A DNA stretch of 64,000 nt from positions 62,001 through 126,000 of the IMG/VR virus record IMGVR_UViG_3300009508_000011; one strand, 5' to 3'. The notes below the pieces were generated by a model. It saw only the letters and a program-made list of their open reading frames with translations, ran no database searches and was not told the DNA's origin. Positions 1 to 64,000 of the stretch are shown here, in pieces. Position numbers and translations under genes: made by a program. Numbering within the stretch: the stretch's first letter is position 1; the number at the start of each line of letters is the position of its first letter.

Positions 1-369
1 AACCACCTTACTACCAAGGTTATCTACCAAGTACTTAACACCTAAACTTGGATGTCTATCTTGGTACTGCCTGGCTTCATTGGCTATTGTATTAGCACTT
101 ACACGTGAGTCGACGTTAATAAGCGTTGGATGACGTTTAACCAAAGGTGGAACAATAAAGATAACCTCATTGTTCTTAATCACATTAACTGATTCGTAAG
201 CTGTGCCCGAAATATCTAACCATGGAGATAGGTCGACATTCTTTTCCGTAGATACAAACATAGGTAAGTATTTACTACGGAATTCTGATTCAGGGATAGC
301 TCTAACTATATTATCAGTCATTTCTGAGATACTCAACATTGCATCGACTAATTCGCTAGGCATTGTCAT
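1..369 (-). CDS. Conserved phiKZ-like hypothetical protein, runs off the window edge (partial)
   Basis: Translated by hand: MTMPSELVDAMLSISEMTDNIVRAIPESEFRSKYLPMF...WLDISG...VIFIVPPL, open through position 1. The IPE..F...YLP.F / W..I.G / VPPL pattern is recalled from phiKZ-like core genes. Confidence 0.7.
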   Translation of the reverse strand, partial: MTMPSELVDAMLSISEMTDNIVRAIPESEFRSKYLPMFVSTEKNVDLSPWLDISGTAYESVNVIKNNEVIFIVPPLVKRHPTLINVDSRVSANTIANEARQYQDRHPSLGVKYLVDNLGSKVV

Positions 370-391
370 CTCATTTGTTTCGTAATCGTCT

Positions 392-808
392 CTATCTGAC
401 ATCTACTGGTTCCCCATTATTAAGTTGGTCAACAACCGTCTCCAAGGAAGAGTTACGTACAGTTAATAGATACTGCATGTCTGCCTTAGAACCATCATTG
501 ATGACCATACCACGAACAACTATGTTTAGTTGTGAACCTTCTTCCTTTATAGTAACGTTAATATCCACTGAGTCAAATTGCTTAGCCAGATATTCATCTA
601 GTAGTTTTTGCATAGAACTTTGTAGTTGTACTAGATTGTTATTATATTCGGAGATGACCCACTGAATACTGGTTATCTTTTCAGAAAAGGTAACCGATTG
701 AGAGAAATCACTTGAGAACGCATAGGCCATAGCAGCATCTAAGCGCTCTGGTACGTCCTCGTTATGTAGCCAACCCTTAGGTGACAGTTTAGGTATCGTT
801 CTTTCCAT
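392..808 (-). CDS. Conserved phiKZ-like hypothetical protein (138 aa)
   Basis: Tightly packed ORF. N-terminal IPKLSPKGW motif resembles a phiKZ-like core gene. Confidence 0.65.
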   Translation of the reverse strand: MERTIPKLSPKGWLHNEDVPERLDAAMAYAFSSDFSQSVTFSEKITSIQWVISEYNNNLVQLQSSMQKLLDEYLAKQFDSVDINVTIKEEGSQLNIVVRGMVINDGSKADMQYLLTVRNSSLETVVDQLNNGEPVDVR

Positions 809-856
809 TCTGGAATGACTCCATTACAAAAAAGAAAGGGCGAACCCTTTCCTCAA

Positions 857-1462
857 TTATAGTCTGTCGTTAAGACGAGACGTTGTGTCTTCACGACCGC
901 GCTTCATCAACATACGTTGAGTTTGCCACGCTGCTTCAATGTCTACTTGCTGTTGGAAAGTTAAAACATCCTCATCAGCTGTGTATGATTCGAAGTAACT
1001 TGTACAACCACCACCATCTTCGTCTTCTATAAAGATTCCGTCAGTGACACGTCGATAATCGTAATGGTCTTCACCAATACGGTCAGGTTCCCAATCATCA
1101 TACTTATCAGAATAACCATCACATAGTTGGTCATTTCTCATTTGTCGTATAACTGGGTCAGCCATTAGCCAACGTTGCATAGTAGTTTTAGCTTGCTGTA
1201 GCCCGCCTAAATCACCAATATACTTAATGTCGTCTGTATCCCACATATGTCGGAACTTACGAGCTAAAGCTTCGGTGCGTCGGAATGCTTCATCACTTGT
1301 GGCACGTTCAACCATTTCTTTCTTTTCTTCGAAAAAGGTTCGTCCCATGTCGGTTAGGTTTTCCCAACCGCGAGAGAACTGTTCTTTGACATAGTCAACG
1401 GTTCCCTGATGTGGCATACCATAGACGGCAGCATCAAAAACGTCTAGCGAATCTATCTGCAT
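857..1462 (-). CDS. Conserved phiKZ-like hypothetical protein (201 aa)
   Basis: RBS-like AAGGA upstream. MQRWLMADP..R and GYSD.Y..HYDYRRVTDG motifs are recalled from phiKZ-like core genes. Confidence 0.65.
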   Translation of the reverse strand: MQIDSLDVFDAAVYGMPHQGTVDYVKEQFSRGWENLTDMGRTFFEEKKEMVERATSDEAFRRTEALARKFRHMWDTDDIKYIGDLGGLQQAKTTMQRWLMADPVIRQMRNDQLCDGYSDKYDDWEPDRIGEDHYDYRRVTDGIFIEDEDGGGCTSYFESYTADEDVLTFQQQVDIEAAWQTQRMLMKRGREDTTSRLNDRL

Positions 1463-1493
1463 TCTAGTATCCTTTTATTGATTAAGCCTACCT

Positions 1494-1519
1494 ATAAAGA
1501 TAGGCACTAGTGTAAATTT
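1494..1519 (-). promoter_or_regulatory. Middle-type promoter
   Basis: AAATTTACAC-N10-CTTTAT, resembling the phiKZ middle AAanntTAC class. Confidence 0.5.
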
Positions 1520-1520
1520 A

Positions 1521-2687
1521 CTATTTGGTTTTACTTTCTTTCTCTACTTCATCAAAGAACATATCCAATTCTTCCAGACGACGTTCAACGTCATCGTTCA
1601 GATGTGACATAAATTCTTTATTGAAGTGTTGCAGTGGTACAAAGATAATACTACGATGTACCTTTACGATATCATCACCCCACTCACCTTCTAAGTCGTC
1701 AGGTAAGTCACCAGGATAATATATGCCTATACGAGCTTTCATTCGTTCTTTTACGAACTCCATAGTCTCTTTATCTAGGCGGTAGTCACCCTGCTCAATT
1801 GAACATTCTGGATTATACAGCTCTATGTTCTCATTGTAACATAAAGAGTATACCTTAAGTTCATCCTCACTCATTGAACGTGGTGGGCGATGTAGAAAGA
1901 ATGGATTGTTAGGTAGTTGGTCACGTACAGATATAAAATTAGCACCTGCCATTTCCAACTCTTCTTTCTGTACATTAGTTTCTAGATTAGGGTAGTCGAA
2001 GTCTAAAGCAATTGAGTCTAAGTATTGATTCATACTTTCTTCTAAGTCGGTAGCCTGTTGTTTAATGTACACATCAAGCAATTCATTATTAGCAGAAAGG
2101 AAATCGCTAATTTCGCTATCCATCGGGTCATAAATCTTAACGCCCTTGAATTCGGCACATTGCTCATCTAAAGGAATGCCTTCTTCATACGCCCAGACCA
2201 CCTGTACGAAACGGTAAGGTAACATCTGTCCATGGTGAGCCTCTACGTCACATTCTTCACGAATTATAAATGTAGAGTATTCCACAGTACGAGATTGAAC
2301 ATCTTCCAAGAGTGGGTTACGGATAACGTCATCTTCAGGTGTGTTTAATTCAACTTCTGCTACATGTCCAGATTCAGTCTCGCTGAAAATAACTTCAGGG
2401 TCGGTTATGCTAGACAGACTAAGTGTTTTACCACTAGAGTCACTAACCATGGATTCAAATAGCGATGGTGTAACATTAGTAGAACGGTCACCCAAAGGTA
2501 ACCGCATCTTAACATCAAGTAACCCTTGTGCTAATCTATTGTGCGTATGTAATAGTAACTCACTACTAGTTTCGCTTTCCACCGTATGGATAATTGTTTC
2601 TTTAGCCAACAGATGCATTAGTCCAATACTGTTTATGTCATTGACTGTTGGGTTCACTGGTAATGATACTGTAAGTTTATTTGTCAT
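1521..2687 (-). CDS. Acidic hypothetical protein (388 aa)
   Basis: Long ORF, D/E-rich, no recognisable motif. Confidence 0.7.
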   Translation of the reverse strand: MTNKLTVSLPVNPTVNDINSIGLMHLLAKETIIHTVESETSSELLLHTHNRLAQGLLDVKMRLPLGDRSTNVTPSLFESMVSDSSGKTLSLSSITDPEVIFSETESGHVAEVELNTPEDDVIRNPLLEDVQSRTVEYSTFIIREECDVEAHHGQMLPYRFVQVVWAYEEGIPLDEQCAEFKGVKIYDPMDSEISDFLSANNELLDVYIKQQATDLEESMNQYLDSIALDFDYPNLETNVQKEELEMAGANFISVRDQLPNNPFFLHRPPRSMSEDELKVYSLCYNENIELYNPECSIEQGDYRLDKETMEFVKERMKARIGIYYPGDLPDDLEGEWGDDIVKVHRSIIFVPLQHFNKEFMSHLNDDVERRLEELDMFFDEVEKESKTK

Positions 2688-2739
2688 TTTACTTATTCCC
2701 GTTTATTAAAGTAAATTAAAAAGTTGTGGGTGACCTAAA

Positions 2740-3303
2740 TCACCCTAATATCTTTGGTATATTTTCATTTACTTGGTCATGAGTGTACATACCCACTATA
2801 TCCTTAATGCGCATATACTCATCGGTAATTAAACCACGCATTACCAGTAAGTCACTAATGTTAGTAGACTCAGGCTTATTTATATCCGACCTACCACTAA
2901 GTACGTATGGGTAGTCGGCAAGGAAATCAATAAGTATATCCCTATTAATTAGTTTGGTTCTTTCACGCCAATGTACTACGTCATGGAGGAATATTGTTGG
3001 TGCTTCCATCACTGTGGGATTTCTATCCGTATCGCGATGTAAACCAACCCAACTATCTTCCTCATCTATTATCCTATCCAATCCGCATTTAGCGCGCATT
3101 ACGTAGGGTAATAAGTAGGCTTCTAAATCAGAAGAGTCCCAACGATTGCTAGTAGCTATAGAGAGGAAACGTTCCGCTGCATTAGTTACAACATCATCCA
3201 TTTTGAACAATGTTCTTAGTACTTCCATCTGTCCACCGATTGCCTCTAATAAGGTTTTCTTAAACAGTTCATAGTACCGTACTTCATCTACGCCGTTAGC
3301 CAT
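2740..3303 (-). CDS. Hypothetical protein (187 aa)
   Basis: ORF with AGGAG RBS upstream. Confidence 0.7.
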   Translation of the reverse strand: MANGVDEVRYYELFKKTLLEAIGGQMEVLRTLFKMDDVVTNAAERFLSIATSNRWDSSDLEAYLLPYVMRAKCGLDRIIDEEDSWVGLHRDTDRNPTVMEAPTIFLHDVVHWRERTKLINRDILIDFLADYPYVLSGRSDINKPESTNISDLLVMRGLITDEYMRIKDIVGMYTHDQVNENIPKILG

Positions 3304-3317
3304 GGTTAGTTCTCCTG

Positions 3318-4043
3318 TTAGTTAGCCATTAAACGGTCCACCCAATATTTTGTTGTTTGAATTGTTGCATTGACATCCTCTCGAATGTGTTTCAGTGTTG
3401 TAAAGTTAAAATCTTTAAGTGGAATTGCGAAAGTACCTGTGGAGTAGTACCAAGTTTCACCTGGGTATTGTTCCAAAGTATCCATCGCTTCTTCATCGGC
3501 ACAATTAGTATCTACTACTAATATACGTGCTCTGATGTTATCTTCAGCATACGTAAGTAAGCCTTTATCCAAATTGCCAGTTGGTACATCTTTACTTAGT
3601 AAATGACACATACCTAGCGAGTGCAGTTTAGGATTATAACGCTTTGTGTATTTGACTGGGGAGTTAACTATGTCATTATAAGTAGCGTACCACTTACTGA
3701 CCATTTCTGTCGCTAACATTAACCCGTCACGTACTTCAGTCTCAACTAGTTGTTTACTAGCCTCAACATCTATATACAGAGTTAGTCGTACACCATCGAA
3801 GTAAAACTTCCACCATCCAAACTCATGTAACTCGCCTTCCGACATGAATTTAATAATGATGGTTTCTTCGAATCTGTGACATACCCCATAAAGCCATAGA
3901 CGAATGTTCTCCATATTACCATGTACGCTCGGGTGAGGGTGGTTGGAATACAGAGGACTTTTATTGGCGTACTTAGGCTTTATTTTTAATCCATCGATGT
4001 TACTACTGAACTCACCGATGACCTTATTACTACTATTTAACAT
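3318..4043 (-). CDS. Hypothetical protein (241 aa)
   Basis: ORF in a minus-strand operon with AGGA RBS. Confidence 0.7.
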   Translation of the reverse strand: MLNSSNKVIGEFSSNIDGLKIKPKYANKSPLYSNHPHPSVHGNMENIRLWLYGVCHRFEETIIIKFMSEGELHEFGWWKFYFDGVRLTLYIDVEASKQLVETEVRDGLMLATEMVSKWYATYNDIVNSPVKYTKRYNPKLHSLGMCHLLSKDVPTGNLDKGLLTYAEDNIRARILVVDTNCADEEAMDTLEQYPGETWYYSTGTFAIPLKDFNFTTLKHIREDVNATIQTTKYWVDRLMAN

Positions 4044-4157
4044 TAACTTTAATTTCCTGTTATTTTATTAATGTGTTAAAAAAGGGATAGCGAAGCAATA
4101 CAACTATCCCATTAATGATATCTCATTATAAATTATTGGAATCTAATAGAAGAATAA

Positions 4158-4442
4158 CTACTCCGCACGACTTCCAACCAACTCGGATTCATCAGTACCT
4201 GTTTCCACATCGTAAAATAAATCTTCGTTACTATTAACCCGAGCATCAGTTAATACCAATGACATCAATACCAGAAGTACGCCCATTGCACCTAGGGGTA
4301 ATTCACTTATTCTATCCCAAGGTACGCTCACGCCAAAGGCTTCTAGTAAGAAACCAAATTGTAAGCCAACAAAAGACAAAACCACTACTGCAAGTACTAA
4401 TCCAAAGATAACTACTCTTAACTGCTTTAGATAATCATTCAT
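4158..4442 (-). CDS. Small membrane protein, 2 TM segments
   Basis: Two hydrophobic stretches: VVIFGLVLAVVVLSFVGLQFGFLL and LPLGAMGVLLVLMSLVL. Confidence 0.65.
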   Translation of the reverse strand: MNDYLKQLRVVIFGLVLAVVVLSFVGLQFGFLLEAFGVSVPWDRISELPLGAMGVLLVLMSLVLTDARVNSNEDLFYDVETGTDESELVGSRAE

Positions 4443-4445
4443 TTA

Positions 4446-5240
4446 CTACCGTACTCCTACTTTTTCATTTAAGTTAATGTTATTTACTGTTTCCACAATA
4501 AACCTATTTTGATATAGTGCGAATAACTCCTCAGCCATTAGACAATGTGGTTTGTCCTTGAACATATCCACATGTTCTTCTAATCCCTTAATACCAGCCT
4601 TAGGTGTGTACCAATAGGGTACATACTTCATTCCAGCAATAGAGCTAAAGATATTACTTATGGTTAACCCACCTAACCGATGGTTGTTTAGAGGTATCCC
4701 GTATCTGGTAACACCGTCAATGTAAGTTAAGTCATCTATCTTAACGGGTATGTCCCTTTTAGTTAGAATACTCAATTTATTTAAGTCGTCTGTTCTAGTG
4801 AACAAGTTAGGTAACTTAGCACCCATTGCCTTTTGTAAGTTGTAACCAAATGAATCGGCTGTTACTTTTAAGCATTGTATATCGAACGATGTATTCCAGG
4901 TATGTAGGTGTACGTCTTTGTATAACTTCATGTTGTGGAAAAAGGTATCCATCATTTCAACTTCACCATGGAAGTGATAAATACGATGAGCGACCATATC
5001 TTTGAATAGTGAATTATCTTCACCCTCACGTGCTTCCCTGACATACGCCAATATTTTCTGTAGTTCCAGATACGACTCATCAATATCTAGAGGACCCCAA
5101 GGAGTTTCGTCTAGTGTATAGATATGTGTCTCGTTATGTATCATGGCTACAATGGCCTGGGCAGTCATTTCATTGAGGTCTGTTATAGGGGAACCATCCT
5201 CATTTTGCAGTTTAGGAACCACTGTGTAATAAATATTCAT
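4446..5240 (-). CDS. Hypothetical protein, possibly a degenerate RNase H-fold/DEDD exonuclease
   Basis: LHTWNTSFDIQCL resembles the Exo II motif (xWNxxFD). No Exo I D-x-E is visible. Confidence 0.4.
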   Translation of the reverse strand: MNIYYTVVPKLQNEDGSPITDLNEMTAQAIVAMIHNETHIYTLDETPWGPLDIDESYLELQKILAYVREAREGEDNSLFKDMVAHRIYHFHGEVEMMDTFFHNMKLYKDVHLHTWNTSFDIQCLKVTADSFGYNLQKAMGAKLPNLFTRTDDLNKLSILTKRDIPVKIDDLTYIDGVTRYGIPLNNHRLGGLTISNIFSSIAGMKYVPYWYTPKAGIKGLEEHVDMFKDKPHCLMAEELFALYQNRFIVETVNNINLNEKVGVR

Positions 5241-5246
5241 CTTAAC

Positions 5247-5268
5247 TTTCCTTTTATTTAAAGTTGTT
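5247..5268 (-). repeat. 22-nt exact repeat (copy at 58779-58800) containing an extended RBS
   Basis: TTTCCTTTTATTTAAAGTTGTT is identical at both sites; minus strand reads AACAACTTTAAATAAAAGGAAA. Confidence 0.7.
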
Positions 5269-5557
5269 AAAATATCAAACTGACAAGTATTAAAGAGACT
5301 CCCAGATTAAACAGTACTCTACCTGAGAATAGTTTAATATCCGTCTTTATAAATCTAGCCAATATTAAGAACAGTCCAACCCAAGTAAAACACATGAGTT
5401 TAAGTTCAGGTTCTGCGTTTAACCATGAATCGTATAACATCCAGACTAACCCGCAGATAAGAAAGAAATACTCAGCTGGCGTACCAGCTTTTATCAACCC
5501 CAATTGTTTCTTGGTTGACCGATTCATTCTGCTTCTTTTATTTGCATTTTGTCCCAT
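5267..5557 (-). CDS. Small membrane protein (about 3 TM)
   Basis: Basic N-terminus followed by three hydrophobic segments. Confidence 0.6.
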   Translation of the reverse strand: MGQNANKRSRMNRSTKKQLGLIKAGTPAEYFFLICGLVWMLYDSWLNAEPELKLMCFTWVGLFLILARFIKTDIKLFSGRVLFNLGVSLILVSLIF

Positions 5558-5793
5558 AGTAGTAATAGCTCCTCACTAAGGTTATAGTCGTCCATACAAC
5601 CGCCATCAGGACAGACCGGACAAAGGTGTATTGTATAAGGTGGCATCTCGTGACCATCGTGGTAGTCGTGGTCTGTTTCACATTCACTAACTTTAAACTC
5701 ACCGCCACATGTAGAACATTTACATAAATCTGGTTTTATGTCAGATGATGTTTTTGGTTCAAGTCGCGATAGGTCAACTGTAAGTTCCTGCAT
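5524..5793 (-). CDS. Small Zn-ribbon protein
   Basis: CSTC...CPVC cysteine pairs. AAAGGAG RBS. Confidence 0.6.
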   Translation of the reverse strand: MQELTVDLSRLEPKTSSDIKPDLCKCSTCGGEFKVSECETDHDYHDGHEMPPYTIHLCPVCPDGGCMDDYNLSEELLLLWDKMQIKEAE

Positions 5794-5860
5794 TCGTTTC
5801 TCCTTTTATTTAAACGACATAAATAGGACGACAGCTTTAGCCATCGTCCACATTAGTTAC

Positions 5861-7342
5861 TTATGCTTCAGCCAATAGGTTTTCATGCTCACTAAAGAAC
5901 GCGCCTAAAGTAGAACAGGTAGGTGCAGGTATATTAACAATACCAGACACACTTCTTGGATTATGTAAATCCTGAATACCTAAATGTGTAGACATGTTAT
6001 AAAACTGCTCGTACAATTTACGGTCAGTGATTAACAACATGTTAAGAGCATCGCCATCAAAGTCAGCGTTCGGGCCTTTCAGTACTAACACCGATAAACC
6101 AATGGTGTTATCTTCTAGGTTATCCGATTTGATTTTGGTAACGTAAAGTAACTGTGCAGATAGTCTATCCAAAGTCGGGTTACGTTGTAGGATAATTGGA
6201 ATACCTTTCATACCGCTACGTAATGTACGATAAGGAGATTCATCAATTAATTCGTTTAGAATGTCAGCCACTTCTTGGTCGAAATGGTTAGCAGCTAAAG
6301 AAAGTTTATGTGAACGCTCACGAGGAGTATAACCACGCTTATCCAGCTTGTTGTTGATATGGATACGCAATAACCCAATAGCCATTGTCCAAGGCATGTG
6401 ACATTCATCGTAGTCATGTGTATTGGAAATAGATGTAATTACACCACGTGCTGTGAACTCTAAGCGAGAACCAAATACATGATGTCGTGACATTCCTTCC
6501 TTACGACCAATGATATCTTTATAGTTAACGTTGTAGTAGTTCGATATCTGTTCATGGAATCGAAACACGCGGTTTTCTATAACACGTTGGGTATGTGTTA
6601 CGTTTTCACCACTTACACTACATACAGCACGGATTGCATCTAAACATTCAACCTGACTAGGGTCAACTACTTTACCGGCAGTTGTAGTCTCAGTAACAAA
6701 TGCAATACGGTTAGGTATTGGTAGATACTTAGTAAATGTAACATCGTAATTATCGACCAACATTTTAAATACTGACTCTCGTCGAATCTGTGTAGTTAGT
6801 TTAGAATCAGCTGCTTTACCATATCCGTTGTTGTGTAGATAAGTAATGATTTCTTTGTAGTTTTCAACAAAGTATTCCCAGCCACGATTAAAGCCAGCAT
6901 TACGCAGGTTATCTATTTGTGGCTGATGGTCAGGGTTATACTTGTAGTCTTTGTTAGCGAACCACGAGATGTAACTTGTATCCGACTTACTGTAGTGCTC
7001 CTGTAGAATACTCCAGATTATTGGATTACAAAGATAACTTACTGATTCTGGTGGACGTATCCAAACTACTGGATTAATGTCACTACCAAAGATGTCTTCC
7101 ACTGGTTGGTTACAGTGGGGACAAATCTTGCCTTTGTTTGCAACTCCACGAGTGGGGTTATCGGTACAGGCACATTTAGGAACTGCCTCTATCGTATCTC
7201 CATCGTACGTTGTTGTTAATAGTCGCGATAGTTCTTCACGACCTTCAATTGTTTCTGGTGAGAAATCATTTACAAATACTGGCGTGTATTGTAACTCATT
7301 AAAGTTCTTTTCGTGGTCGACTACGCCCAGGTAATATCCCAT
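5861..7342 (-). CDS. Non-virion RNA polymerase beta'-like catalytic subunit (phiKZ gp55-like)
   Basis: Catalytic GPNADFDGD motif, QRNPTL, FTARGVI, and N-terminal Zn-binding CAC...CPHC. Lies downstream of chimallin as in phiKZ. Start moved from the track's GTG at 7378 to ATG 7342, which has an ACAGGAG RBS. Confidence 0.92.
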   Translation of the reverse strand: MGYYLGVVDHEKNFNELQYTPVFVNDFSPETIEGREELSRLLTTTYDGDTIEAVPKCACTDNPTRGVANKGKICPHCNQPVEDIFGSDINPVVWIRPPESVSYLCNPIIWSILQEHYSKSDTSYISWFANKDYKYNPDHQPQIDNLRNAGFNRGWEYFVENYKEIITYLHNNGYGKAADSKLTTQIRRESVFKMLVDNYDVTFTKYLPIPNRIAFVTETTTAGKVVDPSQVECLDAIRAVCSVSGENVTHTQRVIENRVFRFHEQISNYYNVNYKDIIGRKEGMSRHHVFGSRLEFTARGVITSISNTHDYDECHMPWTMAIGLLRIHINNKLDKRGYTPRERSHKLSLAANHFDQEVADILNELIDESPYRTLRSGMKGIPIILQRNPTLDRLSAQLLYVTKIKSDNLEDNTIGLSVLVLKGPNADFDGDALNMLLITDRKLYEQFYNMSTHLGIQDLHNPRSVSGIVNIPAPTCSTLGAFFSEHENLLAEA

Positions 7343-7381
7343 ATTTGCTGCTCCTGTTATTATATGGTTTAAACTCACTTA

Positions 7382-7401
7382 GATAATATAGGTTTAAAAA
7401 A
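7382..7401 (-). promoter_or_regulatory. Early-type (virion RNAP) promoter upstream of nvRNAP beta'
   Basis: Minus strand reads TTTTTTAAACCTATATTATC. The recurring TTTT.ACA/AAA-N3-4-TATAT(T/C)A(T/C) motif resembles the phiKZ early TATTAC class. Confidence 0.6.
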
Positions 7402-7440
7402 TAGTAAGAGGAAACATTTAATTCCTCTACTATATATACC

Positions 7441-7821
7441 TTACTTAACCAATTCTACATTCCAACCTTTAACAGTGAATCCAGTAGGGTCTTTTTTGAG
7501 TCTACTGATTACCGTATTTATGGTGCAGTCGCAAACGTGGGCTATTGCTTCAGCAGTACTAACTTCTTCACAATCATCACCTTTGGTTAACTTATACTTA
7601 GCCGATGGCTTTTCATCTACATTATCACATACCGAAATTGTCCAACCGCCACAAGTATGTGATGTGTCTTCTTTAGATTCCATCTGTTTCCTTAAGTCAA
7701 CTACATCGATATCCAAATACCCATTAGTGAGAATGAACATGAAACGAGAACCCTCATCGGCATTCTTAACTGGGAATTTATTCCCACTAGGAGAAGTAAT
7801 AACTACTGCACGTTTTGACAT
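7441..7821 (-). CDS. Protein with two tandem NUMOD1-like repeats, putative DNA-binding
   Basis: Two internal repeats ending in GWT/GWN. Paralog of 7927-8310. Confidence 0.5.
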   Translation of the reverse strand: MSKRAVVITSPSGNKFPVKNADEGSRFMFILTNGYLDIDVVDLRKQMESKEDTSHTCGGWTISVCDNVDEKPSAKYKLTKGDDCEEVSTAEAIAHVCDCTINTVISRLKKDPTGFTVKGWNVELVK

Positions 7822-7889
7822 TTCTTAAAGACCTTATAGTTAGTTTATTATACAGACATAAGAAGACACACTGGCGTATTTTTTGGACT

Positions 7890-7917
7890 AAAAAAAATAA
7901 AGGGAGCACAGGCTCCC
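7890..7917 (-). terminator. Intrinsic terminator
   Basis: GGGAGC-loop-GCTCCC followed by TTTATTTTTTT on the minus strand. Confidence 0.8.
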
Positions 7918-7926
7918 GATATGTAT

Positions 7927-8310
7927 TTACCATATATCTTTCTTAGCGTATCTAAAACCATTATGTAGGTTATTGAAACCATTTATTAAAGTACGTACCT
8001 TTTGTTGTTTCTCACCCATGGCGAGTGCACATTCTTTAATGGTATCGAACTCAGCTACTTCACCAGTCTCAACCTTGGTCACTATAACACCAACACCTTT
8101 ACGTTTAGCAGTAAGGTCAACTTTAACAGTCCACCCATTCCAAACATAAGTTTTACGTGGGTCAGTTCTGAGTTCATTGATAATCTCATCGAAGTTATCT
8201 TTAGTTAATGTATCACTTAAGATTACAACTACTCTAGCGGCTTCTTCAATACTATCTAACTCATGTTCCTGTCCAGTGGGACTAATTACAATACCTTTAA
8301 GATTCTTCAC
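7927..8310 (-). CDS. Protein with two tandem NUMOD1-like repeats, putative DNA-binding
   Basis: TGEVAEFDTIKECALAMG and TGQEHELDSIEEAARV match the NUMOD1 pattern (G....F.Si.eaa..lg). Confidence 0.55.
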   Translation of the reverse strand: MKNLKGIVISPTGQEHELDSIEEAARVVVILSDTLTKDNFDEIINELRTDPRKTYVWNGWTVKVDLTAKRKGVGVIVTKVETGEVAEFDTIKECALAMGEKQQKVRTLINGFNNLHNGFRYAKKDIW

Positions 8311-9046
8311 TATCTAACCCTCTCAAGAAACCAGCATTGTTTTTAACCATTGCGTTCATAACGTCTTGCGGTTCTGACCCAATCAACTTACACAATATTA
8401 AAAACCTACCCACTGACATTTCAACATCCCCTCTGAGTAAGCCACCAGCTATTATATCATTACAGAGTAAAGCAGATGCTACTGTTTCTGTAGTTATACC
8501 CATAGACTCCAATCTAGTGACCAACATCTCACGAATGTCGCCTTCAATTTTACTAGACCATCTAAGTCCATCGGTGCCTGATGTTCTAACTGGACGCATA
8601 CCGAACATAACCATGCCATTATCAGACGTACTACATTTATGCATAATACGTTCTATTAGGTCATGTGGTGATTCACCTTTAGTTGAACCGTCGTCCATAA
8701 TCATTTTATTGATAGTTAGTCTACACATATCAACGAAATAATCGTTAGGTTTATCCCTATCAGCAGGTAAGATGTTGTGTAATTCAGTTACGTACAAATC
8801 ACTCTTAGCGGATATAACATCTGTATATTGAGCAAGTTCAAAATCTATAGGTAGTTCTAAATCAACCTTTAATGGCCTAGCGTTAATGGAGCTTAACATA
8901 TCTTTACCCGCTTTGGTTAATACGCAAAGACAATGTCCATTGACCATAACATTGACCCATATTATCTTAGCAGGTTCATCATCGCTGGTAAGTACGCCAG
9001 CAGTAGTTTCATCCTTCCAAGTTATTGTACCAATGACAGTTCCCAT
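8297..9046 (-). CDS. Hypothetical protein with a C-terminal XRE/Cro-like HTH
   Basis: GITTETVASAL...LLRGDVEMSVGRFLILCKLIGSEPQDVM follows the XRE HTH pattern. Confidence 0.5.
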   Translation of the reverse strand: MGTVIGTITWKDETTAGVLTSDDEPAKIIWVNVMVNGHCLCVLTKAGKDMLSSINARPLKVDLELPIDFELAQYTDVISAKSDLYVTELHNILPADRDKPNDYFVDMCRLTINKMIMDDGSTKGESPHDLIERIMHKCSTSDNGMVMFGMRPVRTSGTDGLRWSSKIEGDIREMLVTRLESMGITTETVASALLCNDIIAGGLLRGDVEMSVGRFLILCKLIGSEPQDVMNAMVKNNAGFLRGLDSEES

Positions 9047-9087
9047 AATTATTCTTCCTTTTAGTTAATAATATTTTACAGTTCGAT

Positions 9088-9115
9088 AAAAAAATAAAGG
9101 AGGCACTAGGCCTCC
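9088..9115 (-). terminator. Intrinsic terminator after chimallin
   Basis: GGAGGC/GCCTCC stem plus U-tract. Confidence 0.8.
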
Positions 9116-9139
9116 GATATTTATATTGCTACTACGCTA

Positions 9140-11035
9140 TTACCATTTGGTACGAGCGTTTTGGTTTGTGTATCCACCACGAGCGCCACCGAATTGGTTT
9201 TGCTGATTGAACATACCAGAGTGTTGGTTGCCTTGGCTTGCAAAACGTTGGTAGTTAGTAGTTGGACGTGTACCAGTAGTCATGTCTTGGTAAACACCTT
9301 CTGGACGTACGTTAGCACCGGCTGCTGCACATGCTTTAGCAAGAGCTAAGATGAAATCACTTGTGAAATCAACACGACGAGAGTAACCAGTAACATGTAC
9401 GTTACCTTCACCAAGTAAACCACGTAAGATGTTAAGACGACGTTGTAGACGCATGTCTTCCGCAACGTTAGTCGCAGTGAATGTATCAACGTAATCGGTA
9501 ACCACTTGTAAATCGCTACCACCTTGTAGGTTAAGCATTGCCAAGTAATCGATTTCACGTAGGTCTTTCTTGTTACCATCTTGGTCGATGTAGTAACCGT
9601 TATGTACACGAGTTACGTCACCAGTGAACAATTGTCCACCTTGGAAGATGTTAGAGAAGTTACCGTTAGTAAGGTTGTCCGCTGCTTCAACTAAAGTTTG
9701 GGCTGCTTTCTGGTTACCACATGCCGCATCAATCATGATGTGTTGTACCCAAGTCATTGGGCCAGCTTCTGCGATATCCATAGAGTATACCAAGTTAGGG
9801 AATACAGCTACGCCAAGTAGTTGTAACAACATTGCAGGAGTGAAGTCTGCTGCTTTGGTGTCAACTTCTACGTCAGCTAATGCTGGACATTCGTACTTAA
9901 CAGCACCAACATCATGCATGTCCGTACCTTTAACATTGTAATTAGGTAAGAACGCACGAGCCCAGTTATGTTCTTCATCAAGGATTGCTGCATTAGCAAG
10001 ACCTTGTAATTGAAGTTCAAGACTAACTGAATCAATACCGTGAGTGATACCAGTCATGATGAAGCGTGGAATGTAACATTGAGTTACTGGTGCTTGTTGA
10101 GCACCCCATGCTTGTGGTTGATTAGCTGGAGCTGATGGCTGACCGAACACGTTTTGTTGTTGTGGTGGTGCAGTGTAAATCAAATCCATGTAACCAGTAG
10201 TTTCAGCAATCATTACTGACTGTTGTCCCCAACCTTCATCTTGACCACCTTGGTTAGCCGTAGCTTTCATTCCGATTTGAATATCAGAACGTACGATTTC
10301 ACCAGTGCCAGATTCAGTGCTAGTCGCCATGAAGTCAAGACGTGCACTTACAGTTTCTTGCTGTGGGTCCCACATTGTTACGCTGTATTTTTCTTCAACG
10401 CCACCAAGAACACGGTCAAGTAAACCAATGTTAGAGTTACTTACGTCGAAAATGATATTGTGTAAACGAGGCTCATCTTCATGGCTAAGGCCACGAGGAA
10501 TTACAACTACACCAGCTTCATGTAATTGTGCGCCTTGCGGGAAGTGACCAGATAATACTTCAGTGATTACATGCCATAACTTATCAGTTTGGATATCACC
10601 TGCAACACGCTCAACTTCAACGTTAACGCCATTGATGTTGTTTTGACGCGGGGCTAATGCTTCACCAGAATCTTCAAGTACGATAGCAGTTACTGCAACT
10701 AAGTCAGCATCTGGTACTTTAGTACATGCAAGAATCATTGAGTAAGGTAAGCCGTAACCATCACGCTCAACAGCAATGAACTTAAGGTCATCAGCTTCTT
10801 GTGCTTCAAGGATTGCTTGGAATGCTTGTACATAAGCAGTTAAGTTCTTACCAGTACCTGTACGGCTGATAGAACGACGTAAACGTGAACTTGCACCAAT
10901 GATACCAGCGCGAGGAGCAGTTTGTTCTGCGGCAGATTGAGTAGCTTGCTCAGTCTGTTCACTAGCACCTGCTTGCTTGAAAGCGTCTTTCATTGCGTTG
11001 TTACCAGGGGCTGCATTTTTGTCTTTGATTGACAT
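9140..11035 (-). CDS. chmA: Chimallin, major phage nuclear shell protein (PhuN / phiKZ gp54-like)
   Basis: 631 aa, with flexible Q/N/G-rich termini, YIPRFIMT and FILALAKACAAAG motifs. Syntenic between DNA polymerase and nvRNAP beta'. Confidence 0.9.
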   Translation of the reverse strand: MSIKDKNAAPGNNAMKDAFKQAGASEQTEQATQSAAEQTAPRAGIIGASSRLRRSISRTGTGKNLTAYVQAFQAILEAQEADDLKFIAVERDGYGLPYSMILACTKVPDADLVAVTAIVLEDSGEALAPRQNNINGVNVEVERVAGDIQTDKLWHVITEVLSGHFPQGAQLHEAGVVVIPRGLSHEDEPRLHNIIFDVSNSNIGLLDRVLGGVEEKYSVTMWDPQQETVSARLDFMATSTESGTGEIVRSDIQIGMKATANQGGQDEGWGQQSVMIAETTGYMDLIYTAPPQQQNVFGQPSAPANQPQAWGAQQAPVTQCYIPRFIMTGITHGIDSVSLELQLQGLANAAILDEEHNWARAFLPNYNVKGTDMHDVGAVKYECPALADVEVDTKAADFTPAMLLQLLGVAVFPNLVYSMDIAEAGPMTWVQHIMIDAACGNQKAAQTLVEAADNLTNGNFSNIFQGGQLFTGDVTRVHNGYYIDQDGNKKDLREIDYLAMLNLQGGSDLQVVTDYVDTFTATNVAEDMRLQRRLNILRGLLGEGNVHVTGYSRRVDFTSDFILALAKACAAAGANVRPEGVYQDMTTGTRPTTNYQRFASQGNQHSGMFNQQNQFGGARGGYTNQNARTKW

Positions 11036-11107
11036 ATCAATTTCCTTTCATTGTTAAATCGATTTAATATTAAAGTTTTCGTTGCAACGTTGCTGTTATT
11101 GCACCTG

Positions 11108-11126
11108 AATGATATAGATGTGAAAA
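11108..11126 (-). promoter_or_regulatory. Early-type promoter upstream of chimallin
   Basis: Minus strand reads TTTTCACATCTATATCATT. Confidence 0.55.
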
Positions 11127-11218
11127 CAGTTTAAATCAACTAGATTAAGTGCGTGAACGCACAGACTTCAGTTATGGACAGCATACTGTCCAGCGAGACC
11201 GAAACAGTCTCTGTACAT

Positions 11219-11244
11219 ATAATAGAGAAGAGTGTGTAATTTTT
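11219..11244 (-). promoter_or_regulatory. Middle-type promoter upstream of the chimallin leader
   Basis: AAAAATTACACACTCTTCTCTATTAT. Confidence 0.55.
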
Positions 11245-11361
11245 ATTTGAACACAATCTCCACTATTGTATTACTACTATATAAGGTATGTTTATAATAC
11301 CCTCAATGCTTTTCATTCTATTTATGATTCTTAACAAATTTAACTCTGCAAGGATACACAA

Positions 11362-12453
11362 ATGCAAAATCTTATTTTTGGCGATGTGCCAGACTATAAT
11401 GTCTCCAAGGTAGAGTATCCAAAGCTTGATTATGTTTTACGTGGTATGGCCGACAATCTAGAAAAGGTTATAAACTACGAACGCCGTAACAGTAAAGTAG
11501 TTGCAGCTGACCATCCTCTACTAGGGATGCTTACACATGCCGGTCAAGATTTAGATGCAGATATCCGTTTTCAATATTTAGCAGCGATGGACTTAAATGA
11601 CCAATGGTGCGCAGCTAGAGGTATAACTACAGCTAGTAAAACAGCTCCACCAATGTTAGGTGAATTCCTAGGTGGTGGTGATGTAGAGTTCTTAGTTAGT
11701 TCTATTACTAGAATACCTAATAACAAATTCATTAATAACTCATACGCCGACTGGGAATCATTGACTCCTGTTAGAGTAGTTACCAGTAATTACCACGACA
11801 GTTATCCGTGGATACCTGGAGAAGCTCCTGACGATGGTAACCAATGGGCGTTGATAACAATCGATTTACCAATGCTCTCCATAATGTATCGCGAGTGGGT
11901 AAAAAATCTCAAGAAAGAAAATCGTCAAGAAACTCGTTCTGCTTTTATACGTAACTACGTTTTAGCAAATGCAATTAAATCGCATCAACGTGCTAAGCAT
12001 TTAAACAGACTAATACGTTTAAAGTCCGGGTTAGATGTTGACCATGTTCGTTCTAGTTCTGAAATCTCTACAGTCGACTATGAAGGAAGACTTAAGAAAG
12101 AACAGTATAGGATGCTCAAGGACAACTCAATGCGTGACCTTAATTGGATTGAGTTAATGAAGAACACAATAATTGATAAGGAAGAGGACTTAACCTACTT
12201 CTTAGATATTATTAATGCGACAGAAACAAGCCAAAACCGATGGGCTCTGGCATTGTCTCAAGTTCATCTGTGGCGATTCCTTTTACTACACGATAAAGAC
12301 TCTGGTGTTAATCAGCAGTACCGTGAACGTTTACAGAGATTCCTGTATGAGTTAGAGAGAGACCGTGGTGTAAATGGTCTCCGTAACTATCAGGCTGTGA
12401 ACTTAGTAAAGGACGAGTTTAAAAGAGTACTAGACCTGTGTAAGGAAAGGTAA
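11362..12453 (+). CDS. Conserved Chimalliviridae protein on the opposite strand between DNA polymerase and chimallin
   Basis: 363 aa ORF. Position and orientation match the phiKZ-like core block. Confidence 0.7.
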   Translation: MQNLIFGDVPDYNVSKVEYPKLDYVLRGMADNLEKVINYERRNSKVVAADHPLLGMLTHAGQDLDADIRFQYLAAMDLNDQWCAARGITTASKTAPPMLGEFLGGGDVEFLVSSITRIPNNKFINNSYADWESLTPVRVVTSNYHDSYPWIPGEAPDDGNQWALITIDLPMLSIMYREWVKNLKKENRQETRSAFIRNYVLANAIKSHQRAKHLNRLIRLKSGLDVDHVRSSSEISTVDYEGRLKKEQYRMLKDNSMRDLNWIELMKNTIIDKEEDLTYFLDIINATETSQNRWALALSQVHLWRFLLLHDKDSGVNQQYRERLQRFLYELERDRGVNGLRNYQAVNLVKDEFKRVLDLCKER

Positions 12454-14586
12454 ATCTTTTAAGAAGTCCGACGGTAACTTGGAGTTATATTGATTCTTCA
12501 TGAATATACCCATAGACTCCAATACTAGAATATACGGTTCTAACAGAGTGGCACAAACCTTACGGATGTCCTTTGCTAGTAACAGTTCTTCTGGTATACC
12601 AACTTGACTAACAATCTCTATAGGGAGGACTGCAATCTTGTAGTCCTTCTTATTTTGACCGGTTAACCATTGTTCCATACGGTACGCAATATCTTTATCT
12701 TCAATTTTACTTAACCATAACTTAACAGCTGTGGCATTAGGTAAGTCTAAAGATAACTTAACTCCGATGTATGGTGGTGGTGGAGCTTTCCCATATTTAG
12801 GTGCGAATACATAATCCCACATTTCGTAGTGTATGTAAGGAGAACTTTCAGGATTCTTATAAGATTCCTTATCCTTAACAGCAGCGAACTGTAGGTACTC
12901 TGTCTTACCAGTAACCAATGATGTAGTAATTTCATTTTCTACCGCTACAGCTTCTTCTAGGAGCTTCTGTAGTGATAATGTCTTACCAGCCATCACTTCA
13001 TCCATAATCCCCTCAGTAAACTTGTTGAAACGTTTCATGATGTGACTTGGAATCTTAGAGTTCTTAAGTGATACACCTTTATACTCGGGTTCTAACTCAT
13101 CGTAAGCGTTACCTTCACATGCACTTATATAACTAAAGTAATGTTTGGCCTTGGTGGTTAAAGATAACACAGGGAAGAAGAATTCGTTCTTCATTTCCAA
13201 TTTACTAATGTGTTCAGGTACAACACCCATACCGGCAGATAACTGAGCCAATAGATGTACTGTAGTTTGCGATGTAAGATAAACCATTACCGCACCTACT
13301 GAATTAGATACGTCATCGAAACCTAACTCGCCACCATTATACCACTTAACCCAATCTTGTACTGTAAAGATAGTAGAGTCAGTATCGGATACTATTACTG
13401 TCTTACGGATAGACTGTAGGAAGTATGCAACTGATGGTGGTGGATTATCCGTACACCAGAATGAGTTAATCAAAAGAGAGAACTTTTCTAATGTCTCATA
13501 TGTACGTTTAACCTGTGCGCCTAATAAGGCGTATTTATGCGGTGCATCCTTTTCTAAGTCCCACCAAGTAGAACCTTTTAATTCTTCAGCACAAACAATA
13601 CCAATCAATGCTGTAACATCAGCATCCATCTTTTCAATCCATTCTTTAGGATTATCTACAGGTTCAGTAGCCTTAACAGCAAGAGGTGTAATTAGACTAC
13701 GTACTACTTCAGGATTGTATTCGGTTAGATGATACAAATCTTGAGTGTATAAATAAGCAGCACATTGAATTGGTGTTAAGCCTTTAATGTAGTCAGCTAT
13801 GCGTTGAAATCTTTCAGGTGAACGCCAGTATTGGTCAGTAGAACGAGCTACAGCTTTAGTGACTTCATCAGGAGTTGGGTAATGTAGATTGTACGCAGAC
13901 ATAGCAGCTTCAATCTTTTCATAGTTACTAGACTGCACTATGGATACGATGTTATTAATAGCGATGTCAGCATTACGATAATGTCTATTACCCATTAGGT
14001 ATCGTTCGGTGTTAGCATTTGAATATGATGTAGCTGAACGACAGGTAGACGTTAAGGTTGGGTGAGCTGATTTAAGGTATAAAGAATTATGCTCACTTAA
14101 GTGTGCACCTGATATAGAGTTGTTTTTAATTTTGAACGTTGACTGTAGTACGTGCTTAATAGCAGCAGACTCATGGTCACCATTCGCTTTATCTTTTTGT
14201 CCAGCTTTCTTTACCACCTTACGCTTAGCAACGTTACCATCGATGTATTCAGAAAGTATTGAACGTTGTTCATGTGGATTGACATAATTGGTTAACGTTG
14301 GTGCCATTAGATAATTATTATCTTCAATGTCACTTAGGAACTGACTGAACGGGATAGATGCTTTAATGCGTCCTGCCTTTTGGTCACGGTGTAATATTCT
14401 AGTTGATGGGTCATCTAATTCAAATGTACCGCCTTTACCAGTTACTTTCTCAACAAAAGCTAATGCATCTTCTAACGGGATGTCCTCAACTGTTGCAATG
14501 TAATGTGCAGCATCGTTTGTTGCAGCTTTTAAAATATTCAAGTCTCTGCCGTAGTCTTCAGCAGGTTTTACGAAAGGAGAAGTCAT
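12430..14586 (-). CDS. Family B DNA polymerase, polymerase-domain subunit (phiKZ gp50-like)
   Basis: IVSDTDSTIF (PolB region I), KIKNNSISG (region III KxxxNS), HPTLTSTCR, KAKHY. Confidence 0.9.
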   Translation of the reverse strand: MTSPFVKPAEDYGRDLNILKAATNDAAHYIATVEDIPLEDALAFVEKVTGKGGTFELDDPSTRILHRDQKAGRIKASIPFSQFLSDIEDNNYLMAPTLTNYVNPHEQRSILSEYIDGNVAKRKVVKKAGQKDKANGDHESAAIKHVLQSTFKIKNNSISGAHLSEHNSLYLKSAHPTLTSTCRSATSYSNANTERYLMGNRHYRNADIAINNIVSIVQSSNYEKIEAAMSAYNLHYPTPDEVTKAVARSTDQYWRSPERFQRIADYIKGLTPIQCAAYLYTQDLYHLTEYNPEVVRSLITPLAVKATEPVDNPKEWIEKMDADVTALIGIVCAEELKGSTWWDLEKDAPHKYALLGAQVKRTYETLEKFSLLINSFWCTDNPPPSVAYFLQSIRKTVIVSDTDSTIFTVQDWVKWYNGGELGFDDVSNSVGAVMVYLTSQTTVHLLAQLSAGMGVVPEHISKLEMKNEFFFPVLSLTTKAKHYFSYISACEGNAYDELEPEYKGVSLKNSKIPSHIMKRFNKFTEGIMDEVMAGKTLSLQKLLEEAVAVENEITTSLVTGKTEYLQFAAVKDKESYKNPESSPYIHYEMWDYVFAPKYGKAPPPPYIGVKLSLDLPNATAVKLWLSKIEDKDIAYRMEQWLTGQNKKDYKIAVLPIEIVSQVGIPEELLLAKDIRKVCATLLEPYILVLESMGIFMKNQYNSKLPSDFLKDLPFLTQV

Positions 14587-14649
14587 CTCTAGTTCCTTTG
14601 GTTATTTACCACTATACCAAAGTGCCTGTCAGTATTTTTTATATTTAAC

Positions 14650-14676
14650 AAAAAAATAAAGGGGTCACGTGACCCC
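14650..14676 (-). terminator. Intrinsic terminator
   Basis: GGGGTC/GACCCC stem plus U-tract. Confidence 0.8.
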
Positions 14677-14682
14677 AATACT

Positions 14683-15105
14683 TTAATAGAAATAATGACG
14701 CATTCTACAACGATACCAAACATCAAACATGTCTGAGTCTTTACGAGTTTCCTTAGGACATATAGCTTCCATAATACGTCTACGCATTTCATCAGCCCCT
14801 AATTTCTTCAACTCATCTTCTACCGTACCTTCATTATCGTGAATGATAACTTCCGACCAAACTAAAGCAGAGGCCATATCGTCATCACTTTCTATTGCGT
14901 AATAATGGTCAAAGTTGGATTGGTTTGTTTCAACATTACCGTCCTTAATACGATAACGCATACGGGCAAAGCCCCATACAGTTACTAATCGCCCTGGATG
15001 GTCTTTACTCATTTCTATAGCCTTTCTAAGAACATCGCCCTCAGTAACAAAGACATCTAAGTCATTTGCTGGGTGACCACCAAGACTTACTTGTATATTC
15101 CACAT
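14683..15105 (-). CDS. Hypothetical protein (140 aa)
   Basis: ORF with RBS in operon. Confidence 0.65.
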   Translation of the reverse strand: MWNIQVSLGGHPANDLDVFVTEGDVLRKAIEMSKDHPGRLVTVWGFARMRYRIKDGNVETNQSNFDHYYAIESDDDMASALVWSEVIIHDNEGTVEDELKKLGADEMRRRIMEAICPKETRKDSDMFDVWYRCRMRHYFY

Positions 15106-15108
15106 TAC

Positions 15109-15381
15109 TTAATACTCCCTGTTAATGTATAAGTAGGTGCCGTGTGCACCGGCTGTTATTTTAGGGTATGTCACACCTTTTGCTAAATAAGTAGTTTCTC
15201 TACATACGGTACATGCATGTGGGGAAACCTTGACGCCTTCTTTAAATACCGTACCTAGGGCAATCTGATGTACTAGGTTACCATTGTTACACTTAGGACA
15301 TTTAGCATTCTCTACAGAGGCATGTATCGGTTCAGATATCACTTCTGCTGGTTGTTCGGGATAATTTATTTCACTATCCAT
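15109..15381 (-). CDS. Small Zn-ribbon protein
   Basis: CPKC...PHACTVC. Similar to the N-terminal domain of the DHFR at 45464-46351. Confidence 0.65.
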   Translation of the reverse strand: MDSEINYPEQPAEVISEPIHASVENAKCPKCNNGNLVHQIALGTVFKEGVKVSPHACTVCRETTYLAKGVTYPKITAGAHGTYLYINREY

Positions 15382-15434
15382 TTTTCGTCTCCTTTTATTT
15401 AAACGACATAAAGGTGAGGAATTGACCCCACCGT

Positions 15435-15665
15435 TTATAACCTTTTACTCTCGGCAACTGCCATCGACAATAATCTATCTAACTCATCAGTTAACTGAAC
15501 ACGATAATTACATTTAAGATGCATAAAGGTATCTATGATAACAGGACGCACTATTTTAACCATAGCGTAGTCATCAAACTTACTTAGAGTTATCGATATG
15601 TTCGGATACTGCTTAGAGACGTATCTCTTTGTAGTCGTATACGAATACACATCGAACTTATCCAT
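15435..15665 (-). CDS. Hypothetical protein (76 aa)
   Basis: Packed ORF. Confidence 0.55.
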   Translation of the reverse strand: MDKFDVYSYTTTKRYVSKQYPNISITLSKFDDYAMVKIVRPVIIDTFMHLKCNYRVQLTDELDRLLSMAVAESKRL

Positions 15666-15667
15666 GT

Positions 15668-16081
15668 CTATACCATTTTAGCTTCTAATAATGACCAACC
15701 GCCAGCAGCAAGATGGTCTTTCAAACGTACTAACTCAGTAGAACTAATGTTACCAATCATTACTTGCGCAGTGCTGGAATTACGTTTTTCTAGAGTTGTC
15801 AGATTTATCCAAGGTACACCTACCGCAGTATAACGACCGTTAGGAAGTTTAACCTTTAGGTAGAAGTAAGCAAATGGGTCATCTGGACAAGTACCAGGAG
15901 ATAACAGTGGGAAGATGTTACGATGTAATGAATGCGGGTCTATTAAAGACTTCGCTGTATCTGCATCTACCATTGCCACAGCTTGTGCGTTTTCGAACTT
16001 TGTGGGTATGACAGCCTTAACATTTTCAAACACGCTAAAGCTGATTACATCCCCAAGTTTAATACCGGTAAATATTTCCAT
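15668..16081 (-). CDS. Conserved Chimalliviridae small beta-barrel protein (phiKZ gp49-like region)
   Basis: GDVISFSV...DPHSLHRNIFP.L..G..PDDPFAY.YLKV..PNG....VGVPWI motif is recalled from the core block upstream of the DNA polymerase. Confidence 0.65.
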   Translation of the reverse strand: MEIFTGIKLGDVISFSVFENVKAVIPTKFENAQAVAMVDADTAKSLIDPHSLHRNIFPLLSPGTCPDDPFAYFYLKVKLPNGRYTAVGVPWINLTTLEKRNSSTAQVMIGNISSTELVRLKDHLAAGGWSLLEAKMV

Positions 16082-16083
16082 TG

Positions 16084-16365
16084 CTATAAAACCTTAATTA
16101 GTAGGGACTTACATTCGTCAGCTGGTTCTATACCAACCAGTGCGAAGAAATCTAGTTGAACACCATACGATGAAAGAGTTTCTAGGAGTGCTTCCACCAA
16201 ATCAATGAATACCGGATTCATCTCATCAATGGGTTTGTCCATCTCTTTCCTAAACAACACTATAAGTATATCCAGTAAATCAGGAATATCCTCTAGTGAG
16301 TACTCGCTACGTATGCGACTCAAGTGGTGTGACAACCTAAGGGGCTGTACTAAAACTACTTTCAC
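16084..16365 (-). CDS. Hypothetical protein (93 aa)
   Basis: Packed ORF with GGAGG RBS. Confidence 0.6.
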   Translation of the reverse strand: MKVVLVQPLRLSHHLSRIRSEYSLEDIPDLLDILIVLFRKEMDKPIDEMNPVFIDLVEALLETLSSYGVQLDFFALVGIEPADECKSLLIKVL

Positions 16366-16374
16366 GCAACCTCC

Positions 16375-16782
16375 TTAATTTTCAAATTCCACTATAATAT
16401 CACCAGGTACCGTAGTCTCAACCACGAACATGTATGGTAATATTCTATCTGGGTCTGGATTATGTACTTCACCTAAACCAATAGCTATCATTTCCCGATT
16501 AAGCTTTACAGCCAGCCTAGCTAACTCATCAGATAACCCAGGAACCTCATCAATAGATACCTTAGCCATCGTCAACTCATCGTATTCATCTTTCATACCA
16601 AGTAAGGCATTACTTATCGAATCATACGGTTCATAAAAGTTATTAGGTTCAGTTACTGTAGCCGCATCAACCACAATAGATATTAAACTATGGTAATCGA
16701 CTTCCGCTATATCTAGTTCCACCATAGCTTCAGCAATTGCTTGGGTTATGTGCTTTGATGGTAGTATTGCACGTTGTCTCAT
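16375..16782 (-). CDS. Hypothetical protein, paralog of 16779-17201
   Basis: Shares EVD....I, GL...LA.L...L, DP...LP.M..V...GD...E. Confidence 0.65.
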   Translation of the reverse strand: MRQRAILPSKHITQAIAEAMVELDIAEVDYHSLISIVVDAATVTEPNNFYEPYDSISNALLGMKDEYDELTMAKVSIDEVPGLSDELARLAVKLNREMIAIGLGEVHNPDPDRILPYMFVVETTVPGDIIVEFEN

Positions 16783-17201
16783 AGTACTATCTCCTTCTGA
16801 TAGACTTCGATAACCATGTCACCGTATTTAGTTACATCTACCAGTGCCATATGCGGTAAATCGTTAGCGGGGTCAGTATTGTACCTATCCACCTCAAGAT
16901 TAATAAGTGTCCTGTAAAGTTTCTGTGATAAATTAACCAAGCCTTTATGTAACTCTGGAATTTCATATAGACCACATCCATCTAAGGACATGTACTCAGT
17001 TTCTTTAGTAAGTACCTTAAGTGCACCGTATGTAACCTCATCAAGTCTAGACCAGTTGGTATCATTAAAAGATAAAGAACCTACAAGGATAACTTTAGCT
17101 AGTTGTGATAAGTCTACCTCCGGAATATTAAACTCACCTATCATATCGGTAATAGTACTAACCAATTCTCTAGTTGGGATAATAACTATAATTCTATCCA
17201 T
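16779..17201 (-). CDS. Hypothetical protein, paralog of 16375-16782
   Basis: Same shared motifs; 4-nt overlap. Confidence 0.65.
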   Translation of the reverse strand: MDRIIVIIPTRELVSTITDMIGEFNIPEVDLSQLAKVILVGSLSFNDTNWSRLDEVTYGALKVLTKETEYMSLDGCGLYEIPELHKGLVNLSQKLYRTLINLEVDRYNTDPANDLPHMALVDVTKYGDMVIEVYQKEIVL

Positions 17202-17206
17202 AGTTA

Positions 17207-17575
17207 CTACTCCAAAAGGAAGTGAGCGCTGTCACCTATAATCTCAGAGAAATAAGCATCTCTCCCTGGATATTGTTTAACTGCTACACCTAAATCATTG
17301 GTAATGTATCTAGCTGAATCGTTTATTAAACCAACTAATGCTTGGTAATCATTACCGTCACCAAACTCAAGTGCGTCCGCTATATCATAGGACATTTCAG
17401 CAACCATATCTTTATCGTCAGCGTATGGGGCAATTGCCGCCAATAACTGTAAGACGTCATTAAATGATAGACCGAAGTTAGTATCTGTGGAGAAGATGGG
17501 ACTGTTATGGTGACTCACCTCTCTCCGTAAACGATGGATATTTATAACCACCGCTATTGTTTTATTATTTACCAT
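17207..17575 (-). CDS. Hypothetical protein (122 aa)
   Basis: Packed ORF in the PhuZ-to-polymerase small-gene block. Confidence 0.6.
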   Translation of the reverse strand: MVNNKTIAVVINIHRLRREVSHHNSPIFSTDTNFGLSFNDVLQLLAAIAPYADDKDMVAEMSYDIADALEFGDGNDYQALVGLINDSARYITNDLGVAVKQYPGRDAYFSEIIGDSAHFLLE

Positions 17576-17942
17576 AAATAAAGATATCTCCGTTTATTAA
17601 ATCTATACTTATTTCTCGATTGCAGAATTGCGTGTCTAACCTGTACGTTGATAATAGATATCGAGCATATGTAAAGGAAACGTGGGCTATTAGTTCATCT
17701 TCTTCAGAACTAGCACCCACATCCCAATAGTTGTAACGCTCCATGAAGCGATACCACCACTCTTTAGCTATAGACTCTTCAGTAGCTATAACACTCCAGC
17801 CAATCTCACGTAACATAAATAATGTACCGTGAATAAAGTCTTGTCTTGTTAACTCTTCAAAATCTTCTATTAAAAGGTTAGTACCGCGTAATGCAAACTC
17901 CACGCTATCTCCAGGGATAACACATGCAGTTACATCTACCAT
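17565..17942 (-). CDS. Hypothetical protein (about 125 aa)
   Basis: Start placed at ATG 17942 (AAGGT RBS) rather than the track's TTG at 18008. Confidence 0.55.
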   Translation of the reverse strand: MVDVTACVIPGDSVEFALRGTNLLIEDFEELTRQDFIHGTLFMLREIGWSVIATEESIAKEWWYRFMERYNYWDVGASSEEDELIAHVSFTYARYLLSTYRLDTQFCNREISIDLINGDIFIYGK

Positions 17943-17952
17943 GTTTTGTACC

Positions 17953-18435
17953 TTAATAGTTGTACGAGGTTCTTTGTCGTTCAGGAACGTAACCACCAGA
18001 TTCAGCAAACAGTTCGTCTTCTTTTCTCTGGCGTTCCATTTCTAAGACACGTCTATCGCCCCTATCTACAATCTTCAGATTATAAACAGCACCGCTAGGG
18101 TCACTATCTAAAAACTCAACATCGTATTCATGAAACTCACGCACTGGACCTATCCCTTGTCGAACCATTTCGAGTAACTCCTCTCTCATTACAGATTGAG
18201 CCTTCTCTAACACTTCGGTAGGGAAACCCATATCGCCCATTTGAATGGATAATTCCTCGGATTCATAGACAAGTCCACGGATACTATATGGATTAAGTAT
18301 ATACTTTAATTCTAACTCAATCCATGGACGCCAATTTACTATATCCAAATATAAATTGTTGTTCTTGGGTAAAGCCTTTTTAGTTTGGAGTATGGCGTGA
18401 CTTGCATCGAAAATAGCACCTACTGCTCTTGACAT
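17953..18435 (-). CDS. Conserved phiKZ-like hypothetical protein
   Basis: Packed ORF in the conserved block downstream of phuZ. Confidence 0.6.
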   Translation of the reverse strand: MSRAVGAIFDASHAILQTKKALPKNNNLYLDIVNWRPWIELELKYILNPYSIRGLVYESEELSIQMGDMGFPTEVLEKAQSVMREELLEMVRQGIGPVREFHEYDVEFLDSDPSGAVYNLKIVDRGDRRVLEMERQRKEDELFAESGGYVPERQRTSYNY

Positions 18436-18443
18436 ACGTTTAC

Positions 18444-18929
18444 CTACCTATTAAAAAAACCGTGTCCAATTACTGCACAGAACTCTGGTAACTCTTTATT
18501 ACTGCTTAGATAGTTATACAACATGTGGGCATAGTCACCTTGGTAAACTATAAAGAGTCCATCGTTGCGGAAGAATATATCCCATACACCAAATGGATTA
18601 CCTTTAATACATTTACCTAATAACAATTCAACATAATCAGTTACCCATGAGGTAGTACCTGGCCATTTACGGTCATGCATCTTTTCAATCATGTTTATTG
18701 CGTTAGTAGATACGTCATCCCCATAGTCAACCATTACAGTAATGGCATCTTGGAAACTAGCAACTATGAACTCTTCAAGTTTGTCTTCTGGAACGGGAAA
18801 ACCTTCTTCTTCCATAACACGTGCGGCTAACCGCTTGACTTCCAAACCATCTACAACAACATTCCCAGACTGTAGAAATTTATCTATGGCCTGTAAAGGT
18901 TTATAAGTTGGGTATCTAATGTTTAGCAT
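18444..18929 (-). CDS. Conserved phiKZ-like hypothetical protein
   Basis: Packed ORF in the conserved block downstream of phuZ. Confidence 0.6.
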   Translation of the reverse strand: MLNIRYPTYKPLQAIDKFLQSGNVVVDGLEVKRLAARVMEEEGFPVPEDKLEEFIVASFQDAITVMVDYGDDVSTNAINMIEKMHDRKWPGTTSWVTDYVELLLGKCIKGNPFGVWDIFFRNDGLFIVYQGDYAHMLYNYLSSNKELPEFCAVIGHGFFNR

Positions 18930-19291
18930 TCTATCTCCAGTAAAGACTCTCGTACTTTTATTTTAATGTTCATCACATTACATTCACCTAGTTGTGAACG
19001 CATATGACGTTCTCTTCTGTACAGTTCCTTATCGATACGTGAAATCAACTCCGTGGGTACAGAATGGATATATCGGTAAAGCGCGTAAGGGAGTCGAGAA
19101 TTATTGTTAATTTGTCTAGCGGCGAACATTAAGGAAAACTCTTCCAGTCTTGATAGGATTATAAGTTCAATAAAAGAATCACGCATATGTTGGTATTCCA
19201 TAAACTCTGAAATGACCTCATCTACATATTTCCCAACTTCTCTTATTTCCCATAAAGCATCTAGAATAACTAGTCGTCGACTTTCATTCAT
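18923..19291 (-). CDS. Conserved phiKZ-like hypothetical protein
   Basis: First gene of the block, GAGG RBS, middle-type promoter upstream. Confidence 0.6.
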   Translation of the reverse strand: MNESRRLVILDALWEIREVGKYVDEVISEFMEYQHMRDSFIELIILSRLEEFSLMFAARQINNNSRLPYALYRYIHSVPTELISRIDKELYRRERHMRSQLGECNVMNIKIKVRESLLEIEC

Positions 19292-19348
19292 ATTGCCTCT
19301 CTCGTTTATTTGAGGATATATACTCCTCCCCTCTATACTAAAAGGGGA

Positions 19349-19507
19349 CTATGTAATTTTTAATGGGCTGTAAGGCATTCTGTAGGGCGTAAACTTTCTC
19401 TTGAATGAAATGTACCCTGCGGCCCTATAAGACTTACGTACGGTCACTACAGGCGTTCTAAGACGGCGTTCTTTCTCCAACTTGAAATCGTAGATTTTAG
19501 CTGTCAT
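19349..19507 (-). CDS. Small basic protein (52 aa), absent from the ORF track
   Basis: Hand translation: MTAKIYDFKLEKERRLRTPVVTVRKSYRAAGYISFKRKFTPYRMPYSPLKIT. AAGGAGAG RBS and early-type promoter at 19540-19560. Confidence 0.6.
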   Translation of the reverse strand: MTAKIYDFKLEKERRLRTPVVTVRKSYRAAGYISFKRKFTPYRMPYSPLKIT

Positions 19508-19539
19508 AATACTCTCCTTTTAATTGGTTATCTCAATAG

Positions 19540-19560
19540 GATAATATAGTTCTGTAATAA
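19540..19560 (-). promoter_or_regulatory. Early-type promoter
   Basis: Minus strand reads TTATTACAGAACTATATTATC. Confidence 0.55.
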
Positions 19561-19599
19561 AATAGCGTAGACGGCATAAGTGACGGCACAGGCCGTCGT

Positions 19600-20095
19600 A
19601 CACACTGAGGTATAACAATCGAAAGTTCTTATGTATTATCGACTCAGGGAGTTTCGCCACTTATGTTTTCTCTTTGCCCTACTAAACTGAATGCCATTAT
19701 GTTATCCACATTAGGGGAATGACTTAGTCAGAGTTCGAAGCAGTGAATCCTTATGGACCACTATTATGTCCCAATTAAGGGATTGTTTTTGTTCGCCAGA
19801 TTGTATTGTTCAGGGTGAGCGATACCGGGTCAAAGGAAGGTGCGTCGATAGCTACCTTTCCTCATCCCCAGCACGGCCCTGCCCCGACGGGTACCACTTG
19901 CCTACTTATGGGATACGTCTACTCTCTTAGGAGGACACCCAGACCGTTAGCGCACGGTTCAAAAAATGGTGATTAGCGAAATTGAATAAACTCTAATCAC
20001 CTTTCAGCTTTTGTGTCCCGTCGAGGCCACCACAGCAACGTCAACGACTCTAAATCCGGAAACCGGAGGGTCGTCTACATACTATAGTGTAAAAG
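19600..20095. ncRNA. Candidate large structured non-coding RNA (unassigned family)
   Basis: ORF-free ~500 nt with local GC of about 60% (37/60 at 19861-19920) and many nested or long-range inverted repeats (see findings). Confidence 0.45.
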
Positions 20096-20100
20096 CTGCA

Positions 20101-21090
20101 TTAAAGGATAAGGTTTGTAGCCGTATCAACTTTATCATTGCCGCTTAACACTTTACCAGTATTTACATTGCGTGAATCAGTATTGCGCCCGTAGTTATCA
20201 ACTTCATCTTGACGAATCTTAACTAGCTCAGATATACCATCCACAGAAATGATATAATGAACTTCAGTTAGGTCATCTTCAAGACCTTCTTCACGGTAAC
20301 CGATACATGAGTATTCAGGATACAGTTCAGGAGCCGGAGCATCTTTATCAGTCATCAATGAGGCAACTGAAATTGGAGCTTCGATTTCTTTAGCGACAGC
20401 TACAGAATCACACACTTCAAGTAACGACAACTGAGCCGGTACATTAGTAGAGTGATTGTAGAAAGCCCAGTTTTGAACATCGCGTTGGTCAAGCTCATCG
20501 TTCTGTTGAGAACAAAGTGCAGACAATGCATGGATAGTAGCTTTACAGATTGCATCTACTTGACTACGACGTGTATCACGACCGTTGTGTTGGTAGCTTA
20601 TAATAGTAGGCTTGTCCAATTGGTCACCGATAGCCGCAAGCGACTTCAACGTGTTCAATGAGTTTGTAGCAGTGATAGATGATTCAGAAGAACCAACTAC
20701 AATAGCAACAGCTGGGATACCACGATTCAACAATTCTTTCATCAGTAGTGGACCAATAACAGAACCTGAACCACCAGATGCTGAGAATGCAACGATGTTG
20801 AATCCAGCAGGAGGTTGTTTAATAAGACACTGGCGTACTGTATCGTTAATCGCACTTGCGTTATCACGACGTACTTTACCAGAACCTTCACCTTCATCAA
20901 CCGCTAGGAAGAAAGGTAGATTTGCTTGCTTGTGTTTGTCGGTAAGGTTAGATACAGAAGTATCGATTAAGCCTACTTCAATCTCAGAAAAGCCACGAGC
21001 GTTTCCGTCACCAGCGAATGGAGTCACTAGGTTAATACCACAGCCACCACAGCCGTACAAACGAATTGTATTATTAGTTTCGTTTTGCAT
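20101..21090 (-). CDS. phuZ: PhuZ phage tubulin
   Basis: LYGCGGCGINL, GEGSGKVR, tubulin signature SASGGSGSVIGP, and a short C-terminal tail ending NLIL. Confidence 0.93.
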   Translation of the reverse strand: MQNETNNTIRLYGCGGCGINLVTPFAGDGNARGFSEIEVGLIDTSVSNLTDKHKQANLPFFLAVDEGEGSGKVRRDNASAINDTVRQCLIKQPPAGFNIVAFSASGGSGSVIGPLLMKELLNRGIPAVAIVVGSSESSITATNSLNTLKSLAAIGDQLDKPTIISYQHNGRDTRRSQVDAICKATIHALSALCSQQNDELDQRDVQNWAFYNHSTNVPAQLSLLEVCDSVAVAKEIEAPISVASLMTDKDAPAPELYPEYSCIGYREEGLEDDLTEVHYIISVDGISELVKIRQDEVDNYGRNTDSRNVNTGKVLSGNDKVDTATNLIL

Positions 21091-21110
21091 CAGTTTGTTT
21101 CCTTTAGTTA

Positions 21111-21803
21111 CTAATATTTAGAATAATCGATTTCTGTGTATTGACCGGGACCATGGATAGGATAACGGAATACTACACTTATACGAACTTGATGATTGGC
21201 TCTAGCTTCAGCATTTGAAATCTGTTGACGCCACCAGTCACGGGGTTTAACGCAAACGTGTGCGTTACGACCATCTGGTAAGGTAGTTAATGCAGGACCT
21301 AAATGAATAGATACATGCAATACCTTAGTAGAGAGTTTTAATAACTCATCTAGGAACCATGGGATGTCTTGAGGTGGGATATGTTCTAATACATCAGTAC
21401 ATACTACCATCTCAGCTGGGAAGTCAGGATAATTAGACAACTCCTTGATTCCAGGGTCATACATCTTAATAAACGGTCTGCCCAGATAATCATAAACAGA
21501 AGGCCATTCAGGACTTAGTTTAACGTCATCTACTTCCTTAACAGTTTTCTTGTCAAGGAACTTATGTTTAAAGAATGCATCTGGGTTACCGCAACCAAAA
21601 TTAATTAGTGAGCGGCAATCATTCTTTTCCATCAACTGCTTAATGGTTGGTGCTTCTTTAGCATATTCCCCATTAGCAAACATTTCTTCAGGTGCTAATT
21701 TTCTATCATTAGAAAGAGTAGCGCCCTCAGTTGAATAGAGCAAACGATATTGCTCACCAAGTGATAAGTAATCGTCACTCGGGTTCTGTCTTGTATACTT
21801 CAT
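21111..21803 (-). CDS. Class I SAM-dependent methyltransferase (glycan/small-molecule type)
   Basis: SLINFGCG (motif I), MYDPG, VVCTDVLEHIP, NAH....P..WW. Confidence 0.75.
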   Translation of the reverse strand: MKYTRQNPSDDYLSLGEQYRLLYSTEGATLSNDRKLAPEEMFANGEYAKEAPTIKQLMEKNDCRSLINFGCGNPDAFFKHKFLDKKTVKEVDDVKLSPEWPSVYDYLGRPFIKMYDPGIKELSNYPDFPAEMVVCTDVLEHIPPQDIPWFLDELLKLSTKVLHVSIHLGPALTTLPDGRNAHVCVKPRDWWRQQISNAEARANHQVRISVVFRYPIHGPGQYTEIDYSKY

Positions 21804-21833
21804 TTTTTAAAACCCTATGTGTCACGGTTAGAC

Positions 21834-21860
21834 ATAAATAACTGATGACGTGTAAATTTT
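21834..21860 (-). promoter_or_regulatory. Middle-type promoter upstream of the methyltransferase-phuZ operon
   Basis: AAAATTTACACGTCATCAGTTATTTAT. Confidence 0.5.
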
Positions 21861-21868
21861 ATCTCGTC

Positions 21869-21891
21869 AAAAGAAAGGGGAACTAGTCCCC
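21869..21891 (-). terminator. Intrinsic terminator
   Basis: GGGGA/TCCCC stem plus U-tract. Confidence 0.65.
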
Positions 21892-21897
21892 AGACTT

Positions 21898-22626
21898 TTA
21901 TAACGTACTATAGCTTCTGAACTGTAGGTCAGGAAACACCTTTTCTTCGCTTGTATCAGCAAGATATGTATTCAATACTCTACGGTCATTCATTAACTTA
22001 GCAATCTTAGCGTCTGTAGTCTTCTTAGGTAAGAGACGGTCTTCTTCATTAACAATGAAGCGTTCTTCCAAAAGAATGTCTAACAGGTACTCCTGAATGG
22101 CTTTAAGATAACGCTTGGCTTTACGTTCTTCATCTGATTGTAAAGGTTCAACTTGTAATTCCATCCAAGCCACTTTAGAAGACGGTGGAGGGTTAACAAG
22201 CATGAAGCAACGAGTACGGTCACGGTAGAATGCAAAGTCACCTATCTCAGCATCGTCTAAGTCCTGTAGGTCAGAGACATCATCAATAGGCCATTGGGAT
22301 ACAGATACTGGAATACCTCCAGGAGTCTTACCATCACCAACCCAGAAGCGTCTATCGTCAGCAGTAAATAAAGGCTCACCTAGGTCAGGTACAAAAGAAG
22401 GCCTTGCTTCGTTCAACCCCACTCTTATGCGAATTGGTATATGAACAGTAGACTTCTTAGCTACCTTATCGGCTGCCTTAAGTGGTCCGGGTATGCTCTT
22501 CTTCTGAGATACATCACCATTTTTGTCGCCCTGTTTGATAGCAGCTCTAGGACTCACATTACGGCGCGACCTTCTTTTAGATTTGTTGGATTTATTACCC
22601 GTAGGGTTTTTATCTTCACCAGTCAT
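21898..22626 (-). CDS. Protein with a basic N-terminus and a tail-fibre/Mtd N-terminal-like motif
   Basis: GEPLFTADDRRFWVGDGKTPGG motif, shared with 44170 and 44774. Confidence 0.6.
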   Translation of the reverse strand: MTGEDKNPTGNKSNKSKRRSRRNVSPRAAIKQGDKNGDVSQKKSIPGPLKAADKVAKKSTVHIPIRIRVGLNEARPSFVPDLGEPLFTADDRRFWVGDGKTPGGIPVSVSQWPIDDVSDLQDLDDAEIGDFAFYRDRTRCFMLVNPPPSSKVAWMELQVEPLQSDEERKAKRYLKAIQEYLLDILLEERFIVNEEDRLLPKKTTDAKIAKLMNDRRVLNTYLADTSEEKVFPDLQFRSYSTL

Positions 22627-22657
22627 TTTTCAACGTCCTTTAATTTTTGGAGTTAAC

Positions 22658-23473
22658 ATGGGTGCTATAGAAAAAGCAATCAGTGAGGTCCGTTTTGCAA
22701 TCCCATACGAGATACTTAACGAGACCTTTAAGTTAGAAACTAATTATACCTCAGGGCGTTCGTCCGGTGTAAGAACTTCACTTGAAGCACGCATCAGAGA
22801 AGAAATACTAGAGAATAAAGTTCTAGTAGATTGTAATCTGATGGGCGGTCATGAAGTAGTCGTCCCCTTATCAGGCCTTCAAGTACGGTACAACATTGAT
22901 AGAACCTTTGTAGTTACTATACCTAAGAGCAGAACTGAGGGACAGAGTATTACTTCTGTACTTAGTGTTGCCCAAGCACCAGATGGGTGGTTAGGAAGCG
23001 TTTACGCTGGACCACAAGCTGGTACTGCACACAACAATCAAATGGAAGCCCTTTTCAGTTCAGTTGTATCTGGAAGAGGACAAAGTTTAATTGATGCTCG
23101 TGTACGTTTAATCGGTGACAATATCGTATTTGTTAAATTAGTGGATGAAACCACCAGTGATTTATTCTTAAGATGTCGTGTTGGCTCTGACAGTAATATG
23201 TCTAGATTACCAGCAACCTCTTGGTTAGACTTCTCTGAACTTGTTATACTTGCCTGTAAAGCCCACATCTACAGAGAACTAAGTATCCGTATGGATGAGG
23301 GTCAATTATCAGGTGGTCTAAATCTTGGTAAGTTCAAAGAGATAATTGATGAGTATGCAGATTCTCGTCAACTGTACAATGAGTTCATCCATGAAAAATG
23401 GCCACGTATAGCTGCCATCACTGATGAGGAACGACATAGTAAAGTAATCCAAAGTCAATTCGGAAGATTTTAA
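22658..23473 (+). CDS. Conserved phiKZ-like (probable virion) protein
   Basis: Start moved to ATG 22658 (GGAG RBS). MGAIEKAISEV..IP.EIL and ACKAHIY motifs are recalled from phiKZ-like core genes. Confidence 0.65.
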   Translation: MGAIEKAISEVRFAIPYEILNETFKLETNYTSGRSSGVRTSLEARIREEILENKVLVDCNLMGGHEVVVPLSGLQVRYNIDRTFVVTIPKSRTEGQSITSVLSVAQAPDGWLGSVYAGPQAGTAHNNQMEALFSSVVSGRGQSLIDARVRLIGDNIVFVKLVDETTSDLFLRCRVGSDSNMSRLPATSWLDFSELVILACKAHIYRELSIRMDEGQLSGGLNLGKFKEIIDEYADSRQLYNEFIHEKWPRIAAITDEERHSKVIQSQFGRF

Positions 23474-23667
23474 TATATCGTATCAATAAGGGAGTCCCTA
23501 GTGGGCTCCCAGTTTTATGAGGCTTAAAAGAATTAAGCGTACATAAGGCCCTCTCCTCCTAGCGTCGTTTCGTCTAGGTTTACTCACATACGTTCGTAGA
23601 TTCAATTCAACTCTCGTAGACAAGCTACTCGACTTTTTATTCAAATATTAAGTTACTTGAGTAAAAT

Positions 23668-23982
23668 TTATTTATTGAACTGATGCCAGAATATACGGAG
23701 CTTGCCTATGAAACACGTACTGCGATAACGCCTTAGGATAAAGTCATAACGTTTACCCAACTTATCCATTTCATGTCCTAACTCTTTTTTATTGAGTTCG
23801 GTCATCTTTGGGTTCCTGAATTTAGATACGCAGCGTAGCTTATACTCTAGCAGTAGTATTTGCTCACCTAGCTTCCTTTCAGTAAGTCGGTTAAACCTTT
23901 TGAACAGACTTCCTAATGCAGAGGAGAGTTCCCTGTCGTTTACTTTATGCGACATTGGTGGAACCCTCGACTTGTTATTCAT
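23668..23982 (-). CDS. Basic hypothetical protein (104 aa)
   Basis: ORF with a middle-type promoter motif upstream. Confidence 0.5.
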   Translation of the reverse strand: MNNKSRVPPMSHKVNDRELSSALGSLFKRFNRLTERKLGEQILLLEYKLRCVSKFRNPKMTELNKKELGHEMDKLGKRYDFILRRYRSTCFIGKLRIFWHQFNK

Positions 23983-24074
23983 AACAAAAGTTTAATTTTA
24001 CATATACTGGTTATTCTAAGATAACGAGTGTGCATTTTTACACCACCATTTTTAATAGAAATTGGAGATAAACG

Positions 24075-24425
24075 ATGAGCGATTTACCATCGACAGAAGA
24101 TTTACCACAGCTAGTAGCGGACATGCAACTACAGTTAAAACAACAGCAACAACAAATTGTTTCATTGCAATCTGGTGCTCGCAACTTAGGTGGTAATTTA
24201 AACTTCCTACGTGACCTTGTAGAAGAAAGTGTACACTTAACTGAGCAAACATCAGGTATAGTTGTAGAACACGTTACAACGCTTGATAGACGCATGGACT
24301 CGGTAGGTACAATCTTCACTGACAAAATTAAACGCACTCTAAAAGAGATGGGTGAAACCAACTTGATGGAACACGTTGTTGGTCAGGTAGAATTAGATGA
24401 GTCGGTAGAATCCGAACAGGAGTAA
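24075..24425 (+). CDS. Coiled-coil protein
   Basis: GGAG RBS, Q-rich heptads; first gene of the plus-strand glycosyltransferase operon. Confidence 0.65.
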   Translation: MSDLPSTEDLPQLVADMQLQLKQQQQQIVSLQSGARNLGGNLNFLRDLVEESVHLTEQTSGIVVEHVTTLDRRMDSVGTIFTDKIKRTLKEMGETNLMEHVVGQVELDESVESEQE

Positions 24426-24431
24426 GCTATT

Positions 24432-25280
24432 ATGGGATTACTATACGAGAAAACAGTAAAGTTCGATAGTAAGGCCGGTAAGCTAGCTCACTCTGGTTAC
24501 TTGTCTCGTGCAGATGCCATTGCTGAATCTAATAAGGTTTACAAGTATCTGGAAGAACGTTGTAAAGAACTAAAACGTAAATTGTCTTATGACCTATCCT
24601 ACAATGGTTTCCCCAATGACCTAATTGTCACGGAAGCTTTTGGTGGCCACGGTTGTTTGATTATTCATCCAGCTGACGATGACTTTACCATTAAGTTACT
24701 TAAGGGTTGTGGTTCTGGCGATAGGGACTATGGGTTCTTACTTGAGAAGAAAGATAAGTATACCCTGTTCGATGCTGAGCACCCAGCTAAGAAAGTAGTT
24801 GTATTACCCGGTACTAACTTATTGTGTCGTATGTCTAAAAACGTTATGAAAGGTTTAAACAAACCTGACGTTTATTACAAACCTCATCCAATCACTACAG
24901 AATTTTATATACGTGAAATTGAAGTAGCCGTAGGTAAAGATAAAGTAATTAACAAACTTGCCTCTGGTGCTGAAGTGGTTGCCAATGCTGATGAAGTATG
25001 GGTATCTCGTTCTACTGAACTTGGACTATATGCTAAGTTGGATGGTAAGAAAGTCCACACCTATCGCGTTGAGTACCAAAACAAAGGTAGTTACTTTGGT
25101 TTATATGACCAAATAGAACGCATTGAAGAAGTACTATCAACTCCTCGTTCCGGAGTAATCTTCCCAAGTGATGATTATAAAGAACAGATTGATGAATATC
25201 TAGCTTATTACGAAGAGATGGTTAAAGGTTATAAGCCTAAAGCCAAAGCGCGTAAAAAGAATAAGAAGAAGAGGAAGTAA
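24432..25280 (+). CDS. KpsS/KpsC-like GT-B glycosyltransferase, putative CMP-Kdo-dependent (beta-Kdo) transferase
   Basis: YYKPHP (HP motif) followed by ADEVWVSRSTELGLYAKLDGKKV, matching the aD.V.t..S..G.eA.l.GK.V motif of capsule-synthesis CMP-sugar transferases. Confidence 0.55.
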   Translation: MGLLYEKTVKFDSKAGKLAHSGYLSRADAIAESNKVYKYLEERCKELKRKLSYDLSYNGFPNDLIVTEAFGGHGCLIIHPADDDFTIKLLKGCGSGDRDYGFLLEKKDKYTLFDAEHPAKKVVVLPGTNLLCRMSKNVMKGLNKPDVYYKPHPITTEFYIREIEVAVGKDKVINKLASGAEVVANADEVWVSRSTELGLYAKLDGKKVHTYRVEYQNKGSYFGLYDQIERIEEVLSTPRSGVIFPSDDYKEQIDEYLAYYEEMVKGYKPKAKARKKNKKKRK

Positions 25281-25283
25281 CCA

Positions 25284-26252
25284 ATGATTGTTTTTACTTG
25301 TGTAAATAAAGAAAGTGAAGACGCAGCGGTTATTTGGGCTGCTTCTTTATCTAAGGCATTGAAAGGTGGTAATGGTGGAGTTAAGACTTACATGTTCCAT
25401 ACCCCAGATGTCAATGTATCACGGTTCACTGACTTCAATGTATTCTGTGTATCCATAGGTGATATGTCTAACCTTACTCGTAAAGAAGTACTGGTTAAAG
25501 TATTGGACATGATGCATGAACGTTCTTTCGGTGAAAAGGTATTCTACACGGATACTGATGTACTATGGCAGAATCATCTTGACGAGTTAAAATCAGCTCC
25601 CTTAAATAGTAAGGTTTGGCTGGCAGCTCGTAACGACTTAGTCTTCTATGACCAAGAACGTAACAAGAAGTTCTACCCTCACTACGACCCTGAGTTTGAA
25701 CGTAAGTTAATGATTCACCCAGATGGCTATCTGAATAGTGATGTATTGTATATCTTCCTTGAAGGTATGTACGCAGCTCTACGTTCTAAGGGATTCACTT
25801 CTATGGATGAATTCTATCAGCAGTGTAAGGCTAAGAACAACTACTCGGTAGAGGATTGTTTCAATCTAATTGCTGGTGAGTATGTTAACTTGTTTGACAG
25901 ATACAATGCCTTCGCTGAAGATGTGTTCGAATTAGACTTTGGTGAGATGTTGGGTAGACGTGCGGATATTCGTAATTCACACCTCATTAACTTTCGTGGT
26001 GTACATAAACCATGGCGTGAATGTAGTGACTTCGATTTACCTGAACTGGCTGGTGCTCAGTACCCTTACGACTTTTACTTAGCAGCTTGTGAAATGTTCC
26101 GTACATATATCACAACAGACTTCCTCGAAAAGGTTAGAGCAAACGCTAAACGCTATAGCCTGATTAATGACTGGGATAGAGAAATTCTAGCTAAGTCAGG
26201 ACCATTGAAGAAGAAGTTATCTGAGTTTAAAGAACAACTTAAGAATCAGTAG
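25284..26252 (+). CDS. Glycosyltransferase family 8 (GT-A)
   Basis: VFYTDTDVL (DxD), YLNSDV, VEDCFN, RYNAF and HLINFRGVHKPW match GT8 motifs. Confidence 0.75.
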   Translation: MIVFTCVNKESEDAAVIWAASLSKALKGGNGGVKTYMFHTPDVNVSRFTDFNVFCVSIGDMSNLTRKEVLVKVLDMMHERSFGEKVFYTDTDVLWQNHLDELKSAPLNSKVWLAARNDLVFYDQERNKKFYPHYDPEFERKLMIHPDGYLNSDVLYIFLEGMYAALRSKGFTSMDEFYQQCKAKNNYSVEDCFNLIAGEYVNLFDRYNAFAEDVFELDFGEMLGRRADIRNSHLINFRGVHKPWRECSDFDLPELAGAQYPYDFYLAACEMFRTYITTDFLEKVRANAKRYSLINDWDREILAKSGPLKKKLSEFKEQLKNQ

Positions 26253-26292
26253 ACAGCATAAGCAGGGGTTCCTAGGAACCCCTAATTTATGT
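26252..26292. terminator. Bidirectional terminator flanked by TTATG motifs
   Basis: AGGGGTTCCTAGGAACCCCT between convergent genes. Confidence 0.75.
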
Positions 26293-26296
26293 CCGA

Positions 26297-26839
26297 TTAA
26301 CGATTAATGGCTTCCACCTCATAGGCAATTGCTACGCGTAGTTTATCAATAATCTTTTCTTCCGGTGCACCTTTCTTAACTTCTTGCGCTACAAGAAACC
26401 AGTCTAGTGACCCATTTTTATTCCCAGAAGAAGCAATCTTTGAGGCCACAGCGCCATTTTCAATCTTTGACTTTATAATGCCAATACTAATACGGATATG
26501 TAAAGGTGTATGTCTCATACCACCCACAGCCATATTAGAGATTATCTGATAGTCTGGACCAGTTAATTTATCAAACCACGGTAGAATAGCCAATACTGAC
26601 TTTGTATCGTGACAGAGGTAACGCTCACATTCTTTTTCCAATGCAGCTTGCCACTGGGCACAATTGATATCCACTGGGTCTTTTAGTTTATCCAATTTCG
26701 CATAAATGTCATCTGCTACGATATCTAATATCTTAGCATTGAAATTCTCTAATTGCATTTCCCAAACGAGAGTAGCCAGTACTCCTTTAATTTTAGCTAT
26801 GGCAACAGCCTTTAAGATTTCATCAGAATCGAGAATCAT
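26297..26839 (-). CDS. Hypothetical helical protein (180 aa)
   Basis: ORF with AAGGA RBS. Confidence 0.65.
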   Translation of the reverse strand: MILDSDEILKAVAIAKIKGVLATLVWEMQLENFNAKILDIVADDIYAKLDKLKDPVDINCAQWQAALEKECERYLCHDTKSVLAILPWFDKLTGPDYQIISNMAVGGMRHTPLHIRISIGIIKSKIENGAVASKIASSGNKNGSLDWFLVAQEVKKGAPEEKIIDKLRVAIAYEVEAINR

Positions 26840-26907
26840 TTTTTATCCTTTTATATTTTCATTGTTTAACTAACTTACATACAGCACAGCTATAAGTTAG
26901 TTATTTA

Positions 26908-27378
26908 TTATTCTAAGTACGAGGCATAACTACGTACTTCACTATACCCTTCAATGAAACCCTTAGAACTAAAAGTAGTTGGTCCTATGTGAACAACAGA
27001 TTTAGTTAGGAACTCATCTATGGCATACTTTATATCACTTTCTTTCTTAGGCCACAGCACTAGATTTCCACCTGCACAATTACCATCATACTTTACTATA
27101 CGTCCATTGATGTCCCAAGTGTTCGGGAGTTTGGTTCCATCAAGTAGGTCACATATGTCACCGTCGGAAGTATCGGAATTAGACAACACCAATTCTATCC
27201 GCATAGTTTTATCGTAATACAATCTTAGTTTGACGATATAGCCAGCAGAGGATACCCTAGTTGGGGATTCAAAGACAATGTCCTTTACCCTTAACCATGT
27301 GGGTGGTTGCGAATTACCTGCCGGTATTACGTAAAGTGGGAATAGTAAAGTTAAAATTACTATAAATGCTTTAAGCAT
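26908..27378 (-). CDS. Exported hypothetical protein
   Basis: Signal peptide-like MLKAFIVILTLLFPLYVIPA; a Cys pair may form a disulfide. Confidence 0.6.
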   Translation of the reverse strand: MLKAFIVILTLLFPLYVIPAGNSQPPTWLRVKDIVFESPTRVSSAGYIVKLRLYYDKTMRIELVLSNSDTSDGDICDLLDGTKLPNTWDINGRIVKYDGNCAGGNLVLWPKKESDIKYAIDEFLTKSVVHIGPTTFSSKGFIEGYSEVRSYASYLE

Positions 27379-27387
27379 AATTAAGCC

Positions 27388-27837
27388 CTAGTCTGGTTGA
27401 TAAAAGTTAATAGTGACGTTATCTTGGCATAAGTAATGTTCGACCATAGGACGAACTTCATTTATATCCAATCCTCCAGCACCACACCCTAGCGGGGGTA
27501 CGTGAAATTCATCTATAGGAGTCCTAGGTATACAACTACCCAGTTTCTCTAAGTTGTCTTGCACCCATTCTAACTTACTTGAGTTCCGCCATTCATACTT
27601 AGTTGGGAAAAGTAGTATAGCGTAATTATCCTTTATCAAATAAAGTTTTAATGTGTTTATCTTAAAATCACCCTTTCTACAAATAGAACGGTAATCCCTA
27701 AAGATATCGGGGTATCTGTCTTTACATTCCTTTGCTAGACCTAACCCCATTACACCCACGCAATTCACAGGAATAAGGACAATACCGGAATCGTTATCCC
27801 ATATGTCCTCACCAGTCCTTAAAACGAGTCCTGACAT
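27388..27837 (-). CDS. Macrodomain (Appr-1-p processing / DarG-TARG1-like) protein
   Basis: GEDIW, IPVNCVGVMGLGLAKECKDRYP, LFPTKYEW, PPLGCGAGGLD. Confidence 0.85.
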   Translation of the reverse strand: MSGLVLRTGEDIWDNDSGIVLIPVNCVGVMGLGLAKECKDRYPDIFRDYRSICRKGDFKINTLKLYLIKDNYAILLFPTKYEWRNSSKLEWVQDNLEKLGSCIPRTPIDEFHVPPLGCGAGGLDINEVRPMVEHYLCQDNVTINFYQPD

Positions 27838-27980
27838 TTAACCTCACCGATTGAATCAGCGATAGCCCCAACTATGTTATCGTTGTCTGGAACGTTCATG
27901 GATTTAACCTCAGATTGAAACTTATCTACATCGTAGTTATGTTCAACGAAAGGTACTTCTTTATCATTACAACCATCCAT

Positions 27981-28802
27981 TTAGACCATCTCCTTAGAAC
28001 AGGTTACTCGTAGGGCACGTACTTTAGAATTACGTAAATTCCTTGTTGTAGTTAAACCCTCATGTTGAATCAATGCGGTGGAGTTAAGATAACTATCTCT
28101 ATCGTTATAGATATCGCGTTTATCATAAGTTGTTAATCCACGTTTTACTTCCACTGGTTTGGTTAACTCGGGCACGTCAACTAAAATACCGGCAACTTCA
28201 TTCCATCTGTCAGATTCAATAAATCCAACTATTTTTAAATGTTCTTCTTCAAGTTTACTTATACGGTATACTTTCTTACCTACACGAATAACGCAAGATA
28301 TATAACCACGACCATATATATTTTTTAATTGTCTTTTGAAGTCATTAACACCAGATACTTTATTCCACTTAAGAAGTTTCATCTTCTTAGTATCACCAGG
28401 TAGCCATTCATCACGCTTAATGTCTTCTAGTGTTTGCCAAGGCTCATCATTTTTCTTCAATGGACTAAGTACGAAACCAGCAGCTGAGTGCTGACCCAAC
28501 AATGCTTTCTTGGCACAGATGCCAGATTTATCTGCACCATCCCTTGCCTGACTATGCCAGAGGAATAAATAGGTACCATGTTCTAACCTAGGTGATAAGT
28601 CATTCATTAATTCAACTACCGATGGGTAACAACAACTATATTGCTCACCTTCTATCGTTGCTTCGATACCGTCGAAGTATTTAACTACCTTTAACACTAC
28701 TCCTGATGAGTAAGGTCTAATGGTAACGCCCTTGGATAGGGACGAATCGCTTATGTTACCAAGAACCATATGTTCTCTTTTAAAAGAGTTATCTTTACGC
28801 AT
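27981..28802 (-). CDS. Hypothetical protein (273 aa)
   Basis: ORF with AAAGGAG RBS. Confidence 0.65.
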   Translation of the reverse strand: MRKDNSFKREHMVLGNISDSSLSKGVTIRPYSSGVVLKVVKYFDGIEATIEGEQYSCCYPSVVELMNDLSPRLEHGTYLFLWHSQARDGADKSGICAKKALLGQHSAAGFVLSPLKKNDEPWQTLEDIKRDEWLPGDTKKMKLLKWNKVSGVNDFKRQLKNIYGRGYISCVIRVGKKVYRISKLEEEHLKIVGFIESDRWNEVAGILVDVPELTKPVEVKRGLTTYDKRDIYNDRDSYLNSTALIQHEGLTTTRNLRNSKVRALRVTCSKEMV

Positions 28803-28946
28803 TCTTATATTCTCCTTTTATTGTGCGAATTCTAAACCTTTATATATGAACTTCGGATACCTAGATATCCAACATGGACTAATCAAATGAAATAGTTAGT
28901 CTATATTTTTTAACATAATAATTAATTTAGATGGGGATGCTTAGAC

Positions 28947-29480
28947 ATGAGTTCATTAAATACAATAGTTTCTGCTAGTGTAGAAAACTACGCTCAAGGC
29001 ATCGTTATCAAAAAAATAACCAATAAAACCCAACTAAAAGATTCCCAGCTGGTGGAAGTTATAGACCTAGCTTTAGGGAATGCGGATTACCACAGAGGTA
29101 TAGATGAAGATGGTTGGTCTGACGTAACTCGTAAATCAGTCACCGAATATGTAAATGGCGTACTAGAGAATCGTAGTGAGTTTATTTTAGTGGCACTTGA
29201 TTCAGACAAAGTCTGTGGTGTCATTATAGGTGGTTGGTACCGCAGGTACAATACCAAATATGTTTCAATATACGACCTATTCATCCCTAAGGAATATCGA
29301 AGACAGGGTATTGCCAAACAACTACTCGATACCGTCACCTTAGAGAAGATAGATGGTAAGCCTTTAATAGTACAGTTGATTGTTTATAATGTAAACGATA
29401 ATGCTATTGAGTTGTATGAAGATTGGGGTATGAAGTCGGTGGTCTCACAGACCAGGCGGATGGAAAGAATTTTTGAATAA
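28947..29480 (+). CDS. GNAT family acetyltransferase
   Basis: IYDLFIPKEYRRQGIAKQLL (acetyl-CoA binding motif A) and VNDNAIELYEDWG (motif B). Confidence 0.85.
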   Translation: MSSLNTIVSASVENYAQGIVIKKITNKTQLKDSQLVEVIDLALGNADYHRGIDEDGWSDVTRKSVTEYVNGVLENRSEFILVALDSDKVCGVIIGGWYRRYNTKYVSIYDLFIPKEYRRQGIAKQLLDTVTLEKIDGKPLIVQLIVYNVNDNAIELYEDWGMKSVVSQTRRMERIFE

Positions 29481-29491
29481 CAGGAATTAAA

Positions 29492-30718
29492 ATGAAATTG
29501 ACAATCTTTAAAATCTTTGAGGGTGAAGCAAGACATCTCAAAGTGGATAGTAAATTAATTAAAGAGGTAGTGCGTTATGTTGCACGCTTCGTTAATAAAA
29601 ACGACGATACACTCCAGTTCCTTGGTTCTCCTTTAATTGGCGTATATCCTTTCCGATACACTAAGGCAGATGAAAACGAGTGGTTTGATGATGTCTTAGA
29701 AATGGATGACCTTACTTTACAAAGTAATATCCGTGAACATTTCAGTACCCCAGACAATAATCTAGATGCCAGTTGGAAAATATCTTCTAATGTAACTAAC
29801 CTTTCATTTGTTTGGCTAACGCATAGAATACTTACGTCACCTAAGCTTAGAGACCGTGAGAAAGAAGATGGGGCAATGGCCTGTATCAAAATGTTACAAT
29901 ATAAGTTAATCTCATCTCTAGATTACCGCTTCTTTCCATACCCTGCAAATTCTGAAGTAGCGGCCGCTGTATACTCTAGCCTTACTAAGAAGTATCTACT
30001 TAAGAAACATGGTAGCTGGGCTAAGGTTATTGAAGCAAGAGCTGAAGACTTACTCAGTGACGACTCTATCCATAAGGGTGCGTTAAATAAGATGAATGAT
30101 GACCATGATATAGTTTACATGATAAATGATACACAAGGTCGACATAAAGACATCTATAAACGTGTTACTTCATTGTTCTACGAATTCCGTGAACAGGATT
30201 CAAGGATTCAATCTATTTCTGCAACTATTGAACTATCTGGTGAGATGGGTGTTAGGGATAAACAGAACAACTATGGTAAGTATCGTTCAGCAGCGCACGA
30301 CATAGCCTCTACGCCTTCGTCTATGTTACGAGAAAAAGCTCTTAGTGCAATTACCGCAATAGTTCATACAGCTCCACCACAGGCTGTTAAGGAGTCCCTT
30401 GAGTGGATGGCTTCTAACTATGGTGCTCCTCGTACTGGGTACATTAAAGAATTTGTAGAGAAGAATATCACACATGCCTGTGAATACATTCGTAAAAACG
30501 AATTACCTTTAAGTGACCTTGCAACTATCCTAGTGAAACTTCGCGGTATCCATTTAGCGTCTCGTCAATCAGACGATACTGTTTTAGAGATTCGTGACTT
30601 AGGCACTAAGATAACTGACCAGAGTGTTAAGAGTAAGAACCAAGCTGTACATGCATCTGTTCGTGCTGCTGTTACATTGTACTTGGTACTTCGTGTATTA
30701 GCTAAGGATAATCTATAA
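29492..30718 (+). CDS. Conserved Chimalliviridae (probable virion) protein
   Basis: FVNKN...FLGSPLIGVY..R motif and LKKHGSW..VIE.R are recalled from phiKZ-like core genes. Confidence 0.7.
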   Translation: MKLTIFKIFEGEARHLKVDSKLIKEVVRYVARFVNKNDDTLQFLGSPLIGVYPFRYTKADENEWFDDVLEMDDLTLQSNIREHFSTPDNNLDASWKISSNVTNLSFVWLTHRILTSPKLRDREKEDGAMACIKMLQYKLISSLDYRFFPYPANSEVAAAVYSSLTKKYLLKKHGSWAKVIEARAEDLLSDDSIHKGALNKMNDDHDIVYMINDTQGRHKDIYKRVTSLFYEFREQDSRIQSISATIELSGEMGVRDKQNNYGKYRSAAHDIASTPSSMLREKALSAITAIVHTAPPQAVKESLEWMASNYGAPRTGYIKEFVEKNITHACEYIRKNELPLSDLATILVKLRGIHLASRQSDDTVLEIRDLGTKITDQSVKSKNQAVHASVRAAVTLYLVLRVLAKDNL

Positions 30719-30770
30719 TGGATATTAAACCGCCAATCATAGACAGTCCGTGTTGGGACGTTTAAAAGTC

Positions 30771-30803
30771 AAAAAAAAAGAGGGGCGTGAGCTCCTCTCT
30801 TTA
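30771..30803. terminator. Bidirectional terminator
   Basis: A-tract, GAGGGGC/GCTCCTC stem, T-tract; lies between convergent genes. Confidence 0.7.
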
Positions 30804-30813
30804 TGTTGAATAA

Positions 30814-31770
30814 CTATTTAGCTATCCACCATTGTATACGGCAATCTGTTTTGGTAACCATACCACGTACGCCATCTCTGACATACCAATCATTACTAGT
30901 AATGTCAGGAGTAACTATTTGCGGTGTTCCGTATATAAAGTCTTGCATCTTATCGAATGGTAGGCGAATAATGTTATCCTTTACCCCCATGAATCCATTA
31001 ACCATATAAACTAACTCACCGTCAACCGTTGTTGGTGCAGTAACCTCACCAGTTTCAATATTACCTATCATCCCCTTACCCATATAACAAATACCTACGA
31101 GTGAAGGAATAGGTATTATAACGTCTGGTCGATAAGGAGTTTTACCATCTTTGACCATAGCGCTATCCCTCTGTTTGACAAACTTATCTAATTCCTCAAT
31201 ATATTTCCCAGCATCAACATCAAACAAATCCGTAAGGTACGATATACGTGCATGGGTAATATCCTGATATGGTAAACTACTAAGGATGGTATCTGATAAT
31301 AAAGACAGTTTATCTTCAAATCTACTACCCACCTTAAGTTCATTTCCATTCAAATGTATCTTGAAAGATGAATCTGAGCCTACTATAGTTAACTCACCAG
31401 CTCTTGTTTTTATAGGGAATGTTAAAATACCCCTCCTCGTCCAGAGTCTACCTCTTTCTATAAATAATTTCGAAGAGTGATGAGCTAACCGCTCCACTAC
31501 ACCAGGTGGTATTTTCAATGTATACATTAGGTTAGATGACCTATTAGATATTAACATACCCAATAGAATCTCAAAGGTTCTAGAGTTGACTACTACTTCA
31601 CCTTCATCGGTCTCCGAAATAGTAATAAAATTACTTTGAATGTTAGTACCTTCAGTTAGAGCTGTCTTAAGTTTAGTTACGATATCCAAGCTAACTCCAT
31701 TTGGTTTAATCCACAAGTAAGTAGATGACGCATTGGTAGTTATAGTTATTCTTTCTAGTAGATGTTCCAT
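30814..31770 (-). CDS. Hypothetical protein (318 aa)
   Basis: AGGAG RBS and early-type promoter upstream. Confidence 0.65.
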   Translation of the reverse strand: MEHLLERITITTNASSTYLWIKPNGVSLDIVTKLKTALTEGTNIQSNFITISETDEGEVVVNSRTFEILLGMLISNRSSNLMYTLKIPPGVVERLAHHSSKLFIERGRLWTRRGILTFPIKTRAGELTIVGSDSSFKIHLNGNELKVGSRFEDKLSLLSDTILSSLPYQDITHARISYLTDLFDVDAGKYIEELDKFVKQRDSAMVKDGKTPYRPDVIIPIPSLVGICYMGKGMIGNIETGEVTAPTTVDGELVYMVNGFMGVKDNIIRLPFDKMQDFIYGTPQIVTPDITSNDWYVRDGVRGMVTKTDCRIQWWIAK

Positions 31771-31814
31771 AATCTTTCTCCTGTTATTTAAGATTTAGTA
31801 TCTAATTCACTATA

Positions 31815-31831
31815 GTAATATATGTTTACTG
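31815..31831 (-). promoter_or_regulatory. Early-type promoter
   Basis: Minus strand reads CAGTAAACATATATTAC. Confidence 0.5.
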
Positions 31832-31880
31832 TTTCGTGGAATCTTTATTTATGACCATTAACCAGAGAGAGGAAATACAG

Positions 31881-32144
31881 ATGGATGGTTCTACAGCACT
31901 ACCTGAAGCCATGGGCTTCTGGATGAATTACGGTGGGTTAATCATTGACCTAGGGATTAAATTATTCATTGCCTTGTTTGGTTTATGTTTAGCCTACTTC
32001 GCAATTAACTTTATACAGACTAGAGATAAGAAGCTAGTTGAAATCAGAGAGGAGTGGGGTGATGTGGCTCAAGCTATTTATCGCGGTCTTTGTTTTGTCG
32101 GTATCTGTATCCTCATGGGGCTCCTCCTTTCCTCGCCAGTATGA
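31881..32144 (+). CDS. Putative holin/antiholin-like 2-TM membrane protein
   Basis: Two TM segments; overlaps the endolysin start. Start placed at ATG 31881 (GAGGA RBS). Confidence 0.5.
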   Translation: MDGSTALPEAMGFWMNYGGLIIDLGIKLFIALFGLCLAYFAINFIQTRDKKLVEIREEWGDVAQAIYRGLCFVGICILMGLLLSSPV

Positions 32145-32622
32145 TAAATACTTCATGGCTGCTGAGAAGTACCTACCACCTGGGATGACATGGCAACAGT
32201 TAAAGGCTCAGTGTTATCAAGAGTCTAGGTTAAATCCTAAGGCTATTAGTCCAGTTGGTGCACAGGGTCTTTGTCAGTTCATGCCAGGTACGTGGAAAGA
32301 GATGCAGAAACACGGATTGAATAATCCTTGGAGTGCCAGTCAGTCTATCAGAGCTGCTGCTATATACATGAACTATCAGTTTAGGTTCTGGAGTAGTAAG
32401 AGGCCTTGGTTAGACAAGAGTAAGTTAGCGACAGCTAATTACAATGCTGGCGCTGGTAACATGTTAAAGGCACAACGTAAATGTTTAGATAAAGCCCTGT
32501 ATGATGAGATAGTTGCTTGTCTTCCTGATATTACTGGACGCCACAGTAAGGAAACAATTGATTACGTTTATCTAATACATCATAAATGGTTACCTCAGAT
32601 ATTAGCTGATTATAAACATTAA
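32062..32622 (+). CDS. Lytic transglycosylase (SLT family) with signal peptide, putative endolysin
   Basis: QCYQESRLNP.A.SPVGAQGLCQFMPGTW, ANYNAGAGN, ETIDYV. Signal peptide MWLKLFIAVFVLSVSVSSWG; GAGGAG RBS before ATG 32062. Confidence 0.85.
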   Translation: MWLKLFIAVFVLSVSVSSWGSSFPRQYDKYFMAAEKYLPPGMTWQQLKAQCYQESRLNPKAISPVGAQGLCQFMPGTWKEMQKHGLNNPWSASQSIRAAAIYMNYQFRFWSSKRPWLDKSKLATANYNAGAGNMLKAQRKCLDKALYDEIVACLPDITGRHSKETIDYVYLIHHKWLPQILADYKH

Positions 32623-32624
32623 AC

Positions 32625-32666
32625 AAAAAAATAAAGGGGAGCTTCGGCTCCCTGCTTTATGTCGTC
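32625..32666. terminator. Bidirectional terminator
   Basis: GGGAGC-TTCG-GCTCCC with an A-tract on the left and TTTATGTCGTC on the right. Confidence 0.8.
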
Positions 32667-32673
32667 TAAGGTA

Positions 32674-33438
32674 TTAGGTTACATCGAAACCAGTAGGTTT
32701 CCATAACTTATACGTACGCTTCTTGAACCGATATTCTTCAGGGCCACACCATGCCTGTTTCACTGCGACGCCCTTGTATATCTGAAACTTAGGATGGTTC
32801 TTAAAACGTTCATGCTTAAGGGTTTTACGGTAACCTATTCTAGGATAACCGAACTCTATGGTATCACCTTCGCCAGTAAGTCTGTTATCTGTAGGAGGCT
32901 TACCCAAGTATACTATAGTGTCATGTTTGTCCCTAGCCCTCTTCAACTTAGAGGGATTCTTTATCTTATCGATGTTGTCCACGGTCACATGGAAAGGATA
33001 TAGTTTGTTGCTCTCCACCATGGACATAAAAAGTGCAATTGTGGATAAAGAAGTACGAAACCTATTACCTGACATTTCAGATATACCGACTTCATTAAAT
33101 TTGGTATAGTCGTCACTTTCCGCCACCATAACATCCTTACTATTGGCCTCTAGGAAAAACATGCGCGCCTGAGAACTCTCTGGGTCATAGACGACATACT
33201 GTGTTGCGTCCTGTCTGGCTATAGTAAATGTATTGATGGCTTGTTGTTTTCCATCTTCATACACACCTAAGGACTTATCTAGAGTTATGGTAATCTCCTC
33301 ATCTGGAGATATCGGTAACAACTGTACTGCTTCAACTATAAAACTAGTATCTATTTTATCTCCAGGTTCTCCTAAACTGGCTATATCGTCGGTTACTATG
33401 GTTAAAAATTTGGTTATTTTAGGGGTTGTGAAACTCAT
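32674..33438 (-). CDS. Hypothetical protein (254 aa)
   Basis: ORF with AAGGA RBS. Confidence 0.65.
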   Translation of the reverse strand: MSFTTPKITKFLTIVTDDIASLGEPGDKIDTSFIVEAVQLLPISPDEEITITLDKSLGVYEDGKQQAINTFTIARQDATQYVVYDPESSQARMFFLEANSKDVMVAESDDYTKFNEVGISEMSGNRFRTSLSTIALFMSMVESNKLYPFHVTVDNIDKIKNPSKLKRARDKHDTIVYLGKPPTDNRLTGEGDTIEFGYPRIGYRKTLKHERFKNHPKFQIYKGVAVKQAWCGPEEYRFKKRTYKLWKPTGFDVT

Positions 33439-33469
33439 AATCTTTTCCTTTTGTTTAAGATTAAATAGG

Positions 33470-33817
33470 TTACCATTCCATATCTCTAAGAATAGTAACT
33501 TCTGTACCGTCAGTTAATTCAAACTCAGGTACGTTAAGTAAAGCACGATAAATGAATGCACCAGCATCACCTTGATTAGCCAAGTAGCAAAGTAAGGTAT
33601 AGTCAGTATCGACTTCATCCTCATCCACTCTCCAACTAACTAACATGTGTTCACGCATAAACTCAATATCACTAAGTGTTGATATGGGCATCTCGGTATG
33701 TACTGATAGACATTCATCATTACCCCAGAAATGGGCACTATCCCTAAGGTACTCTTCTCTTAACTCCTTAGGTAACATAGACAGTCTTATCAGAACTATC
33801 TTGTTTTCTTTAGACAT
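33470..33817 (-). CDS. Hypothetical protein (115 aa)
   Basis: ORF with AAGGA RBS. Confidence 0.6.
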   Translation of the reverse strand: MSKENKIVLIRLSMLPKELREEYLRDSAHFWGNDECLSVHTEMPISTLSDIEFMREHMLVSWRVDEDEVDTDYTLLCYLANQGDAGAFIYRALLNVPEFELTDGTEVTILRDMEW

Positions 33818-33929
33818 TATGTATTTCCTTTTATTAATACACTCATTTAATTAAACAGTACTTTATTTTTCCACCCGGCATAAAGGAGAGCTCTATGCTC
33901 TCCTAATTACGTTATATTTAACGAGTGGT

Positions 33930-34670
33930 CTAAGAAGACTTACATCCCAGTCGGGTAGCTATGACAGTACTCTCCTGTAGGGTTGGCCATTTAAAGACAG
34001 TAGCTTCGAAGACTTCACTAAGGGGAACTCGTTTGGAACAGTAAGGTATACCGCTCTCAATATCCTGCTCCATTAGAAACGCAACTCCACCCGTATCATC
34101 ATACACCACTTTGAAAAATGCTGAGGGCATGACGTGAGGTTCATCCGCACTTGGTAAGGGAACCATCTCCTTAGAGTACAGAGGCCCTGCAATTACGTAT
34201 AGAGGACTATCGTACCTTACCGTGTCAGTAACCGCATCTTCTAAGTCTCGCCATATACCACGATTAAGAGTTTGGTGCTGGGGTACTATATTACTCAGGT
34301 AATCCAACTCTTGCCGATGGTGACTTCCAGAGTGTGCCCCTGCTGGTACAAGGTGTCCTTTGTCCGTACCTAAAGTAGCATTGGCCCCTTTATAATCAGA
34401 TACTTCTAAAGTTTGTTCTCTAGGTAAGTCTGGGTCAGAGCGAAAAGCTCTACCAGTTGGTGCACCGAAATTTGAAGGATTGACTTCATAAGCTACCCAA
34501 TTTGCAAATTTAGTATCTGGATTATTGGATAAAGCGTAGACATGGCGATATACCATGGTTGAACCTTCAGGGTTGGTTGGACATCCCTGAGGGCAATGTA
34601 CTGAGATTGTATCTGCCATAACTGGAAGAGACAAGCACAGGAACATTAGTACTGAAACTATAAATTTCAT
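33930..34670 (-). CDS. DNA/RNA non-specific endonuclease (NUC / Serratia-type) with signal peptide
   Basis: ANWVAY, DKGHLVPA (DRGH motif), SNIVPQHQTLNRGIW..LE, VIAGPLY, FFKVV. N-terminal SPI-type signal. Confidence 0.88.
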   Translation of the reverse strand: MKFIVSVLMFLCLSLPVMADTISVHCPQGCPTNPEGSTMVYRHVYALSNNPDTKFANWVAYEVNPSNFGAPTGRAFRSDPDLPREQTLEVSDYKGANATLGTDKGHLVPAGAHSGSHHRQELDYLSNIVPQHQTLNRGIWRDLEDAVTDTVRYDSPLYVIAGPLYSKEMVPLPSADEPHVMPSAFFKVVYDDTGGVAFLMEQDIESGIPYCSKRVPLSEVFEATVFKWPTLQESTVIATRLGCKSS

Positions 34671-34757
34671 TACATACTCCCTAAGTTAAAAGAACGTTAT
34701 TGTTCATAAATAGAACAAAAATAAAGGAGTCCGGAGACTCCAATAATAACTAGGTTT

Positions 34758-35123
34758 CTAAATTGGGGATGTTAATGTCTTACCGACCTGAGACCCTATA
34801 AATAAATTTAGGGCATAAATGAGATTATCTCGATAGGCGTTAATGTCACCTATCAATTTATCACGGTCGTTATTCAACATTACTGGAAGATGATTTAAAA
34901 TACCCATCTCCATACCGTCAGGGATAACGTAGAACACGGGATTACCGAATAGTTTAGGGTAACCTGCATCATCATCACCGTTCCAACGAGAACCTAACTG
35001 TAACGACCCTTCTGGATAAGCTTCACTTATATACCATCCAATAATGATTGAGTGGATACCGTTATCAAATAAGATTCTTACATCTTTCCATTTACTTGCT
35101 TTTACTTCAGTTGCTTGTGGCAT
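34758..35123 (-). CDS. Hypothetical protein (121 aa)
   Basis: AGGAG RBS. Confidence 0.6.
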   Translation of the reverse strand: MPQATEVKASKWKDVRILFDNGIHSIIIGWYISEAYPEGSLQLGSRWNGDDDAGYPKLFGNPVFYVIPDGMEMGILNHLPVMLNNDRDKLIGDINAYRDNLIYALNLFIGSQVGKTLTSPI

Positions 35124-35195
35124 AATAGACTCCTAAGTCAAATAGCCTAAGAAACATTTTCTTTTATAGTGGACTGTTTCGATTACCCACTTATA

Positions 35196-35221
35196 AAAAA
35201 ATAAAGGGAGCCGAAGCTCCC
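35196..35221 (-). terminator. Intrinsic terminator after the lipoprotein
   Basis: GGGAGC-CGAA-GCTCCC plus U-tract. Confidence 0.8.
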
Positions 35222-35324
35222 GATATTCAATAAATGTAATTAAGCTCACCCAACTTACATAGGTTGGTACCTCGAACTCTGGTTATCCAGAGAACCTTGA
35301 GATAATGCTTAATTACACATTTAC

Positions 35325-36797
35325 TTAACAACCAGTTAGGCTGCCTGTACCACCAGACCAAGTACCACACTGTTTAGAGTATGTGCCATCTGGGTTATAA
35401 GTAGTAACTGTATATTCATCTTGCGAGTTGTGCATATGCACTTCTTGAGTAGCGTTCCAGAACTCTTCAGAGTCGTAACGGTTATCAATACGATACCATG
35501 AATCAGCATCGTAACCGTAGTCATCTTCGAAGCTAAGTGAAATGTGATTAAGGTTACTAGATAACCAACCACCACTAACCTGACTTGTATCCGCGCCAAT
35601 TAGTTCATTGTAACGGAATTCATTGTCTACGCCATAGCTATGGGCAGATTCTGTTTTAACCGTATCGCCATCACTGTAGAAAGTTTTGGTAATGAATTCT
35701 TGACTAAGATTATTTGCAACTCTGTCTACATCTATACATGTATTCCAATCGACGTCCAATGCTCCTGCAATGTTTGCTAGTGCATAACCAACTTCACCAT
35801 CGGATTCAGTATAGTATTCAGCTACTGTACAAACATTATTAACTAGGCTAACCGCCAGTTGAAACTCTAGACCATCGCGTATACTTGTACGTTGTTGATA
35901 CTTAGAAATTAAAGCACCTACCTTTTCCAAGTCGCTACTAACTTCGTTTGTTTGTTCCATCCAGTTACCTTCCGTATGTTTAACGTATTCTAAACGGTTC
36001 CATGTAGTATCTAGATAGTATTCAACATAAGCGTAACTTGCATCAGGATTAGCCTTTTCTACCACTAGAGTCTCCTCGTATGATTTAGCTAAGCCAGGTA
36101 CAAGAGATTGTGCAACACCATGAAGTTCTGTGTTAGCAGTAGATACGAAATCACTGTATAGTTCATCTACAGTAACATTGTAACGTTGTGCAACACGCTT
36201 TTCTTGGTCACGTAATCTTTGGTCTATTACTTTACGAAGTTCCTGCTCCTCTACAATAGAGGCGCACGATAGTTCCTTAGACTGCGCTGCTTGTAGTTCT
36301 TTCTCAACAACATTCCAGATTACTGTAGTAAGTGGCGTAACGTTAATTAAGTCAGTGTCAGTAGCAACGGCAAACGAAGGTGGATAAACTATCGTATAAG
36401 CTTCTTCGATTGGTGTATCAGGGAAATCAAGGTCAATGGCTCCAGCAGGTACATGAACAACCATTGGTACATATTGACCACAGTCTTCATGTTCCACAGG
36501 TACTTCCAACGTCCAGCTAGACGCCAAAGATGGGTCTTGACTATCTGATGGTTCTTTCGTAACTGTATTGGGCTCCCCATCATCCAGTTCACCATTAAAG
36601 TTTAAATCCATAAACATTGTGGCACCAACTAAGTAGCCGTCAATTGCCATACCGTGTATCTTAGTTAGTTCCGTCTTTGGAGGTGTAACAACCGATACTG
36701 GTGGTGTTTCTGTTTTGGTATCACTACCGCCACCGCCACATGCAACTAGAGTAGACATAGCGATAGTTAGTAAACTTGTTTTCATTAAAGATTTCAT
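35325..36797 (-). CDS. Lipoprotein (490 aa)
   Basis: Lipobox LVA-C followed by GGGGSD. AIDGYLVGA.MFMDLNFNG.LD.GEP and INVTPLTT resemble gammaproteobacterial outer-membrane lipoproteins. Confidence 0.75.
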   Translation of the reverse strand: MKSLMKTSLLTIAMSTLVACGGGGSDTKTETPPVSVVTPPKTELTKIHGMAIDGYLVGATMFMDLNFNGELDDGEPNTVTKEPSDSQDPSLASSWTLEVPVEHEDCGQYVPMVVHVPAGAIDLDFPDTPIEEAYTIVYPPSFAVATDTDLINVTPLTTVIWNVVEKELQAAQSKELSCASIVEEQELRKVIDQRLRDQEKRVAQRYNVTVDELYSDFVSTANTELHGVAQSLVPGLAKSYEETLVVEKANPDASYAYVEYYLDTTWNRLEYVKHTEGNWMEQTNEVSSDLEKVGALISKYQQRTSIRDGLEFQLAVSLVNNVCTVAEYYTESDGEVGYALANIAGALDVDWNTCIDVDRVANNLSQEFITKTFYSDGDTVKTESAHSYGVDNEFRYNELIGADTSQVSGGWLSSNLNHISLSFEDDYGYDADSWYRIDNRYDSEEFWNATQEVHMHNSQDEYTVTTYNPDGTYSKQCGTWSGGTGSLTGC

Positions 36798-36875
36798 AAT
36801 CTTATTCCTTTCATTTAAAGAGTTATTAATTCAAAATTGGTTATGTTACTTTACTTAAGTAACTACTTCACCTTT

Positions 36876-36893
36876 AGAATATAGGTTTGAGTA
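36876..36893 (-). promoter_or_regulatory. Early-type promoter upstream of the lipoprotein
   Basis: Minus strand reads TACTCAAACCTATATTCT. Confidence 0.45.
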
Positions 36894-36962
36894 TCTTTGG
36901 AAACGACTTATATAGACGGCATAGAGGGGAGCCCTTACGGACTCCCGACTACACGAAGTACA

Positions 36963-37118
36963 TTACTTCTGTTGCTGTCTACCAGCTTTGCCACCGCGAC
37001 CGCCTGAACCACCTTTGCTATTACCTGAGGTTTTAGCATTGGTCTTTCGTTTACGTATCGCGAAAACAACACCGCCGATAACGGCAGCTACGACAATATA
37101 CGGAATATATTGGTCCAT
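36963..37118 (-). CDS. Single-pass membrane micro-protein with a basic, Gly/RGG-rich tail (51 aa), absent from the ORF track
   Basis: Hand translation: MDQYIPYIVVAAVIGGVVFAIRKRKTNAKTSGNSKGGSGGRGGKAGRQQQK. AGGAG RBS and a terminator downstream. Confidence 0.7.
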   Translation of the reverse strand: MDQYIPYIVVAAVIGGVVFAIRKRKTNAKTSGNSKGGSGGRGGKAGRQQQK

Positions 37119-37177
37119 GATTTACTCCTAATCGATGGGTATCGTAAAAAGACCGAACGGTCTTTCATACTATCTGT

Positions 37178-37672
37178 CTAAAGAAAGAGTTCTTTAAACC
37201 CTTGGAAACGCATCGAAAGAAAATCTGTACCTACAATATAATGGTCCACTAGAGCTATGTCTAATGGGGCCAGTACTTCCTTAACCTTTACAGTAAGGTC
37301 TATATCGTGTTGTGACGGCTTGGAATGTCTAAATGGGTGTGAGTGCACCAGTGCTATACTTACAGCTTTCTGCCTTAATGCTGACTCCACAATAGGTCTA
37401 CAATAAGCAGTAACTTTATCAACAGTACCGAAGAACAACTCTTCATAACTTATAACACGGTGTCCGTGTCCAAACAATATTACCCCAAATACTTCACGGT
37501 CATGTTTAGTCATTTTATATTCTAGGAACTGTTTGATATACTCAGGACCTTTAAGGTGTTCACCTTGAAGATTACGTACCCAAACTATACTAGCAGCACG
37601 CTCTAGTATTTCTTTGTTGGATAAATCCCGTATACGAAGTTCTGCTTCTTTTTGCTCTTCGGTATTAGACAT
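37178..37672 (-). CDS. RadC-like JAB/MPN domain protein
   Basis: REVFGVI, ELFFGTVD, LVHSHP...PSQHD (intact JAB metal motif), LVDHYIVG. Confidence 0.85.
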   Translation of the reverse strand: MSNTEEQKEAELRIRDLSNKEILERAASIVWVRNLQGEHLKGPEYIKQFLEYKMTKHDREVFGVILFGHGHRVISYEELFFGTVDKVTAYCRPIVESALRQKAVSIALVHSHPFRHSKPSQHDIDLTVKVKEVLAPLDIALVDHYIVGTDFLSMRFQGFKELFL

Positions 37673-37674
37673 AA

Positions 37675-37854
37675 CTATTTCTTCTTACGTTGATTTTTCT
37701 TTCTAGCCTTTGCTTGGGCTTTACGCTTCTTACGACTAGCCGGTGTAGAACCAGTAGAACGAACATATTCACTTCTACGTGATTGTGAATTATAAGCATT
37801 GCTTGCAGCTAGACCTTCTGCCATTGCTAACATTAAACCTACATCTTTATTCAT
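37675..37854 (-). CDS. Small protein with a highly basic C-terminus (59 aa), absent from the ORF track
   Basis: Hand translation: MNKDVGLMLAMAEGLAASNAYNSQSRRSEYVRSTGSTPASRKKRKAQAKARKKNQRKKK. GGAG RBS; fills the gap exactly. Confidence 0.65.
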   Translation of the reverse strand: MNKDVGLMLAMAEGLAASNAYNSQSRRSEYVRSTGSTPASRKKRKAQAKARKKNQRKKK

Positions 37855-38980
37855 TTGGTTCTCCCATTATATCTTTAACTGTATCGCCTTCTTTAACTTC
37901 AATGACATTAGGTGCATCTGGCCCAGTATCCGCAAAGAAGAAATTAGGTTGTGTGAAACCACGACCAATATCCGGCTGTACCTCTTCAGGTAGATTATCT
38001 TGAAAAGGACCAACATCAATGTGGATAAATGCTTTAGTGTTGCCCCTAATTGATATATTCTGTGGCTCAGGTATGTAGGTAGGGAAATACCTAGTCAATA
38101 ACTCTTCATCGGATAGTTGGTTTTCCTTTTCAATTACGAGTTTAGCCTTTGCCGATTCACTAGAGAATAGTTCATGTGCACGTTCCATAGTGGTTATGTC
38201 ATCATTAATCAATTGTCTAGTTTCAGGGTCGAACAGTACAGGCTTAACATCTTTCCAACTTTCTCTTGTGGATTCTTCACCAGCAAACATTGAAGAGTTT
38301 CTACGAGCACGATACTCATCAGACTCTTCCTTAGTTTCTCCACCAGCACGCCAGTTATCTTTAACATCATCATAATCACACAGACGCACTGCAATGACAT
38401 CATATTCAGAATGACAACCGTTCTCATTAGAGAACTTATCAGCATTCGGATAGCACATCTTTTCGATGGTTCCATCTTTCAACATGATATCATAAGCATC
38501 TTTAAAACGCCACGAGTTATACGCAACCCACACACCAAAGTCTTCTGGTCTATGTGTCCAATGGGTTAAGTCTTCCTTACCGCGAGGAGACCAGTCTATA
38601 CCTAACTCAGTTTGCTCACCACGTTTAATTGGTGGTACAAATGGTTTATGTACATACTCTTCTTCGACATTCGGTTTACTAGGTTTAGATTCAGGTGACT
38701 TAACCTTGGTAATTTTACCAATTAAAGCAGATAACCTTTGGTAATCATCAACGGTAACGATACCATCATAGTTATCACCAGCTATGGTCTTGACCTTTAA
38801 TCTGGCTGACCATTTACTATAAGTACCGCAAGACACACATACACAGTGATTACCTGGGATACTTACACATTCGTTAACTCCCTGAACGGTAACGCCCTTT
38901 TTAGTATTGATAATGTGTGGTGATTTACAGGAAGAACATACGTAAGATATTTTACCGCCTTTACTAAGCATTGTCTCCAC
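37847..38980 (-). CDS. Hypothetical protein with an N-terminal Zn finger
   Basis: CSSC...CVSC at the N-terminus. Confidence 0.65.
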   Translation of the reverse strand: METMLSKGGKISYVCSSCKSPHIINTKKGVTVQGVNECVSIPGNHCVCVSCGTYSKWSARLKVKTIAGDNYDGIVTVDDYQRLSALIGKITKVKSPESKPSKPNVEEEYVHKPFVPPIKRGEQTELGIDWSPRGKEDLTHWTHRPEDFGVWVAYNSWRFKDAYDIMLKDGTIEKMCYPNADKFSNENGCHSEYDVIAVRLCDYDDVKDNWRAGGETKEESDEYRARRNSSMFAGEESTRESWKDVKPVLFDPETRQLINDDITTMERAHELFSSESAKAKLVIEKENQLSDEELLTRYFPTYIPEPQNISIRGNTKAFIHIDVGPFQDNLPEEVQPDIGRGFTQPNFFFADTGPDAPNVIEVKEGDTVKDIMGEPNE

Positions 38981-39566
38981 TCCCTGACCATTGGTTTATA
39001 AAATCGGTTTCGGAATCAGGGGCACTTAATGAGGATTCGATTTTGTCCCACTGCTTAGGGTAATCCACCAAAGCCACTACGTTGAAATGGCCACCGTAGG
39101 TAGATATTTTGGATAAAGCCGAACGCTTATCCTTAGACTCTACCAATACAACCCTTACCTTACCATCCTGACGCATACTAGAGATAAGACTCTGACATTT
39201 AAGATGACTGAAGTCTTCGAAGATAACAACATCATACCCATCAACATCTGGTAGTTCACGCTCATGTACTATTTCAAGTCCATGACATCCAGTACGGGCA
39301 GAGCTATTTTCACGACCCATGTCCCTAATTCTCTTATCTCTAGTTACCAGTAACACACGTTGTTTAACAACTTTGTTTAAGAAATCCATAGCGATATGTG
39401 TAGCAGCCGTAAGTCCTGTTTGTCTAGGCGTTACCACTATTACGTTACCACCATTGACAATGGCATTAACTGCCATGTACTGCATCTTACTAGGTAACTT
39501 ATCGATATCGAACACTGTCTTAATTCTTTTATTACCTACGAATTCGTCAGTTTGATAATAAGGCAT
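38964..39566 (-). CDS. Terminase-ATPase-like P-loop protein with a degenerate Walker A
   Basis: VIVVTPRQTGLT (compare PRQLGKS in the true terminase), VVIFEDF (Walker B-like), VVLVES, and DFINQW. Confidence 0.5.
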   Translation of the reverse strand: MPYYQTDEFVGNKRIKTVFDIDKLPSKMQYMAVNAIVNGGNVIVVTPRQTGLTAATHIAMDFLNKVVKQRVLLVTRDKRIRDMGRENSSARTGCHGLEIVHERELPDVDGYDVVIFEDFSHLKCQSLISSMRQDGKVRVVLVESKDKRSALSKISTYGGHFNVVALVDYPKQWDKIESSLSAPDSETDFINQWSGSGDNA

Positions 39567-39728
39567 TGTCGGGTTCCTTCTTTTATTTTAATAACATACA
39601 GCAAAGCCAATCATTAACATTAGCGATACTAAGAATACTCCAGCTATCTGTGCAGGCACGCACCCAGCTTTAGCATCTACAAAAATTCTACGTGTTCCAT
39701 TAAATAAAGAATACATGTAATATTACTC

Positions 39729-40280
39729 CTACCACTTCTGTCCAGCAACGTACATAGCCTGATTGACTATGGTATCCTGTTGTTGGTCGGTATCGTGATT
39801 TATAAATTGTACATAAGGAGTCAGTGCTTGACTATAGTCTCCAGCAAATACTATTTCTCTAGTCTTTACCGAATAGTGTATTTCCCTAAGGGAATAATAA
39901 GGGATATTGCAGAACACTTCATTGAGTAACAGCTCTACCCCATACCACACCTTGTTAACTATATCCTCTACAACCTCACCGGTCAAAAAAGATACAGCCT
40001 TATACTGCACATAACTCCAACCATAGAAATCGTCTCCTACGTTACCCATCGCATCGCGAATTAACATGGAACGTCTAAGACACATTTCTAGTAAAGCTAC
40101 CATAACCTCATCTTCAGTACGGTTGACTGTAATGTGATTACTTAATAAATTCGGCAGAAAGTAAAGCGTCTCAATGACAACTCTCTTGCCATCGGACGCC
40201 TTTGATATTTCTTCCATCGAACCTATTGCTAGTTTCATGTTAGGGTCACTTATCTTGACCCTACAGTTTCTTACTCTCAT
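39729..40280 (-). CDS. Hypothetical protein (183 aa)
   Basis: ORF in operon. Confidence 0.6.
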   Translation of the reverse strand: MRVRNCRVKISDPNMKLAIGSMEEISKASDGKRVVIETLYFLPNLLSNHITVNRTEDEVMVALLEMCLRRSMLIRDAMGNVGDDFYGWSYVQYKAVSFLTGEVVEDIVNKVWYGVELLLNEVFCNIPYYSLREIHYSVKTREIVFAGDYSQALTPYVQFINHDTDQQQDTIVNQAMYVAGQKW

Positions 40281-40294
40281 AGGTCCCCTAGATA

Positions 40295-41014
40295 CTACGG
40301 GTTATGGTTGGCCTGTAATACAGAGCGTTGAACAAACTTCATTGCTTCTTCTAGAGGCATTGATTCATATTCTTCAGTACTACTCAAATCGGAAGAGTAT
40401 GTCCACCCATCTAAAGCCAAACCAAGTTCAGTGTACTGAACAGCGCCAGTATTCTTATCTGGTTTAGAAGTAGGTATTAGAATAGATGCACCGTTAAGGG
40501 AAGGTTCAGCCCAAGGAAGTTCTGTAAAGTCCTTACGAACAAATACTTTCTTCTGTTGGAATAGCACAAACTCAACTGACTTCTTGTGGTCCCAGCTAGC
40601 AGATGCTTTTGTAATATCAGGCATTTGATAATCGGTAAAGAATTCATAGTTGGTACTAGTCGTCAATGACAACTTAAACACACGTTCGAATACGGGCATA
40701 CCTTGGATTATGTTACCTAGCATGTAACTAACATTTGCGGGTAAGGCTAACTCTTCACCTACTGGACGTAAATCCATGATGTCTTTTAACTCTACTTCCA
40801 CAACCCACATGGTACTGGTTCTATCCGGATGTTGTCCTGGTATATTGACAACTTCATCAAGATAACCAGTTAATACTGTTTTAGAACCGAACGGGTCTTC
40901 TATTCTACACTGCTCTCCTTCGTTACGTTTAAGTAACTCAGCAAAGGCTTTAGTTGTTACGCGGTCAAAGTTAAATAAAACCTTGTCCCCGTTGACTTCG
41001 TAATGGAATGACAT
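40295..41014 (-). CDS. Hypothetical protein (239 aa)
   Basis: ORF with AAGGAG RBS. Confidence 0.65.
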   Translation of the reverse strand: MSFHYEVNGDKVLFNFDRVTTKAFAELLKRNEGEQCRIEDPFGSKTVLTGYLDEVVNIPGQHPDRTSTMWVVEVELKDIMDLRPVGEELALPANVSYMLGNIIQGMPVFERVFKLSLTTSTNYEFFTDYQMPDITKASASWDHKKSVEFVLFQQKKVFVRKDFTELPWAEPSLNGASILIPTSKPDKNTGAVQYTELGLALDGWTYSSDLSSTEEYESMPLEEAMKFVQRSVLQANHNP

Positions 41015-41034
41015 AACTGCCCCTTCTCCTTTTA

Positions 41035-42006
41035 TTATTTTTGTACTACACCGACCACCGTATCATTTTCAGTAACGATTAATCGAGTAACTCTATTCGC
41101 TTCCATGATTTCCAAAGCCTCACCAAAGCGAGAACTTTTATCCACCGTTTTAGGGTGGGCCGTCATGAAATCAAATACTTCTGTACTAATGGGTTTACCA
41201 ACATTAGCCTGTAGACAGCGACGTAAGTCACCATCCGTGATGATACCTTCCAATCTATGGCGGTTACCAACCAGAGCCATGCCTAGTCTACCCCTACTAA
41301 TGTGCCACATGACATCAGCGAGTTCCATGTCCTTTGTAACAAAGGGCAAGTCTTCTGAGCGCATAACGTCTTCAACGCGACACAATAGTTTCTTACCAAG
41401 AGACCCACCGGGATGAAATCTTGCGAAGTCTTCCGGTTTAAAATCACGAGCATTCAATAGGGCTACCGTAATAGCGTCACCAAGGGCCATAGCAGCCGTT
41501 GTAGAGCTAGTTGGTGCCAATTGTAAAGGACAGGCCTCTGTAGTAACACCTGCTCTTAAACTGACTGTAGAGGCTTTGGCTAAAGTATTGTCGTGGTTCT
41601 TAGTAATTGAAATGATAACGTTACCATTATCTTCCAAGAAAGAAAGTAACTTAAGTACTTCCTCAGTCTCGCCAGAATTACTCAAGGCGAGAAATACGTC
41701 GTTGGGTTGCACCATACCTAAGTCACCATGAAAGGCTTCTCCGGGATGCATGAAGAACGATGGTGTTCCAGTAGATGCTAAACTAGCAGCTATCTTTTTA
41801 CCAACTATACCAGACTTACCCATACCACAAACAATTACACGGCCGTTTGTTTGTAGTATTTTACTAATAGCGGTAACGAAACTAACGGAGTCTTCACGTA
41901 GATTATCCGCTAATTCATTTAGGCCTTCTATCTCATTATAGATAGCATCTAAGCCATGTTTAACTGACTTAGTTAAATTACCACCCACTACTACTGGATT
42001 TATCAT
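41035..42006 (-). CDS. kdsD: Arabinose-5-phosphate isomerase (KdsD/KpsF/GutQ family; SIS + 2 CBS)
   Basis: GRVIVCGMGKSGIVGKKIAASLASTGTPSFFMHPGEAFHGDLG, LSNSGET, APTSSTT, FARFHPGGSLG, GIITDGDLRR. Confidence 0.95.
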   Translation of the reverse strand: MINPVVVGGNLTKSVKHGLDAIYNEIEGLNELADNLREDSVSFVTAISKILQTNGRVIVCGMGKSGIVGKKIAASLASTGTPSFFMHPGEAFHGDLGMVQPNDVFLALSNSGETEEVLKLLSFLEDNGNVIISITKNHDNTLAKASTVSLRAGVTTEACPLQLAPTSSTTAAMALGDAITVALLNARDFKPEDFARFHPGGSLGKKLLCRVEDVMRSEDLPFVTKDMELADVMWHISRGRLGMALVGNRHRLEGIITDGDLRRCLQANVGKPISTEVFDFMTAHPKTVDKSSRFGEALEIMEANRVTRLIVTENDTVVGVVQK

Positions 42007-42803
42007 TGGTCTAGCCTCATTCGTTTAACGGTCGCTTCGTAGTCAGCTTGTGTATCTACACCATGCTTAGGTTCTATCAGCGCCGTCATAGCTTTTATAG
42101 TCATTCCGTTTTCGAGTGCTCTTAGCTGTTCTAGTCCCTCAGTCTGTTCAAGTACTGATGGTGGTAACTTACTAAATTTCCTCAGGGTTTTTACGGTGTA
42201 CCCATACATACCGACATGTCTGTAATATTTAAAATCTTCTACGGTGTTCCTCACGTAGGGGGCAGAGGCCCTAGTAAATAATAGTGCATGGTCTTTTATA
42301 CCAGTTACTACTTTAACAACATTAACATTATTTAAATCTGAAATATCACTTACCTCAGTCTTTAAAGTAACTATGTCGGCATTACTATACTTAGTAGCTA
42401 TAGCTAACTGCTTTATTAACATAGGGTCTATTTCAGGTTCGTCACCCTGAACATTCAACACTACGGTATCGTCAGATAGTCTTAATTTATCACAAGCCTC
42501 TAATAACCTATCGGTTCCAGAGTTATGAAATGGACTAGTTAGTATAGTAGGAACTCCGTGTTTGGATAGTGCCTTGGTTATAGATTTATGGTCTACTGCA
42601 ACCATAACCTTACCTTTACCTATTCCAGCTTTCTTACAAGCATTATACACATGCCACACAAGTGGCTTACCATTAATAGGTAATAGTACCTTACCCGGTA
42701 ATCTGGTAGAACTTATTCTGGCTGGGATTATAACCACCACACCAGAACTATCTTTCTTGAACCATTTAAACTTACCGAGTATAGCATTAAAAATCTTTCT
42801 CAT
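42003..42803 (-). CDS. kdsB: CMP-Kdo synthetase (3-deoxy-manno-octulosonate cytidylyltransferase, KdsB/KpsU)
   Basis: IIPARISSTRLPGKVL, SGTDRL, NVQGDEP, RHVGMYGY, LEQTEGLEQLRALENG, GVDT..D. Confidence 0.95.
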   Translation of the reverse strand: MRKIFNAILGKFKWFKKDSSGVVVIIPARISSTRLPGKVLLPINGKPLVWHVYNACKKAGIGKGKVMVAVDHKSITKALSKHGVPTILTSPFHNSGTDRLLEACDKLRLSDDTVVLNVQGDEPEIDPMLIKQLAIATKYSNADIVTLKTEVSDISDLNNVNVVKVVTGIKDHALLFTRASAPYVRNTVEDFKYYRHVGMYGYTVKTLRKFSKLPPSVLEQTEGLEQLRALENGMTIKAMTALIEPKHGVDTQADYEATVKRMRLDQ

Positions 42804-42989
42804 TTTAAATCCCCAGCAATTTTGACATAGGTTAAGGGTAGATAATATTTAAAAACGGCATAAGTAGCAGTCTTAGTGACTGCGGACATTTATGAGAAAA
42901 CTAGGGGAGCGGCCTCCCCATCATAGTCCGAGGGTGAAACTTGGAAGGAAACAACCTCTTTTAACGTTTCATGAAATTAGGAGACAACG

Positions 42990-43124
42990 ATGAAGGAATC
43001 AAGTCTACCTATAATAATAGTAACGTTGTGTATTTTTTATTCGGTTTATTTACTTGGGCAAAAAAAAAGAAAGGGGACCAGCCCCCCTTTCTTTTACTCT
43101 TACTCTGAAACGGGAGTAGCTTAA
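42990..43124 (+). CDS. Possible 44-aa single-pass membrane peptide
   Basis: AGGAG RBS at 42979. MKESSLPIIIVTLCIFYSVYLLGQKKRKG... overlaps a promoter motif and terminator, so it may be spurious. Confidence 0.35.
   Translation: MKESSLPIIIVTLCIFYSVYLLGQKKRKGTSPPFFYSYSETGVA
43014..43038 (-). promoter_or_regulatory. Middle-type promoter with no ORF before the next terminator
   Basis: AAAAAATACACAACGTTACTATTAT. Confidence 0.5.
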
Positions 43125-43134
43125 GCTCCCTATA

Positions 43135-43159
43135 ATAATAACGGTACTGTGTAATAAAA
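43135..43159 (-). promoter_or_regulatory. Middle-type promoter variant with no ORF before the next terminator
   Basis: TTTTATTACACAGTACCGTTATTAT. Confidence 0.45.
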
Positions 43160-43198
43160 TACTTTTTCTATGATGGCTAACAAATCTGGAGTAGAGGC

Positions 43199-43600
43199 AT
43201 GAACGCGGTCGTTATTGGCAATATAGAGTTAATAGACTTAAAGCGAAAGGTAGACGGTCTACGTCTATTTAAACTAACTAAAGAACACATAGATGATGAT
43301 TTCCCTGACTACCCAGTCCCGGAAGGATTTATTGTTAATGGTGCATCTGTACCTAAGTTCTTACGTGATATAATCTCACCAACTGGTGAGTTGTTTAGGG
43401 CCTCTGTTCCACATGACTATTTTTACTCTAGTAAGGTAGTTAGTAGATGGAAGGCGGATAAAATATTCCGTAAGATAGTTCTAGATGATACCGGTAATCA
43501 TTTCTTAGCATGGGGTGCATGGTCTGGCGTTAGATGCGTTGGTTGGCGCAACTGGAATAAGAAAAGAAATGATATCCAGCAAGTTTATTTAAAAGCATAA
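43199..43600 (+). CDS. DUF1353-family protein
   Basis: VPEGFIVNGASVP, ASVPHDYFY, ADKIF, GVR..GW. Confidence 0.75.
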   Translation: MNAVVIGNIELIDLKRKVDGLRLFKLTKEHIDDDFPDYPVPEGFIVNGASVPKFLRDIISPTGELFRASVPHDYFYSSKVVSRWKADKIFRKIVLDDTGNHFLAWGAWSGVRCVGWRNWNKKRNDIQQVYLKA

Positions 43601-43610
43601 GGAGTCCGTT

Positions 43611-44156
43611 ATGTCGGTAATCAGTGCTGTATGTTACCTAGACGATGATAACAAAGTTGTAGGTATAAAGTACGAAGCAGAAAAGTTTAAAGTGAATGAA
43701 GGTGAGGTTACTGCAAACACAATAGCTTATCCGTACACTAGGGTTTTCCCAATAGAGTTCTTGGTTGTCGACGGTGACCCCTTAGCAGTAAGAGTTCTAA
43801 CATCAGCCGAAGTTGAGTTTTTAGCAGCAGTAGCTGAAGGCGAAGCATGTCGTGATGAGTATATTGAGAAACCAATTATAGTCCATGGTGGTTTATGGAA
43901 AATGGAATCCAAGGATAGGGCTAATATTCAAGATGGCATAGACGAAGCTGATTTAGTTGGTCTACCAGATGACTATGAGCAAGATTGGATTATGGCCGAT
44001 GGTAGTATCTTCAGGGCCACACCACTTAAATTGAAGCAAGTGTTGTCTGCATATCGTCAGCGTAAGCAGGAAATATTCAACCACTACATAACATGGCTTA
44101 GTGGTGGGGCTGTTGATGACTTTGATTGTACTGCTTCCAACACATATACATTTTAA
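43611..44156 (+). CDS. DUF4376-like tail-fibre-associated protein
   Basis: C-terminal KDRANIQ...WIMADGS....T...L pattern. Confidence 0.55.
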   Translation: MSVISAVCYLDDDNKVVGIKYEAEKFKVNEGEVTANTIAYPYTRVFPIEFLVVDGDPLAVRVLTSAEVEFLAAVAEGEACRDEYIEKPIIVHGGLWKMESKDRANIQDGIDEADLVGLPDDYEQDWIMADGSIFRATPLKLKQVLSAYRQRKQEIFNHYITWLSGGAVDDFDCTASNTYTF

Positions 44157-44169
44157 GGGGCAGTGAATC

Positions 44170-44772
44170 ATGGCTGGAACAGTTATAGTTAAAAATGGCT
44201 TAGAGGCAGATAGACCCAATGTAACGCCTGGAGTAGGGGAATGGATTTACGCTACTGATTCTAAACGTACGTATATGGGTGATGGTTCTACACCCGGTGG
44301 TGTTAGTGTAAGTAGAAAACATTTTGAAGTACCTACCATTGGGGACATACAAAACATTGAATATGTAAGTGATGGGGATACTTGCGACACTGAAGACACC
44401 AGTGATGTATTTATGTATGTCAATGGAACATGGATAAATATACTAGCAAGTGCAGTAGTTACACCCGTGACTGTTGAACCAACTTTAAATAAGGGTTGTG
44501 TAAACTATGGTAGCCCATTTTCAAATATAAGATACTCTAAGGTAAATAACGTAGTATACTTGGAAGGTGGTTGCTCCATAACGAATGGACCACTTAATAT
44601 ATTTACCTTACCTGCGGGCTTTAGACCAGATGGTTATATATTATCTAGTAACTATAGTCAGCGTGGACTTATCAGGGTGGATATTAATACAGCTGGTGAA
44701 GTAAGGGTATACACTAGTAGTTATCTATCGTGGCTACATTTAAATATTCAATTCCTTATTAGTGGTGGTTAA
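44170..44772 (+). CDS. Tail fibre/appendage-related protein
   Basis: N-terminal GEWIYATDSKRTYMGDGSTPGG; C-terminal RYSKVNNVVYLEG...FTLPAGFRP domain typical of phage fibre tips. Confidence 0.6.
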   Translation: MAGTVIVKNGLEADRPNVTPGVGEWIYATDSKRTYMGDGSTPGGVSVSRKHFEVPTIGDIQNIEYVSDGDTCDTEDTSDVFMYVNGTWINILASAVVTPVTVEPTLNKGCVNYGSPFSNIRYSKVNNVVYLEGGCSITNGPLNIFTLPAGFRPDGYILSSNYSQRGLIRVDINTAGEVRVYTSSYLSWLHLNIQFLISGG

Positions 44773-44773
44773 G

Positions 44774-45418
44774 ATGTCAAAAAAATTAGGTAATGTGCTA
44801 AACATTGGACAGGCACTAAGTTACCCTATCTCGGAGAATAGACACGTCATCCTAGACGATGGTATCGTAGTGATAGATGTCCTAACTAAAGAGATTTACG
44901 TTGGGGATGGCGTAACGCCAGGGGGGAATCTACCCAGCGAGGCTATATGGAAAGTTACCAGTTTGGATGAGATGGATAACTTAGTACATATGGTTGGTGA
45001 TTATATATTAGTCGGCGGTGAGGTTTATCATCGGGTTACTAATTCTGGTATTGTACCTTTGGAGTTATTAGCAACGGAAGAGTATGGTAACTTGGATGGG
45101 TGGACTACTTTAGAATTATATACTGGATGGTCTATAAGTCAAGATGCTGTTGGGGATGCTAGGGTACGTAAAGACGGTAACCTAGTAACCATTGATGCAG
45201 TACTTAAAAAGGACAAGAGTTCAGATTGGTCTCCATTCAGACTACCTACTTGGGCAAGGCCTAACAAAACTGTATACCAGACTATTGAAGTTAATACTAG
45301 TCGTGGAGCAGACCCGTTAGTAATATACCCAGATGGGTACCTGTACCCTCGTAAAATCTATACTAAGAAAGTTAGTCGTGTTTCAATACAGATTACATTC
45401 TGGATAGATACTGTGTAG
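44774..45418 (+). CDS. Tail fibre/appendage-related protein, paralog of 44170-44772
   Basis: EIYVGDGVTPGG and RVRKDGNLVTID...FRLPTWARP. Start placed at ATG 44774. Confidence 0.6.
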   Translation: MSKKLGNVLNIGQALSYPISENRHVILDDGIVVIDVLTKEIYVGDGVTPGGNLPSEAIWKVTSLDEMDNLVHMVGDYILVGGEVYHRVTNSGIVPLELLATEEYGNLDGWTTLELYTGWSISQDAVGDARVRKDGNLVTIDAVLKKDKSSDWSPFRLPTWARPNKTVYQTIEVNTSRGADPLVIYPDGYLYPRKIYTKKVSRVSIQITFWIDTV

Positions 45419-45420
45419 GT

Positions 45421-45462
45421 AAAAAAAATAAGGAGGGTATTAGCCCTCCTTATTTATGTCGT
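45421..45462. terminator. Bidirectional terminator
   Basis: ATAAGGAGGG/CCCTCCTTAT stem between convergent genes. Confidence 0.8.
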
Positions 45463-45463
45463 A

Positions 45464-46351
45464 TCAATAAGTCTTCGATAACTTACCTTGGATGCTAAAG
45501 TTCCAACGGTCGCGAATAATGTGTTCTTCTAGAGAACCTTTTATCTTGTTGGATAACCAGATGTTAAATACCACCGGCTTACCTTTATCGTCGCAATCTT
45601 TAACCATGTGTGTATCTAGGTTATAGTAATTGTCAGCATTAAGAATAGGACCGAATGTATCTGTTGGGTAACTACCGTAGATTATGGTCTCGTAAATTAC
45701 ATCAGCCATTGGTAACCATTGTTGATAACAATAACCGCCGCCAATAACAATTAGGTCGGTATCAGTGTGTTCTTCCAACAACGTAGGTACGTCTGGATAA
45801 TAGAAATCGTCAGTACCCTCAATTGGAGTCTTAACGCTTACGTTAGTGGTTAGTACTGCAAACTTACGGTCAGGTAAAGAAGGTAACCCTTCGTAGGTAT
45901 GTCTACCCACAACTAACAAAGCATCAGGGTTATGTGTAGTTACACCCTTAAACCATTTAAGGTCAGTGGGGTAGTCACGTCCCCATGGTAAGTCACCTTT
46001 ATGCCCAATGCCATGGTTGTATGTTCTAGCCCATATTAAGGCAATGACACCTGAGTGTCCATAGTGGTCACGTAGTCCAGCACGACTAGCATCGATGTTT
46101 GCATTTTGATAAAAGATATTACCCATATCACCCGGTAGGTAAACCTTGTGACCACAACTATTACACACATGTGGGAAGTTTGATTCTTCTGGAGTCTCGC
46201 CCATTTGAATCTCACCTTCTGGGTCTGTTCTATAAGAACCACCGTCACAGTTAGTACACATTACTACATTTACTTGAGCCTTCATTGGTACAAGTACTGT
46301 TTTTACATTATCCGGATTAAGTACCGGTATTTCTTTTTGTTCTTCAGTCAC
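45464..46351 (-). CDS. folA: Dihydrofolate reductase with a fused N-terminal Zn-ribbon domain
   Basis: IALIWA....GIGHKGDLPW....DLKWFKGVT, LVVGRHTYEGLP, LPDRK, VIGGG..Y. N-terminal CTNC...CNSC. Confidence 0.85.
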   Translation of the reverse strand: MTEEQKEIPVLNPDNVKTVLVPMKAQVNVVMCTNCDGGSYRTDPEGEIQMGETPEESNFPHVCNSCGHKVYLPGDMGNIFYQNANIDASRAGLRDHYGHSGVIALIWARTYNHGIGHKGDLPWGRDYPTDLKWFKGVTTHNPDALLVVGRHTYEGLPSLPDRKFAVLTTNVSVKTPIEGTDDFYYPDVPTLLEEHTDTDLIVIGGGYCYQQWLPMADVIYETIIYGSYPTDTFGPILNADNYYNLDTHMVKDCDDKGKPVVFNIWLSNKIKGSLEEHIIRDRWNFSIQGKLSKTY

Positions 46352-46362
46352 TTTAATGACTC

Positions 46363-47292
46363 CTATACGCTAAACGGGTATTTGATTGGGTCTTGCGGTA
46401 CATAGTTCTCAACCTTGAAATCGTTTGGCGATAACCAGGTTTCTACGTCTTCAAGAGTATTTAAATTATCAGGTAAAATCAACCTAGGTATCTCAGTGCT
46501 AGGTTCACGCTTCATGTGTTCCTTAAACAATTCTAACTGGTCTTCATACACATGGGCATTAACTATCTTGTGGAAAGCTTTAGCTGGTGTATGTCCTGTT
46601 ATCTTAGCCATGACTGCTAATAATGTAAATACCTGAACTTGATTATAGTTCAGACCTAATGGTACATCGCAAGAACGTTGCGTGGCATGTAGATACAGTT
46701 TACCGTTAACTAATGAGAATTGGTACCCGAACATACAAGGACGTAGGCAACCCATATGTTCTTCACCAGGGTTCCACATCATTAAGATTTCACCACGGTC
46801 ATCAATACCTTTCTTAAGGTTATTGTAAACTTTACGTAGTTGGTCAATTGAATCGTTTTTGACATAGCCAGTTTTATCTTGGAATATCTCAGGTATTCGC
46901 CAGTCTCTTAATTGTGGACCATAACAACGACCCATAAATTTAGGTGCTGGGTAATCAAACGTTTGTGTACCGTGACGTTTGTGCTGATGTGCCTGAAGAC
47001 GAAATGGACTATGTAACCACACTGGTGCAGTTGAGTTAGCATTCCATGACTTAGTACCCAAAGCTTCAAATTTCTCAGCGTCGTCCCAACCACGGAGGTA
47101 TCCAATTAGTTCAGCAATGGCACCTACCCAATTACTATCTCTAGTAGTTGGTAATGGGAATTCACCTTTACCCACATCATACGTCAAATTAGCGTCTATT
47201 AGAACAAGACAGTTCTTACCAGTTCTCTCATTAAAAACTATCTCGCCTTCGTCTAGGATTTTTCTACCTAGTTCAATATATTGCTTAGTCAT
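46363..47292 (-). CDS. thyA: Thymidylate synthase ThyA (Vibrio/Pasteurellaceae-type)
   Basis: LRPCM (catalytic Cys), QRSCDVPLGLNYN, HKIVNAHVYEDQ, C-terminal YPFSV. Confidence 0.95.
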   Translation of the reverse strand: MTKQYIELGRKILDEGEIVFNERTGKNCLVLIDANLTYDVGKGEFPLPTTRDSNWVGAIAELIGYLRGWDDAEKFEALGTKSWNANSTAPVWLHSPFRLQAHQHKRHGTQTFDYPAPKFMGRCYGPQLRDWRIPEIFQDKTGYVKNDSIDQLRKVYNNLKKGIDDRGEILMMWNPGEEHMGCLRPCMFGYQFSLVNGKLYLHATQRSCDVPLGLNYNQVQVFTLLAVMAKITGHTPAKAFHKIVNAHVYEDQLELFKEHMKREPSTEIPRLILPDNLNTLEDVETWLSPNDFKVENYVPQDPIKYPFSV

Positions 47293-47305
47293 CTAGTTAC
47301 CTTAC

Positions 47306-47701
47306 CTAACGTCTTGTTACAAAAAAACCAGCAGCCATACCAATCACGATATAGAGCGGTAAATCATCAAAGAATGCCATTTGTTCTTCCATTGGCAATT
47401 CAGATATGTAGTTAATGCCATATACACCTAAGGCACCAAGTACTAAAATAATTACTATTAAGAGACTGTTAAAACCAAGTCCGTACCTATCAGATACACG
47501 ACGAGTGGGTTTACCATCTTTATTAGTTGTCCAATTGTCGCCCTTACGATGACGGTCCGTAGGTATTGGCGCACAGGATGGCCATACCGTTGAGCTATCC
47601 ATACCAGATATAAATGTAGTGTTAGTGAATTTGGACACTTGTTCAGTATCTATCTCATTCCACTTGGTTATCTTTTCAGCATTGTTATTCTGATTGTTCA
47701 T
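47306..47701 (-). CDS. Membrane protein (2 C-terminal TM)
   Basis: Two hydrophobic segments in the C-terminal half. Confidence 0.6.
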   Translation of the reverse strand: MNNQNNNAEKITKWNEIDTEQVSKFTNTTFISGMDSSTVWPSCAPIPTDRHRKGDNWTTNKDGKPTRRVSDRYGLGFNSLLIVIILVLGALGVYGINYISELPMEEQMAFFDDLPLYIVIGMAAGFFVTRR

Positions 47702-48779
47702 TGGTTGCTTCCCCAGTCCGTTGATGAACCAGCTCTATATGGTCATTCAACTCTACGTCATAGTACCCATTGTCTACTAGGTACGTTAATTTACGAGCCT
47801 TGTATTCAGACCCATTTACGATAATACTATCAGATGGCAATTCTTCCATATGTTCAAAGTCAACATCGTTTAATGTTGTTCCTGTACACATACCAAGATA
47901 GATGACCACTATACTATCTATAGTTACCTTTAGTGGGTTACTACCACGGTAGAATGTATCCGTCCCATCACCAAACTCAGCTTCAATAGTAATGTAAAAA
48001 CTATTTACAGATTCTGTTTCTTTAACATATACTAACCTGCGAGCTTTATCCTCAACGGAACTAGTAAGTAAGGAGGCGAAGGCATCTTTACCGTTTTTAC
48101 TATCTGCCCTAGGTTGCAATATACTTAATCCGGCACCATGAGATGCTATGCATGATGGACAAGTACCGCAACCATAGATAACTCCACCAATTTTAGTAGT
48201 CTGTTCACAGAACGACACATAATCGATAATTGGTTTCATTCTATTTGATTCGGTGTATCCATGAATCCATTCCGCAACAGTTGCCTTACTGGTCTTTGTG
48301 AGTGGAAATATTAATTCAGGTAACTTAGCCTTGTCCTTTATATTCCACCCCATTGACTTCCATTGTTTCTTTAGATTGGGAATCATCATGATGTTATCAT
48401 CAGATACGGCACCTATAGCTACGTAGTCTGTATCCATAGGAGTTAATAGAGACGACAGGTAAAGCCACAGTTGTTTCTGTGACCATCTAAAATTATTGGG
48501 CCACGCTAAGAAACCATCTATACTAGGAAACTTAAATGTTTGAAACTTAATCTTGTCGTATAAATCTGAATCTCGTATGGCAGTCTTTATTAGATGTCTG
48601 CTATATTTCTCATGATTAGGGTTGGGCATGTTTTCAGCCTGTATACTAAGTGCAGTTACCTCAGCGCCAGCATCCGCCATCGCCAGTAACAGACCAGTTG
48701 AATCCAATCCACCTGACCAAGGTATAACTACCTTCTTACCCTTAAACTTCTTAAGGTTGGGCATTTTATCAAACATCAC
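47685..48779 (-). CDS. QueC-like PP-loop ATP pyrophosphatase with a C-terminal extension
   Basis: VVIPWSGGLDST PP-loop, VAIGAVSDD, FPL...SK, and the Zn site SFC...GCGTCPSC. Confidence 0.7.
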   Translation of the reverse strand: MMFDKMPNLKKFKGKKVVIPWSGGLDSTGLLLAMADAGAEVTALSIQAENMPNPNHEKYSRHLIKTAIRDSDLYDKIKFQTFKFPSIDGFLAWPNNFRWSQKQLWLYLSSLLTPMDTDYVAIGAVSDDNIMMIPNLKKQWKSMGWNIKDKAKLPELIFPLTKTSKATVAEWIHGYTESNRMKPIIDYVSFCEQTTKIGGVIYGCGTCPSCIASHGAGLSILQPRADSKNGKDAFASLLTSSVEDKARRLVYVKETESVNSFYITIEAEFGDGTDTFYRGSNPLKVTIDSIVVIYLGMCTGTTLNDVDFEHMEELPSDSIIVNGSEYKARKLTYLVDNGYYDVELNDHIELVHQRTGEATNEQSE

Positions 48780-49260
48780 TATTACCTACAAATTGACGAC
48801 AAGGTATTTCCTTATCTATTAAAAACTTCTTACCATCATGTTTGGTGTAATCGTTATCATCTGGTAAGCTATCTGGACTACTTAGGAAATCATTTAGATA
48901 CCAGACTTCCTTAATACCAAGAAGATATAAACTTTTAGCACATTCGATACACGGAGCATGGGTTAGGAATACTATACCACCAGTTGCAACTATTCCAGTC
49001 CTAGATAGTTTATCCAGTGAATTACGTTCTGCATGGATTACCTCTGGTCTAGTCTTACCTGCTAATGTAGGATGGTCTAAATCATATTCACATTTATTGG
49101 AAGAACCTGGAGGCATACCGTTCCAACCTACTGAGATTAAACCATTGGTTGTGACCAATACACTACCAACCTTTCTCTTTTCAGCAGCGGACTCCTGAGA
49201 GCACCTAACGGCCATGTCCATGTACAATTGAAAGTACTTGGACTTAAGTGGGTCTATCAT
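48769..49260 (-). CDS. dCMP deaminase (ComEB/Dcd cytidine-deaminase family)
   Basis: KVGSVLV, GWNGMPPG, HAERN, THAPCIECAK. Confidence 0.9.
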   Translation of the reverse strand: MIDPLKSKYFQLYMDMAVRCSQESAAEKRKVGSVLVTTNGLISVGWNGMPPGSSNKCEYDLDHPTLAGKTRPEVIHAERNSLDKLSRTGIVATGGIVFLTHAPCIECAKSLYLLGIKEVWYLNDFLSSPDSLPDDNDYTKHDGKKFLIDKEIPCRQFVGNSDV

Positions 49261-49522
49261 TTTTTAATTCCTGTTATTCTATAAAGTAATAATAGTTCTA
49301 TATCATAATTACCGACAGTAATTTTTAGATGGACGGCATAAGTGAGGGGAATGTCCCCTAGGCAAAAAAAAGAGGAGCCCAGAGGCGGCTCCTCAAATGG
49401 TGAGGGTCGCGAATCCTCTCTTGTGGACGCTCTAGTTGACTTAGAATAAAAAACAGAGAGACGCAAACTACGTTCTCTCCGTAAGGGGAGTGTCCGGGGA
49501 GGAGGCACTCCTGCGCTAATCG

Positions 49523-50290
49523 TTAGGTGTCAAATCCCATTTCTTCAAATAGTTCAGCACACTTGAAGTGGAATATGTCGCAAGTAGTAACAACCACTAG
49601 CTCACCAAATTGATTTTCATTTTCAGTTCCCTCTTCGCCATGTGGGTCTGGTTCAAAATGAATACCACACGACACGGGGAAGAATCTAGGTGAATTACGA
49701 TTACCAAACTCCTCTACTTCTAAAGTAGCATATACATGCTCTTCAACATTGTACCTAGACTGACGGTCTACTTTATATTCAGCAGTGACCGAATTAGTAA
49801 TAATGAAACTAATACCGTTATCCAATAATACTTCTTCAAGACCTTTCCATAGTTCTGTTTCGGTTAAACCTTTACCGTTACCTAGAAGGTTCCATAACTC
49901 TGAAACATCGATTAATACGAAACCAACCTCATGGTCAATTACATCAAGGTTATGTTTAAGTAAATCTAAGAAACATTCAGCGGTGGCAAATGCTGCGGTG
50001 GGTGTAGATACTAAATCGAATCGTGTTGGGGATATCTCAGTAGTTAACTGTCTAATCAGTTGACTGAAAACTGTCTCCCCATCAAATACCATGATTGATT
50101 TATTCTCACCCTTTTCGGAGTTATACTCAGCTAGGTTTACCCCTAGTTCACGAGTTAGACGTTTACTTAATAAAGAACGTCCACCTTGATTAAGAGAACC
50201 TACAACGACGCCAACTGAATCGTGGAAATCGTTAATTGTTTCAAATAGAGGGGTCAATTCTTTATCTTTAATTAATTGTTTAAACATCAA
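49523..50290 (-). CDS. RecA/KaiC-like fold protein with degenerate Walker motifs
   Basis: VVVGSLNQGGRSLL, IMVFDGE, FVLIDVSEL, SFIITN follow the order of RecA-fold strands. Confidence 0.4.
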   Translation of the reverse strand: MMFKQLIKDKELTPLFETINDFHDSVGVVVGSLNQGGRSLLSKRLTRELGVNLAEYNSEKGENKSIMVFDGETVFSQLIRQLTTEISPTRFDLVSTPTAAFATAECFLDLLKHNLDVIDHEVGFVLIDVSELWNLLGNGKGLTETELWKGLEEVLLDNGISFIITNSVTAEYKVDRQSRYNVEEHVYATLEVEEFGNRNSPRFFPVSCGIHFEPDPHGEEGTENENQFGELVVVTTCDIFHFKCAELFEEMGFDT

Positions 50291-50335
50291 GTGGTTTCCT
50301 TTTATATTTATACTTGTTAGTTACACTCACTCAAA

Positions 50336-50358
50336 AGATTACCTGAGTGTGTATTTTT
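50336..50358 (-). promoter_or_regulatory. Middle-type promoter
   Basis: AAAAATACACACTCAGGTAATCT. Confidence 0.45.
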
Positions 50359-50384
50359 GCACCCAAACGACGTAAGGAAATAAA

Positions 50385-51455
50385 TCACTCACGGTTACGT
50401 TCCATGCTATTCTCAGACATCTCTACTGGTCTACAGGTTTCGTACATTACGTGACTATCTTGTTGTTCTTTTAACACTTCGATAATGTCATTGTATTCAC
50501 AATCCCAGTATTCCATTTCGATGAGCACCTCACCAAGCTTAAGGTCGGGTTCAAACTTGGTTATTCGATGACACATGTCTTTCTGTATTAGCGTATGGGA
50601 GAATTCAAACACATCACCCTGACACTCTGCACGATATGACATAACGTCTAACTTAGGTAACGTACTCTTATTTGAGTAATATGTCCCTAGGTTATACAGT
50701 TCTAACTTTATAGTACTACCTGACTTAACGACGGCGGGGAGGCTATCGTCCATAATTAAATTACTTATAGTTTCCGTCCCACCATAGAAATCTAACAGGT
50801 CTCTAAGTTCATCCCAAAATGCATCATCCAAGCTATCGCTAGCAACGGCTAACTCAGTTGCCTGTTTGAAGTTATGGAACTTACGAAAAGGTAGGTTTTC
50901 AACACTTAATAGAATGGTTAGCGTTGGTTTAATCTCTATTATATTGGCAGGAATAACAGCACAACGAATAACCTGCTTACCGTCTTTACTGTAATGGTAT
51001 CCATGTAGTTCCTTATATTTACCAGTATAGTTGGGGTCTATATATTCAGATAAGCCTGCACCGAATATATGTACCATACTAGGATACAGTATTACAGTGT
51101 CACCACAAAGAAGTATGGTATCGTGGTAACCTTGTATATCATCATACGTGGTACGGATACTATTATCTTCCTCTTTAGCATTGTGAATCATATACGGCGT
51201 GCTTTGTGAGTCCAAAACATCATATAGGTAACAAACAGACCCGTCACCGTTAAGGGCACGGTCTACATGTTCTTCTATGGGAATGGAATTACGATTGACC
51301 GTGAGGTTGTCAGAATACTTATTAGTAGGTGTTAATCTACGTATTCCGTTTTCATCGAGTGAAGTCTTGTATGCTTTACCATCTACAATAATATCACTCT
51401 TGTCCCTTGCCACTGAGGGAGCTGCTACTTTTAGATAATCCATTGTTATCTCCAA
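50385..51455 (-). CDS. Hypothetical protein (356 aa)
   Basis: Long ORF. Confidence 0.65.
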   Translation of the reverse strand: MEITMDYLKVAAPSVARDKSDIIVDGKAYKTSLDENGIRRLTPTNKYSDNLTVNRNSIPIEEHVDRALNGDGSVCYLYDVLDSQSTPYMIHNAKEEDNSIRTTYDDIQGYHDTILLCGDTVILYPSMVHIFGAGLSEYIDPNYTGKYKELHGYHYSKDGKQVIRCAVIPANIIEIKPTLTILLSVENLPFRKFHNFKQATELAVASDSLDDAFWDELRDLLDFYGGTETISNLIMDDSLPAVVKSGSTIKLELYNLGTYYSNKSTLPKLDVMSYRAECQGDVFEFSHTLIQKDMCHRITKFEPDLKLGEVLIEMEYWDCEYNDIIEVLKEQQDSHVMYETCRPVEMSENSMERNRE

Positions 51456-51582
51456 TTGTACTTCGTAAGTAATAATCTATATCATCAACAATTGATGCAA
51501 CTTCGTCGTTCCTGGGAGTATCTAGTAACGACTTAACTTCAGTCACGGCTGCCAATAACTGTTCATTATTTTCTATGGACAT
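51394..51582 (-). CDS. Hypothetical protein (62 aa)
   Basis: Packed ORF. Confidence 0.45.
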   Translation of the reverse strand: MSIENNEQLLAAVTEVKSLLDTPRNDEVASIVDDIDYYLRSTIGDNNGLSKSSSSLSGKGQE

Positions 51583-52145
51583 TAGCGTCTTCTCCCACCT
51601 CTACGTCCAGCTTGTTTATTCATAGCGCGCATTTGTTTATGGTTTGGCTGATAACCCTTGTGTTTAGGTAGTCGGTCATGCCCCTTACGGAATAACATGC
51701 TGTCACCATCAAAATCCGATGCTATATCCTCAATAGCCATTGCTGGTGAAGAATCAACAACCGATATGTTGTGTGCCGCTAAAGCTAGTGCCACTTTACG
51801 ACCAAGTCTGCCCACACCACCACAACCAACAATAACAGTCTTAGATTCCCTTTCCTTACTCAAGCGTTCTTGCTCAGCCCTGAATTCGCTCAAAGCTTTC
51901 TTATCAGATTCTGGAGTATAGCAAGTAAAGCTACCGCTACCGTAGTTTTCTTTACAGAACATAATCATTGTCATGGTGTGGTCATCACCAATCCAACCTG
52001 GGTCATTAGTAGCTTCTTCTTCATCGTCTACTAGAATCCAGATAGGTGCATCTTTTTCGCCTGCTTGAATGGCTTCAATGTTAACCTTAATGAATTTCTT
52101 CGTCTCGGTACACTGCATCAACATCCTTAATTTTGGTTCTTTCAT
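51582..52145 (-). CDS. Hypothetical protein with a basic RGG-containing tail
   Basis: Contains IVGCGGVGRLG and ends KQAGRRGGRRR. Confidence 0.6.
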   Translation of the reverse strand: MKEPKLRMLMQCTETKKFIKVNIEAIQAGEKDAPIWILVDDEEEATNDPGWIGDDHTMTMIMFCKENYGSGSFTCYTPESDKKALSEFRAEQERLSKERESKTVIVGCGGVGRLGRKVALALAAHNISVVDSSPAMAIEDIASDFDGDSMLFRKGHDRLPKHKGYQPNHKQMRAMNKQAGRRGGRRR

Positions 52146-52197
52146 TACTTTCTCTCCGTTTATTCAAAAAAAGTATAGCGGCACTAGGCCGCTGTAT

Positions 52198-52560
52198 TTA
52201 AAAGATACTTGTGTATAACATGAACCCACCAGTATAACCGATGATGAAACACATTATCCAAAGTATAACCTTACGTATCCTTTTCCATATTAGTAACCAA
52301 TGTTCTTTATCTAACGTTACAAACATCATGAAGATGTATAACGAAGCTAAACCAATGGGCCATAGGAACCAACCTAGATGGAATAAAACAACTGCGGGTA
52401 CAGGACCTACGGCATATTCCAGTTGTTTGTACATAAACAAGCTATCTTTACCCAATGATAGGTTTATGGCTACCACGCAAGATAGTAACCATATAGACAA
52501 CCCTATTAGAACATTAAGCCAAGTTGGTACATGTTCCATACACCACGTTAACCATTCCAT
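52198..52560 (-). CDS. Membrane protein (3 TM)
   Basis: Three hydrophobic segments. Confidence 0.6.
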   Translation of the reverse strand: MEWLTWCMEHVPTWLNVLIGLSIWLLSCVVAINLSLGKDSLFMYKQLEYAVGPVPAVVLFHLGWFLWPIGLASLYIFMMFVTLDKEHWLLIWKRIRKVILWIMCFIIGYTGGFMLYTSIF

Positions 52561-52571
52561 TTACTTGTCCC

Positions 52572-52958
52572 CTATGCTACCTCTGTTTCTATAGCGTCTT
52601 CTACAGCCTGCTTAAGGCGTCTTGCTACATAACGAGTACGTTGCTTTTTGGTTGTACCTGACACCTGAGACATATAGTCCATGGTAGTGCCAACGTATGA
52701 CATGAATGCTAATGCATCCGCGAAGTCTTCTACTGACTTTAATGTCGGTGGATATTCAAGATTGTTTTCTACAACTTCACCGTTCTCGTATACACGACGA
52801 ACATGTCCATTGTAAGATACTACGATATTTGCTTTCGCGTTTTTGAATCTAAAGCGGTTTACTTCAATGTCCGGATTGGTACATTCTACTACTTCAGGTT
52901 TATCCTGTCCAGCGATTTCACAAGCTACATTCCACATAACTTTGTTCCTTTCATTCAC
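52572..52958 (-). CDS. Hypothetical protein (128 aa)
   Basis: Packed ORF. Confidence 0.6.
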   Translation of the reverse strand: MNERNKVMWNVACEIAGQDKPEVVECTNPDIEVNRFRFKNAKANIVVSYNGHVRRVYENGEVVENNLEYPPTLKSVEDFADALAFMSYVGTTMDYMSQVSGTTKKQRTRYVARRLKQAVEDAIETEVA

Positions 52959-52994
52959 AAAATCAGATTCTATTGAATCATTAGTTAATATTAA

Positions 52995-53273
52995 TTAGAA
53001 GACACAAACCTTCTTACCCTCTGGAGTTTCAATAACCCCAGTTACCCAGCCAAAACTATCTTGTTCACCGGGGTAGACTTTGATACCCTTAGGTTCCATT
53101 ACATTAGCTATCGTAGCATAGTTTGGATTACCCTTTGGAGTTATCAAATGTTTTTCTGCTGCCACTGCTATTTCAGCAGGGACTTTATCTTCGACAATGA
53201 AACCGTAATTGTCCACTGGGACATTAACTTTATCAAGGTCGAGTATTCCCGAAACGAACGCTTCAATTTCCAT
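52995..53273 (-). CDS. Hypothetical protein (92 aa)
   Basis: C-terminal GEQDSFGWVTGVIETPEGK motif is seen in small phage proteins. Confidence 0.6.
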   Translation of the reverse strand: MEIEAFVSGILDLDKVNVPVDNYGFIVEDKVPAEIAVAAEKHLITPKGNPNYATIANVMEPKGIKVYPGEQDSFGWVTGVIETPEGKKVCVF

Positions 53274-53680
53274 ATAGTCTCTCTTCTATCGTTGGTTATT
53301 TCGAATTCGTTAAACACTATATCCACTATAGTCTCTGCACTATAGTCAGGATTAGTTTCGTAGATATTACGTGCCCTACGCATGAAACCCTTAGGTAAAG
53401 GATAACCGCCCACTATAGTAATGTTAGTGAATGTATTTTTCCACCCATCCCTACTGTGTTCGATTTGTACTTCTCTCTTACCTAAATAGGAAACATGTGA
53501 TGCACATGAATCTACTAATACTTCATTGTAAACCCTACGAAGTACTTTTGAAACACCAGTAGTTTTCACCGTTGTATGTTCCAATAGGAGTAGTGGTTCT
53601 ACACCATCTAAGAATGCACGTAGATGTAATAGCAACACTCTCCTAAGTATTTGTTGTTGTTCATCAGCGCTGGTATGCAT
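53168..53680 (-). CDS. Hypothetical protein (170 aa)
   Basis: GGAG RBS and early-type promoter at 53723-53740. Confidence 0.55.
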   Translation of the reverse strand: MHTSADEQQQILRRVLLLHLRAFLDGVEPLLLLEHTTVKTTGVSKVLRRVYNEVLVDSCASHVSYLGKREVQIEHSRDGWKNTFTNITIVGGYPLPKGFMRRARNIYETNPDYSAETIVDIVFNEFEITNDRRETIWKLKRSFREYSTLIKLMSQWTITVSLSKIKSLLK

Positions 53681-53722
53681 TGCAACTCCCGTTTATTAGT
53701 TACGTTTGTACATATCACCAAT

Positions 53723-53740
53723 ATAATATATTTGTGAAAA
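53723..53740 (-). promoter_or_regulatory. Early-type promoter
   Basis: Minus strand reads TTTTCACAAATATATTAT. Confidence 0.55.
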
Positions 53741-53810
53741 TAATTTCGTTGGATGGCAAAAGTAAATAGGGAACCGCCATAGTAGCAGTTCCCTATACAA
53801 ATGTTACCTG

Positions 53811-54029
53811 TTAGTGGAATATAGAATCTTGTTCCTTACTACACCCACAGGAATTGCGCAGCCCTGAAATAAGTTCCTTACTAGGAACAATGACACTCTG
53901 TCCACATTCGCACTCACATTTCCAGTGAGGTTCTTCAGCAACCGCTCCGTGTGGACGGTTACCAACGAATGCTCTTGCAGTAAGAGCCCCAAAACGACCA
54001 TTAGATAGGTCAAGGTTTCCTGTACTCAT
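53811..54029 (-). CDS. Stand-alone N-terminal module of HNH/AP2-type homing endonucleases (72 aa)
   Basis: DLSNGRFGALTA...WKCECECG......L.SG..NSCGC; no nuclease domain follows. Confidence 0.65.
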   Translation of the reverse strand: MSTGNLDLSNGRFGALTARAFVGNRPHGAVAEEPHWKCECECGQSVIVPSKELISGLRNSCGCSKEQDSIFH

Positions 54030-54074
54030 TGTTATATTTTATCTCCATGTTTTAGCATGGGAACTTCACTCCCC

Positions 54075-54102
54075 ATAAAAGTAGAAAGAGGTGTATTTTT
54101 TT
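54075..54102 (-). promoter_or_regulatory. Middle-type promoter
   Basis: AAAAAAATACACCTCTTTCTACTTTTAT. Confidence 0.45.
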
Positions 54103-54137
54103 ATAACTACGAAAAAACAGACCTCACCTATTTAAGG

Positions 54138-56309
54138 TTAACAATAGACCACTTCCGCATCTGGATGACGTTCTAGGAATTTATCCGTAGAAGTCTTCTT
54201 AGAATAGGATGGCTTATTATTAGCCTTGCTCTCTTCGGCGCTTCTAACTAACTCATCGTAAGTTAAAGGTACACCGCCATCGTCCTGACTAATTGCAACG
54301 AGGTACTTCAGAGTCTGCTCTACACGAACTCTTGAGAATGCGTCATTAATTGTACTTAGTTGTTCCTTAAGTCTATCAATCTCATCTCTAAGTTCTTTCT
54401 GTTCCTGCTGTGCCATAACTTGTTGTTCAGTAAGTTTGTTACCATCTTTACCAGCAAGGCGCATACAGTCACGTGGGTCAATTCCGTAGTACTGCAAGTT
54501 CTTACCTTTCATGATAAACCAACCAGCTAATAACCAAGATATAACCATATCATCGTGCCCTGATGAAGTATGGTCTATACGACCGTTCTTAACAACAAGA
54601 GACCTGATTTGGTCAGACAGCACTTTACAATGAACAGAGCCACCGGCGCGTTTTGCAAGTTCAGGTAGAATGTTAACGTATAGTTCCTTACGTGACTCAG
54701 CAGTAGTGACAAAACCAAACTTAGTTTTGATTGCTTCGTAGAAGAAACTAGAGCGAGTAGCTAAAGGAGTATTAAGCATAGCTTGTAACTTCTTATCACC
54801 AGCTGCTTCATTAACCACTGTATTGTAAATACGAGTGAATGGGTCTATACCATGTTTAGGTAACTCTATCAGTAAGGTCTCTAGGAAAGTTATACCAGAT
54901 GACTTACGTTCGATGTTGATAGTGATGTTTCTGTACTTCACCATTAGTTCAACAACGTATAGGGCTAACGTTAGTATATAGGATTCATTCATGGCCGCTG
55001 TGGCCACTACAGACATGTCTGTGATGTCCATTAATACTAAACCTGTATCATCCCTACCTACCAATTCAGATGTATCCATACCTAATACGAAGTTACCATT
55101 GAGCATACGCTCTTCTATTTCTTCTTCTGGAATTAACCAGTTGAATAGATAACCGTCCTTAGATATAGAACTATGTTGATATTCAATTTCCGAATCTTTG
55201 ATAAGGTCATTAAGTTTAGGGGATAGCGGAGAACGTAGTGTACCAGAAGTCCATACGTTGAAGAAATCTCGGTCAGCCTCATCTCCCACGGCATTTGTGT
55301 TTGATAATACATCACGTAACCAAGCATCGTCTTTACCGACCTGTCTATGTGAGAACGTACCATTGATAAGAGGTTTCTTACCCTTAGAGTTCTTACGCAC
55401 GACTTTATGTAGTGTTTTAGTATCAGGTAGGTCAAAGTACATCTCAGACCAGATAGCACCACCGTGTATAAGGTCGTACATGTATTTACCATCACGGTCA
55501 TCTTTCTTACCAGCTGTTGTGGTAAAGATGTTTCCGTAAGGTTGGTTATTTATCTCAGCTTCTTCACGAGCAGCTGTAGTAGATGCAAGCATTGCAGGAA
55601 TGATTGTACCAATGAATTTAATGAATGGACCTTCATCAATATGGATTATAGGTGAAGTAAGTCCACGACCAACATTAAGTGCAGCAGCTTCTGAAGATTG
55701 TGCTACAGATGTGTTGTATTTATTACCACGTTCATTGTAAGTGATTTGTTGCTGGTTATCAGCATCGTTACGGTGAACACGTAAGTACTCTGGTAATAAG
55801 TTGATAATGTTTTTAATACGTTCAACGTTGGCAACACGTAGACCATTATCTTTGGTCAACATGTTAATCTTAGAGTTCCATAGTTTAAATAGTTCTAACC
55901 AAACTATTAATAAATCGGTACCTAGTGATTTACCCAACTGACGAGGCATGATTAAAGCAAAGTCAACGTTATTAAAGAAAGAGAAATATAATGCAACGTT
56001 AGCACGATTTAATCTATACTGATTTGGTTTCATACCGGCTTGTGCAGGTACTCTAGCAATCTCTCTGAAGAAATACCAAGGATTATGTTGAATCTCTTGG
56101 GCCACCATTGTCTTCTGTCGTTCTGTTAGAGTTTTTGAATAGGGGTCTACTCCCTGAAGCTCCGGCTGTAACAACACTAAAGGAAAGTAACAGTTCTCAA
56201 TACCCATTGACCTATAAAGGCCAACTAGATTAAGTGCTGATTGATTTTTAGTCTTAGTGTCTATCATGGCCGAGGGATAACGAGCATAGTCTTGTTTAAA
56301 GAGTATCAT
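54138..56309 (-). CDS. terL: Terminase large subunit (phiKZ gp25-like)
   Basis: IMPRQLGKS Walker A, IHIDEGPF Walker B, IFTTTAG motif III, LGMDTS nuclease Asp, HDDMVISWLL. Confidence 0.92.
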   Translation of the reverse strand: MILFKQDYARYPSAMIDTKTKNQSALNLVGLYRSMGIENCYFPLVLLQPELQGVDPYSKTLTERQKTMVAQEIQHNPWYFFREIARVPAQAGMKPNQYRLNRANVALYFSFFNNVDFALIMPRQLGKSLGTDLLIVWLELFKLWNSKINMLTKDNGLRVANVERIKNIINLLPEYLRVHRNDADNQQQITYNERGNKYNTSVAQSSEAAALNVGRGLTSPIIHIDEGPFIKFIGTIIPAMLASTTAAREEAEINNQPYGNIFTTTAGKKDDRDGKYMYDLIHGGAIWSEMYFDLPDTKTLHKVVRKNSKGKKPLINGTFSHRQVGKDDAWLRDVLSNTNAVGDEADRDFFNVWTSGTLRSPLSPKLNDLIKDSEIEYQHSSISKDGYLFNWLIPEEEIEERMLNGNFVLGMDTSELVGRDDTGLVLMDITDMSVVATAAMNESYILTLALYVVELMVKYRNITINIERKSSGITFLETLLIELPKHGIDPFTRIYNTVVNEAAGDKKLQAMLNTPLATRSSFFYEAIKTKFGFVTTAESRKELYVNILPELAKRAGGSVHCKVLSDQIRSLVVKNGRIDHTSSGHDDMVISWLLAGWFIMKGKNLQYYGIDPRDCMRLAGKDGNKLTEQQVMAQQEQKELRDEIDRLKEQLSTINDAFSRVRVEQTLKYLVAISQDDGGVPLTYDELVRSAEESKANNKPSYSKKTSTDKFLERHPDAEVVYC

Positions 56310-56558
56310 TGTTAATGCCTTTTATGGTCCAAAGCCATTCTGTTAAAATGGTATGTAGTTCATATAAAGACAAAAAAATAAAGGGGACAACCGCCCCCGC
56401 TATTTATCTAAAGATTACTGATTCAAGACACCGGCGGCAAAATCATTTGCAGTGGTTACCTGTTCATCACCGATATAGTCGAATGATATAATGTCTAGAT
56501 GCTGGAGTTAGTTCCCAGAAAGATATTAAGTTTTTATTAGACATTGTTCTACCTTTTA

Positions 56559-56903
56559 TTATTGTTGCCAACCAATTAATTGAATTGATAAAGTGGAGAG
56601 GTCTCCAGAGAGATACTCCCACACCTTATCTACATATGCCTTTAAATCAGCTTTAACCAACTGTTCGGCAAATGATACATCAAATTCATGGGGTAGGTTT
56701 TGTACTAACTCTTCCCCTAGAATTATTAAATATACCCTACCATCAAGACTAGCCATGAACGGTAACCTATTATCGGATATATTTTCTTTAAAGAAATATC
56801 CATCTACTGTATATCCGGGAGGATTCAGGGAGTAGACTTCAATTAAATTACCTAACCCCTCCGGATGCTTATCCAGTAGATTAGGTATACCATATCTTGA
56901 CAT
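56559..56903 (-). CDS. Hypothetical protein (about 114 aa)
   Basis: Start placed at ATG 56903 (AAGGAAG RBS). The longer track ORF overlaps the upstream gene. Confidence 0.55.
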   Translation of the reverse strand: MSRYGIPNLLDKHPEGLGNLIEVYSLNPPGYTVDGYFFKENISDNRLPFMASLDGRVYLIILGEELVQNLPHEFDVSFAEQLVKADLKAYVDKVWEYLSGDLSTLSIQLIGWQQ

Positions 56904-56916
56904 TGTAACTTCCTTA

Positions 56917-58029
56917 CTAATCCGTGAAGTACTGTGCCTCATCGAACTGTTCATGGTATTCCAGCGCCCAACGTCCAGCTGCAACTTCCATGGCCATATC
57001 GCAAATATACCAGTCTTTCTCGTTGCACAATCTTCGCCATATTTCAGGGTGGAAATTATCATCGCGGTGAGGGCAACCACAAACCATGCCTTCAACCTCA
57101 AATAAATCTATACCTAAATCATTTAGTCCCTTAACCGAACCATCTGGAAACAGTACAAATAGGTCATACCACTTAGTATAGTTCTCAGCTGTAAGTATTG
57201 GTTTATCGGAAGGCGATTGGGATAACAACATGATACCGCGTTTAGATTCGTAAGGTCCAGATTTCTTCTGTGGTACTTCGCCTCCGTTTGGATATTCCAT
57301 ATAGGTAGTTGGCATACTAAGTGAGTTAGGTTGTACATCACGAGCCTTGGCGATTATCATTTCAACATCACCGCCAGACTCTGACGATAGAATGATATCG
57401 TTAGTTACGAGAGACCCATCTGGTGGAACTATGCCATCAACTGGAGCCTTTGCTGTAACTACGGTTATTTCCTTATTACGACACATTTCCTTAATCTTAT
57501 TTAAAGCAGTGTCCATACCATCGGTCGGTAACTCCTTATCGCGTATAACTATAGAGTCATCACCACATAGGTACGCCATGTGTGAGCTTATAAATGAAGT
57601 TATTTGCAATATAGGATTTAAGGCAATATGAATGGTTTCCATGTCGTATTCGTAGTCATTAGGTACCACATCAACAGATATTAATTTATTATCCCGCTTA
57701 CCACAGAGTAACACTATATCCTTAAGTATACCGTTAAGTCTTTGTGCAGTACGGATACCTTCAACTGGTATATCATCCTCTAACACTGGATAACTAAACG
57801 AGTGGTCTTTCTGAAGGAAGTGTGGTACTACTATAGTAACGCCGGTATACGTAGCCATGAGTTGTTTAATGTATTCATAATCGTCGATGTTTTCACAAGG
57901 GTCACGAACCGCAACTACGTGATGTACCAACTTGCCTAGATATGGGTTAAGTTGTTTTCCATGACAAATTAGTTGCACTATACCAGGTTTAGCATTTTCA
58001 ACCTTCTTAATGAATGGTAACTTTTTCAT
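56917..58029 (-). CDS. Hypothetical protein (370 aa)
   Basis: Long ORF with the TTTAAATAAAAGGA leader. Confidence 0.65.
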   Translation of the reverse strand: MKKLPFIKKVENAKPGIVQLICHGKQLNPYLGKLVHHVVAVRDPCENIDDYEYIKQLMATYTGVTIVVPHFLQKDHSFSYPVLEDDIPVEGIRTAQRLNGILKDIVLLCGKRDNKLISVDVVPNDYEYDMETIHIALNPILQITSFISSHMAYLCGDDSIVIRDKELPTDGMDTALNKIKEMCRNKEITVVTAKAPVDGIVPPDGSLVTNDIILSSESGGDVEMIIAKARDVQPNSLSMPTTYMEYPNGGEVPQKKSGPYESKRGIMLLSQSPSDKPILTAENYTKWYDLFVLFPDGSVKGLNDLGIDLFEVEGMVCGCPHRDDNFHPEIWRRLCNEKDWYICDMAMEVAAGRWALEYHEQFDEAQYFTD

Positions 58030-58055
58030 TGTACTTTCCTTTTATTTAAAGTAAT

Positions 58056-58772
58056 TTAATCAGTTAAAGACTTCGAGAAGAACCCTAATATTCTAATGTC
58101 TTCTTCTTTAAGCATAGTCTTATCAAGTTTGATGTTATCGATGGCCCACTCTTCAGGAACATATAGTTCAACAGCGAACTTAATAACATCCCCCTTACTA
58201 TTCTTATCATCGTCAATAGGGATAAAGGCCCATGGATTATCGACAATGAGTTTATGGTAGGCGTTAACGCCTTCCACGGTCATGTCTAACTTAACCAGTG
58301 AAGTATGTTTCTTGCCAATGCACCAAGGATACTTACGCTCTATTATATTCCAGTTGTACCCAGATACGATAGCTTTATAGTCACCCATTTCTACTAACCA
58401 TATCTTACTAGTTCTAGGATTATTCTTACTTACATAGTTGTCCCAAATTTGTTGAGCCTTAAGGGACATGTATAAACAATCCTTAATGTAAGGAGGGAAT
58501 ATCTTTTTAACTTTAACTTCCGCAAGTTTAACTGTTTCGTTAATGTTGACGCATAAATCAATAATGTGGAGGTCTAATTCATTGTTTAACGAATCATCTT
58601 CTAACCACTGTTGCAAACCGTTCTTACCATCGGTATATTCGGTAGTGAAGTAATGGTCTATGAAAGATGTAAAGAACTCTTTCTTTAGCCCTAGGTCATT
58701 ACCTAGATGCGTTAACATAACCCGTCTCGTGAACGAGTCTATATAAATCTTAGGGTTTATCTGTTCAAACAT
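58056..58772 (-). CDS. Hypothetical protein (238 aa)
   Basis: Early-type promoter and TTTAAATAAAAGGA leader. Confidence 0.65.
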   Translation of the reverse strand: MFEQINPKIYIDSFTRRVMLTHLGNDLGLKKEFFTSFIDHYFTTEYTDGKNGLQQWLEDDSLNNELDLHIIDLCVNINETVKLAEVKVKKIFPPYIKDCLYMSLKAQQIWDNYVSKNNPRTSKIWLVEMGDYKAIVSGYNWNIIERKYPWCIGKKHTSLVKLDMTVEGVNAYHKLIVDNPWAFIPIDDDKNSKGDVIKFAVELYVPEEWAIDNIKLDKTMLKEEDIRILGFFSKSLTD

Positions 58773-58809
58773 AGTACCTTTCCTTTTATTTAAAGTTGTT
58801 ACTCAATAG

Positions 58810-58830
58810 TATTATATATGTCTGTAAAAA
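58810..58830 (-). promoter_or_regulatory. Early-type promoter
   Basis: Minus strand reads TTTTTACAGACATATATAATA, directly after a terminator. Confidence 0.5.
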
Positions 58831-58838
58831 ACTACCCT

Positions 58839-58867
58839 ACGGCATAAGTGGACGGTTTCCCGTCCAC
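58839..58867 (-). terminator. Terminator of the virion gene operon, TTATGCCG type
   Basis: GTGGACGG/CCGTCCAC stem followed by TTATGCCGT on the minus strand. Confidence 0.75.
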
Positions 58868-58879
58868 CCATTAATTAAG

Positions 58880-60526
58880 TTATACTGACTTAACCATGAA
58901 ACCAGATACGCCAAGATATAAGTCTTGATGTTCAGTTTCGATAATCCAGATAACTTTAACCAAAGCACCAGTATGTAAGTTAGTTCCGAAGTTTAATTCT
59001 TCGTTCCAATTGTTAATTGGGTAACGCTTACGCATATTACCAACTACCACATCGAAGTGTGTAGGGTTAGGTGTTGCGGTTTCTACTTCTTTATCGTAGA
59101 GAGGTAGTATAGGTCTAAATACCTTACCAAGCCACTCGTCAGATGAGATACTACCAGAACCTAGTTTAAATGCGTAATCACTTACTGTAACTAAACGTTG
59201 TTCAGCGAATACACTATCACCATAGGCTTGTTCACCGGCATCATCGTAGTGCACCAACCAACTTGCATTATTAGAAATACGTGGTGGTCCAAATACAACT
59301 AACTTAATGCTTTGTACGTGGCGATATGCCGCGTAAGATGCATCCACTTCATCGAGACGTAAAGATACTGTAAACGTTTGCTCCACGCCCCACAGAGTAG
59401 GGTTGAAAGAAGCTACCGCACCATCACCGTAGGTTACTAAGCTAGTGACTTCCATAATCTCACTGCGAGACAAGTTAGCCAAGTAGTAGCGAAGAATCCA
59501 CATGTTACCATCCCAATCTGGGTACACATACAACTTAAGGTTATATTCGTGCTTAGCAGGTAGTGTATGAATACTATACGCTTCAGTGATATGGTTACTA
59601 TCAGTACTAGATTGCTTAGTAGATACTTCATTCTCATTCAAGCGATAGCTTAGAACAAGTGGGTGATTGTAATCTGGTACAGAGGCAACGTAGTTATCTA
59701 AACCGTAAACACTGAACTTAGTACCATCTACAGGATGCTGTACTTTCTGACCGTTGTTGTAGACCACTTCAGCCATTAGACCTAGTGAACTTACCGGTAG
59801 ATTAACAGGAACGTCTAAGACATTACTGTTGTTACGCATCCATGGGGACTTAAGATTAATGCCTGTTACATAACGAGCACTGTTAAGACCCTTATTCGAC
59901 AACGCAGATTCAACACATACCATCTCAGTAGTAGATATCTGTCCGTTCTGTTCATTATAAACAACGGCTGTTACGATATCTCCAGACTTTAACGTGTGTG
60001 TGGTATGTGCTTGCACTGGTACAAACGCAGTGGCTACATTGGGTTCACCAGCCTGTAAAGGTTCTAGCTTAACTTGGTCATTAATGTAGTTACCAGCGCC
60101 ATCGTACTGTTTAGATATAACTTCATCAACTTGCTCATCGCGATAACCAATGTAATACTTAACGTGGTCAGCATCTTTACGATACAGTCTGAGTTTACCA
60201 TCGGGTACAATGGTAGATGGCTGAACTGAATTATCTACGTGTAAAACGTAGTACTCAGTAGGTGAGTGTCCACCATTACCAATGATAACATCTAGACCGC
60301 TTGCATCGATGTTCTGATTAGGAGCCTTAAATGGTTCAAGTACGGAAATACCAGTATCAACATTTAAGTTAATACAACGCATTGGTCCATGAACCCAGCT
60401 CCAGACTAAATCATCAACGTTAGGACAGACCTGACCTTCACCGTCTGGACCTGTCCAAATGTCTTTTTCTGCCCAGACAGAGAAACCCCTGTCCAGTACG
60501 ATTATAGGTCGTCTAACTAAAGTCAT
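58880..60526 (-). CDS. Conserved virion structural protein (phiKZ gp26-like)
   Basis: 548 aa. W...DIWTGP.G.G..CPNVDDLV and HPLVLSYRL motifs; synteny with the terminase. Confidence 0.75.
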   Translation of the reverse strand: MTLVRRPIIVLDRGFSVWAEKDIWTGPDGEGQVCPNVDDLVWSWVHGPMRCINLNVDTGISVLEPFKAPNQNIDASGLDVIIGNGGHSPTEYYVLHVDNSVQPSTIVPDGKLRLYRKDADHVKYYIGYRDEQVDEVISKQYDGAGNYINDQVKLEPLQAGEPNVATAFVPVQAHTTHTLKSGDIVTAVVYNEQNGQISTTEMVCVESALSNKGLNSARYVTGINLKSPWMRNNSNVLDVPVNLPVSSLGLMAEVVYNNGQKVQHPVDGTKFSVYGLDNYVASVPDYNHPLVLSYRLNENEVSTKQSSTDSNHITEAYSIHTLPAKHEYNLKLYVYPDWDGNMWILRYYLANLSRSEIMEVTSLVTYGDGAVASFNPTLWGVEQTFTVSLRLDEVDASYAAYRHVQSIKLVVFGPPRISNNASWLVHYDDAGEQAYGDSVFAEQRLVTVSDYAFKLGSGSISSDEWLGKVFRPILPLYDKEVETATPNPTHFDVVVGNMRKRYPINNWNEELNFGTNLHTGALVKVIWIIETEHQDLYLGVSGFMVKSV

Positions 60527-60531
60527 TAGTT

Positions 60532-63063
60532 TTATTCCCCGCCTGTGTTAATAATTAAATGTCCAGTCATGTCAACACGCCCATTAAGGTATAGTGTCGA
60601 TATTCTGTCCATAAACGAATAGATTTTTTGCGATACTTCTATTGTAGTATCCTGGGAATGTGGTCTAACTGATGCAAGACCAGCTTCAACCGCACCATCA
60701 ACACCAGTGTACGCTGCATCTACAGGTAACAAATACTCATGGTGCTTAACCATGGCTTTTATTGTACTGTCTAGAATACGAGTATTCGGTATTGTGAGAA
60801 CACCACTAATTAGGTCATCAAGTATACGCGCCGTAAAGACACTATAAAGCTGATGTCTGTATGGGATAGGTGATACGTTAGGTATTGACGGTATAACAGC
60901 ATGTAGGGTCATGTAGTCACTCACAATCTTATCCTTGTTAATAGCATCAGTGCGAAGAGACTTTTCAGCACTAACAGGGATACCAATTGCTTGTAATCTA
61001 GGTTTTACGAAAGTAATGGCATATGGCGCACCATTTCTCATATTACCTTTAACACCAGTTGAGTCCTCATGGTGTTCTACATCAGCACGCATTACATATT
61101 TACCATCAACCACCGGACGGAACAGTTTACCACTATGTAAGTCGTATCTGTCATCCTTGGAAATTAATCCATGGTCTACCCAGCCAATACGGTCAGGTTT
61201 ACCCCAACCTACAGAACCAGTATCATCATCTTCAGGGAACCCATGAGCAATTATACTTACTTCATTATCACCATCGTCGTTTAAGTATCGCTTAGCACTA
61301 ATCCAAATGGACTGACGATATATCTTAAAGTCTATGTCCTGGATAAGTTCATATCCATTCAATCTAACAATGACATGTCTAAAGGGTAACTCAACAGTGC
61401 CGGTATCGTCAATTAAACTAATCTCAGCAACACCTTGACGTAAGGGAGTAGTGAAAGTTCGAGACCATGCCCAATCTGAATAACGTATTACCCATTCATG
61501 GTTAGGACTATTGTAGTTATGCTTAAGGAAGCCATCGCCTTGGTTGGTATATGAAACAGCGTTTGTTATATCATGCCATTCTTGAGTACCTTTCAACCTG
61601 TGGTAAAAGCGATATTCGCGATGTCCGCTAGGAACTACCTCAGTATTGTAGTAATCTGGACAGTTAGATAAGAACTCATCTTGGAAGAACTCAATTAGCT
61701 GAGTAGCATCCTCAGGGTAACTTATACCATCCTCACGACAAGGTTTAATGTCAACCAGTAAACCATCCGCATCATACTCAACCAATGAACCCTTACGGTA
61801 AACTTCAGGGATACTGATACGTCTAACACCAGATGACCCATCGGGGAACATTTGATTATCAGCACCGTAGTAAGCTGCTGCATTATAACCGTAACATCTA
61901 TACAAATCTATTGTAGTAGACGAATCGATTTTGGGTAAACGCATTACTTTTGGGTAGGCTGATTTTTCCAGTGCATCAAGTGTCCATAACTCACACGGAT
62001 TTGATTTACCGGTAATGACCTGATGTCTTTGCTCATGTGGTAGTTTATTCAACTCATGTAAACGAGAGTTCTCGAACACTAGTCGTCTATCCCAGCCAGA
62101 CTTACGGACATACATTCTAATGTGACAGTTACCATCGGCTATATGCTGACGTAGGTATTCAACTTGGTCAACAGATATGGAGTAAGTGGCTGACGCCAAC
62201 ATTCTAACGTTTGCTGGTTGATTGCGGTGTAACAACACACCTTCGATGGAATTACCATCTGCATCCAATTTAACAATACGTATCTCAATATCGTCGTGGT
62301 ACTTAATTACCTCGGATACACCTAGGTCAACTATGTACTTACGAACGTTGTCCATTGTTGAATAGTTATAGTGAAGTTCATCGATGGATATGTCATGTAT
62401 CTCATCTAGAGAATCATCAACTCTAACCTCAATGGTGTCACCAACTAATATTTGAGACGGTGGTAACTTATCTACCAACTTACCGTTATGTAATAATTGT
62501 GGACGTTTACCAATGACCTTAGCAGTGTACCATTTATTGTAAAGAACAAGTACTTCGGGTTCGTTTGTGTTTGTTCTACGAACACTCTCTACCCAGAAGT
62601 CTAATTCAGTACTGGCTCTGCTAGAACCCCAGAAAGCATTAGCATAGTGATGGAACCAAATATCTTCCTCTACCATATTAACACGTGGGTTTTCACGAAT
62701 GGCCAATAATACAGCTTTGTTATCAAGTTGTATAATAAAGCATTCACCTAAGGGTAATAGTACACCCTTACCGTTATAGATATTTATCGTACACTTACTT
62801 GCAGTACTTAACCCATCCAATTTTTTCCATTGGTTGGTTACGCCATTAAGTCCGAATATCGACGGAGGGTAGTGTCCAATTTGGTAAACAATGTAGTTTT
62901 CAGCCGTAGGGACTTTTAATTCATCCCAGCCGATTTTGATACGTTCATAAACCCCACGGACTTTACCGTATCTAACAGGCTTTATAATAGCCTGCTTGTC
63001 TTGTTCTGGGGTACACCATATATTTCTAATGGCATGTTGTTGTAAGAAGTCGGACACGACCAT
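60532..63063 (-). CDS. Conserved virion structural protein (phiKZ gp27-like)
   Basis: 843 aa. N-terminal HA..NIWCTP.QD.Q motif; synteny. Confidence 0.75.
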   Translation of the reverse strand: MVVSDFLQQHAIRNIWCTPEQDKQAIIKPVRYGKVRGVYERIKIGWDELKVPTAENYIVYQIGHYPPSIFGLNGVTNQWKKLDGLSTASKCTINIYNGKGVLLPLGECFIIQLDNKAVLLAIRENPRVNMVEEDIWFHHYANAFWGSSRASTELDFWVESVRRTNTNEPEVLVLYNKWYTAKVIGKRPQLLHNGKLVDKLPPSQILVGDTIEVRVDDSLDEIHDISIDELHYNYSTMDNVRKYIVDLGVSEVIKYHDDIEIRIVKLDADGNSIEGVLLHRNQPANVRMLASATYSISVDQVEYLRQHIADGNCHIRMYVRKSGWDRRLVFENSRLHELNKLPHEQRHQVITGKSNPCELWTLDALEKSAYPKVMRLPKIDSSTTIDLYRCYGYNAAAYYGADNQMFPDGSSGVRRISIPEVYRKGSLVEYDADGLLVDIKPCREDGISYPEDATQLIEFFQDEFLSNCPDYYNTEVVPSGHREYRFYHRLKGTQEWHDITNAVSYTNQGDGFLKHNYNSPNHEWVIRYSDWAWSRTFTTPLRQGVAEISLIDDTGTVELPFRHVIVRLNGYELIQDIDFKIYRQSIWISAKRYLNDDGDNEVSIIAHGFPEDDDTGSVGWGKPDRIGWVDHGLISKDDRYDLHSGKLFRPVVDGKYVMRADVEHHEDSTGVKGNMRNGAPYAITFVKPRLQAIGIPVSAEKSLRTDAINKDKIVSDYMTLHAVIPSIPNVSPIPYRHQLYSVFTARILDDLISGVLTIPNTRILDSTIKAMVKHHEYLLPVDAAYTGVDGAVEAGLASVRPHSQDTTIEVSQKIYSFMDRISTLYLNGRVDMTGHLIINTGGE

Positions 63064-63072
63064 CCTCCTATA

Positions 63073-63960
63073 TTAACGTAGAAGACTGAGTATTGCTCGT
63101 TGGAACTGCTGGGCTGAATCACCCTTTGCTGAGCGTTGCAGCAATTTACCTATACGTGAGTTTCTTAAAGCTCTTGAATCAACGGCGTGGTAAATGCAAG
63201 CAATCCATGTGGGTGGCATTTCAAGTGCAACACCCATTACTTCAGAACCGTGCTGGGTAAACCAACCGTTAGCAAGGATGCTGTAGATTAAACCACTATT
63301 CATCTTAGCTAGGCGTGGGTTGTCTAGGTGCTGTGCAATATACATAGCTAGTTCATCAACAGAACTAAAGCGTAGTTGCTCAGGGAACCATTCTAACAAA
63401 CGCTGCGCTGGCACACGAGTAGCACGAGAAACTATAGCTACGTTACGCTGCCACACTTTATCATTTACTTCGCTTTCAATACAGCCAAGGTAGAACATAC
63501 CAGCAACGATAGCTAATTTAGCTTGTGTTTCTGGGTCAACGCCTAAACGATGAGCGATACCTTCAGAGAACCACTTAGTGTAAATCTCTAACGGTAGGTC
63601 AGAAATACTAAGTAAGTTATCGCGGAAGTCGTCATCGTTATTCCAGCTTAGTTCCAAAGCGGCACGTAGAACACGGAAATCGTATTCGGCTTTATCTTTA
63701 ATTCGATAGTCACCATTACTACTAGTAACAGAGATTAAACCACGAACATCGATATAAGCTGTGTCTTCAAAAATAACTGTGTGTCCAAAAACTGGTACTT
63801 CACTGTTCTTATCAATGAGGGTCTTGATAAATCCAAGACCTTTAGATTCCGCATTTCTTAATTGCCCTTGGGCACCAGCTATGCGTAATTCCTTGACAAT
63901 TTTGTCGGTGGAATATGAACGAAGCACCAATGCTTCGTATGGGTTATTATAGGGATACAT
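63073..63960 (-). CDS. Conserved virion structural protein (phiKZ gp28-like)
   Basis: PVFGH, IDVR, ALEMPPTW.A..Y motifs. Start placed at ATG 63960 (GGAG RBS). Confidence 0.7.
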   Translation of the reverse strand: MYPYNNPYEALVLRSYSTDKIVKELRIAGAQGQLRNAESKGLGFIKTLIDKNSEVPVFGHTVIFEDTAYIDVRGLISVTSSNGDYRIKDKAEYDFRVLRAALELSWNNDDDFRDNLLSISDLPLEIYTKWFSEGIAHRLGVDPETQAKLAIVAGMFYLGCIESEVNDKVWQRNVAIVSRATRVPAQRLLEWFPEQLRFSSVDELAMYIAQHLDNPRLAKMNSGLIYSILANGWFTQHGSEVMGVALEMPPTWIACIYHAVDSRALRNSRIGKLLQRSAKGDSAQQFQRAILSLLR

Positions 63961-64000
63961 TTTTCTCTCCGCTCCTATTATTAATAGTAGAGTCATAAGA

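Follow-up and report, generated by a model that had tools for sequence, protein, structure and literature searches.

Is the long stretch without genes that follows the tubulin gene phuZ in a marine jumbo phage merely an untranslated spacer, or does it encode an RNA in its own right, and if so, of what kind? The stretch lies in a window of 64,000 nucleotides, corresponding to bases 62001-126000 of the 206,117-bp IMG/VR virus record IMGVR_UViG_3300009508_000011, which carries direct terminal repeats. The original prediction placed a GC-rich, highly structured non-coding element of about 500 nt at 19600-20095, interpreted it as a large phage ncRNA of unknown class with ROOL and GOLLD as precedents, and raised a possible role in nucleus or spindle biology. 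Rfam searches, comparison with related phages, covariation analysis and public RNA libraries were used to investigate these proposals. The observation was confirmed, with limits refined to 19569-20078 on the minus strand, in the same sense as phuZ. The interpretation was only partly supported: the reading as a large structured ncRNA of unknown class was upheld and the comparison with ROOL and GOLLD as precedents, not as family membership, was fair, while the link to nucleus or spindle biology had no support beyond adjacency.

A GC-enriched, non-coding stretch downstream of phuZ

Genes around the element run on the minus strand. PhuZ relatives in cultured phages were at most 43% identical, which indicated that the sequence derives from an uncultured, marine, phiKZ-like jumbo phage of the nucleus-forming type. 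DNA sequencing runs holding the locus came from marine, seawater, sponge, sand and aquaculture metagenomes, and DNA runs contained 50-94% of the locus words. The host is probably a marine gammaproteobacterium. Between the phuZ stop codon and the next plausible ORF (52 aa, 19349-19507, minus strand), no ORF reached 60 aa. All six frames carried 6-12 stops, the same held in the homologues described below, and no conserved ORF was found in any frame. When ORFs of 60 aa or more were considered, 19292-20100 was the largest internal ORF-free stretch of the genome. The GC content was 0.617 at 19861-19920 and 0.475 over the element, as compared to 0.394 for the window. The minus strand folded at -181 kcal/mol, better than shuffled sequences (z -3.39, 0 of 100 shuffles as good), while the plus strand did not (z -1.39). 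Coordinates of the features are collected in Table 1.

Table 1. Features of the locus downstream of phuZ, in window coordinates (all on the minus strand), with RNA positions where given.
Window position	RNA position	Feature	Support
20101-21090		phuZ (tubulin-like, 329 aa, intact), upstream neighbour	Pfam PF22334 (TubZ_C_2, 1e-12) and PF00091 (Tubulin, 4e-7)
20078-20086		Late-type promoter motif TATAGTATG; final G (20078) is the RNA 5' end	Ends of two metatranscriptome contigs; motif conserved right after the phuZ stop in nearly all related loci
19569-20078		ncRNA gene, about 500-510 nt predicted, at least 433 nt seen as an RNA contig	RNA contigs, homologues, absence of ORFs and Rfam hits (see text)
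20040-20078	1-39	P1, 5' hairpin	RNAalifold on 8 sequences: 8 pairs, 3 with compensatory changes
20029-20039	40-50	Invariant GUUGCUGUGGU; UUGCU (RNA 41-45) in a predicted long-range pairing with GGCAA (RNA 401-405, window 19674-19678)	One-sided, pair-preserving changes only
19874-20032		P2 domain: long-range 11-17-bp helix enclosing P2a (19968-20001, conserved loop GAGUUU..UUCAAUUUCGC), P2b (19943-19958) and a variable arm	Covariance-model alignment of 10 sequences; duplex energies
19823-19874		P3 hairpin domain	Present only in the window-like subgroup; replaced or absent in L027, L029 and L028
19796-19807	272-283	Conserved single-stranded AAUACAAUCUGG	Nearly invariant in 8 sequences
19733-19782	338-346 (GCUUCGAAC)	P4 (CCC UUAAUU GGG, 19769-19782) and P5 (19742-19762) hairpins, followed by conserved GCUUCGAAC	12 pairs, 5 with compensatory changes; covariance model R1 finds exactly one copy per family member and none elsewhere
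19685-19732		P6, variable region	Indels between variants
19666-19684	395-413	Conserved UAGUAGGGCAAAGAGAAAA, junction strand; pairs with UUGCU and CUGCU	Predicted
19569-19665		3' domain closed by CAUAAGUG/CACUUAUG, containing the terminator hairpin GACGGCCUGUGCCGUC (19582-19597) and the motif CUUAUGCCGUCU (19569-19580)	Present at the 3' end of the slot in all 12 related loci
19541-19563		AT-rich promoter-like motif AUUUUAUUACAGAACUAUAUUAU for the downstream genes; not part of the RNA	Second copy at G000:C1:6658-6699; similar sites at 120846 and 111340

Transcription signals

On the minus strand, 23 nt after the phuZ stop codon, lies the sequence CTATAGTATG|TAGACG. In phiKZ, the late promoter read by the non-virion RNA polymerase is TATG, with the G as +1 (PMC4666361). 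The 9-mer TATAGTATG occurred only twice in the 206-kb genome. The other copy lies about 60 nt upstream of a 707-aa ORF that matched phrog_3231, major head protein, at E 1.4e-159, and the two sites share a T-rich stretch just upstream (TTTTAAC and TTTTACAC). The TATG core at about 20080 and the TTATGCCG terminator, both part of the original prediction, were confirmed.

At its other end, the element closes with a terminator type of the phage itself, a GC-rich hairpin followed by CUUAUGCCGU. A hairpin followed by (C)UUAUGCCGU occurred at about 17 sites in the genome, most of them 26-55 nt after a same-strand stop codon. Since several were located at convergent gene ends, with no same-strand gene for kilobases, the motif is a terminator rather than a promoter. 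Many of these sites also carried GCAUAA(G) upstream, which pairs with (C)UUAUGC at the base of the stem. The locus reveals the terminator grammar of the phage (GCAUAAG-hairpin-CUUAUGCCGU). About 27 nt further on, the AT-rich motif (..UUAUUACAGAACUAUAUUAU..) belongs to the next transcription unit.

Recovery of the element from marine RNA libraries

To investigate whether the element is transcribed, public sequencing runs were searched for its 31-mers. A search with 18900-21100 identified six marine metatranscriptomes (runs numbered X) holding 7-13% of the sampled 31-mers, while a search with 19540-20100 alone identified the same runs, and others from several independent studies, holding 27-42%. 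Runs X16-X20 held 27-40% of the 31-mers of 19540-20100 but only 7-10% of those of 18900-21100. Word counts for these five runs were the same in both searches (about 23 against 24, 21 against 20, 19 against 19, and so on), indicating that essentially all matching words fall inside the element. Metatranscriptomes containing the RNA included runs X16, X17, X18 and X26.

Placement of reads on 17800-22300 yielded, for X16, a single 421-nt contig at word depth 72 on 19646-20078 and nothing elsewhere in these 4.5 kb. For X17, a contig covered 19821-20078. Neither X16 nor X17 held phuZ or the downstream ORFs in the region examined. Both contigs ended exactly at 20078, the G of TATG, and the X17 contig ran on for 7 non-matching letters, as expected at a true molecule end. 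This RNA evidence derives from assembled contigs, which carry no strand information, and from one such placement of reads. The deepest contig stopped about 75 nt before the predicted terminator, at RNA position 433, which could reflect processing, strain branching or coverage. In X15, two pieces inside the element and one piece in the downstream 122-aa gene showed similar, low depth, so that the excess over mRNA was not uniform across samples. A "metagenomic RNA-seq random PCR" library (X25), which is DNA-like and served as a control, covered the whole stretch evenly at a depth of about 4-5.

Homologues in related uncultured phages

PhuZ-guided searches yielded three IMG/VR loci, and a protein search and exact-protein look-ups added twelve further loci (related loci are numbered L). 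In every locus with a PhuZ at least 59% identical, phuZ was followed by 340-790 nt without a called gene. In all of these loci except L032, this stretch started at a TATG motif soon after the stop codon, and in all of them it ended at a hairpin plus TATGCCG, followed 27-31 nt later by ATATTAT. Seven loci (L001, L035, L026, L003, L029, L027 and L028) carried full-length homologues of 397-507 nt, and two short contigs (L042 and L043) carried the 5' 230 nt.

Loci L030/L034 (about 240 nt), L033, L032 and L031 held other sequences in the same slot. Neither nhmmer nor two covariance models of the RNA (R1 and R2) detected the family in L030-L034, in L014-L020, or in the phages RTH11, Eowyn and phiKZ, although L031 looked architecturally similar by eye. 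Two phages with 42% PhuZ identity (L015 and L016) have a small ORF after phuZ, followed by TATAGTATG, about 190 nt of non-coding sequence and a hairpin. Only 54 nt separate phuZ from the next gene in phiKZ, and about 190 nt in RTH11 and Eowyn. The 122-aa gene further downstream was conserved across the clade, while the small ORFs between it and the RNA were not.

A blastn search of the region against 50,697 phage records returned no match. DNA-pattern scans of viral contigs returned only the three relatives already found, a scan of JGI metagenomes returned two more records of known genomes and three chance hits (L021, L022 and L025), and a scan of prokaryote genomes returned only chance hits in coding regions (L037-L041). 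Apart from the shared terminator and promoter cassette, the element was not repeated elsewhere in the window or genome.

Predicted structure and covariation

Conserved sequence blocks comprised GUUGCUGUGGU, the P2a loop, AAUACAAUCUGG, the CCCUUAAUUGGG hairpin, GCUUCGAAC and UAGUAGGGCAAAGAGAAAA. For five well-aligned sequences, RNAalifold predicted 106 pairs, of which 29 showed changes on both sides, against 12.8±2.5 in 500 shuffles (none as high). In this alignment, 92.6% of cells were paired, against 33-46% when partners were slid. The same pairs read on the opposite strand gave 82.7%, and the antisense alignment folded 16 kcal/mol worse.

A covariance model of the P2 domain built on five sequences found and aligned all ten (E from 7.5e-43 to 8e-4). 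On that alignment, 29 of 36 pairs had changed on both sides (16.3±2.4 in shuffles, 0/500 as high), 91.7% of cells were paired (71.6% in shuffles, 31-46% when slid), and the covariation score was 0.578 against 0.243. Only about 6-8 effectively independent sequences support the covariation, and the ten-sequence alignment was fitted to the model, which favours the structure. In an alignment-free analysis, the 14 nt after GUUGCUGURG bound their own downstream region at -24.9 kcal/mol on average, against -16.7 kcal/mol for the regions of other family members; for P2a, these values were -10.7 and -4.1, respectively. In the natural RNA variant of X16, seven of eight substitutions fell in unpaired positions and the eighth turned a G:C into a G:U. 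For the candidate long-range helix between UUGCU and GGCAA, changes were seen in L001, L003, L029 and the X16 variant (G:C to G:U).

Of the helices in the original prediction, ACGAC..TCCGG/CCGGA..GTCGT (P1), the long-range CGACGGG/CCCGTCG (P2), GGTGATTAG/CTAATCACC (P2a), ACCGT/ACGGT (P2b) and AGGAAGGT/ACCTTTCCT (P3) were real and covaried. Two others were wrong or lay outside the transcript: CAGCTTTT/AAAAGCTG uses 20091-20098, upstream of the mapped 5' end, and the long AATCCTTA..GGAC/GTCC..TAAGGGATT hairpin was not conserved, as comparative data favoured the two small hairpins P4 and P5 instead. CTGAG/CTCAG was only partly conserved. Palindromic loops (UUAA in P4, UUCGAA), considered as dimerisation sites, were not consistently conserved. 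A search for antisense matches of the conserved single-stranded motifs elsewhere in the phage genome returned only one 11-mer, inside a coding region, consistent with chance.

Comparison with known RNAs

A covariance-model scan of the whole window against Rfam 15 (4227 models) gave no hits at gathering scores. A permissive search (E≤10) of 19200-20400 gave only noise, and nine related loci gave no hits at E≤1. As currently modelled, the element is therefore not ROOL, GOLLD (including its conserved 3' domain), HEARO, OLE, a group I or II intron, RNase P RNA, tmRNA, 6S, SRP, a small self-cleaving ribozyme or phi29 pRNA. Since phuZ is intact, the element does not interrupt a gene.

ROOL and GOLLD, the closest RNAs in kind, are phage-encoded, hundreds of nucleotides long and very abundant, with multi-domain folds supported by covariation, no known function and no obligate protein partner identified. 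GOLLD expression rises during phage lysis, ROOL can be as abundant as 16S rRNA, and both assemble without protein into cages (bioRxiv 10.1101/2024.12.08.627333). The present RNA is shorter (about 400-510 nt against about 600-800 nt or more), is borne by a nucleus-forming jumbo phage and sits behind a phiKZ-type late promoter motif. ROOL and GOLLD usually lie near tRNA islands, whereas ARAGORN found no tRNA or tmRNA gene in the 206-kb genome.

Literature searches found small UTR-derived RNAs in phiKZ and 201phi2-1, identified by Grad-seq and ONT-cappable-seq (PMC10914365, PMC11512511), and a general statement that phiKZ expresses non-coding RNAs, but no large structured RNA after phuZ or in marine jumbo phages. 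Those small RNAs, which are also delimited by phage promoters and terminators, are 70-250 nt long, are mostly 5'-UTR products of premature termination, and none lies after phuZ. A phiKZ Grad-seq ncRNA named "5'UTR_gp40" or "p40" initially appeared to be syntenic, but the phuZ-PHIKZ040 gap in phiKZ is the 54 nt mentioned above, and "p40" is probably a separate PHIKZ_p locus tag. Phi29 pRNA, a structured phage RNA that works as an RNA in virion production, offers a possible functional analogy in view of the capsid-type promoter, but it is 120-174 nt long and made from an early promoter, and no evidence of a role in packaging was found for the present RNA. The element shares with phiKZ-type late transcription units a TATG motif with the transcript starting at its G, but its product is a non-coding RNA rather than a structural-protein mRNA, and its terminator is a hairpin followed by CUUAUGCCGU instead of a U-run.

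Interpretation

The most probable reading (probability about 0.78) is that the element is a free-standing gene for a structured non-coding RNA of about 500 nt, belonging to a previously undescribed family found in one clade of uncultured marine, PhuZ-encoding, phiKZ-like jumbo phages. The analysis itself established a discrete transcript whose 5' end lies at the G of a motif that the phage otherwise uses only ahead of its major head protein gene, a standard phage terminator at the far end, recovery from marine RNA libraries in most of which little or nothing of the flanking genes was found, and a multi-domain, strand-specific fold maintained by compensatory changes. In contrast, late and high-level expression by the non-virion polymerase (timing being deduced from promoter sequence only), metabolic stability and action in trans are inferences. 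The best guess for its mode of action, by analogy with how ROOL and GOLLD are thought to act, is a scaffold that binds a phage or host protein, or copies of itself, through its invariant loop and junction sequences (GUUGCUGUGGU, UUCAAUUUCGC, AAUACAAUCUGG, GCUUCGAAC, UAGUAGGGCAAAAAGAAA), which look like contact sites for a partner or for tertiary or quaternary RNA contacts. No evidence was found that links the RNA to spindle or nucleus biology, an idea that is weakened by its absence from other PhuZ phages and by the variety of unrelated or shorter RNAs in the same slot.

A role as an anti-defence or host-takeover decoy, which concerns function only and is compatible with the anatomy described above, is possible but rather unlikely. 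In this view, the RNA would sequester a host protein, such as a defence sensor, nuclease, RNA chaperone or ribosomal component, by analogy with adenovirus VA RNAs or phage RNA anti-CRISPRs and pseudo-antitoxins. Its apparent abundance and stability, its invariant single-stranded motifs suited to binding a partner, the variable small ORFs immediately downstream and its patchy distribution, with different RNAs occupying the slot in sister subclades as is typical of accessory and counter-defence loci, are consistent with such a role. However, no similarity to any known decoy RNA, CRISPR repeat, antitoxin repeat or tRNA was found, and a late capsid-type promoter is an odd choice for a counter-defence factor, which is usually needed early.

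A virion-associated or assembly/packaging RNA, made together with the capsid protein and either helping assembly or packaging as phi29 pRNA does or carried in the particle, is doubtful. The promoter 9-mer shared only with the major head protein gene is in line with such a role, which would explain the RNA libraries that mostly lack flanking transcripts, but a stable intracellular RNA explains the data equally well. No match to the pRNA family or any other was found, no RNA requirement is known for terminase-driven packaging in phiKZ-like phages, and absence of this RNA from other subclades argues against an essential structural role.

Still less likely is a long structured 3' UTR of phuZ, or a 5' leader of the downstream genes, that survives as a processing product and acts in cis on stability, termination or insulation. 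The short distance to the phuZ stop codon on the same strand and the many UTR-derived small RNAs of phiKZ-like phages (PMC10914365) are in line with this reading. However, the two RNA contigs ending at the +1 G of the promoter motif, the absence of phuZ from X16 and X17 and the terminator separating the RNA from the downstream promoter-like motif and genes argue against it, and 500 nt with conserved multi-helix junctions is far more than known leaders or terminators need. A DNA-level element (replication origin, packaging site or protein-binding array) or a cluster of tiny protein-coding genes, suggested only by the large ORF-free stretch with raised GC, was largely refuted by strand-specific covariation with many G:U pairs that work only on the minus strand and by the RNA contigs; the lack of a conserved ORF, the absence of a GC-skew inflection at the locus and the distance to the genome ends also argue against it.

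A more far-reaching possibility, which is speculative and unlikely on present evidence, is that this is a late-expressed RNA machine or scaffold specific to nucleus-forming jumbo phages, which self-assembles, or assembles with phage proteins, into a defined particle. That particle would act in capsid assembly or packaging at the phage nucleus, or be carried in the virion to act at the start of the next infection. If so, it would be the first structural or functional RNA component of a Chimalliviridae replication cycle, visibly active in the ocean.

Large structured RNAs with complex, covariation-supported folds are rare, and each, as exemplified by ribozymes, the OLE ribonucleoprotein and the ROOL and GOLLD nanocages, has so far pointed to unexpected biology. 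No such RNA has been described for nucleus-forming jumbo phages, whose nuclear shell, tubulin spindle and two phage RNA polymerases are under intense study. The transcription signals of the present RNA tie it to the capsid-gene promoter class, its natural variation is already enough to define most helices, and public marine metatranscriptomes show it as the part of this phage region most consistently recovered from RNA libraries. These properties make it a concrete target for structural work, since the RNA alone can be transcribed and imaged, and the locus reveals a slot after phuZ that different subclades fill with different RNAs.

Terminator and promoter-like motifs

Across its 206-kb genome (G000, contig C1), the phage uses a sequence-specific terminator, in which a GC-rich hairpin is followed by (C)UUAUGCCGU rather than by a U-run. 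The stem of this hairpin is often extended by pairing of GCAUAA(G) with (C)UUAUGC. Most sites were located 26-55 nt after stop codons, including at convergent gene ends, and the motif was conserved in all related loci. An AT-rich, promoter-like motif (UUAUUACAGAAnUAUAUUAUnCUnnUGA) was found directly after some of these terminators and ahead of small genes, and may represent the early-promoter class of this phage.

Genes and non-coding stretches around phuZ

The gene upstream of phuZ matched phage methyltransferase families (phrog_24759, E 9e-16). When ORFs of 60 aa or more were considered, a second large ORF-poor stretch of the window (about 720 nt) was found where minus-strand and plus-strand genes diverge, in partial overlap with competing ORFs on the two strands. 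A search with ARAGORN detected no tRNA or tmRNA genes in this 206-kb jumbo-phage genome.

Between the RNA and the conserved 122-aa gene, each phage carries different small ORFs of 52-159 aa, few of which are related to one another; this is a variable, moron-like slot. A strongly conserved element, UUUUAGUAUAGGGGGAGGAGUAUAUAUCCUC..AGAGGCAAnAUG with a GGAGGA/UCCUC hairpin, was located upstream of the 122-aa gene. This element is identical in blocks across four phages and is probably a promoter and 5' UTR signal.

Locations of the terminator, promoter-like and neighboring features (window positions unless G000:C1 or a related locus, L, is indicated)
Feature	Location	Strand
Hairpin-(C)UUAUGCCGU terminator, example in window	19569-19597	
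Hairpin-(C)UUAUGCCGU terminator, further examples	G000:C1 6698, 13068, 29317, 35071, 38060, 43527, 53006, 95882, 98923, 120846, 129136, 161019, 169295, 173249	
AT-rich promoter-like motif	19541-19563	minus
AT-rich promoter-like motif, other sites	G000:C1 6658-6699, about 120800, about 111300	
Small ORF in variable slot (equivalents in related loci)	19349-19507	minus
Conserved element upstream of 122-aa gene	19295-19350	minus
Conserved 122-aa gene	18923-19291	
Gene upstream of phuZ (phrog_24759 match)	21111-21803	minus
ORF-poor stretch	21804-22522	
Competing ORF	21898-22626	minus
Competing ORF	22523-23473	plus
Other non-coding sequence in the slot after phuZ	L030:3994-4233	
Other non-coding sequence in the slot after phuZ	L034:3851-4088	
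Other non-coding sequence in the slot after phuZ	L033:3358-3763	
Other non-coding sequence in the slot after phuZ	L031:4026-4395	
Other non-coding sequence in the slot after phuZ	L032:2557-2874	
Other non-coding sequence in the slot after phuZ	L015:2970-3170	
Other non-coding sequence in the slot after phuZ	L016:4205-4400	

The slot after phuZ in sister subclades

In seven loci from sister subclades (L030, L034, L033, L031, L032, L015, and L016), the same slot, which extends from a TATG motif after phuZ up to the terminator, was occupied by other non-coding sequences of 190-400 nt. The family models did not detect these sequences. One of them, in L031, appears by eye to have a similar 5' hairpin and long-range helix with a UUCAAUUUU loop. 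The slot may be a hotspot for late-promoter-driven ncRNAs.

What the first reader, a model, noticed from the sequence alone, without database searches (positions are those of the whole stretch)
24432..42803. Phage-encoded CMP-Kdo pathway plus Kdo-transferase-like enzyme: a candidate jumbo-phage glycosylation system
Seen: KpsF/KdsD (41035-42006) and KpsU/KdsB (42003-42803), plus an operon of a coiled-coil protein, a KPHP-motif GT-B transferase (24432-25280) and a GT8 transferase (25284-26252), with a sugar-type MTase nearby. Established: KpsF, KpsU and the beta-Kdo transferases KpsS/KpsC form the core of group 2 capsule region 1, where CMP-Kdo builds a Kdo linker that is then extended. HP motifs mark CMP-sugar transferases, and GT8 enzymes extend LPS cores. 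CMP-Kdo is short-lived, so a dedicated synthetase suggests a dedicated consumer. Inference: the phage builds a Kdo-primed, possibly methyl-capped glycan. It could sit on virion proteins or appendages (shielding, adhesion), on host LPS/capsule (superinfection exclusion), or on a lipid carrier. I know of no described system of this kind in nucleus-forming phages.
Basis: partly seen in the sequence, partly recalled or inferred. Interest (0 to 1): 0.9.

Follow-up and report, generated by a model that had tools for sequence, protein, structure and literature searches.

The report
Jumbo-phage Kdo supply plus fibre-linked glycosyltransferases
A marine nucleus-forming jumbo phage carries two genes for making activated Kdo (a bacterial envelope sugar) and, 16 kb away, a small operon with an undescribed KpsC-like sugar transferase that in other phages sits beside giant threonine-rich fibre-like proteins and sometimes beside Kdo genes, which suggests that phages sugar-coat their own proteins with Kdo.

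Summary
The genes are real. KdsD/KpsF (41035-42006, -) and KdsB/KpsU (42003-42803, -) pass curated family cut-offs. The window encodes chimallin and PhuZ, so this is a nucleus-forming jumbo phage. The operon at 24075-26252 (+) encodes a small helical protein, a 282-aa enzyme with an invariant KxHP motif, and a true GT8. No methyltransferase, KdsA or KdsC was found.

The 282-aa protein belongs to an unnamed family seen mainly in phage and viral contigs (phrog_26179; 189 clusters). Its model is GT-B-like and its only solved relative by sequence is KpsC. It keeps KpsC's Lys133/Tyr134 and HP positions but lacks the nucleophile Asp of QxxxD. It is therefore not a canonical GT107/GT99 enzyme and is probably inverting.

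Family context is the main new evidence. In 75 of 97 loci a giant Thr-rich repeat protein lies directly upstream, next to tail-fibre or packaging genes. In other marine viral contigs the same transferase sits in one cluster with kdsA/kdsB. All relatives checked for kdsB carry it together with the GT pair.

Best reading (about 0.45): Kdo-primed, hexose-extended O-glycosylation of a phage fibre-like protein. The acceptor in this phage is not identified. Rivals are host LPS/capsule remodelling, or an unrelated donor sugar.

The parts
24075..24425 (+). Small helical (coiled-coil-like) protein, 116 aa, first gene of the GT operon. Conserved partner of the transferase, with core motif LVE(E/S)..LTE.TS.IV(E/D)H(V/I)(T/S)(T/S)LD.RM.
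   Evidence: No Pfam, NCBIfam or PHROG hit. Homologues lie directly upstream of the transferase in relatives L012 and L009. Small proteins with the same motif precede it in Vibrio phages KVP40 and D479 and in L216 and L218; L220 has a small helical protein there without the full motif.
24432..25280 (+). 282-aa GT-B-like putative CMP-sugar (probably CMP-Kdo) transferase of an uncharacterised family found mainly in phage and viral contigs. Invariant D54, K109, Y110, G127, N129, K150, H152, P153 and G241. Polybasic C-terminal tail.
   Evidence: phrog_26179 3e-26. 189 cluster representatives. Invariant columns. AF2 pLDDT 93.9. Foldseek hits are GT-B proteins with KpsC prominent. KpsC is the only PDB sequence hit. 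hhalign to KpsC and KpsS.
25284..26252 (+). GT8-family retaining hexosyltransferase, 322 aa, GT-A fold. Has DTD (DxD) at residues 90-92, NSDV, and the C-terminal FRGVHKPW motif.
   Evidence: PF01501 E 0.002, sub-threshold. Homologues carry PF01501. Profile against PDB: WbbM 3e-13, LgtC 1.8e-9, GlyE 6.6e-6. AF2 pLDDT 85 and Foldseek WbbM/LgtC/GlyE/UGGT/glycogenin. Motifs read.
41035..42006 (-). KdsD/KpsF arabinose-5-phosphate isomerase (SIS plus tandem CBS), the first committed step to Kdo.
   Evidence: TIGR00393 3.6e-101 above cut-off; PF01380 and PF00571. 48% identical to E. coli KpsF.
42003..42803 (-). KdsB/KpsU CMP-Kdo synthetase, the last step; overlaps kdsD by 4 bases.
   Evidence: PF02348 6.9e-48; NF003952 262 bits and TIGR00466 210 bits, both above cut-off. 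Catalytic-motif columns invariant in alignment A2. 40% identical to E. coli KpsU. Nearest cellular homologues are Vibrio, Pseudoalteromonas and Agarivorans KdsB at about 45-47%.
43199..45418 (+). Tail-fibre-type gene cluster divergent from kdsB: DUF1353 (43199-43600), DUF4376 (43611-44156), a protein with an Mtd_N-like N-terminus (44170-44772) and a 218-aa ORF. Possible link between the Kdo genes and fibres.
   Evidence: Pfam hits. In relatives of the transferase, DUF1353 (L216) or Mtd_N and Phage_fiber_2/Peptidase_S74 genes (L218) lie next to the GT module instead.
21898..22626 (-). 242-aa protein sharing the Mtd_N-like fibre N-terminus with 44170-44772. A fibre-type paralogue next to the GT operon region.
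   Evidence: BLASTP 33% over 81 aa, E 9e-16. The cross-hit was also seen in relatives.
23490..23510 (+). Terminator-like hairpin upstream of the GT operon, just after the DUF7484 gene.
   Evidence: This is a consensus scan only.
26264..26283 (+). Terminator-like hairpin 12 nt after the GT8 stop codon; closes the three-gene unit.
   Evidence: This is a consensus scan only.

Best explanation
The phage carries two cooperating modules. Module 1 (kdsB-kdsD, overlapping genes) boosts CMP-Kdo. KdsD pulls ribulose-5-P into arabinose-5-P, the host's KdsA and KdsC make Kdo, and the phage KdsB activates it with CTP. This is the same 'first and last step' logic as kpsF/kpsU in capsule loci. Module 2 (helical protein, HP-motif GT-B enzyme, GT8) is a protein O-glycosylation unit. 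The GT-B enzyme binds the CMP-sugar with its KxHP, Lys109/Tyr110 and Ser-Glu196 elements and transfers Kdo to Ser/Thr of a phage fibre-like protein. Transfer is probably by direct, inverting displacement, because the Asp nucleophile of KpsC is absent. The GT8 then adds an alpha-linked hexose from a UDP-sugar. The small helical protein is a conserved accessory (adaptor or chaperone), or possibly itself a substrate. Shown: gene identities, fold class, conserved residues, synteny and co-occurrence. Inferred: Kdo as the donor, a protein as the acceptor, the inverting mechanism, the order of the two transferases, and the functional link between the two modules.
For: Enzyme identities. Similarity to KpsC/KpsS is specific among solved structures and better than to a polysialyltransferase; KpsC Lys133/Tyr134 align with the family's invariant K109/Y110. 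Both modules were found on all five relatives' contigs that were checked for kdsB: window contig, 3300002038_000006, 3300020375_000001 and JGI 3300002038, and the 197,357-bp contig by matching contig length. Co-occurrence outside this clade: of 77 unrelated KdsB-bearing IMG/VR loci, three (L039, L043, L075) encode the same transferase family within 10 kb. In L039 and L212 it is the only GT recognised in a cluster with KdsA plus a cupin, together with KdsB and a 2OG oxygenase in L039 and a methyltransferase-like ORF in L212. Their KdsB proteins are only 32-36% identical to the window's, which suggests separate acquisitions. Acceptor: 75 of 97 family loci have an ORF of at least 30% Thr directly upstream, up to 1701 aa and 47% Thr. 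The Thr-rich-protein, helical-protein, GT-B order is seen in KVP40 and in L218 and L220; L216 has only a Thr-rich stretch in the upstream protein. Tail-fibre genes flank the module in Lullwater, Cr30 and L218. A further KdsB locus (L079) carries a 49%-Thr ORF. Several solved GT8 relatives act on protein-linked glycans, for example GlyE on serine-rich repeat adhesins (plus background knowledge).
Against: No Thr-rich ORF exists in any frame of the 64-kb window, so the acceptor here is unknown. The two modules are 16 kb apart on opposite strands. Most family members have no Kdo gene in the short stretches fetched, and 74 of 77 viral KdsB loci lack this transferase, so each gene also occurs without the other. 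Sequence and fold similarity to KpsC is weak: E 0.008 to 0.56, hhalign probability 51%, TM 0.33-0.38. Natural Ser/Thr-O-Kdo has no precedent apart from promiscuous Maf enzymes (bioRxiv 10.1101/2020.06.03.131540, abstract seen). L039 and L075 transferases belong to one clade, so co-occurrence outside the chimallivirus clade rests on essentially one further transferase lineage.
Confidence: 0.45

Rival explanations
1. Host-envelope remodelling. The kds genes act as auxiliary metabolic genes that keep or raise CMP-Kdo for host LPS or capsule during a long jumbo-phage infection. The GT-B and GT8 enzymes modify LPS core or a Kdo-lipid at the inner membrane, for example for superinfection exclusion or envelope stability.
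For: GT8's best solved relatives include the LPS/LOS and O-antigen enzymes WbbM and LgtC. KdsB is a recurrent viral gene (360 IMG/VR stretches), mostly without the GT-B family nearby. The chimallivirus-clade GT-B has a polybasic C-terminal tail that could bind anionic membranes, as KpsC has a C-terminal membrane anchor (PMC10148158). The phage KdsB is closest to gammaproteobacterial KdsB.
Against: The family-wide neighbours of the GT-B enzyme are Thr-rich proteins, tail fibres and packaging genes, not LPS or capsule genes. No export, flippase or lipid-carrier genes were found in the window. T7-like phages with about 54 genes keep this gene in the structural module.
Confidence: 0.2
2. The two modules are unrelated. 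The GT operon glycosylates a phage protein using a host-made donor other than CMP-Kdo (a CMP-nonulosonic acid such as pseudaminic or legionaminic acid, or another nucleotide sugar). The kds pair serves a separate purpose.
For: The HP motif is shared with CMP-sialic-acid-type transferases (PMC10148158), and one family member weakly hits the polysialyltransferase Pfam family. Caulobacter and Vibrio hosts of family-bearing phages make nonulosonic acids (background knowledge), and KVP40, Cr30 and Lullwater lack a KdsB. The QxxxD motif of Kdo transferases is not kept. The loci are 16 kb apart, and L009-type relatives show no kdsB.
Against: The clusters in L039, L212 and L075 pair this transferase with kdsA and/or kdsB and with no other CMP-sugar pathway. 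Similarity is better to KpsC/KpsS than to NeuS. All Gram-negative hosts supply CMP-Kdo, so the absence of phage kds genes does not argue against Kdo.
Confidence: 0.2
3. DNA hypermodification. KdsD feeds an arabinose pathway and the GTs glycosylate modified bases in phage DNA, as in arabinosyl-5-hydroxycytosine phages.
For: Arabinosylating phages encode an arabinose-5-phosphate isomerase, a nucleotidyltransferase, GT-B transferases and a ThyA-like enzyme (PMC13326640). The window has a ThyA homologue at 46363-47292. The polybasic tail could bind nucleic acid.
Against: That pathway uses a bifunctional pyrophosphorylase-kinase (AfhE), a HAD phosphatase (AfhF) and GT4-like transferases, and none are present. 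The window's cytidylyltransferase passes the KdsB equivalog cut-off. ThyA sits with DHFR and dCMP deaminase as an ordinary dTMP set. The GT-B family's neighbours are structural genes.
Confidence: 0.04
4. The 282-aa protein is not a glycosyltransferase. It would instead be, for example, a fibre assembly factor or another CMP/CDP-dependent transferase such as a TagF-like phosphotransferase, so the operon does not build a Kdo glycan.
For: There is no Pfam or NCBIfam hit. TM-scores to GT-B structures are low. Its position after tail-fibre genes is typical of assembly chaperones. Radical-SAM genes recur beside it.
Against: Invariant polar residues (D54, K109, Y110, N129, K150, H152) fit an active site. 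All structural matches are nucleotide-sugar enzymes. No TagF-type structure appears among sequence or fold hits. One or more GT-A genes lie in the same gene block in the window, L009, L012, L216, L218 and L075.
Confidence: 0.08

Closest known systems
KpsF/KpsU of E. coli group 2 capsule region 1 (paralogues of KdsD/KdsB)
   Same: It has the same two enzymes and only these two of the four CMP-Kdo steps. Identities are 48% and 40% to UTI89 KpsF and KpsU. The presumed role is to raise CMP-Kdo supply for a dedicated consumer.
   Different: It is encoded by a nucleus-forming phage. No KpsE/D/M/T export genes and no canonical KpsC/KpsS were found. In the phage the two genes overlap, whereas in kps loci kpsE and kpsD separate them.
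KpsC/KpsS retaining beta-Kdo transferases (GT107; also WbbB GT99)
   Same: It has a two-domain GT-B-derived fold, a KxHP motif, a Ser-x-x-G...GK segment after it, and Lys/Tyr aligned with KpsC Lys133/Tyr134.
   Different: There is no QxxxD nucleophile Asp: an invariant Asn aligns with the Gln, and the Asp column is variable. The single module is much smaller at 282 aa. No member reaches the Pfam Capsule_synth threshold. Neighbours point to a protein acceptor rather than a lyso-phosphatidylglycerol acceptor. The mechanism is probably inverting.
Serine-rich-repeat adhesin glycosylation in Gram-positive bacteria (GtfA/GtfB priming, GT8 enzymes such as GlyE extending)
   Same: It shows the same logic: a very Ser/Thr-rich repeat protein is encoded next to a priming GT-B enzyme, a small accessory partner and one or more GT8/GT2 extenders. 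GlyE is among the best structural matches of the window's GT8.
   Different: The priming enzyme family is different (GT4 GtfA against an HP-motif KpsC-like enzyme). The donor is different (UDP-GlcNAc against a presumed CMP-Kdo). The system is phage-borne. In this window the Thr-rich partner is missing.
Mycobacteriophage virion glycosylation (Freeman et al. 2023, cited in PMC12619734)
   Same: Phage-encoded glycosyltransferases decorate the phage's own structural proteins.
   Different: There the glycans sit on the C-termini of capsid and tail-tube subunits. No ulosonic acid, phage-encoded sugar-activation pathway or Thr-rich repeat protein is known to me for that system (background knowledge, not checked here).
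Maf flagellin nonulosonic-acid transferases
   Same: They O-link a CMP-activated ulosonic acid to Ser/Thr of a filament protein. Promiscuous Maf enzymes can even transfer Kdo (bioRxiv 10.1101/2020.06.03.131540).
   Different: The protein family is unrelated. Kdo is not their natural donor. They are not phage-encoded.

Membership tests
KdsB / KpsU CMP-Kdo synthetase (TIGR00466, PF02348) | Scores above the curated equivalog and subfamily cut-offs over the full length | tested here: met
   TIGR00466 210.1 bits against 155.2; NF003952 262 against 193; PF02348 163.8 against 22.6.
KdsB / KpsU CMP-Kdo synthetase (TIGR00466, PF02348) | Conserved nucleotide- and sugar-binding motifs (N-terminal PAR..S.R.PGK, QGDEP, C-terminal GVDT) | tested here: met
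   P27, R29, S32, R34, P36, K38, Q119-P123, H196, G248 and D250 are invariant across phage and bacterial homologues in A2. Assignment of roles to these residues is from background knowledge.
KdsD / KpsF arabinose-5-phosphate isomerase (TIGR00393) | SIS domain followed by tandem CBS domains, scoring above the family cut-off | tested here: met
   TIGR00393 338.2 bits against 203.7; PF01380 1.4e-26; PF00571 with 2 stretches. It is below the narrower KdsD and GutQ equivalog cut-offs, so which paralogue type it is remains open.
Complete phage-encoded CMP-Kdo pathway (KdsD, KdsA, KdsC, KdsB) | Kdo-8-phosphate synthase KdsA present | tested here: not met
   phmmer with a phage KdsA against all window ORFs of at least 60 aa found no hit at E up to 10. 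There is no DAHP_synth_1 hit in any Pfam scan. The rest of the 206-kb genome was not examined.
Complete phage-encoded CMP-Kdo pathway (KdsD, KdsA, KdsC, KdsB) | Kdo-8-phosphate phosphatase KdsC (HAD) present | tested here: inconclusive
   No HAD motif I was found by regular expression and there was no HAD Pfam hit among the scanned ORFs. No profile search dedicated to KdsC was possible.
Retaining beta-Kdo transferases GT107 (KpsC/KpsS) and GT99 (WbbB) | HP motif in the C-terminal nucleotide-binding domain | tested here: met
   K150, H152 and P153 are invariant in 132 and in 52 sequences. They align to KpsC K-V-H-P in hmmsearch and hhalign.
Retaining beta-Kdo transferases GT107 (KpsC/KpsS) and GT99 (WbbB) | Invariant QxxxD motif whose Asp is the catalytic nucleophile (KpsC Asp160; PMC10148158) | tested here: not met
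   hhalign places invariant N129 on KpsC Gln156 and a variable column (Cys132 in the window) on Asp160. No conserved acidic residue follows N129 in A3. The alignment probability is only 51%, so this is a moderate-confidence negative.
Retaining beta-Kdo transferases GT107 (KpsC/KpsS) and GT99 (WbbB) | Recognised by the family profile (Pfam PF05159 Capsule_synth) | tested here: not met
   The window protein has no Pfam hit. Only 5 of 132 family members hit PF05159, with a best E of 0.001.
Retaining beta-Kdo transferases GT107 (KpsC/KpsS) and GT99 (WbbB) | Modified GT-B fold resembling KpsC | tested here: inconclusive
   Foldseek gives KpsC entries at ranks 2, 3, 6 and 13, with probability 0.98-1.0 and 206-280 aligned columns, but TM is only 0.33-0.38. 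Tetraselmis virus 'capsule polysaccharide biosynthesis' proteins are the next viral matches.
Retaining beta-Kdo transferases GT107 (KpsC/KpsS) and GT99 (WbbB) | Uses CMP-beta-Kdo as donor | not testable with these tools
   Only genomic association is available: kdsB/kdsD in the same genome and kdsA/kdsB adjacent in L039, L043, L075 and L212.
Glycosyltransferase family 8 | GT-A fold with a DxD motif and the C-terminal G-x-x-KPW motif; recognised by family profiles | tested here: met
   D90-T-D92, N151-S-D-V and F237-R-G-V-H-K-P-W244 were read. The single sequence is below the Pfam cut-off, but the profile hits WbbM, LgtC, 3tzt and GlyE, and Foldseek gives E 1e-11 to GT8 structures.
Group 2 capsule assembly system (kps region 1 and 3) | ABC transporter KpsMT and export proteins KpsE/KpsD, with KpsC and KpsS | tested here: not met
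   None of these was found among the Pfam- or PHROG-scanned ORFs of the window. Compare the E. coli locus.
Phage DNA arabinosylation pathway (arabinosyl-5-hydroxycytosine) | AfhE-type pyrophosphorylase-kinase, AfhF HAD phosphatase, GT4-like DNA transferases and 5-hydroxy-dCMP synthase (PMC13326640) | tested here: not met
   Only an arabinose-5-phosphate isomerase is shared. The nucleotidyltransferase is a bona fide KdsB with no kinase domain, no HAD was found, and ThyA lies with DHFR and dCMP deaminase.
Chimalliviridae-like nucleus-forming jumbo phages | Chimallin shell protein and PhuZ tubulin, with multisubunit RNAP | tested here: met
   phrog_4795 'nuclear shell protein' 2.6e-93; phrog_4733 PhuZ 5.6e-87; RNAP beta 9.6e-140. 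The source contig is 206 kb.

The most novel reading that the evidence does not exclude
A widespread, undescribed phage system O-glycosylates threonine-rich, mucin-like fibre proteins with Kdo, an LPS sugar not known as a natural protein glycan. It uses a KpsC-derived HP-motif transferase that has lost the covalent-intermediate Asp, and so probably inverts to give alpha-Kdo-O-Thr/Ser. Several phage lineages, including a nucleus-forming jumbo phage, carry their own CMP-Kdo genes to feed it.
Probability: 0.33. Interest if true: 0.85.

Novelty: new variant of a known kind. Interest (0 to 1): 0.72.

Why it matters
If correct, it would give a biochemical role to a family with no Pfam or NCBIfam match and no PHROG function: at least 189 clusters at 50% identity, found in Vibrio KVP40-like, Caulobacter T4- and T7-like, marine metagenomic and jumbo phages. 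It would add a new natural protein-sugar linkage (Kdo on Ser/Thr). It would also explain why phages carry Kdo-pathway genes. Glycan-coated, Thr-rich fibres could affect adsorption, host range, particle stickiness in seawater or mucus, and recognition by host defences or antibodies. The idea is directly testable, because KVP40, Cr30 and Lullwater are culturable phages with the same transferase and a Thr-rich neighbour. For glycosyltransferase enzymology, a KpsC relative without the nucleophile Asp would show how a retaining double-displacement scaffold relates to an inverting one.

Tried and rejected
Searches that gave nothing:
- Megablast of 24000-43000 against GenBank phages gave no match.
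- Single-protein search for related loci with kdsB, the 239-aa neighbour and ThyA found only the source contig.
- The search for related loci with alignments A1 and A3 failed because no stretch was conserved enough. It was replaced by a back-translated KPHPITT DNA pattern.
- Literature searches found no paper linking jumbo phages or chimallin with Kdo genes, no paper on KdsB as a phage auxiliary gene, and none on Thr-rich phage fibre proteins with such a transferase.

Features sought in the window and not found:
- A methyltransferase near the operon: Pfam on the neighbours and a SAM-motif regular expression found nothing.
- KdsA and KdsC.
- A Thr-rich acceptor: no 30-aa stretch in any frame has 10 or more Thr.
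- Homologues of the non-repeat parts of Thr-rich proteins from KVP40, L039 and L212.

Ideas tested and weakened:
- DNA arabinosylation was considered because KdsD-like isomerases occur in that pathway. It was rejected on component mismatch.
- A second, more diverse family profile (A5) against PDB still hit only KpsC, but at E 0.56, so the sequence link is fragile.

Full report
WHAT THE WINDOW IS. The 64-kb window is positions about 62,001-126,000 of IMG/VR contig IMGVR_UViG_3300009508_000011, which is 206,117 bp. It encodes a chimallin-type nuclear shell protein (9140-11035, phrog_4795, 2.6e-93), PhuZ tubulin (20101-21090), a phage RNAP beta subunit, a DNA polymerase and a large terminase. It is therefore a nucleus-forming (chimallivirus-like) jumbo phage. 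No GenBank phage is close at the DNA level. Metagenomic relatives exist at 57-84% protein identity.

CHECK OF THE OBSERVATION. KdsD/KpsF (41035-42006, -) has SIS plus tandem CBS domains and scores 338 bits on TIGR00393 against a cut-off of 204. KdsB/KpsU (42003-42803, -) scores 210 bits on the kdsB equivalog against a cut-off of 155, and 164 bits on PF02348. They are 48% and 40% identical to KpsF and KpsU of E. coli UTI89. The KdsB catalytic-motif columns are invariant across phage and bacterial homologues. The two genes overlap by 4 bases.

On the + strand, 24075-24425 (116 aa, helical), 24432-25280 (282 aa) and 25284-26252 (322 aa) are separated by 6 and 3 nt. The block is bracketed by terminator-like hairpins. 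The 322-aa protein is a GT8. The single sequence is just under Pfam's cut-off. A profile of 11 homologues hits WbbM (3e-13), LgtC (1.8e-9) and GlyE. Its model (pLDDT 85) matches GT8 structures at E about 1e-11. It carries the DxD and G-x-x-KPW motifs.

The 'sugar-type methyltransferase nearby' could not be found by Pfam scans of the neighbours or by a SAM-motif scan. KdsA and a HAD-type KdsC are also absent from the window. The phage therefore encodes only the first and last steps of CMP-Kdo synthesis, which is exactly the subset duplicated in group 2 capsule loci.

THE 282-AA PROTEIN. It has no Pfam or NCBIfam hit. It belongs to phrog_26179 (unknown function, 3e-26). An exhaustive HMMER search found 189 cluster representatives at 50% identity. 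In alignments of 132 and 52 members, D54, K109, Y110, G127, N129, K150, H152, P153 and G241 are invariant, and E196 is nearly so. AlphaFold gives a confident two-domain alpha/beta model (pLDDT 93.9).

Every top Foldseek match in the PDB is a GT-B glycosyltransferase or epimerase. KpsC entries rank 2, 3, 6 and 13 and are the only near full-length alignments. TM-scores are only 0.33-0.38, plausibly because of a different domain opening. Among viral models, the matches after the family's own members (Cr30, Vibrio phage VH1) are the 'capsule polysaccharide biosynthesis' proteins of Tetraselmis virus 1.

By sequence, KpsC is the only solved structure hit by the family profile. E is 0.008 with A1 and 0.56 with the smaller profile A5. 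Five members weakly hit Pfam Capsule_synth and one hits polysialyltransferase.

I fetched the E. coli UTI89 kps locus and ran profile comparisons:
- KpsC: E 1.5e-4, probability 51%, 176 columns.
- KpsS: E 5e-5, probability 67%, C-terminal domain only.
- NeuS polysialyltransferase: E 4e-3, probability 8%.

In the KpsC alignment the invariant K109/Y110 fall on KpsC Lys133/Tyr134. Lys133 contacts Kdo O7 and the CMP phosphate according to PMC10148158. KxHP falls on K-V-H-P. However, invariant N129 falls on Gln156 of the QxxxD motif, and the nucleophile Asp160 falls on a variable column (Cys132 here). No conserved acidic residue follows N129.

The protein is therefore KpsC/KpsS-like, but it fails a defining feature of the retaining beta-Kdo transferases. 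I infer a direct-displacement (inverting) mechanism with D54 or E68 as the base. This is inference only.

CONTEXT IN RELATIVES OF THE PHAGE. The helical-protein/GT-B/GT8 operon is syntenic in all relatives examined. kdsB, and where it was looked at kdsD, accompany it on all five contigs checked: the source contig, IMG/VR 3300002038_000006, 3300020375_000001, JGI 3300002038, and (by matching contig length) a 197,357-bp contig. More distant relatives of about 150 kb (L009-L011, 57% identity) have the GT pair and KdsD, but there is no KdsB next to it and none in the homologue list. One relative (L012) has an expanded operon: radical-SAM enzyme, helical protein, GT-B, a GT2-like protein, GT8, two GT8-radical-SAM fusions and a further GT8 with an overlapping GT24 hit. 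This shows that the locus builds an oligosaccharide of variable complexity.

CONTEXT ACROSS THE FAMILY: THE MAIN NEW EVIDENCE.

(i) From the Kdo side. An alignment-based scan of IMG/VR found 360 KdsB-encoding stretches, and the best 80 loci were fetched. An HMM of the GT-B family found a member within 10 kb of KdsB in three of the 77 loci outside the chimallivirus clade (L039, L043, L075).
- L039 gene order: collagen-repeat protein, a 1683-aa protein with 47% Thr, GT-B, cupin, 176-aa ORF, 2OG-Fe(II) oxygenase, KdsB, KdsA, then lectin/CBM-type proteins.
- L075 gene order: Thr-rich ORF, GT-B, DUF4422, aminotransferase, epimerase, two GT2, SPASM and B12-radical-SAM proteins, KdsA, a KdsB-methyltransferase fusion, then tail sheath.
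- L212 gene order: 1701-aa Thr-rich protein, GT-B, cupin, a methyltransferase-like ORF, KdsA.
- A fourth KdsB locus, L079, ends in a 796-aa ORF with 49% Thr.
In L039 and L212 the GT-B enzyme is the only transferase recognised, and Kdo genes are the only sugar-activation genes, in the scanned part of the cluster. Their KdsB proteins are only 32-36% identical to the window's, which suggests separate acquisitions.

(ii) From the transferase side. Over all fetched loci with at least 300 nt upstream, 75 of 97 have an ORF of at least 30% Thr directly upstream on the same strand, with a median gap of 67 nt. The usual downstream genes are a GroES-like protein, a small ORF, the large terminase and the portal.

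(iii) In isolated phages. Caulobacter phage Lullwater (T7-like) has tail fibre gp40, a Thr/Ser/Tyr-rich gp41, then the transferase gp42, followed by holin and terminase. Cr30 (T4-like) has a homologous fibre gene, a Thr/Tyr-rich 116-aa ORF and the transferase, before the neck genes. Vibrio phage KVP40 has the Thr/Ser-rich 0254, the small helical 0255 and the transferase 0256.

(iv) The closest non-chimallivirus relatives of the window's enzyme show the full order.
- L218: Thr/Ser-rich protein, helical protein with the motif VEH.ATLDER, GT-B, GT2, GT8, radical SAM, then a tail fibre with Phage_fiber_2/Peptidase_S74 and an Mtd_N protein.
- L216 (a 202-kb contig): a 671-aa protein with a Thr-rich stretch, helical protein, GT-B, GT8, GT2, GT8, radical SAM, DUF1353.
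- L220: Thr-rich protein, a small helical protein (without the full motif), GT-B.

In the window, DUF1353, DUF4376 and an Mtd_N-like fibre gene sit beside kdsB instead. An Mtd_N-like paralogue (21898-22626) sits beside the GT operon region.

INTERPRETATION. The family is best read as a protein O-glycosyltransferase for Thr-rich, fibre-like phage proteins, working with a small helical partner and variable GT-A extenders. Its KpsC/KpsS-like CMP-sugar site and its repeated clustering with kdsA/kdsB make CMP-Kdo, or a modified Kdo, the most likely donor. For this phage I therefore favour the following model. KdsD and KdsB, together with host KdsA and KdsC, raise CMP-Kdo. The 282-aa enzyme puts Kdo on a phage protein. 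GT8 extends it with an alpha-hexose.

The weak points are as follows. The window has no Thr-rich ORF in any frame. The two modules are 16 kb apart. Each gene type often occurs without the other. Similarity to KpsC is marginal. Natural Ser/Thr-O-Kdo is unprecedented except for promiscuous Maf enzymes. I put the full model at about 0.45.

The rivals are host LPS/capsule remodelling (0.2), a non-Kdo donor with unrelated kds genes (0.2), DNA glycosylation (0.04) and a non-glycosyltransferase role (0.08). The DNA rival was considered because arabinosylating phages use an arabinose-5-phosphate isomerase. It was rejected because the AfhE/AfhF/GT4 components are missing and the cytidylyltransferase is a bona fide KdsB.

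COMPARISON AND NOVELTY. The Kdo genes work like kpsF/kpsU. The transferase resembles KpsC/KpsS but is not a GT107/GT99 member by the QxxxD test. The overall logic most resembles serine-rich-repeat adhesin glycosylation: a priming GT-B enzyme with a partner and GT8 extenders. Among phages it most resembles mycobacteriophage virion glycosylation.

Literature searches found no description of Kdo-pathway genes or this transferase family in nucleus-forming phages, and none of Thr-rich phage proteins paired with such an enzyme. In GenBank phages, KdsB occurs in only 6 records and the transferase family in 23. No record appears in both lists, and none appears to be a nucleus-forming phage. I rate this a new variant of a known kind, and of high interest. 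The family-level association is strong. It is testable in culturable phages. It could reveal a new protein-glycan linkage.

Noticed in passing
L212:3230-8335 (-); L039:2522-7573 (+); L126:4581-9692 (+): These are giant ORFs of up to 1701 aa with about 47% Thr and 14-22% Ser, built from short repeats such as STTTTWNTS(K/Q/R). A Cys-containing non-repeat insert lies mid-protein. They sit directly upstream of the transferase family in most marine viral loci. No PHROG match was found.
   Followed up: partly
L012:12536-14539 and 14582-16624 (+): Two GT8-radical-SAM fusion proteins (667 and 680 aa) lie in the expanded operon of a close relative. Stand-alone radical-SAM genes homologous to KVP40.0260 recur beside the transferase in L012, L146-type loci, L216, L218, KVP40 and D479. 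Their role is unknown.
   Followed up: partly
window 25227-25280 (C-terminus of the 282-aa protein): The protein ends in a polybasic tail, KGYKPKAKARKKNKKKRK. The tail is conserved in character in chimallivirus-clade homologues (L012, L009) but absent from Vibrio and Caulobacter phage homologues. It could mediate membrane or nucleic-acid binding, or localisation relative to the phage nucleus.
   Followed up: no
L039:9429-9995 (+); L075:9055-10332 (+); L212:1415-1999 (-): Enzymes that could modify Kdo sit next to kdsA/kdsB in other phages. There is a 2OG-Fe(II) oxygenase (reminiscent of the Kdo 3-hydroxylase KdoO, from background knowledge), a KdsB-methyltransferase fusion, and a methyltransferase-like ORF. 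This suggests derivatised Kdo in those phages.
   Followed up: no
L009:18785-19771 (-), also L010 and L011: More distant relatives of about 150 kb keep KdsD but show no KdsB beside it. This may be a lineage with only the isomerase.
   Followed up: partly
window 45464-49260 (-): This is an ordinary nucleotide-metabolism block. It holds DHFR with an N-terminal extension (45464-46351), thymidylate synthase (46363-47292), a 364-aa protein with only a PP-loop/QueC-like N-terminal motif (47685-48779) and dCMP deaminase (48769-49260).
   Followed up: partly
window 27388-37672: Other recognisable genes lie between the two loci. They are a weak macro-domain protein (27388-27837), a GNAT acetyltransferase (28947-29480), an SLT lytic transglycosylase (32038-32622), a non-specific endonuclease (33930-34670) and a RadC-like JAB protein (37178-37672).
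   Followed up: no
window 43065-43095 (both strands): A strong 13-bp GC-rich hairpin flanked by T and A runs (a bidirectional terminator-like element) lies in the divergent intergenic region between kdsB and the DUF1353 gene. This is an odd place for a terminator.
   Followed up: no
window 37847-41014 (-): Four genes follow kdsD on the same strand (239, 183, 200 and 377 aa). The first two follow with short gaps, then there is a 160-nt gap. They are conserved in relative L007 and have no family match. The 377-aa protein has Cys-x-x-Cys pairs. They may or may not belong to a kds operon.
   Followed up: no
L015:4905-5498 (KVP40.0254): The Thr/Ser-rich KVP40 protein has a non-repeat N-terminal part with duplicated G-A-I-S motifs before the repeats. 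In D479 the equivalent Thr-rich ORF appears to be unannotated and lies opposite two tiny annotated ORFs.
   Followed up: no

What the first reader, a model, noticed from the sequence alone, without database searches (positions are those of the whole stretch)
41035..42863. kdsB-kdsD pair as a translationally coupled, recently acquired cassette
Seen: ATGA 4-nt overlap; both genes are near full-length with intact catalytic motifs; an upstream terminator and a truncated early-like motif (TTTTTAAATATTATC, 42841-42856). No kdsA or kdsC in this window. Established: the kpsF+kpsU pairing without kdsA is the capsule-locus configuration. Inference: captured from a capsule locus and boosting CMP-Kdo flux via host KdsA/KdsC.
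Basis: partly seen in the sequence, partly recalled or inferred. Interest (0 to 1): 0.6.

Follow-up and report, generated by a model that had tools for sequence, protein, structure and literature searches.

The report
Old Kdo-sugar gene pair in jumbo phage
A marine phiKZ-like, nucleus-forming jumbo phage carries intact genes for the first and last steps of making the bacterial surface sugar Kdo; its lineage took them long ago, as a pair, from a bacterial polysaccharide locus, and they probably top up the infected cell's own Kdo pathway.

Summary
kdsB (window 42803-42003, minus strand) and a full-length kdsD/kpsF (42006-41035) overlap by ATGA. Both pass curated family cut-offs and keep their catalytic motifs. 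A hairpin and a shortened promoter-like motif lie upstream.

The window is part of a 206-kb phiKZ-like nucleus-forming phage (chimallin, PhuZ, phiKZ capsid protein, split RNA polymerases). No kdsA, kdsC, Kdo transferase or other glycosyltransferase family is detectable in the whole genome.

"Recently acquired" is wrong:
- The pair sits in the same syntenic slot in at least seven other phage contigs, six of them 126-223 kb, at 49-76% protein identity.
- Synonymous sites are saturated between clade members, and dN/dS is about 0.1.
- GC content and codon use are typical of the genome.

"Captured from a capsule-type locus" is largely right. The closest named bacterial homologues lie in kdsA-kdsB-kpsF modules of Vibrio and Pseudoalteromonas polysaccharide loci, in the same order and also overlapping. 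Trees place both phage proteins with these copies. A housekeeping origin is rejected for KdsD (AU p = 0.0004) but not formally for KdsB (p = 0.076).

The best reading is a long-retained auxiliary metabolic pair. It supplies the committed step and the reported rate-limiting step of CMP-Kdo synthesis and relies on host KdsA, KdsC and transferases. What this does for the phage is untested.

The parts
42003..42803 (-). kdsB, CMP-Kdo synthetase (3-deoxy-manno-octulosonate cytidylyltransferase), 266 aa. It has a basic/hydrophobic N-terminal extension of about 20 aa that bacterial KdsB lacks. GGGGA lies 6 nt before the ATG.
   Evidence: NF003952 262 bits; TIGR00466 210 bits; E. coli KdsB 3K8D/1VH1, 168 bits; KpsU 1GQ9, 143.5 bits; invariant motifs; dN/dS about 0.09-0.12.
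41035..42006 (-). kdsD/kpsF, arabinose-5-phosphate isomerase, 323 aa, with one SIS domain and two CBS domains.
   Evidence: TIGR00393 338 bits; aligned to 2XHZ, 5UQI, 3ETN and to the CBS-domain structures 3FNA/3K2V; phylogeny; dN/dS 0.08-0.14.
42003..42006 (-). ATGA overlap of the kdsB stop and the kdsD start. GAGG at 42018-42015 would serve as the kdsD ribosome-binding site.
   Evidence: Relatives overlap by 1, 8 or 11 nt, and the donor-type bacterial loci by 1 or 26 nt.
42855..42883 (-). 6-bp hairpin (42883-42867) followed by CTTATGCCGT. This is one copy of a recurrent terminator-like element of this genome.
   Evidence: Of 18 TTATGCCG in the genome, 15 lie outside confident coding sequence (14 intergenic plus one inside a doubtful 83-aa ORF call) and each follows a hairpin. 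Six sit at convergent gene ends.
42841..42855 (-).
42824..42840 (-). TACCCTTAACCTATGTC, conserved in relatives as TACCCTTAACCTATAGGTC. This candidate phage-polymerase promoter or start site for the kdsB operon starts about 37 nt and ends about 20 nt before the ATG.
   Evidence: alignment A10. The promoter assignment is an inference by analogy with the phiKZ TATG and AAanTTACc motifs (PMC4666361).
42895..43019 (-). Conserved non-coding unit: TATTATTATAGG, a 5' hairpin, the invariant palindrome TTCATGAA, and a terminator hairpin at 42919-42904. It is present upstream of kdsB in all seven phages compared.
   Evidence: No Rfam match.
43056..43140 (-). Second, upstream copy of the TATTATTATAGG unit, ending in the strong terminator 43095-43065 plus a T run.
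37847..41014 (-). Four co-directional ORFs conserved across the clade, directly downstream of kdsD: 239 aa at 40295-41014, 183 aa at 39729-40280, 200 aa at 38964-39566, and 377 aa with an N-terminal Cys4 motif at 37847-38980. They are included as context only; no link to Kdo is shown.
   Evidence: Searches found no family. The 239-aa protein models as an all-beta fold with no convincing PDB match. Its family has only 11 clusters, all in this phage clade.
43199..45418 (+). Divergently transcribed block of four tail-fibre-like genes (DUF1353 / tail assembly chaperone, DUF4376, Mtd_N-like, minor-tail-like). It is syntenic with the kdsB slot in all relatives.

Best explanation
Shown:
- The two genes encode a functional-looking arabinose-5-phosphate isomerase (KpsF-type KdsD) and a CMP-Kdo synthetase (KdsB).
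- They lie in a marine phiKZ-like, nucleus-forming jumbo phage.
- An ancestor of this phage clade took them as an already adjacent, overlapping kdsB-kpsF pair from a gammaproteobacterial polysaccharide (capsule/EPS-type) kdsA-kdsB-kpsF module.
- The clade has kept them under purifying selection ever since.

Inferred:
- They are probably transcribed as the head of a minus-strand operon from a phage-polymerase promoter and translated in a coupled way.
- In the infected cell, KdsD would pull ribulose-5-phosphate into arabinose-5-phosphate, the committed step.
- Host KdsA and KdsC would make free Kdo.
- Phage KdsB would activate it to the labile CMP-Kdo, which is reported as the rate-limiting step.
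- Host transferases (WaaA and/or KpsS/KpsC-type) would use the product.
- The likely pay-off is either continued LPS or capsule assembly (envelope integrity) during a long infection that shuts down host gene expression, or surface remodelling that masks receptors against superinfection.
For: - Identity and intact motifs.
- Phage type.
- Pathway completeness: no kdsA, kdsC, WaaA-type or KpsS/C-type transferase in three genomes of the clade that carry terminal repeats. No glycosyltransferase family in any ORF of at least 90 aa in this genome.
- Age: conserved synteny in seven other phage contigs at 49-76% identity. dS is above 1.4 or saturated and dN/dS is 0.08-0.15. GC, GC3 and codon use are ordinary.
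- Donor type: V. nitrifigilis and Pseudoalteromonas MMG010 carry kdsA-kdsB-kpsF inside Wzz/Wzx/glycosyltransferase loci; the V. nitrifigilis locus, and a Salinicola kdsA-kpsF locus, also hold a Capsule_synth gene. These are separate from their housekeeping kdsB and kdsD.
- KdsB tree: the phage clade (support 92) is sister (82) to a 99* clade that holds both polysaccharide-locus copies.
- KdsD tree: the phage clade (100*) lies inside the KpsF-type clade (99*), and the housekeeping grouping is rejected (AU p = 0.0004).
- Flux logic: CMP-Kdo synthetase is described as the rate-limiting step of LPS synthesis and CMP-Kdo as extremely thermolabile (PMC3149649).
Against: - No expression data exist. 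No RNA run holds the region.
- The host is unknown, so host KdsA/KdsC and a Kdo-containing capsule are assumed.
- For KdsB alone, a housekeeping origin is disfavoured (lnL lower by 29) but not rejected (AU p = 0.076). The sister relation has only 82% SH-aLRT in a quick tree.
- No E. coli KpsU/KpsF reference sequences could be included.
- The benefit to a lytic nucleus-forming phage is conjecture.
- The four conserved ORFans downstream could hide an unrecognised transferase.
- In one relative (L018), further sugar-nucleotide enzymes flank the block, hinting at a more autonomous glycan module.
Confidence: 0.6

Rival explanations
1. Phage-autonomous glycosylation. CMP-Kdo made with the pair would be consumed by an unrecognised phage transferase, for example one of the clade-specific ORFs directly downstream. 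The target would be a phage structure: tail fibres, capsid, nuclear shell or DNA.
For: The block kdsB-kdsD plus four ORFans is co-directional, tightly spaced and conserved in all relatives. It abuts tail-fibre-like genes. In L018 an epimerase, a UDP-glucose dehydrogenase and an epimerase/dehydratase flank the same block. Other phage lineages place an SIS isomerase and a kdsB-like gene within larger sugar clusters that include a GT4-like gene.
Against: No glycosyltransferase family occurs anywhere in the genome. The 239-aa neighbour models confidently (pLDDT 86) as an all-beta protein without a Rossmann-type transferase fold or any convincing PDB match. The other ORFans have no family, PDB-profile or defence-library match, and the one of them sent to the Atlas (the 377-aa protein) gave no usable lead. 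Without kdsA the phage still depends on the host for Kdo itself.
Confidence: 0.12
2. DNA hypermodification of the RB69/DLP3 type. The isomerase would supply arabinose-5-phosphate for an activated pentose that is attached to modified cytosine in phage DNA.
For: 274 phage records, mostly T4-like, carry an arabinose-5-phosphate isomerase homologue. In RB69/DLP3 such an isomerase feeds arabinosylation of 5-hydroxycytosine made by a ThyA homologue (PMC13326640). Here a ThyA homologue lies 3.5 kb away.
Against: The ThyA homologue keeps QRSCD (Asp169, not the diagnostic Asn) and Asn177. It sits next to DHFR and dCMP deaminase, as expected for an ordinary dTMP cycle. The T4-like isomerases match only the SIS part of the query, residues up to about 207, whereas this one has both CBS domains. 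No kinase/uridylyltransferase, phosphatase or DNA glycosyltransferase was found. The partner enzyme is a canonical KdsB with all KdsB-invariant residues.
Confidence: 0.03
3. One reading: a recently captured cassette.
For: The gene order and overlap match bacterial kdsB-kpsF modules. The slot upstream of kdsB is variable among relatives: one to three small paralogous genes, an epimerase, or nothing.
Against: The best bacterial identity is only 45-47% for KdsB and up to about 61% for KdsD. The phage clade is monophyletic with long stem branches (0.31 and 0.89). The position is syntenic in all clade members, dS is saturated, and composition is typical of the genome.
Confidence: 0.03
4. Decaying or functionally shifted genes: the pair no longer makes CMP-Kdo.
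For: The phage lacks the two middle steps and any transferase. KdsB carries a phage-specific N-terminal extension.
Against: Both reading frames are full-length in all relatives. dN/dS is about 0.1. Every residue invariant among bona fide bacterial KdsB is retained. The KdsD motifs that align with the 2XHZ structure are all kept. Scores exceed the curated cut-offs.
Confidence: 0.05

Closest known systems
Bacterial polysaccharide-locus Kdo modules (kdsA-kdsB-kpsF in Vibrio nitrifigilis and Pseudoalteromonas sp. MMG010; E. coli group 2 capsule kpsF/kpsU)
   Same: The same two enzymes, with kdsB followed by kpsF and overlapping reading frames. Both phage proteins group phylogenetically with these copies rather than with the housekeeping ones.
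   Different: The phage lacks kdsA and kdsC and lacks the export, Wzx/Wzz, glycosyltransferase and KpsS/C-type genes of those loci. Identity is only 45-54%. Phage KdsB has an extra N-terminal peptide of about 20 aa, and phage KdsD is about 10 aa longer.
Virus-encoded Kdo or LPS auxiliary genes (cyanomyovirus S-SCSM2R kdsA+kdsB, PMC12801897; the Kdo genes of the giant virus CroV, recalled from memory)
   Same: A virus carries part of the CMP-Kdo pathway, presumed to alter the host cell surface.
   Different: S-SCSM2R carries kdsA+kdsB together with 13 glycosyltransferases, and its KdsB is only 30% identical. Here the set is kdsD+kdsB with no transferase, in a nucleus-forming phiKZ-like phage. 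No such genes were reported in the papers searched on this group.
Arabinosyl-5-hydroxycytosine DNA modification clusters of T4-like phages (RB69, DLP3; PMC13326640)
   Same: A phage-encoded arabinose-5-phosphate isomerase draws on ribulose-5-phosphate.
   Different: Those systems combine a short isomerase (matching only the SIS part here), a D169N ThyA homologue, a kinase/uridylyltransferase, a phosphatase and DNA glycosyltransferases. None of these features is present here.
Housekeeping KdsD and KdsB of LPS synthesis
   Same: The same reactions and the same catalytic motifs.
   Different: Housekeeping copies from the donor-like genomes score much higher on the family models (KdsB 314-386 bits against 210 for the phage; KdsD 360-380 bits against 338). 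They fall in separate clades.

Membership tests
KdsB / CMP-Kdo synthetase (TIGR00466, NF003952) | Score above the curated family cut-off over the full length | tested here: met
   NF003952 262 bits (cut-off 193) and TIGR00466 210 bits (cut-off 155.2), covering residues 22-263. Also found in a six-frame search of the genome.
KdsB / CMP-Kdo synthetase (TIGR00466, NF003952) | Nucleotide-binding loop PARxxSxRxPGK, the two Mg-binding aspartates (in QGDEP and GVDT), and the sugar-site LEQLR motif | tested here: met
   All are invariant columns in alignment A9 and align with E. coli KdsB 3K8D/1VH1. The role of the two aspartates is taken from PMC3149649.
KdsB / CMP-Kdo synthetase (TIGR00466, NF003952) | Catalyses CTP + Kdo -> CMP-Kdo + PPi | not testable with these tools
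   Needs an enzyme assay or complementation.
KpsF/GutQ/KdsD arabinose-5-phosphate isomerase (TIGR00393) | Score above the cut-off, with an SIS domain followed by tandem CBS domains | tested here: met
   TIGR00393 338 bits (cut-off 203.7). Pfam SIS at residues 52-181 and two CBS stretches. The CBS part aligns to 3FNA/3K2V.
KpsF/GutQ/KdsD arabinose-5-phosphate isomerase (TIGR00393) | Active-site Lys59, His88, Glu111, Glu152 and His193 (E. coli KdsD numbering; the residue list is recalled from the literature, not checked in a paper here) | tested here: met
   The aligned positions GMGKSG, AFHGD, GETEE, TEACP and FHPGG are all conserved.
Capsule/polysaccharide-locus type (KpsF/KpsU-like) as opposed to the housekeeping LPS type | Branches with copies that sit in polysaccharide loci, not with housekeeping copies of the same genomes | tested here: met
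   This applies to KdsD, which lies inside the 99* KpsF-type clade. The grouping of phage with housekeeping copies is rejected at AU p = 0.0004.
Capsule/polysaccharide-locus type (KpsF/KpsU-like) as opposed to the housekeeping LPS type | The same test for KdsB | tested here: inconclusive
   The ML tree puts the phage clade sister (82) to the 99* polysaccharide-locus clade. Forcing it with Vibrio/Pseudoalteromonas housekeeping copies costs 29 lnL units, but AU p = 0.076.
Capsule/polysaccharide-locus type (KpsF/KpsU-like) as opposed to the housekeeping LPS type | Physically linked to transferase, export or kdsA genes | tested here: not met
   No kdsA, kdsC, Capsule_synth, WaaA-type or other glycosyltransferase is found in this phage.
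Arabinosyl-5-hydroxycytosine DNA modification system (RB69/DLP3) | ThyA homologue with Asp169->Asn, plus a kinase/uridylyltransferase and DNA glycosyltransferases | tested here: not met
   ThyA reads QRSCD with Asn177 kept (criterion). None of the partner families is present in the genome.
Chimalliviridae-like nucleus-forming jumbo phage (the genome that holds the pair) | Chimallin, PhuZ tubulin, phiKZ-type capsid protein, split multisubunit RNA polymerases | tested here: met
   PF25677 192.9 bits at window 9140-11035. PhiKZ_MCP 606 bits. TubZ_C_2/Tubulin, RNA polymerase Rpb1/Rpb2 domains, divDNApol and phiKZ_IP are also present.

The most novel reading that the evidence does not exclude
The conserved block kdsB-kdsD plus the four clade-specific ORFans, next to the tail-fibre-like genes, is a self-contained phage glycosylation module. 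One ORFan would be a Kdo transferase of an unrecognised fold that decorates a phage structure (tail fibres, capsid or the nuclear shell) with Kdo. This would be the first Kdo-glycosylated phage component.
Probability: 0.1. Interest if true: 0.75.

Novelty: new member of a known kind. Interest (0 to 1): 0.35.

Why it matters
Virus-encoded genes for host surface sugars are known, but the papers I could search do not report Kdo-pathway genes in nucleus-forming (phiKZ-like) phages. These phages wall off their DNA yet still depend on the host cytoplasm and envelope.

A clade-wide pair kept under purifying selection, encoding only the committed step and the reported rate-limiting step, is a clean case of a phage taking the likely flux-control points of a pathway and leaving the rest to the host.

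It also gives a host clue: a marine Gram-negative organism, plausibly a gammaproteobacterium with a Kdo-containing polysaccharide.

It offers a simple experimental handle, namely complementation and CMP-Kdo measurements. The result also corrects the "recent cassette" reading, showing that a compact, overlapping bacterial-looking pair in a phage can be old.

Tried and rejected
Searches that gave nothing:
- Megablast of the region against 50,697 phage records found no match. tblastn with KdsB found only six distant records.
- The capsid protein is at most 37% identical to any cultured phage, so no close cultured relative and no host label are available.
- No tRNA genes were found.
I used those as references, not as evidence about the nearest relatives.

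The four downstream ORFs:
- No hits in Pfam, NCBIfam, PHROGs or PADLOC. Profile searches against PDB sequences also found nothing.
- The Atlas search found nothing usable.
- The AlphaFold model of the 239-aa protein is good (pLDDT 86), but Foldseek and VIA-align gave only generic beta-domain matches with Z of 5.5 or less.
- The model of the 377-aa protein was too poor (pLDDT 53) to search.
- A scan of viral contigs with the 183-aa protein found only the two known relatives.

The upstream non-coding units:
- No Rfam match.
- RNAalifold on two MAFFT alignments predicted no pairs, because the 5' hairpins were misaligned. Folding each sequence alone gives a 5' hairpin in all seven.

Readings considered and rejected:
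- TATTATTATAGG is not a genome-wide promoter. It occurs only twice, both times here.
- Reading hairpin+TTATGCCGT as a late promoter, because it contains the phiKZ TATG, is less likely than a terminator, since six copies lie at convergent gene ends.
- DNA arabinosylation was rejected.

Tools not used or without result:
- No RNA sequencing run holds the region.
- Complex prediction and the large representative-protein search were not needed.
Full report
**What is at the coordinates**

The minus strand holds two ORFs, 42803..42003 (266 aa) and 42006..41035 (323 aa). The junction reads GAC CAA TGA over ATG ATA, so ATGA occupies 42006-42003. A GAGG lies 8 nt upstream of the second start, and a GGGGA 6 nt upstream of the first.

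The first protein passes the curated cut-offs of two KdsB models: NF003952 at 262 bits (cut-off 193) and TIGR00466 at 210 bits (cut-off 155). The second passes TIGR00393 (KpsF/GutQ family) at 338 bits (cut-off 204) and has one SIS domain and two CBS domains.

Against solved structures, KdsB aligns end to end with E. coli KdsB (168 bits) and less well with the capsule isozyme KpsU (143.5 bits). KdsD aligns with the E. coli KdsD SIS domain and with isolated CBS-pair structures.

All columns invariant among 15 phage and bacterial KdsB sequences are kept in the window protein. These include PARxxSxRLPGK, SGTDR, QGDEP, LEQLRAL and GVDT. The KdsD positions that I recall as catalytic are also kept. 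The sequence observation is therefore confirmed.

The ATGA overlap itself is unremarkable. Six of 185 same-strand neighbour pairs in this genome overlap by 4 nt. Relatives use 1-, 8- or 11-nt overlaps at the same junction.

**What genome this is**

The window is bases 62001-126000 of a 206,117-bp virus record with a 123-bp terminal repeat. I called 231 ORFs and scanned every ORF of 90 aa or more against Pfam: four batches, earlier single-protein scans of the ORFs near the pair, and one extra scan for the 2136-aa protein. Each batch list was shorter than the 25-family display limit, so the lists are complete.

The result is a phiKZ-like nucleus-forming jumbo phage:
- phiKZ major capsid protein (606 bits);
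- chimallin at window 9140-11035 (193 bits);
- PhuZ-type tubulin;
- RNA polymerase Rpb1 and Rpb2 domains;
- phiKZ internal head and vertex proteins.

The capsid protein is at most 37% identical to any cultured phage, so this is an uncultured lineage. The same or near-identical sequence occurs in marine, seawater, aquaculture, sponge and sand metagenomes from 14 studies.

**What the phage does not have**

- There is no kdsA (PF00793) or kdsC (TIGR01670) in the whole genome, and no kdsA in two related genomes that also carry terminal repeats.
- There is no WaaA-type or KpsS/KpsC-type Kdo transferase in the three genomes.
- No glycosyltransferase family and no other sugar-nucleotide enzyme appears in the genome-wide scan.

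CheckV rates the records 76-79% complete despite their terminal repeats, so absence is strong but not absolute.

**Not a recent acquisition**

Protein searches found a small set of close homologues on contigs of 126-223 kb. I fetched seven such loci plus one short near-identical contig.

All seven show the same order:
1. dCMP deaminase, ThyA and DHFR (not every one of these in every locus);
2. three or four tail-fibre-like genes on the opposite strand;
3. a variable slot;
4. kdsB and kdsD;
5. conserved ORFs of about 239, 183, 200 and 370 aa;
6. a RadC/JAB protein, a protein of about 490 aa and a non-specific endonuclease (these last three are missing from the most divergent locus, L018).

Identities to the window proteins are 49-65% for KdsB and 61-76% for KdsD, in line with the neighbouring genes.

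Between clade members, synonymous sites are saturated (dS 1.4 to above 3) and dN/dS is 0.08-0.15. Against the near-identical contig, kdsD gives dS 0.06 and dN/dS 0.11.

kdsB (GC 0.385, GC3 0.311) and kdsD (GC 0.425, GC3 0.343) lie within the genome's spread (0.402 +/- 0.018 and 0.339 +/- 0.034). Their codon-use scores do too.

The family of the 239-aa neighbour has only 11 clusters among 5.8 billion proteins, on the same contigs as the 13 phage-type KdsD clusters. The pair therefore appears universal in the known clade.

**Where the pair came from**

The best named bacterial hits to KdsB are from Vibrio nitrifigilis and Pseudoalteromonas sp. MMG010. Both lie in polysaccharide loci in the order kdsA, kdsB, kpsF (310-313 aa), with kdsB and kpsF overlapping by 1 and 26 nt. 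Wzz/Wzc, Wzx, glycosyltransferases, an initiating transferase and, in V. nitrifigilis, a Capsule_synth (KpsS/C-type) gene surround them. A Salinicola KpsF sits in a similar locus with kdsA and a KdsC-like hydrolase.

The V. nitrifigilis and Pseudoalteromonas genomes also hold separate housekeeping copies that score much higher on the family models: KdsB 314-386 bits against 191-229, and KdsD 372-380 bits against 327-336. The phage proteins score 210 and 338 bits.

In a 95-row KdsB tree:
- the 12 phage rows form one group (SH-aLRT 92);
- that group is sister (82) to a 99* group of 13 rows containing both polysaccharide-locus copies;
- the housekeeping copies of the same species lie across the tree.

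In a 77-row KdsD tree:
- the 15 phage rows form one group (100*);
- it lies inside a 99* KpsF-type group, within a subgroup (93) that holds the V. nitrifigilis and Pseudoalteromonas polysaccharide-locus copies;
- the four housekeeping KdsD form their own group (95*).

Forcing the phage with housekeeping KdsD is rejected (lnL lower by 43.6, AU p = 0.0004). The equivalent test for KdsB costs 29 lnL units but is not significant (p = 0.076).

Together with the shared gene order and overlap, the simplest history is a single capture of an adjacent kdsB-kpsF pair from such a module, without the kdsA just upstream. The bacterial diversity surrounding the phage clade argues for transfer from bacterium to phage.

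**Upstream signals**

The 395-nt gap between kdsB and the divergent DUF1353 gene contains several elements.

(i) Hairpin plus CTTATGCCGT (42883-42855). TTATGCCG occurs 18 times in the genome. Fifteen copies lie outside confident coding sequence (14 intergenic, one inside a doubtful 83-aa ORF call), whereas non-coding sequence is 7.6% of the genome. Each of these follows a GC-rich hairpin, and six lie at convergent gene ends. I read this as a phage-specific terminator-like element. It does contain the TATG of phiKZ late promoters (PMC4666361), so that reading is a caveat.

(ii) TTTTTAAATATTATC (42855-42841). It is a shortened form of a recurrent AT-rich + TATATTA[CT] motif that lies 12-52 nt upstream of about ten genes.

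(iii) TACCCTTAACCTATGTC (42840-42824). In relatives this is conserved as TACCCTTAACCTATAGGTC. It is a candidate start region for the operon.

(iv) Two copies of a unit beginning AAAAATACACA-N-TATTATTATAGG. Each is followed by a 5' hairpin and a terminator. The proximal unit is present in all seven phages compared and carries the invariant palindrome TTCATGAA. Its 5' hairpin forms in every phage with a different stem sequence.

Promoter classes are assigned only by analogy with phiKZ and are untested. Relatives carry one to three paralogous small genes, or an epimerase, in this gap; one (L015) has nothing there. This genome has none of these genes.

**Function**

The shown part is identity, integrity, selection and history. 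The inferred part is as follows.

KdsD diverts ribulose-5-phosphate to arabinose-5-phosphate. Host KdsA and KdsC make Kdo. Phage KdsB makes CMP-Kdo, and host transferases use it.

The CMP-Kdo synthetase step is described as rate-limiting for LPS synthesis, and its product as extremely thermolabile (PMC3149649). The phage thus holds the entry step and the bottleneck step, a familiar pattern for auxiliary metabolic genes.

Plausible pay-offs are envelope maintenance during a long, host-shut-off infection, or surface remodelling against superinfection. Papers on marine jumbo phages and cyanophages propose the latter for LPS genes.

**Rivals**

An autonomous glycosylation module is not excluded. 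The reasons are the conserved ORFan block, the neighbouring tail-fibre genes and the extra sugar enzymes in L018. However, no transferase is recognisable, and the best-modelled ORFan is an all-beta protein with no convincing match.

DNA arabinosylation as in RB69/DLP3 is unlikely:
- the ThyA homologue keeps Asp169 and Asn177 and sits with DHFR and dCMP deaminase;
- the isomerase has CBS domains, whereas the T4-like isomerases match only the SIS part of the query;
- the partner enzymes are absent.

**Comparison with known systems, and novelty**

Kdo genes in viruses are known: kdsA+kdsB with many glycosyltransferases in cyanophage S-SCSM2R, and CroV from memory. IMG/VR holds 364 KdsB-like stretches. 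Of the best 80 loci, six have kdsA and six have a short isomerase homologue next to or within about 4 kb upstream of kdsB. In L190 that isomerase is SIS-only, abuts kdsB and sits within a larger sugar cluster.

A full-length KpsF following KdsB is seen only in this clade. I found no paper linking Kdo genes with nucleus-forming phages.

I therefore rate it a new member of a known kind, of moderate interest.

**Limits**

- The trees are quick-search trees with SH-aLRT support only.
- E. coli KpsU/KpsF sequences could not be included.
- The host is unknown and there are no expression data.

Noticed in passing
window 42895-43019 and 43056-43140 (minus strand); L121:566-708, L012:8893-9035, L014:8981-9123, L011:9008-9150, L017:9005-9147, L015:8997-9139: Conserved non-coding unit upstream of kdsB in all seven clade phages. 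It consists of AAAAATACACA-N-TATTATTATAGG, a 5' hairpin whose stem sequence differs between phages, the invariant 8-nt palindrome TTCATGAA, and a terminator. This genome has two copies. TATTATTATAGG occurs nowhere else in the 206 kb. It could be a small RNA gene or a regulatory site. There is no Rfam match.
   Followed up: partly
genome-wide; in the window e.g. 19579, 33883, 42863, 49341, 58847 (minus strand): Recurrent element: a GC-rich hairpin directly followed by YTTATGCCGT. Fifteen of 18 TTATGCCG lie outside confident coding sequence, and six sit at convergent gene ends. It looks like a phage-specific terminator signal without a U tract. It contains the TATG core of phiKZ late promoters.
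   Followed up: partly
window 7390, 19548, 31822, 53730 (minus strand), and outside the window at genome 6668, 52544, 56397, 58004, 174967: AT-rich + (A/C)TATATTAT(C/A) motif 12-52 nt upstream of start codons. It resembles the phiKZ early-promoter core as I recall it. Several copies lie about 22-25 nt after a hairpin+TTATGCCGT element.
   Followed up: partly
window 42741-42803 (first ~21 codons of kdsB): Phage KdsB proteins of most clade members carry a basic, hydrophobic N-terminal peptide of about 20 aa that bacterial KdsB and the L018 relative lack. It could be an amphipathic membrane-association or localisation signal.
   Followed up: no
L011:8185-9003, L012:7979-8758, L014:7732-8863, L017:7779-9000, L121:42-437: Relatives hold one to three tandem paralogues of a small protein family (117-141 aa) between the DUF1353 gene and kdsB. 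This genome has no copy anywhere (tblastn). The slot is a variable hot-spot.
   Followed up: partly
L018:8183-9145 and 13872-15961: The most divergent relative (a 126-kb contig) has an NAD-dependent epimerase just upstream of kdsB. It also has a UDP-glucose/GDP-mannose dehydrogenase and an epimerase/dehydratase after the conserved ORFan block, which suggests a larger glycan module in that phage.
   Followed up: no
window 45464-49260 (minus strand): Nucleotide-metabolism block: dCMP deaminase, a 364-aa PP-loop (QueC-like) protein, a ThyA homologue with Met in place of His147 but with Asp169 and Asn177 kept, and a DHFR whose matching domain starts near residue 100.
   Followed up: partly
window 38964-39566 (minus strand): By eye, the 200-aa ORF family shows an 'RQxGLT' motif and a 'VVIVEDF' motif. 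These recall terminase-type Walker A (with the Lys replaced) and Walker B motifs. No family match.
   Followed up: no
L190:7327-8699, L168:7348-8702, L180:18-1372 (other IMG/VR contigs): Unrelated phage lineages place a short isomerase homologue (SIS-only in L190) immediately upstream of a kdsB-like gene, again without kdsA. In L190 the pair lies within a cluster holding a hexapeptide acyltransferase, a methyltransferase, an aminotransferase fragment and a GT4-like gene. The isomerase + cytidylyltransferase pairing seems to have arisen more than once in phages.
   Followed up: partly
protein P0241 (72% identical KdsD): This protein is labelled 'MAG: Thalassobius sp.' / 'Thalassovita sp.' in NCBI but lies on a 208,618-bp contig of this phage clade. 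It is recorded on 140 contigs, including Tara samples. It is probably a phage contig binned into a bacterial MAG, and the clade is widespread.
   Followed up: no
genome 143883-150293 (outside the window): A 2136-aa ORF with a C-terminal M23 peptidase domain, probably a virion-associated lysin or tail protein. The genome also has a Tad2-like (Thoeris anti-defence) domain protein and a Dam methylase.
   Followed up: no
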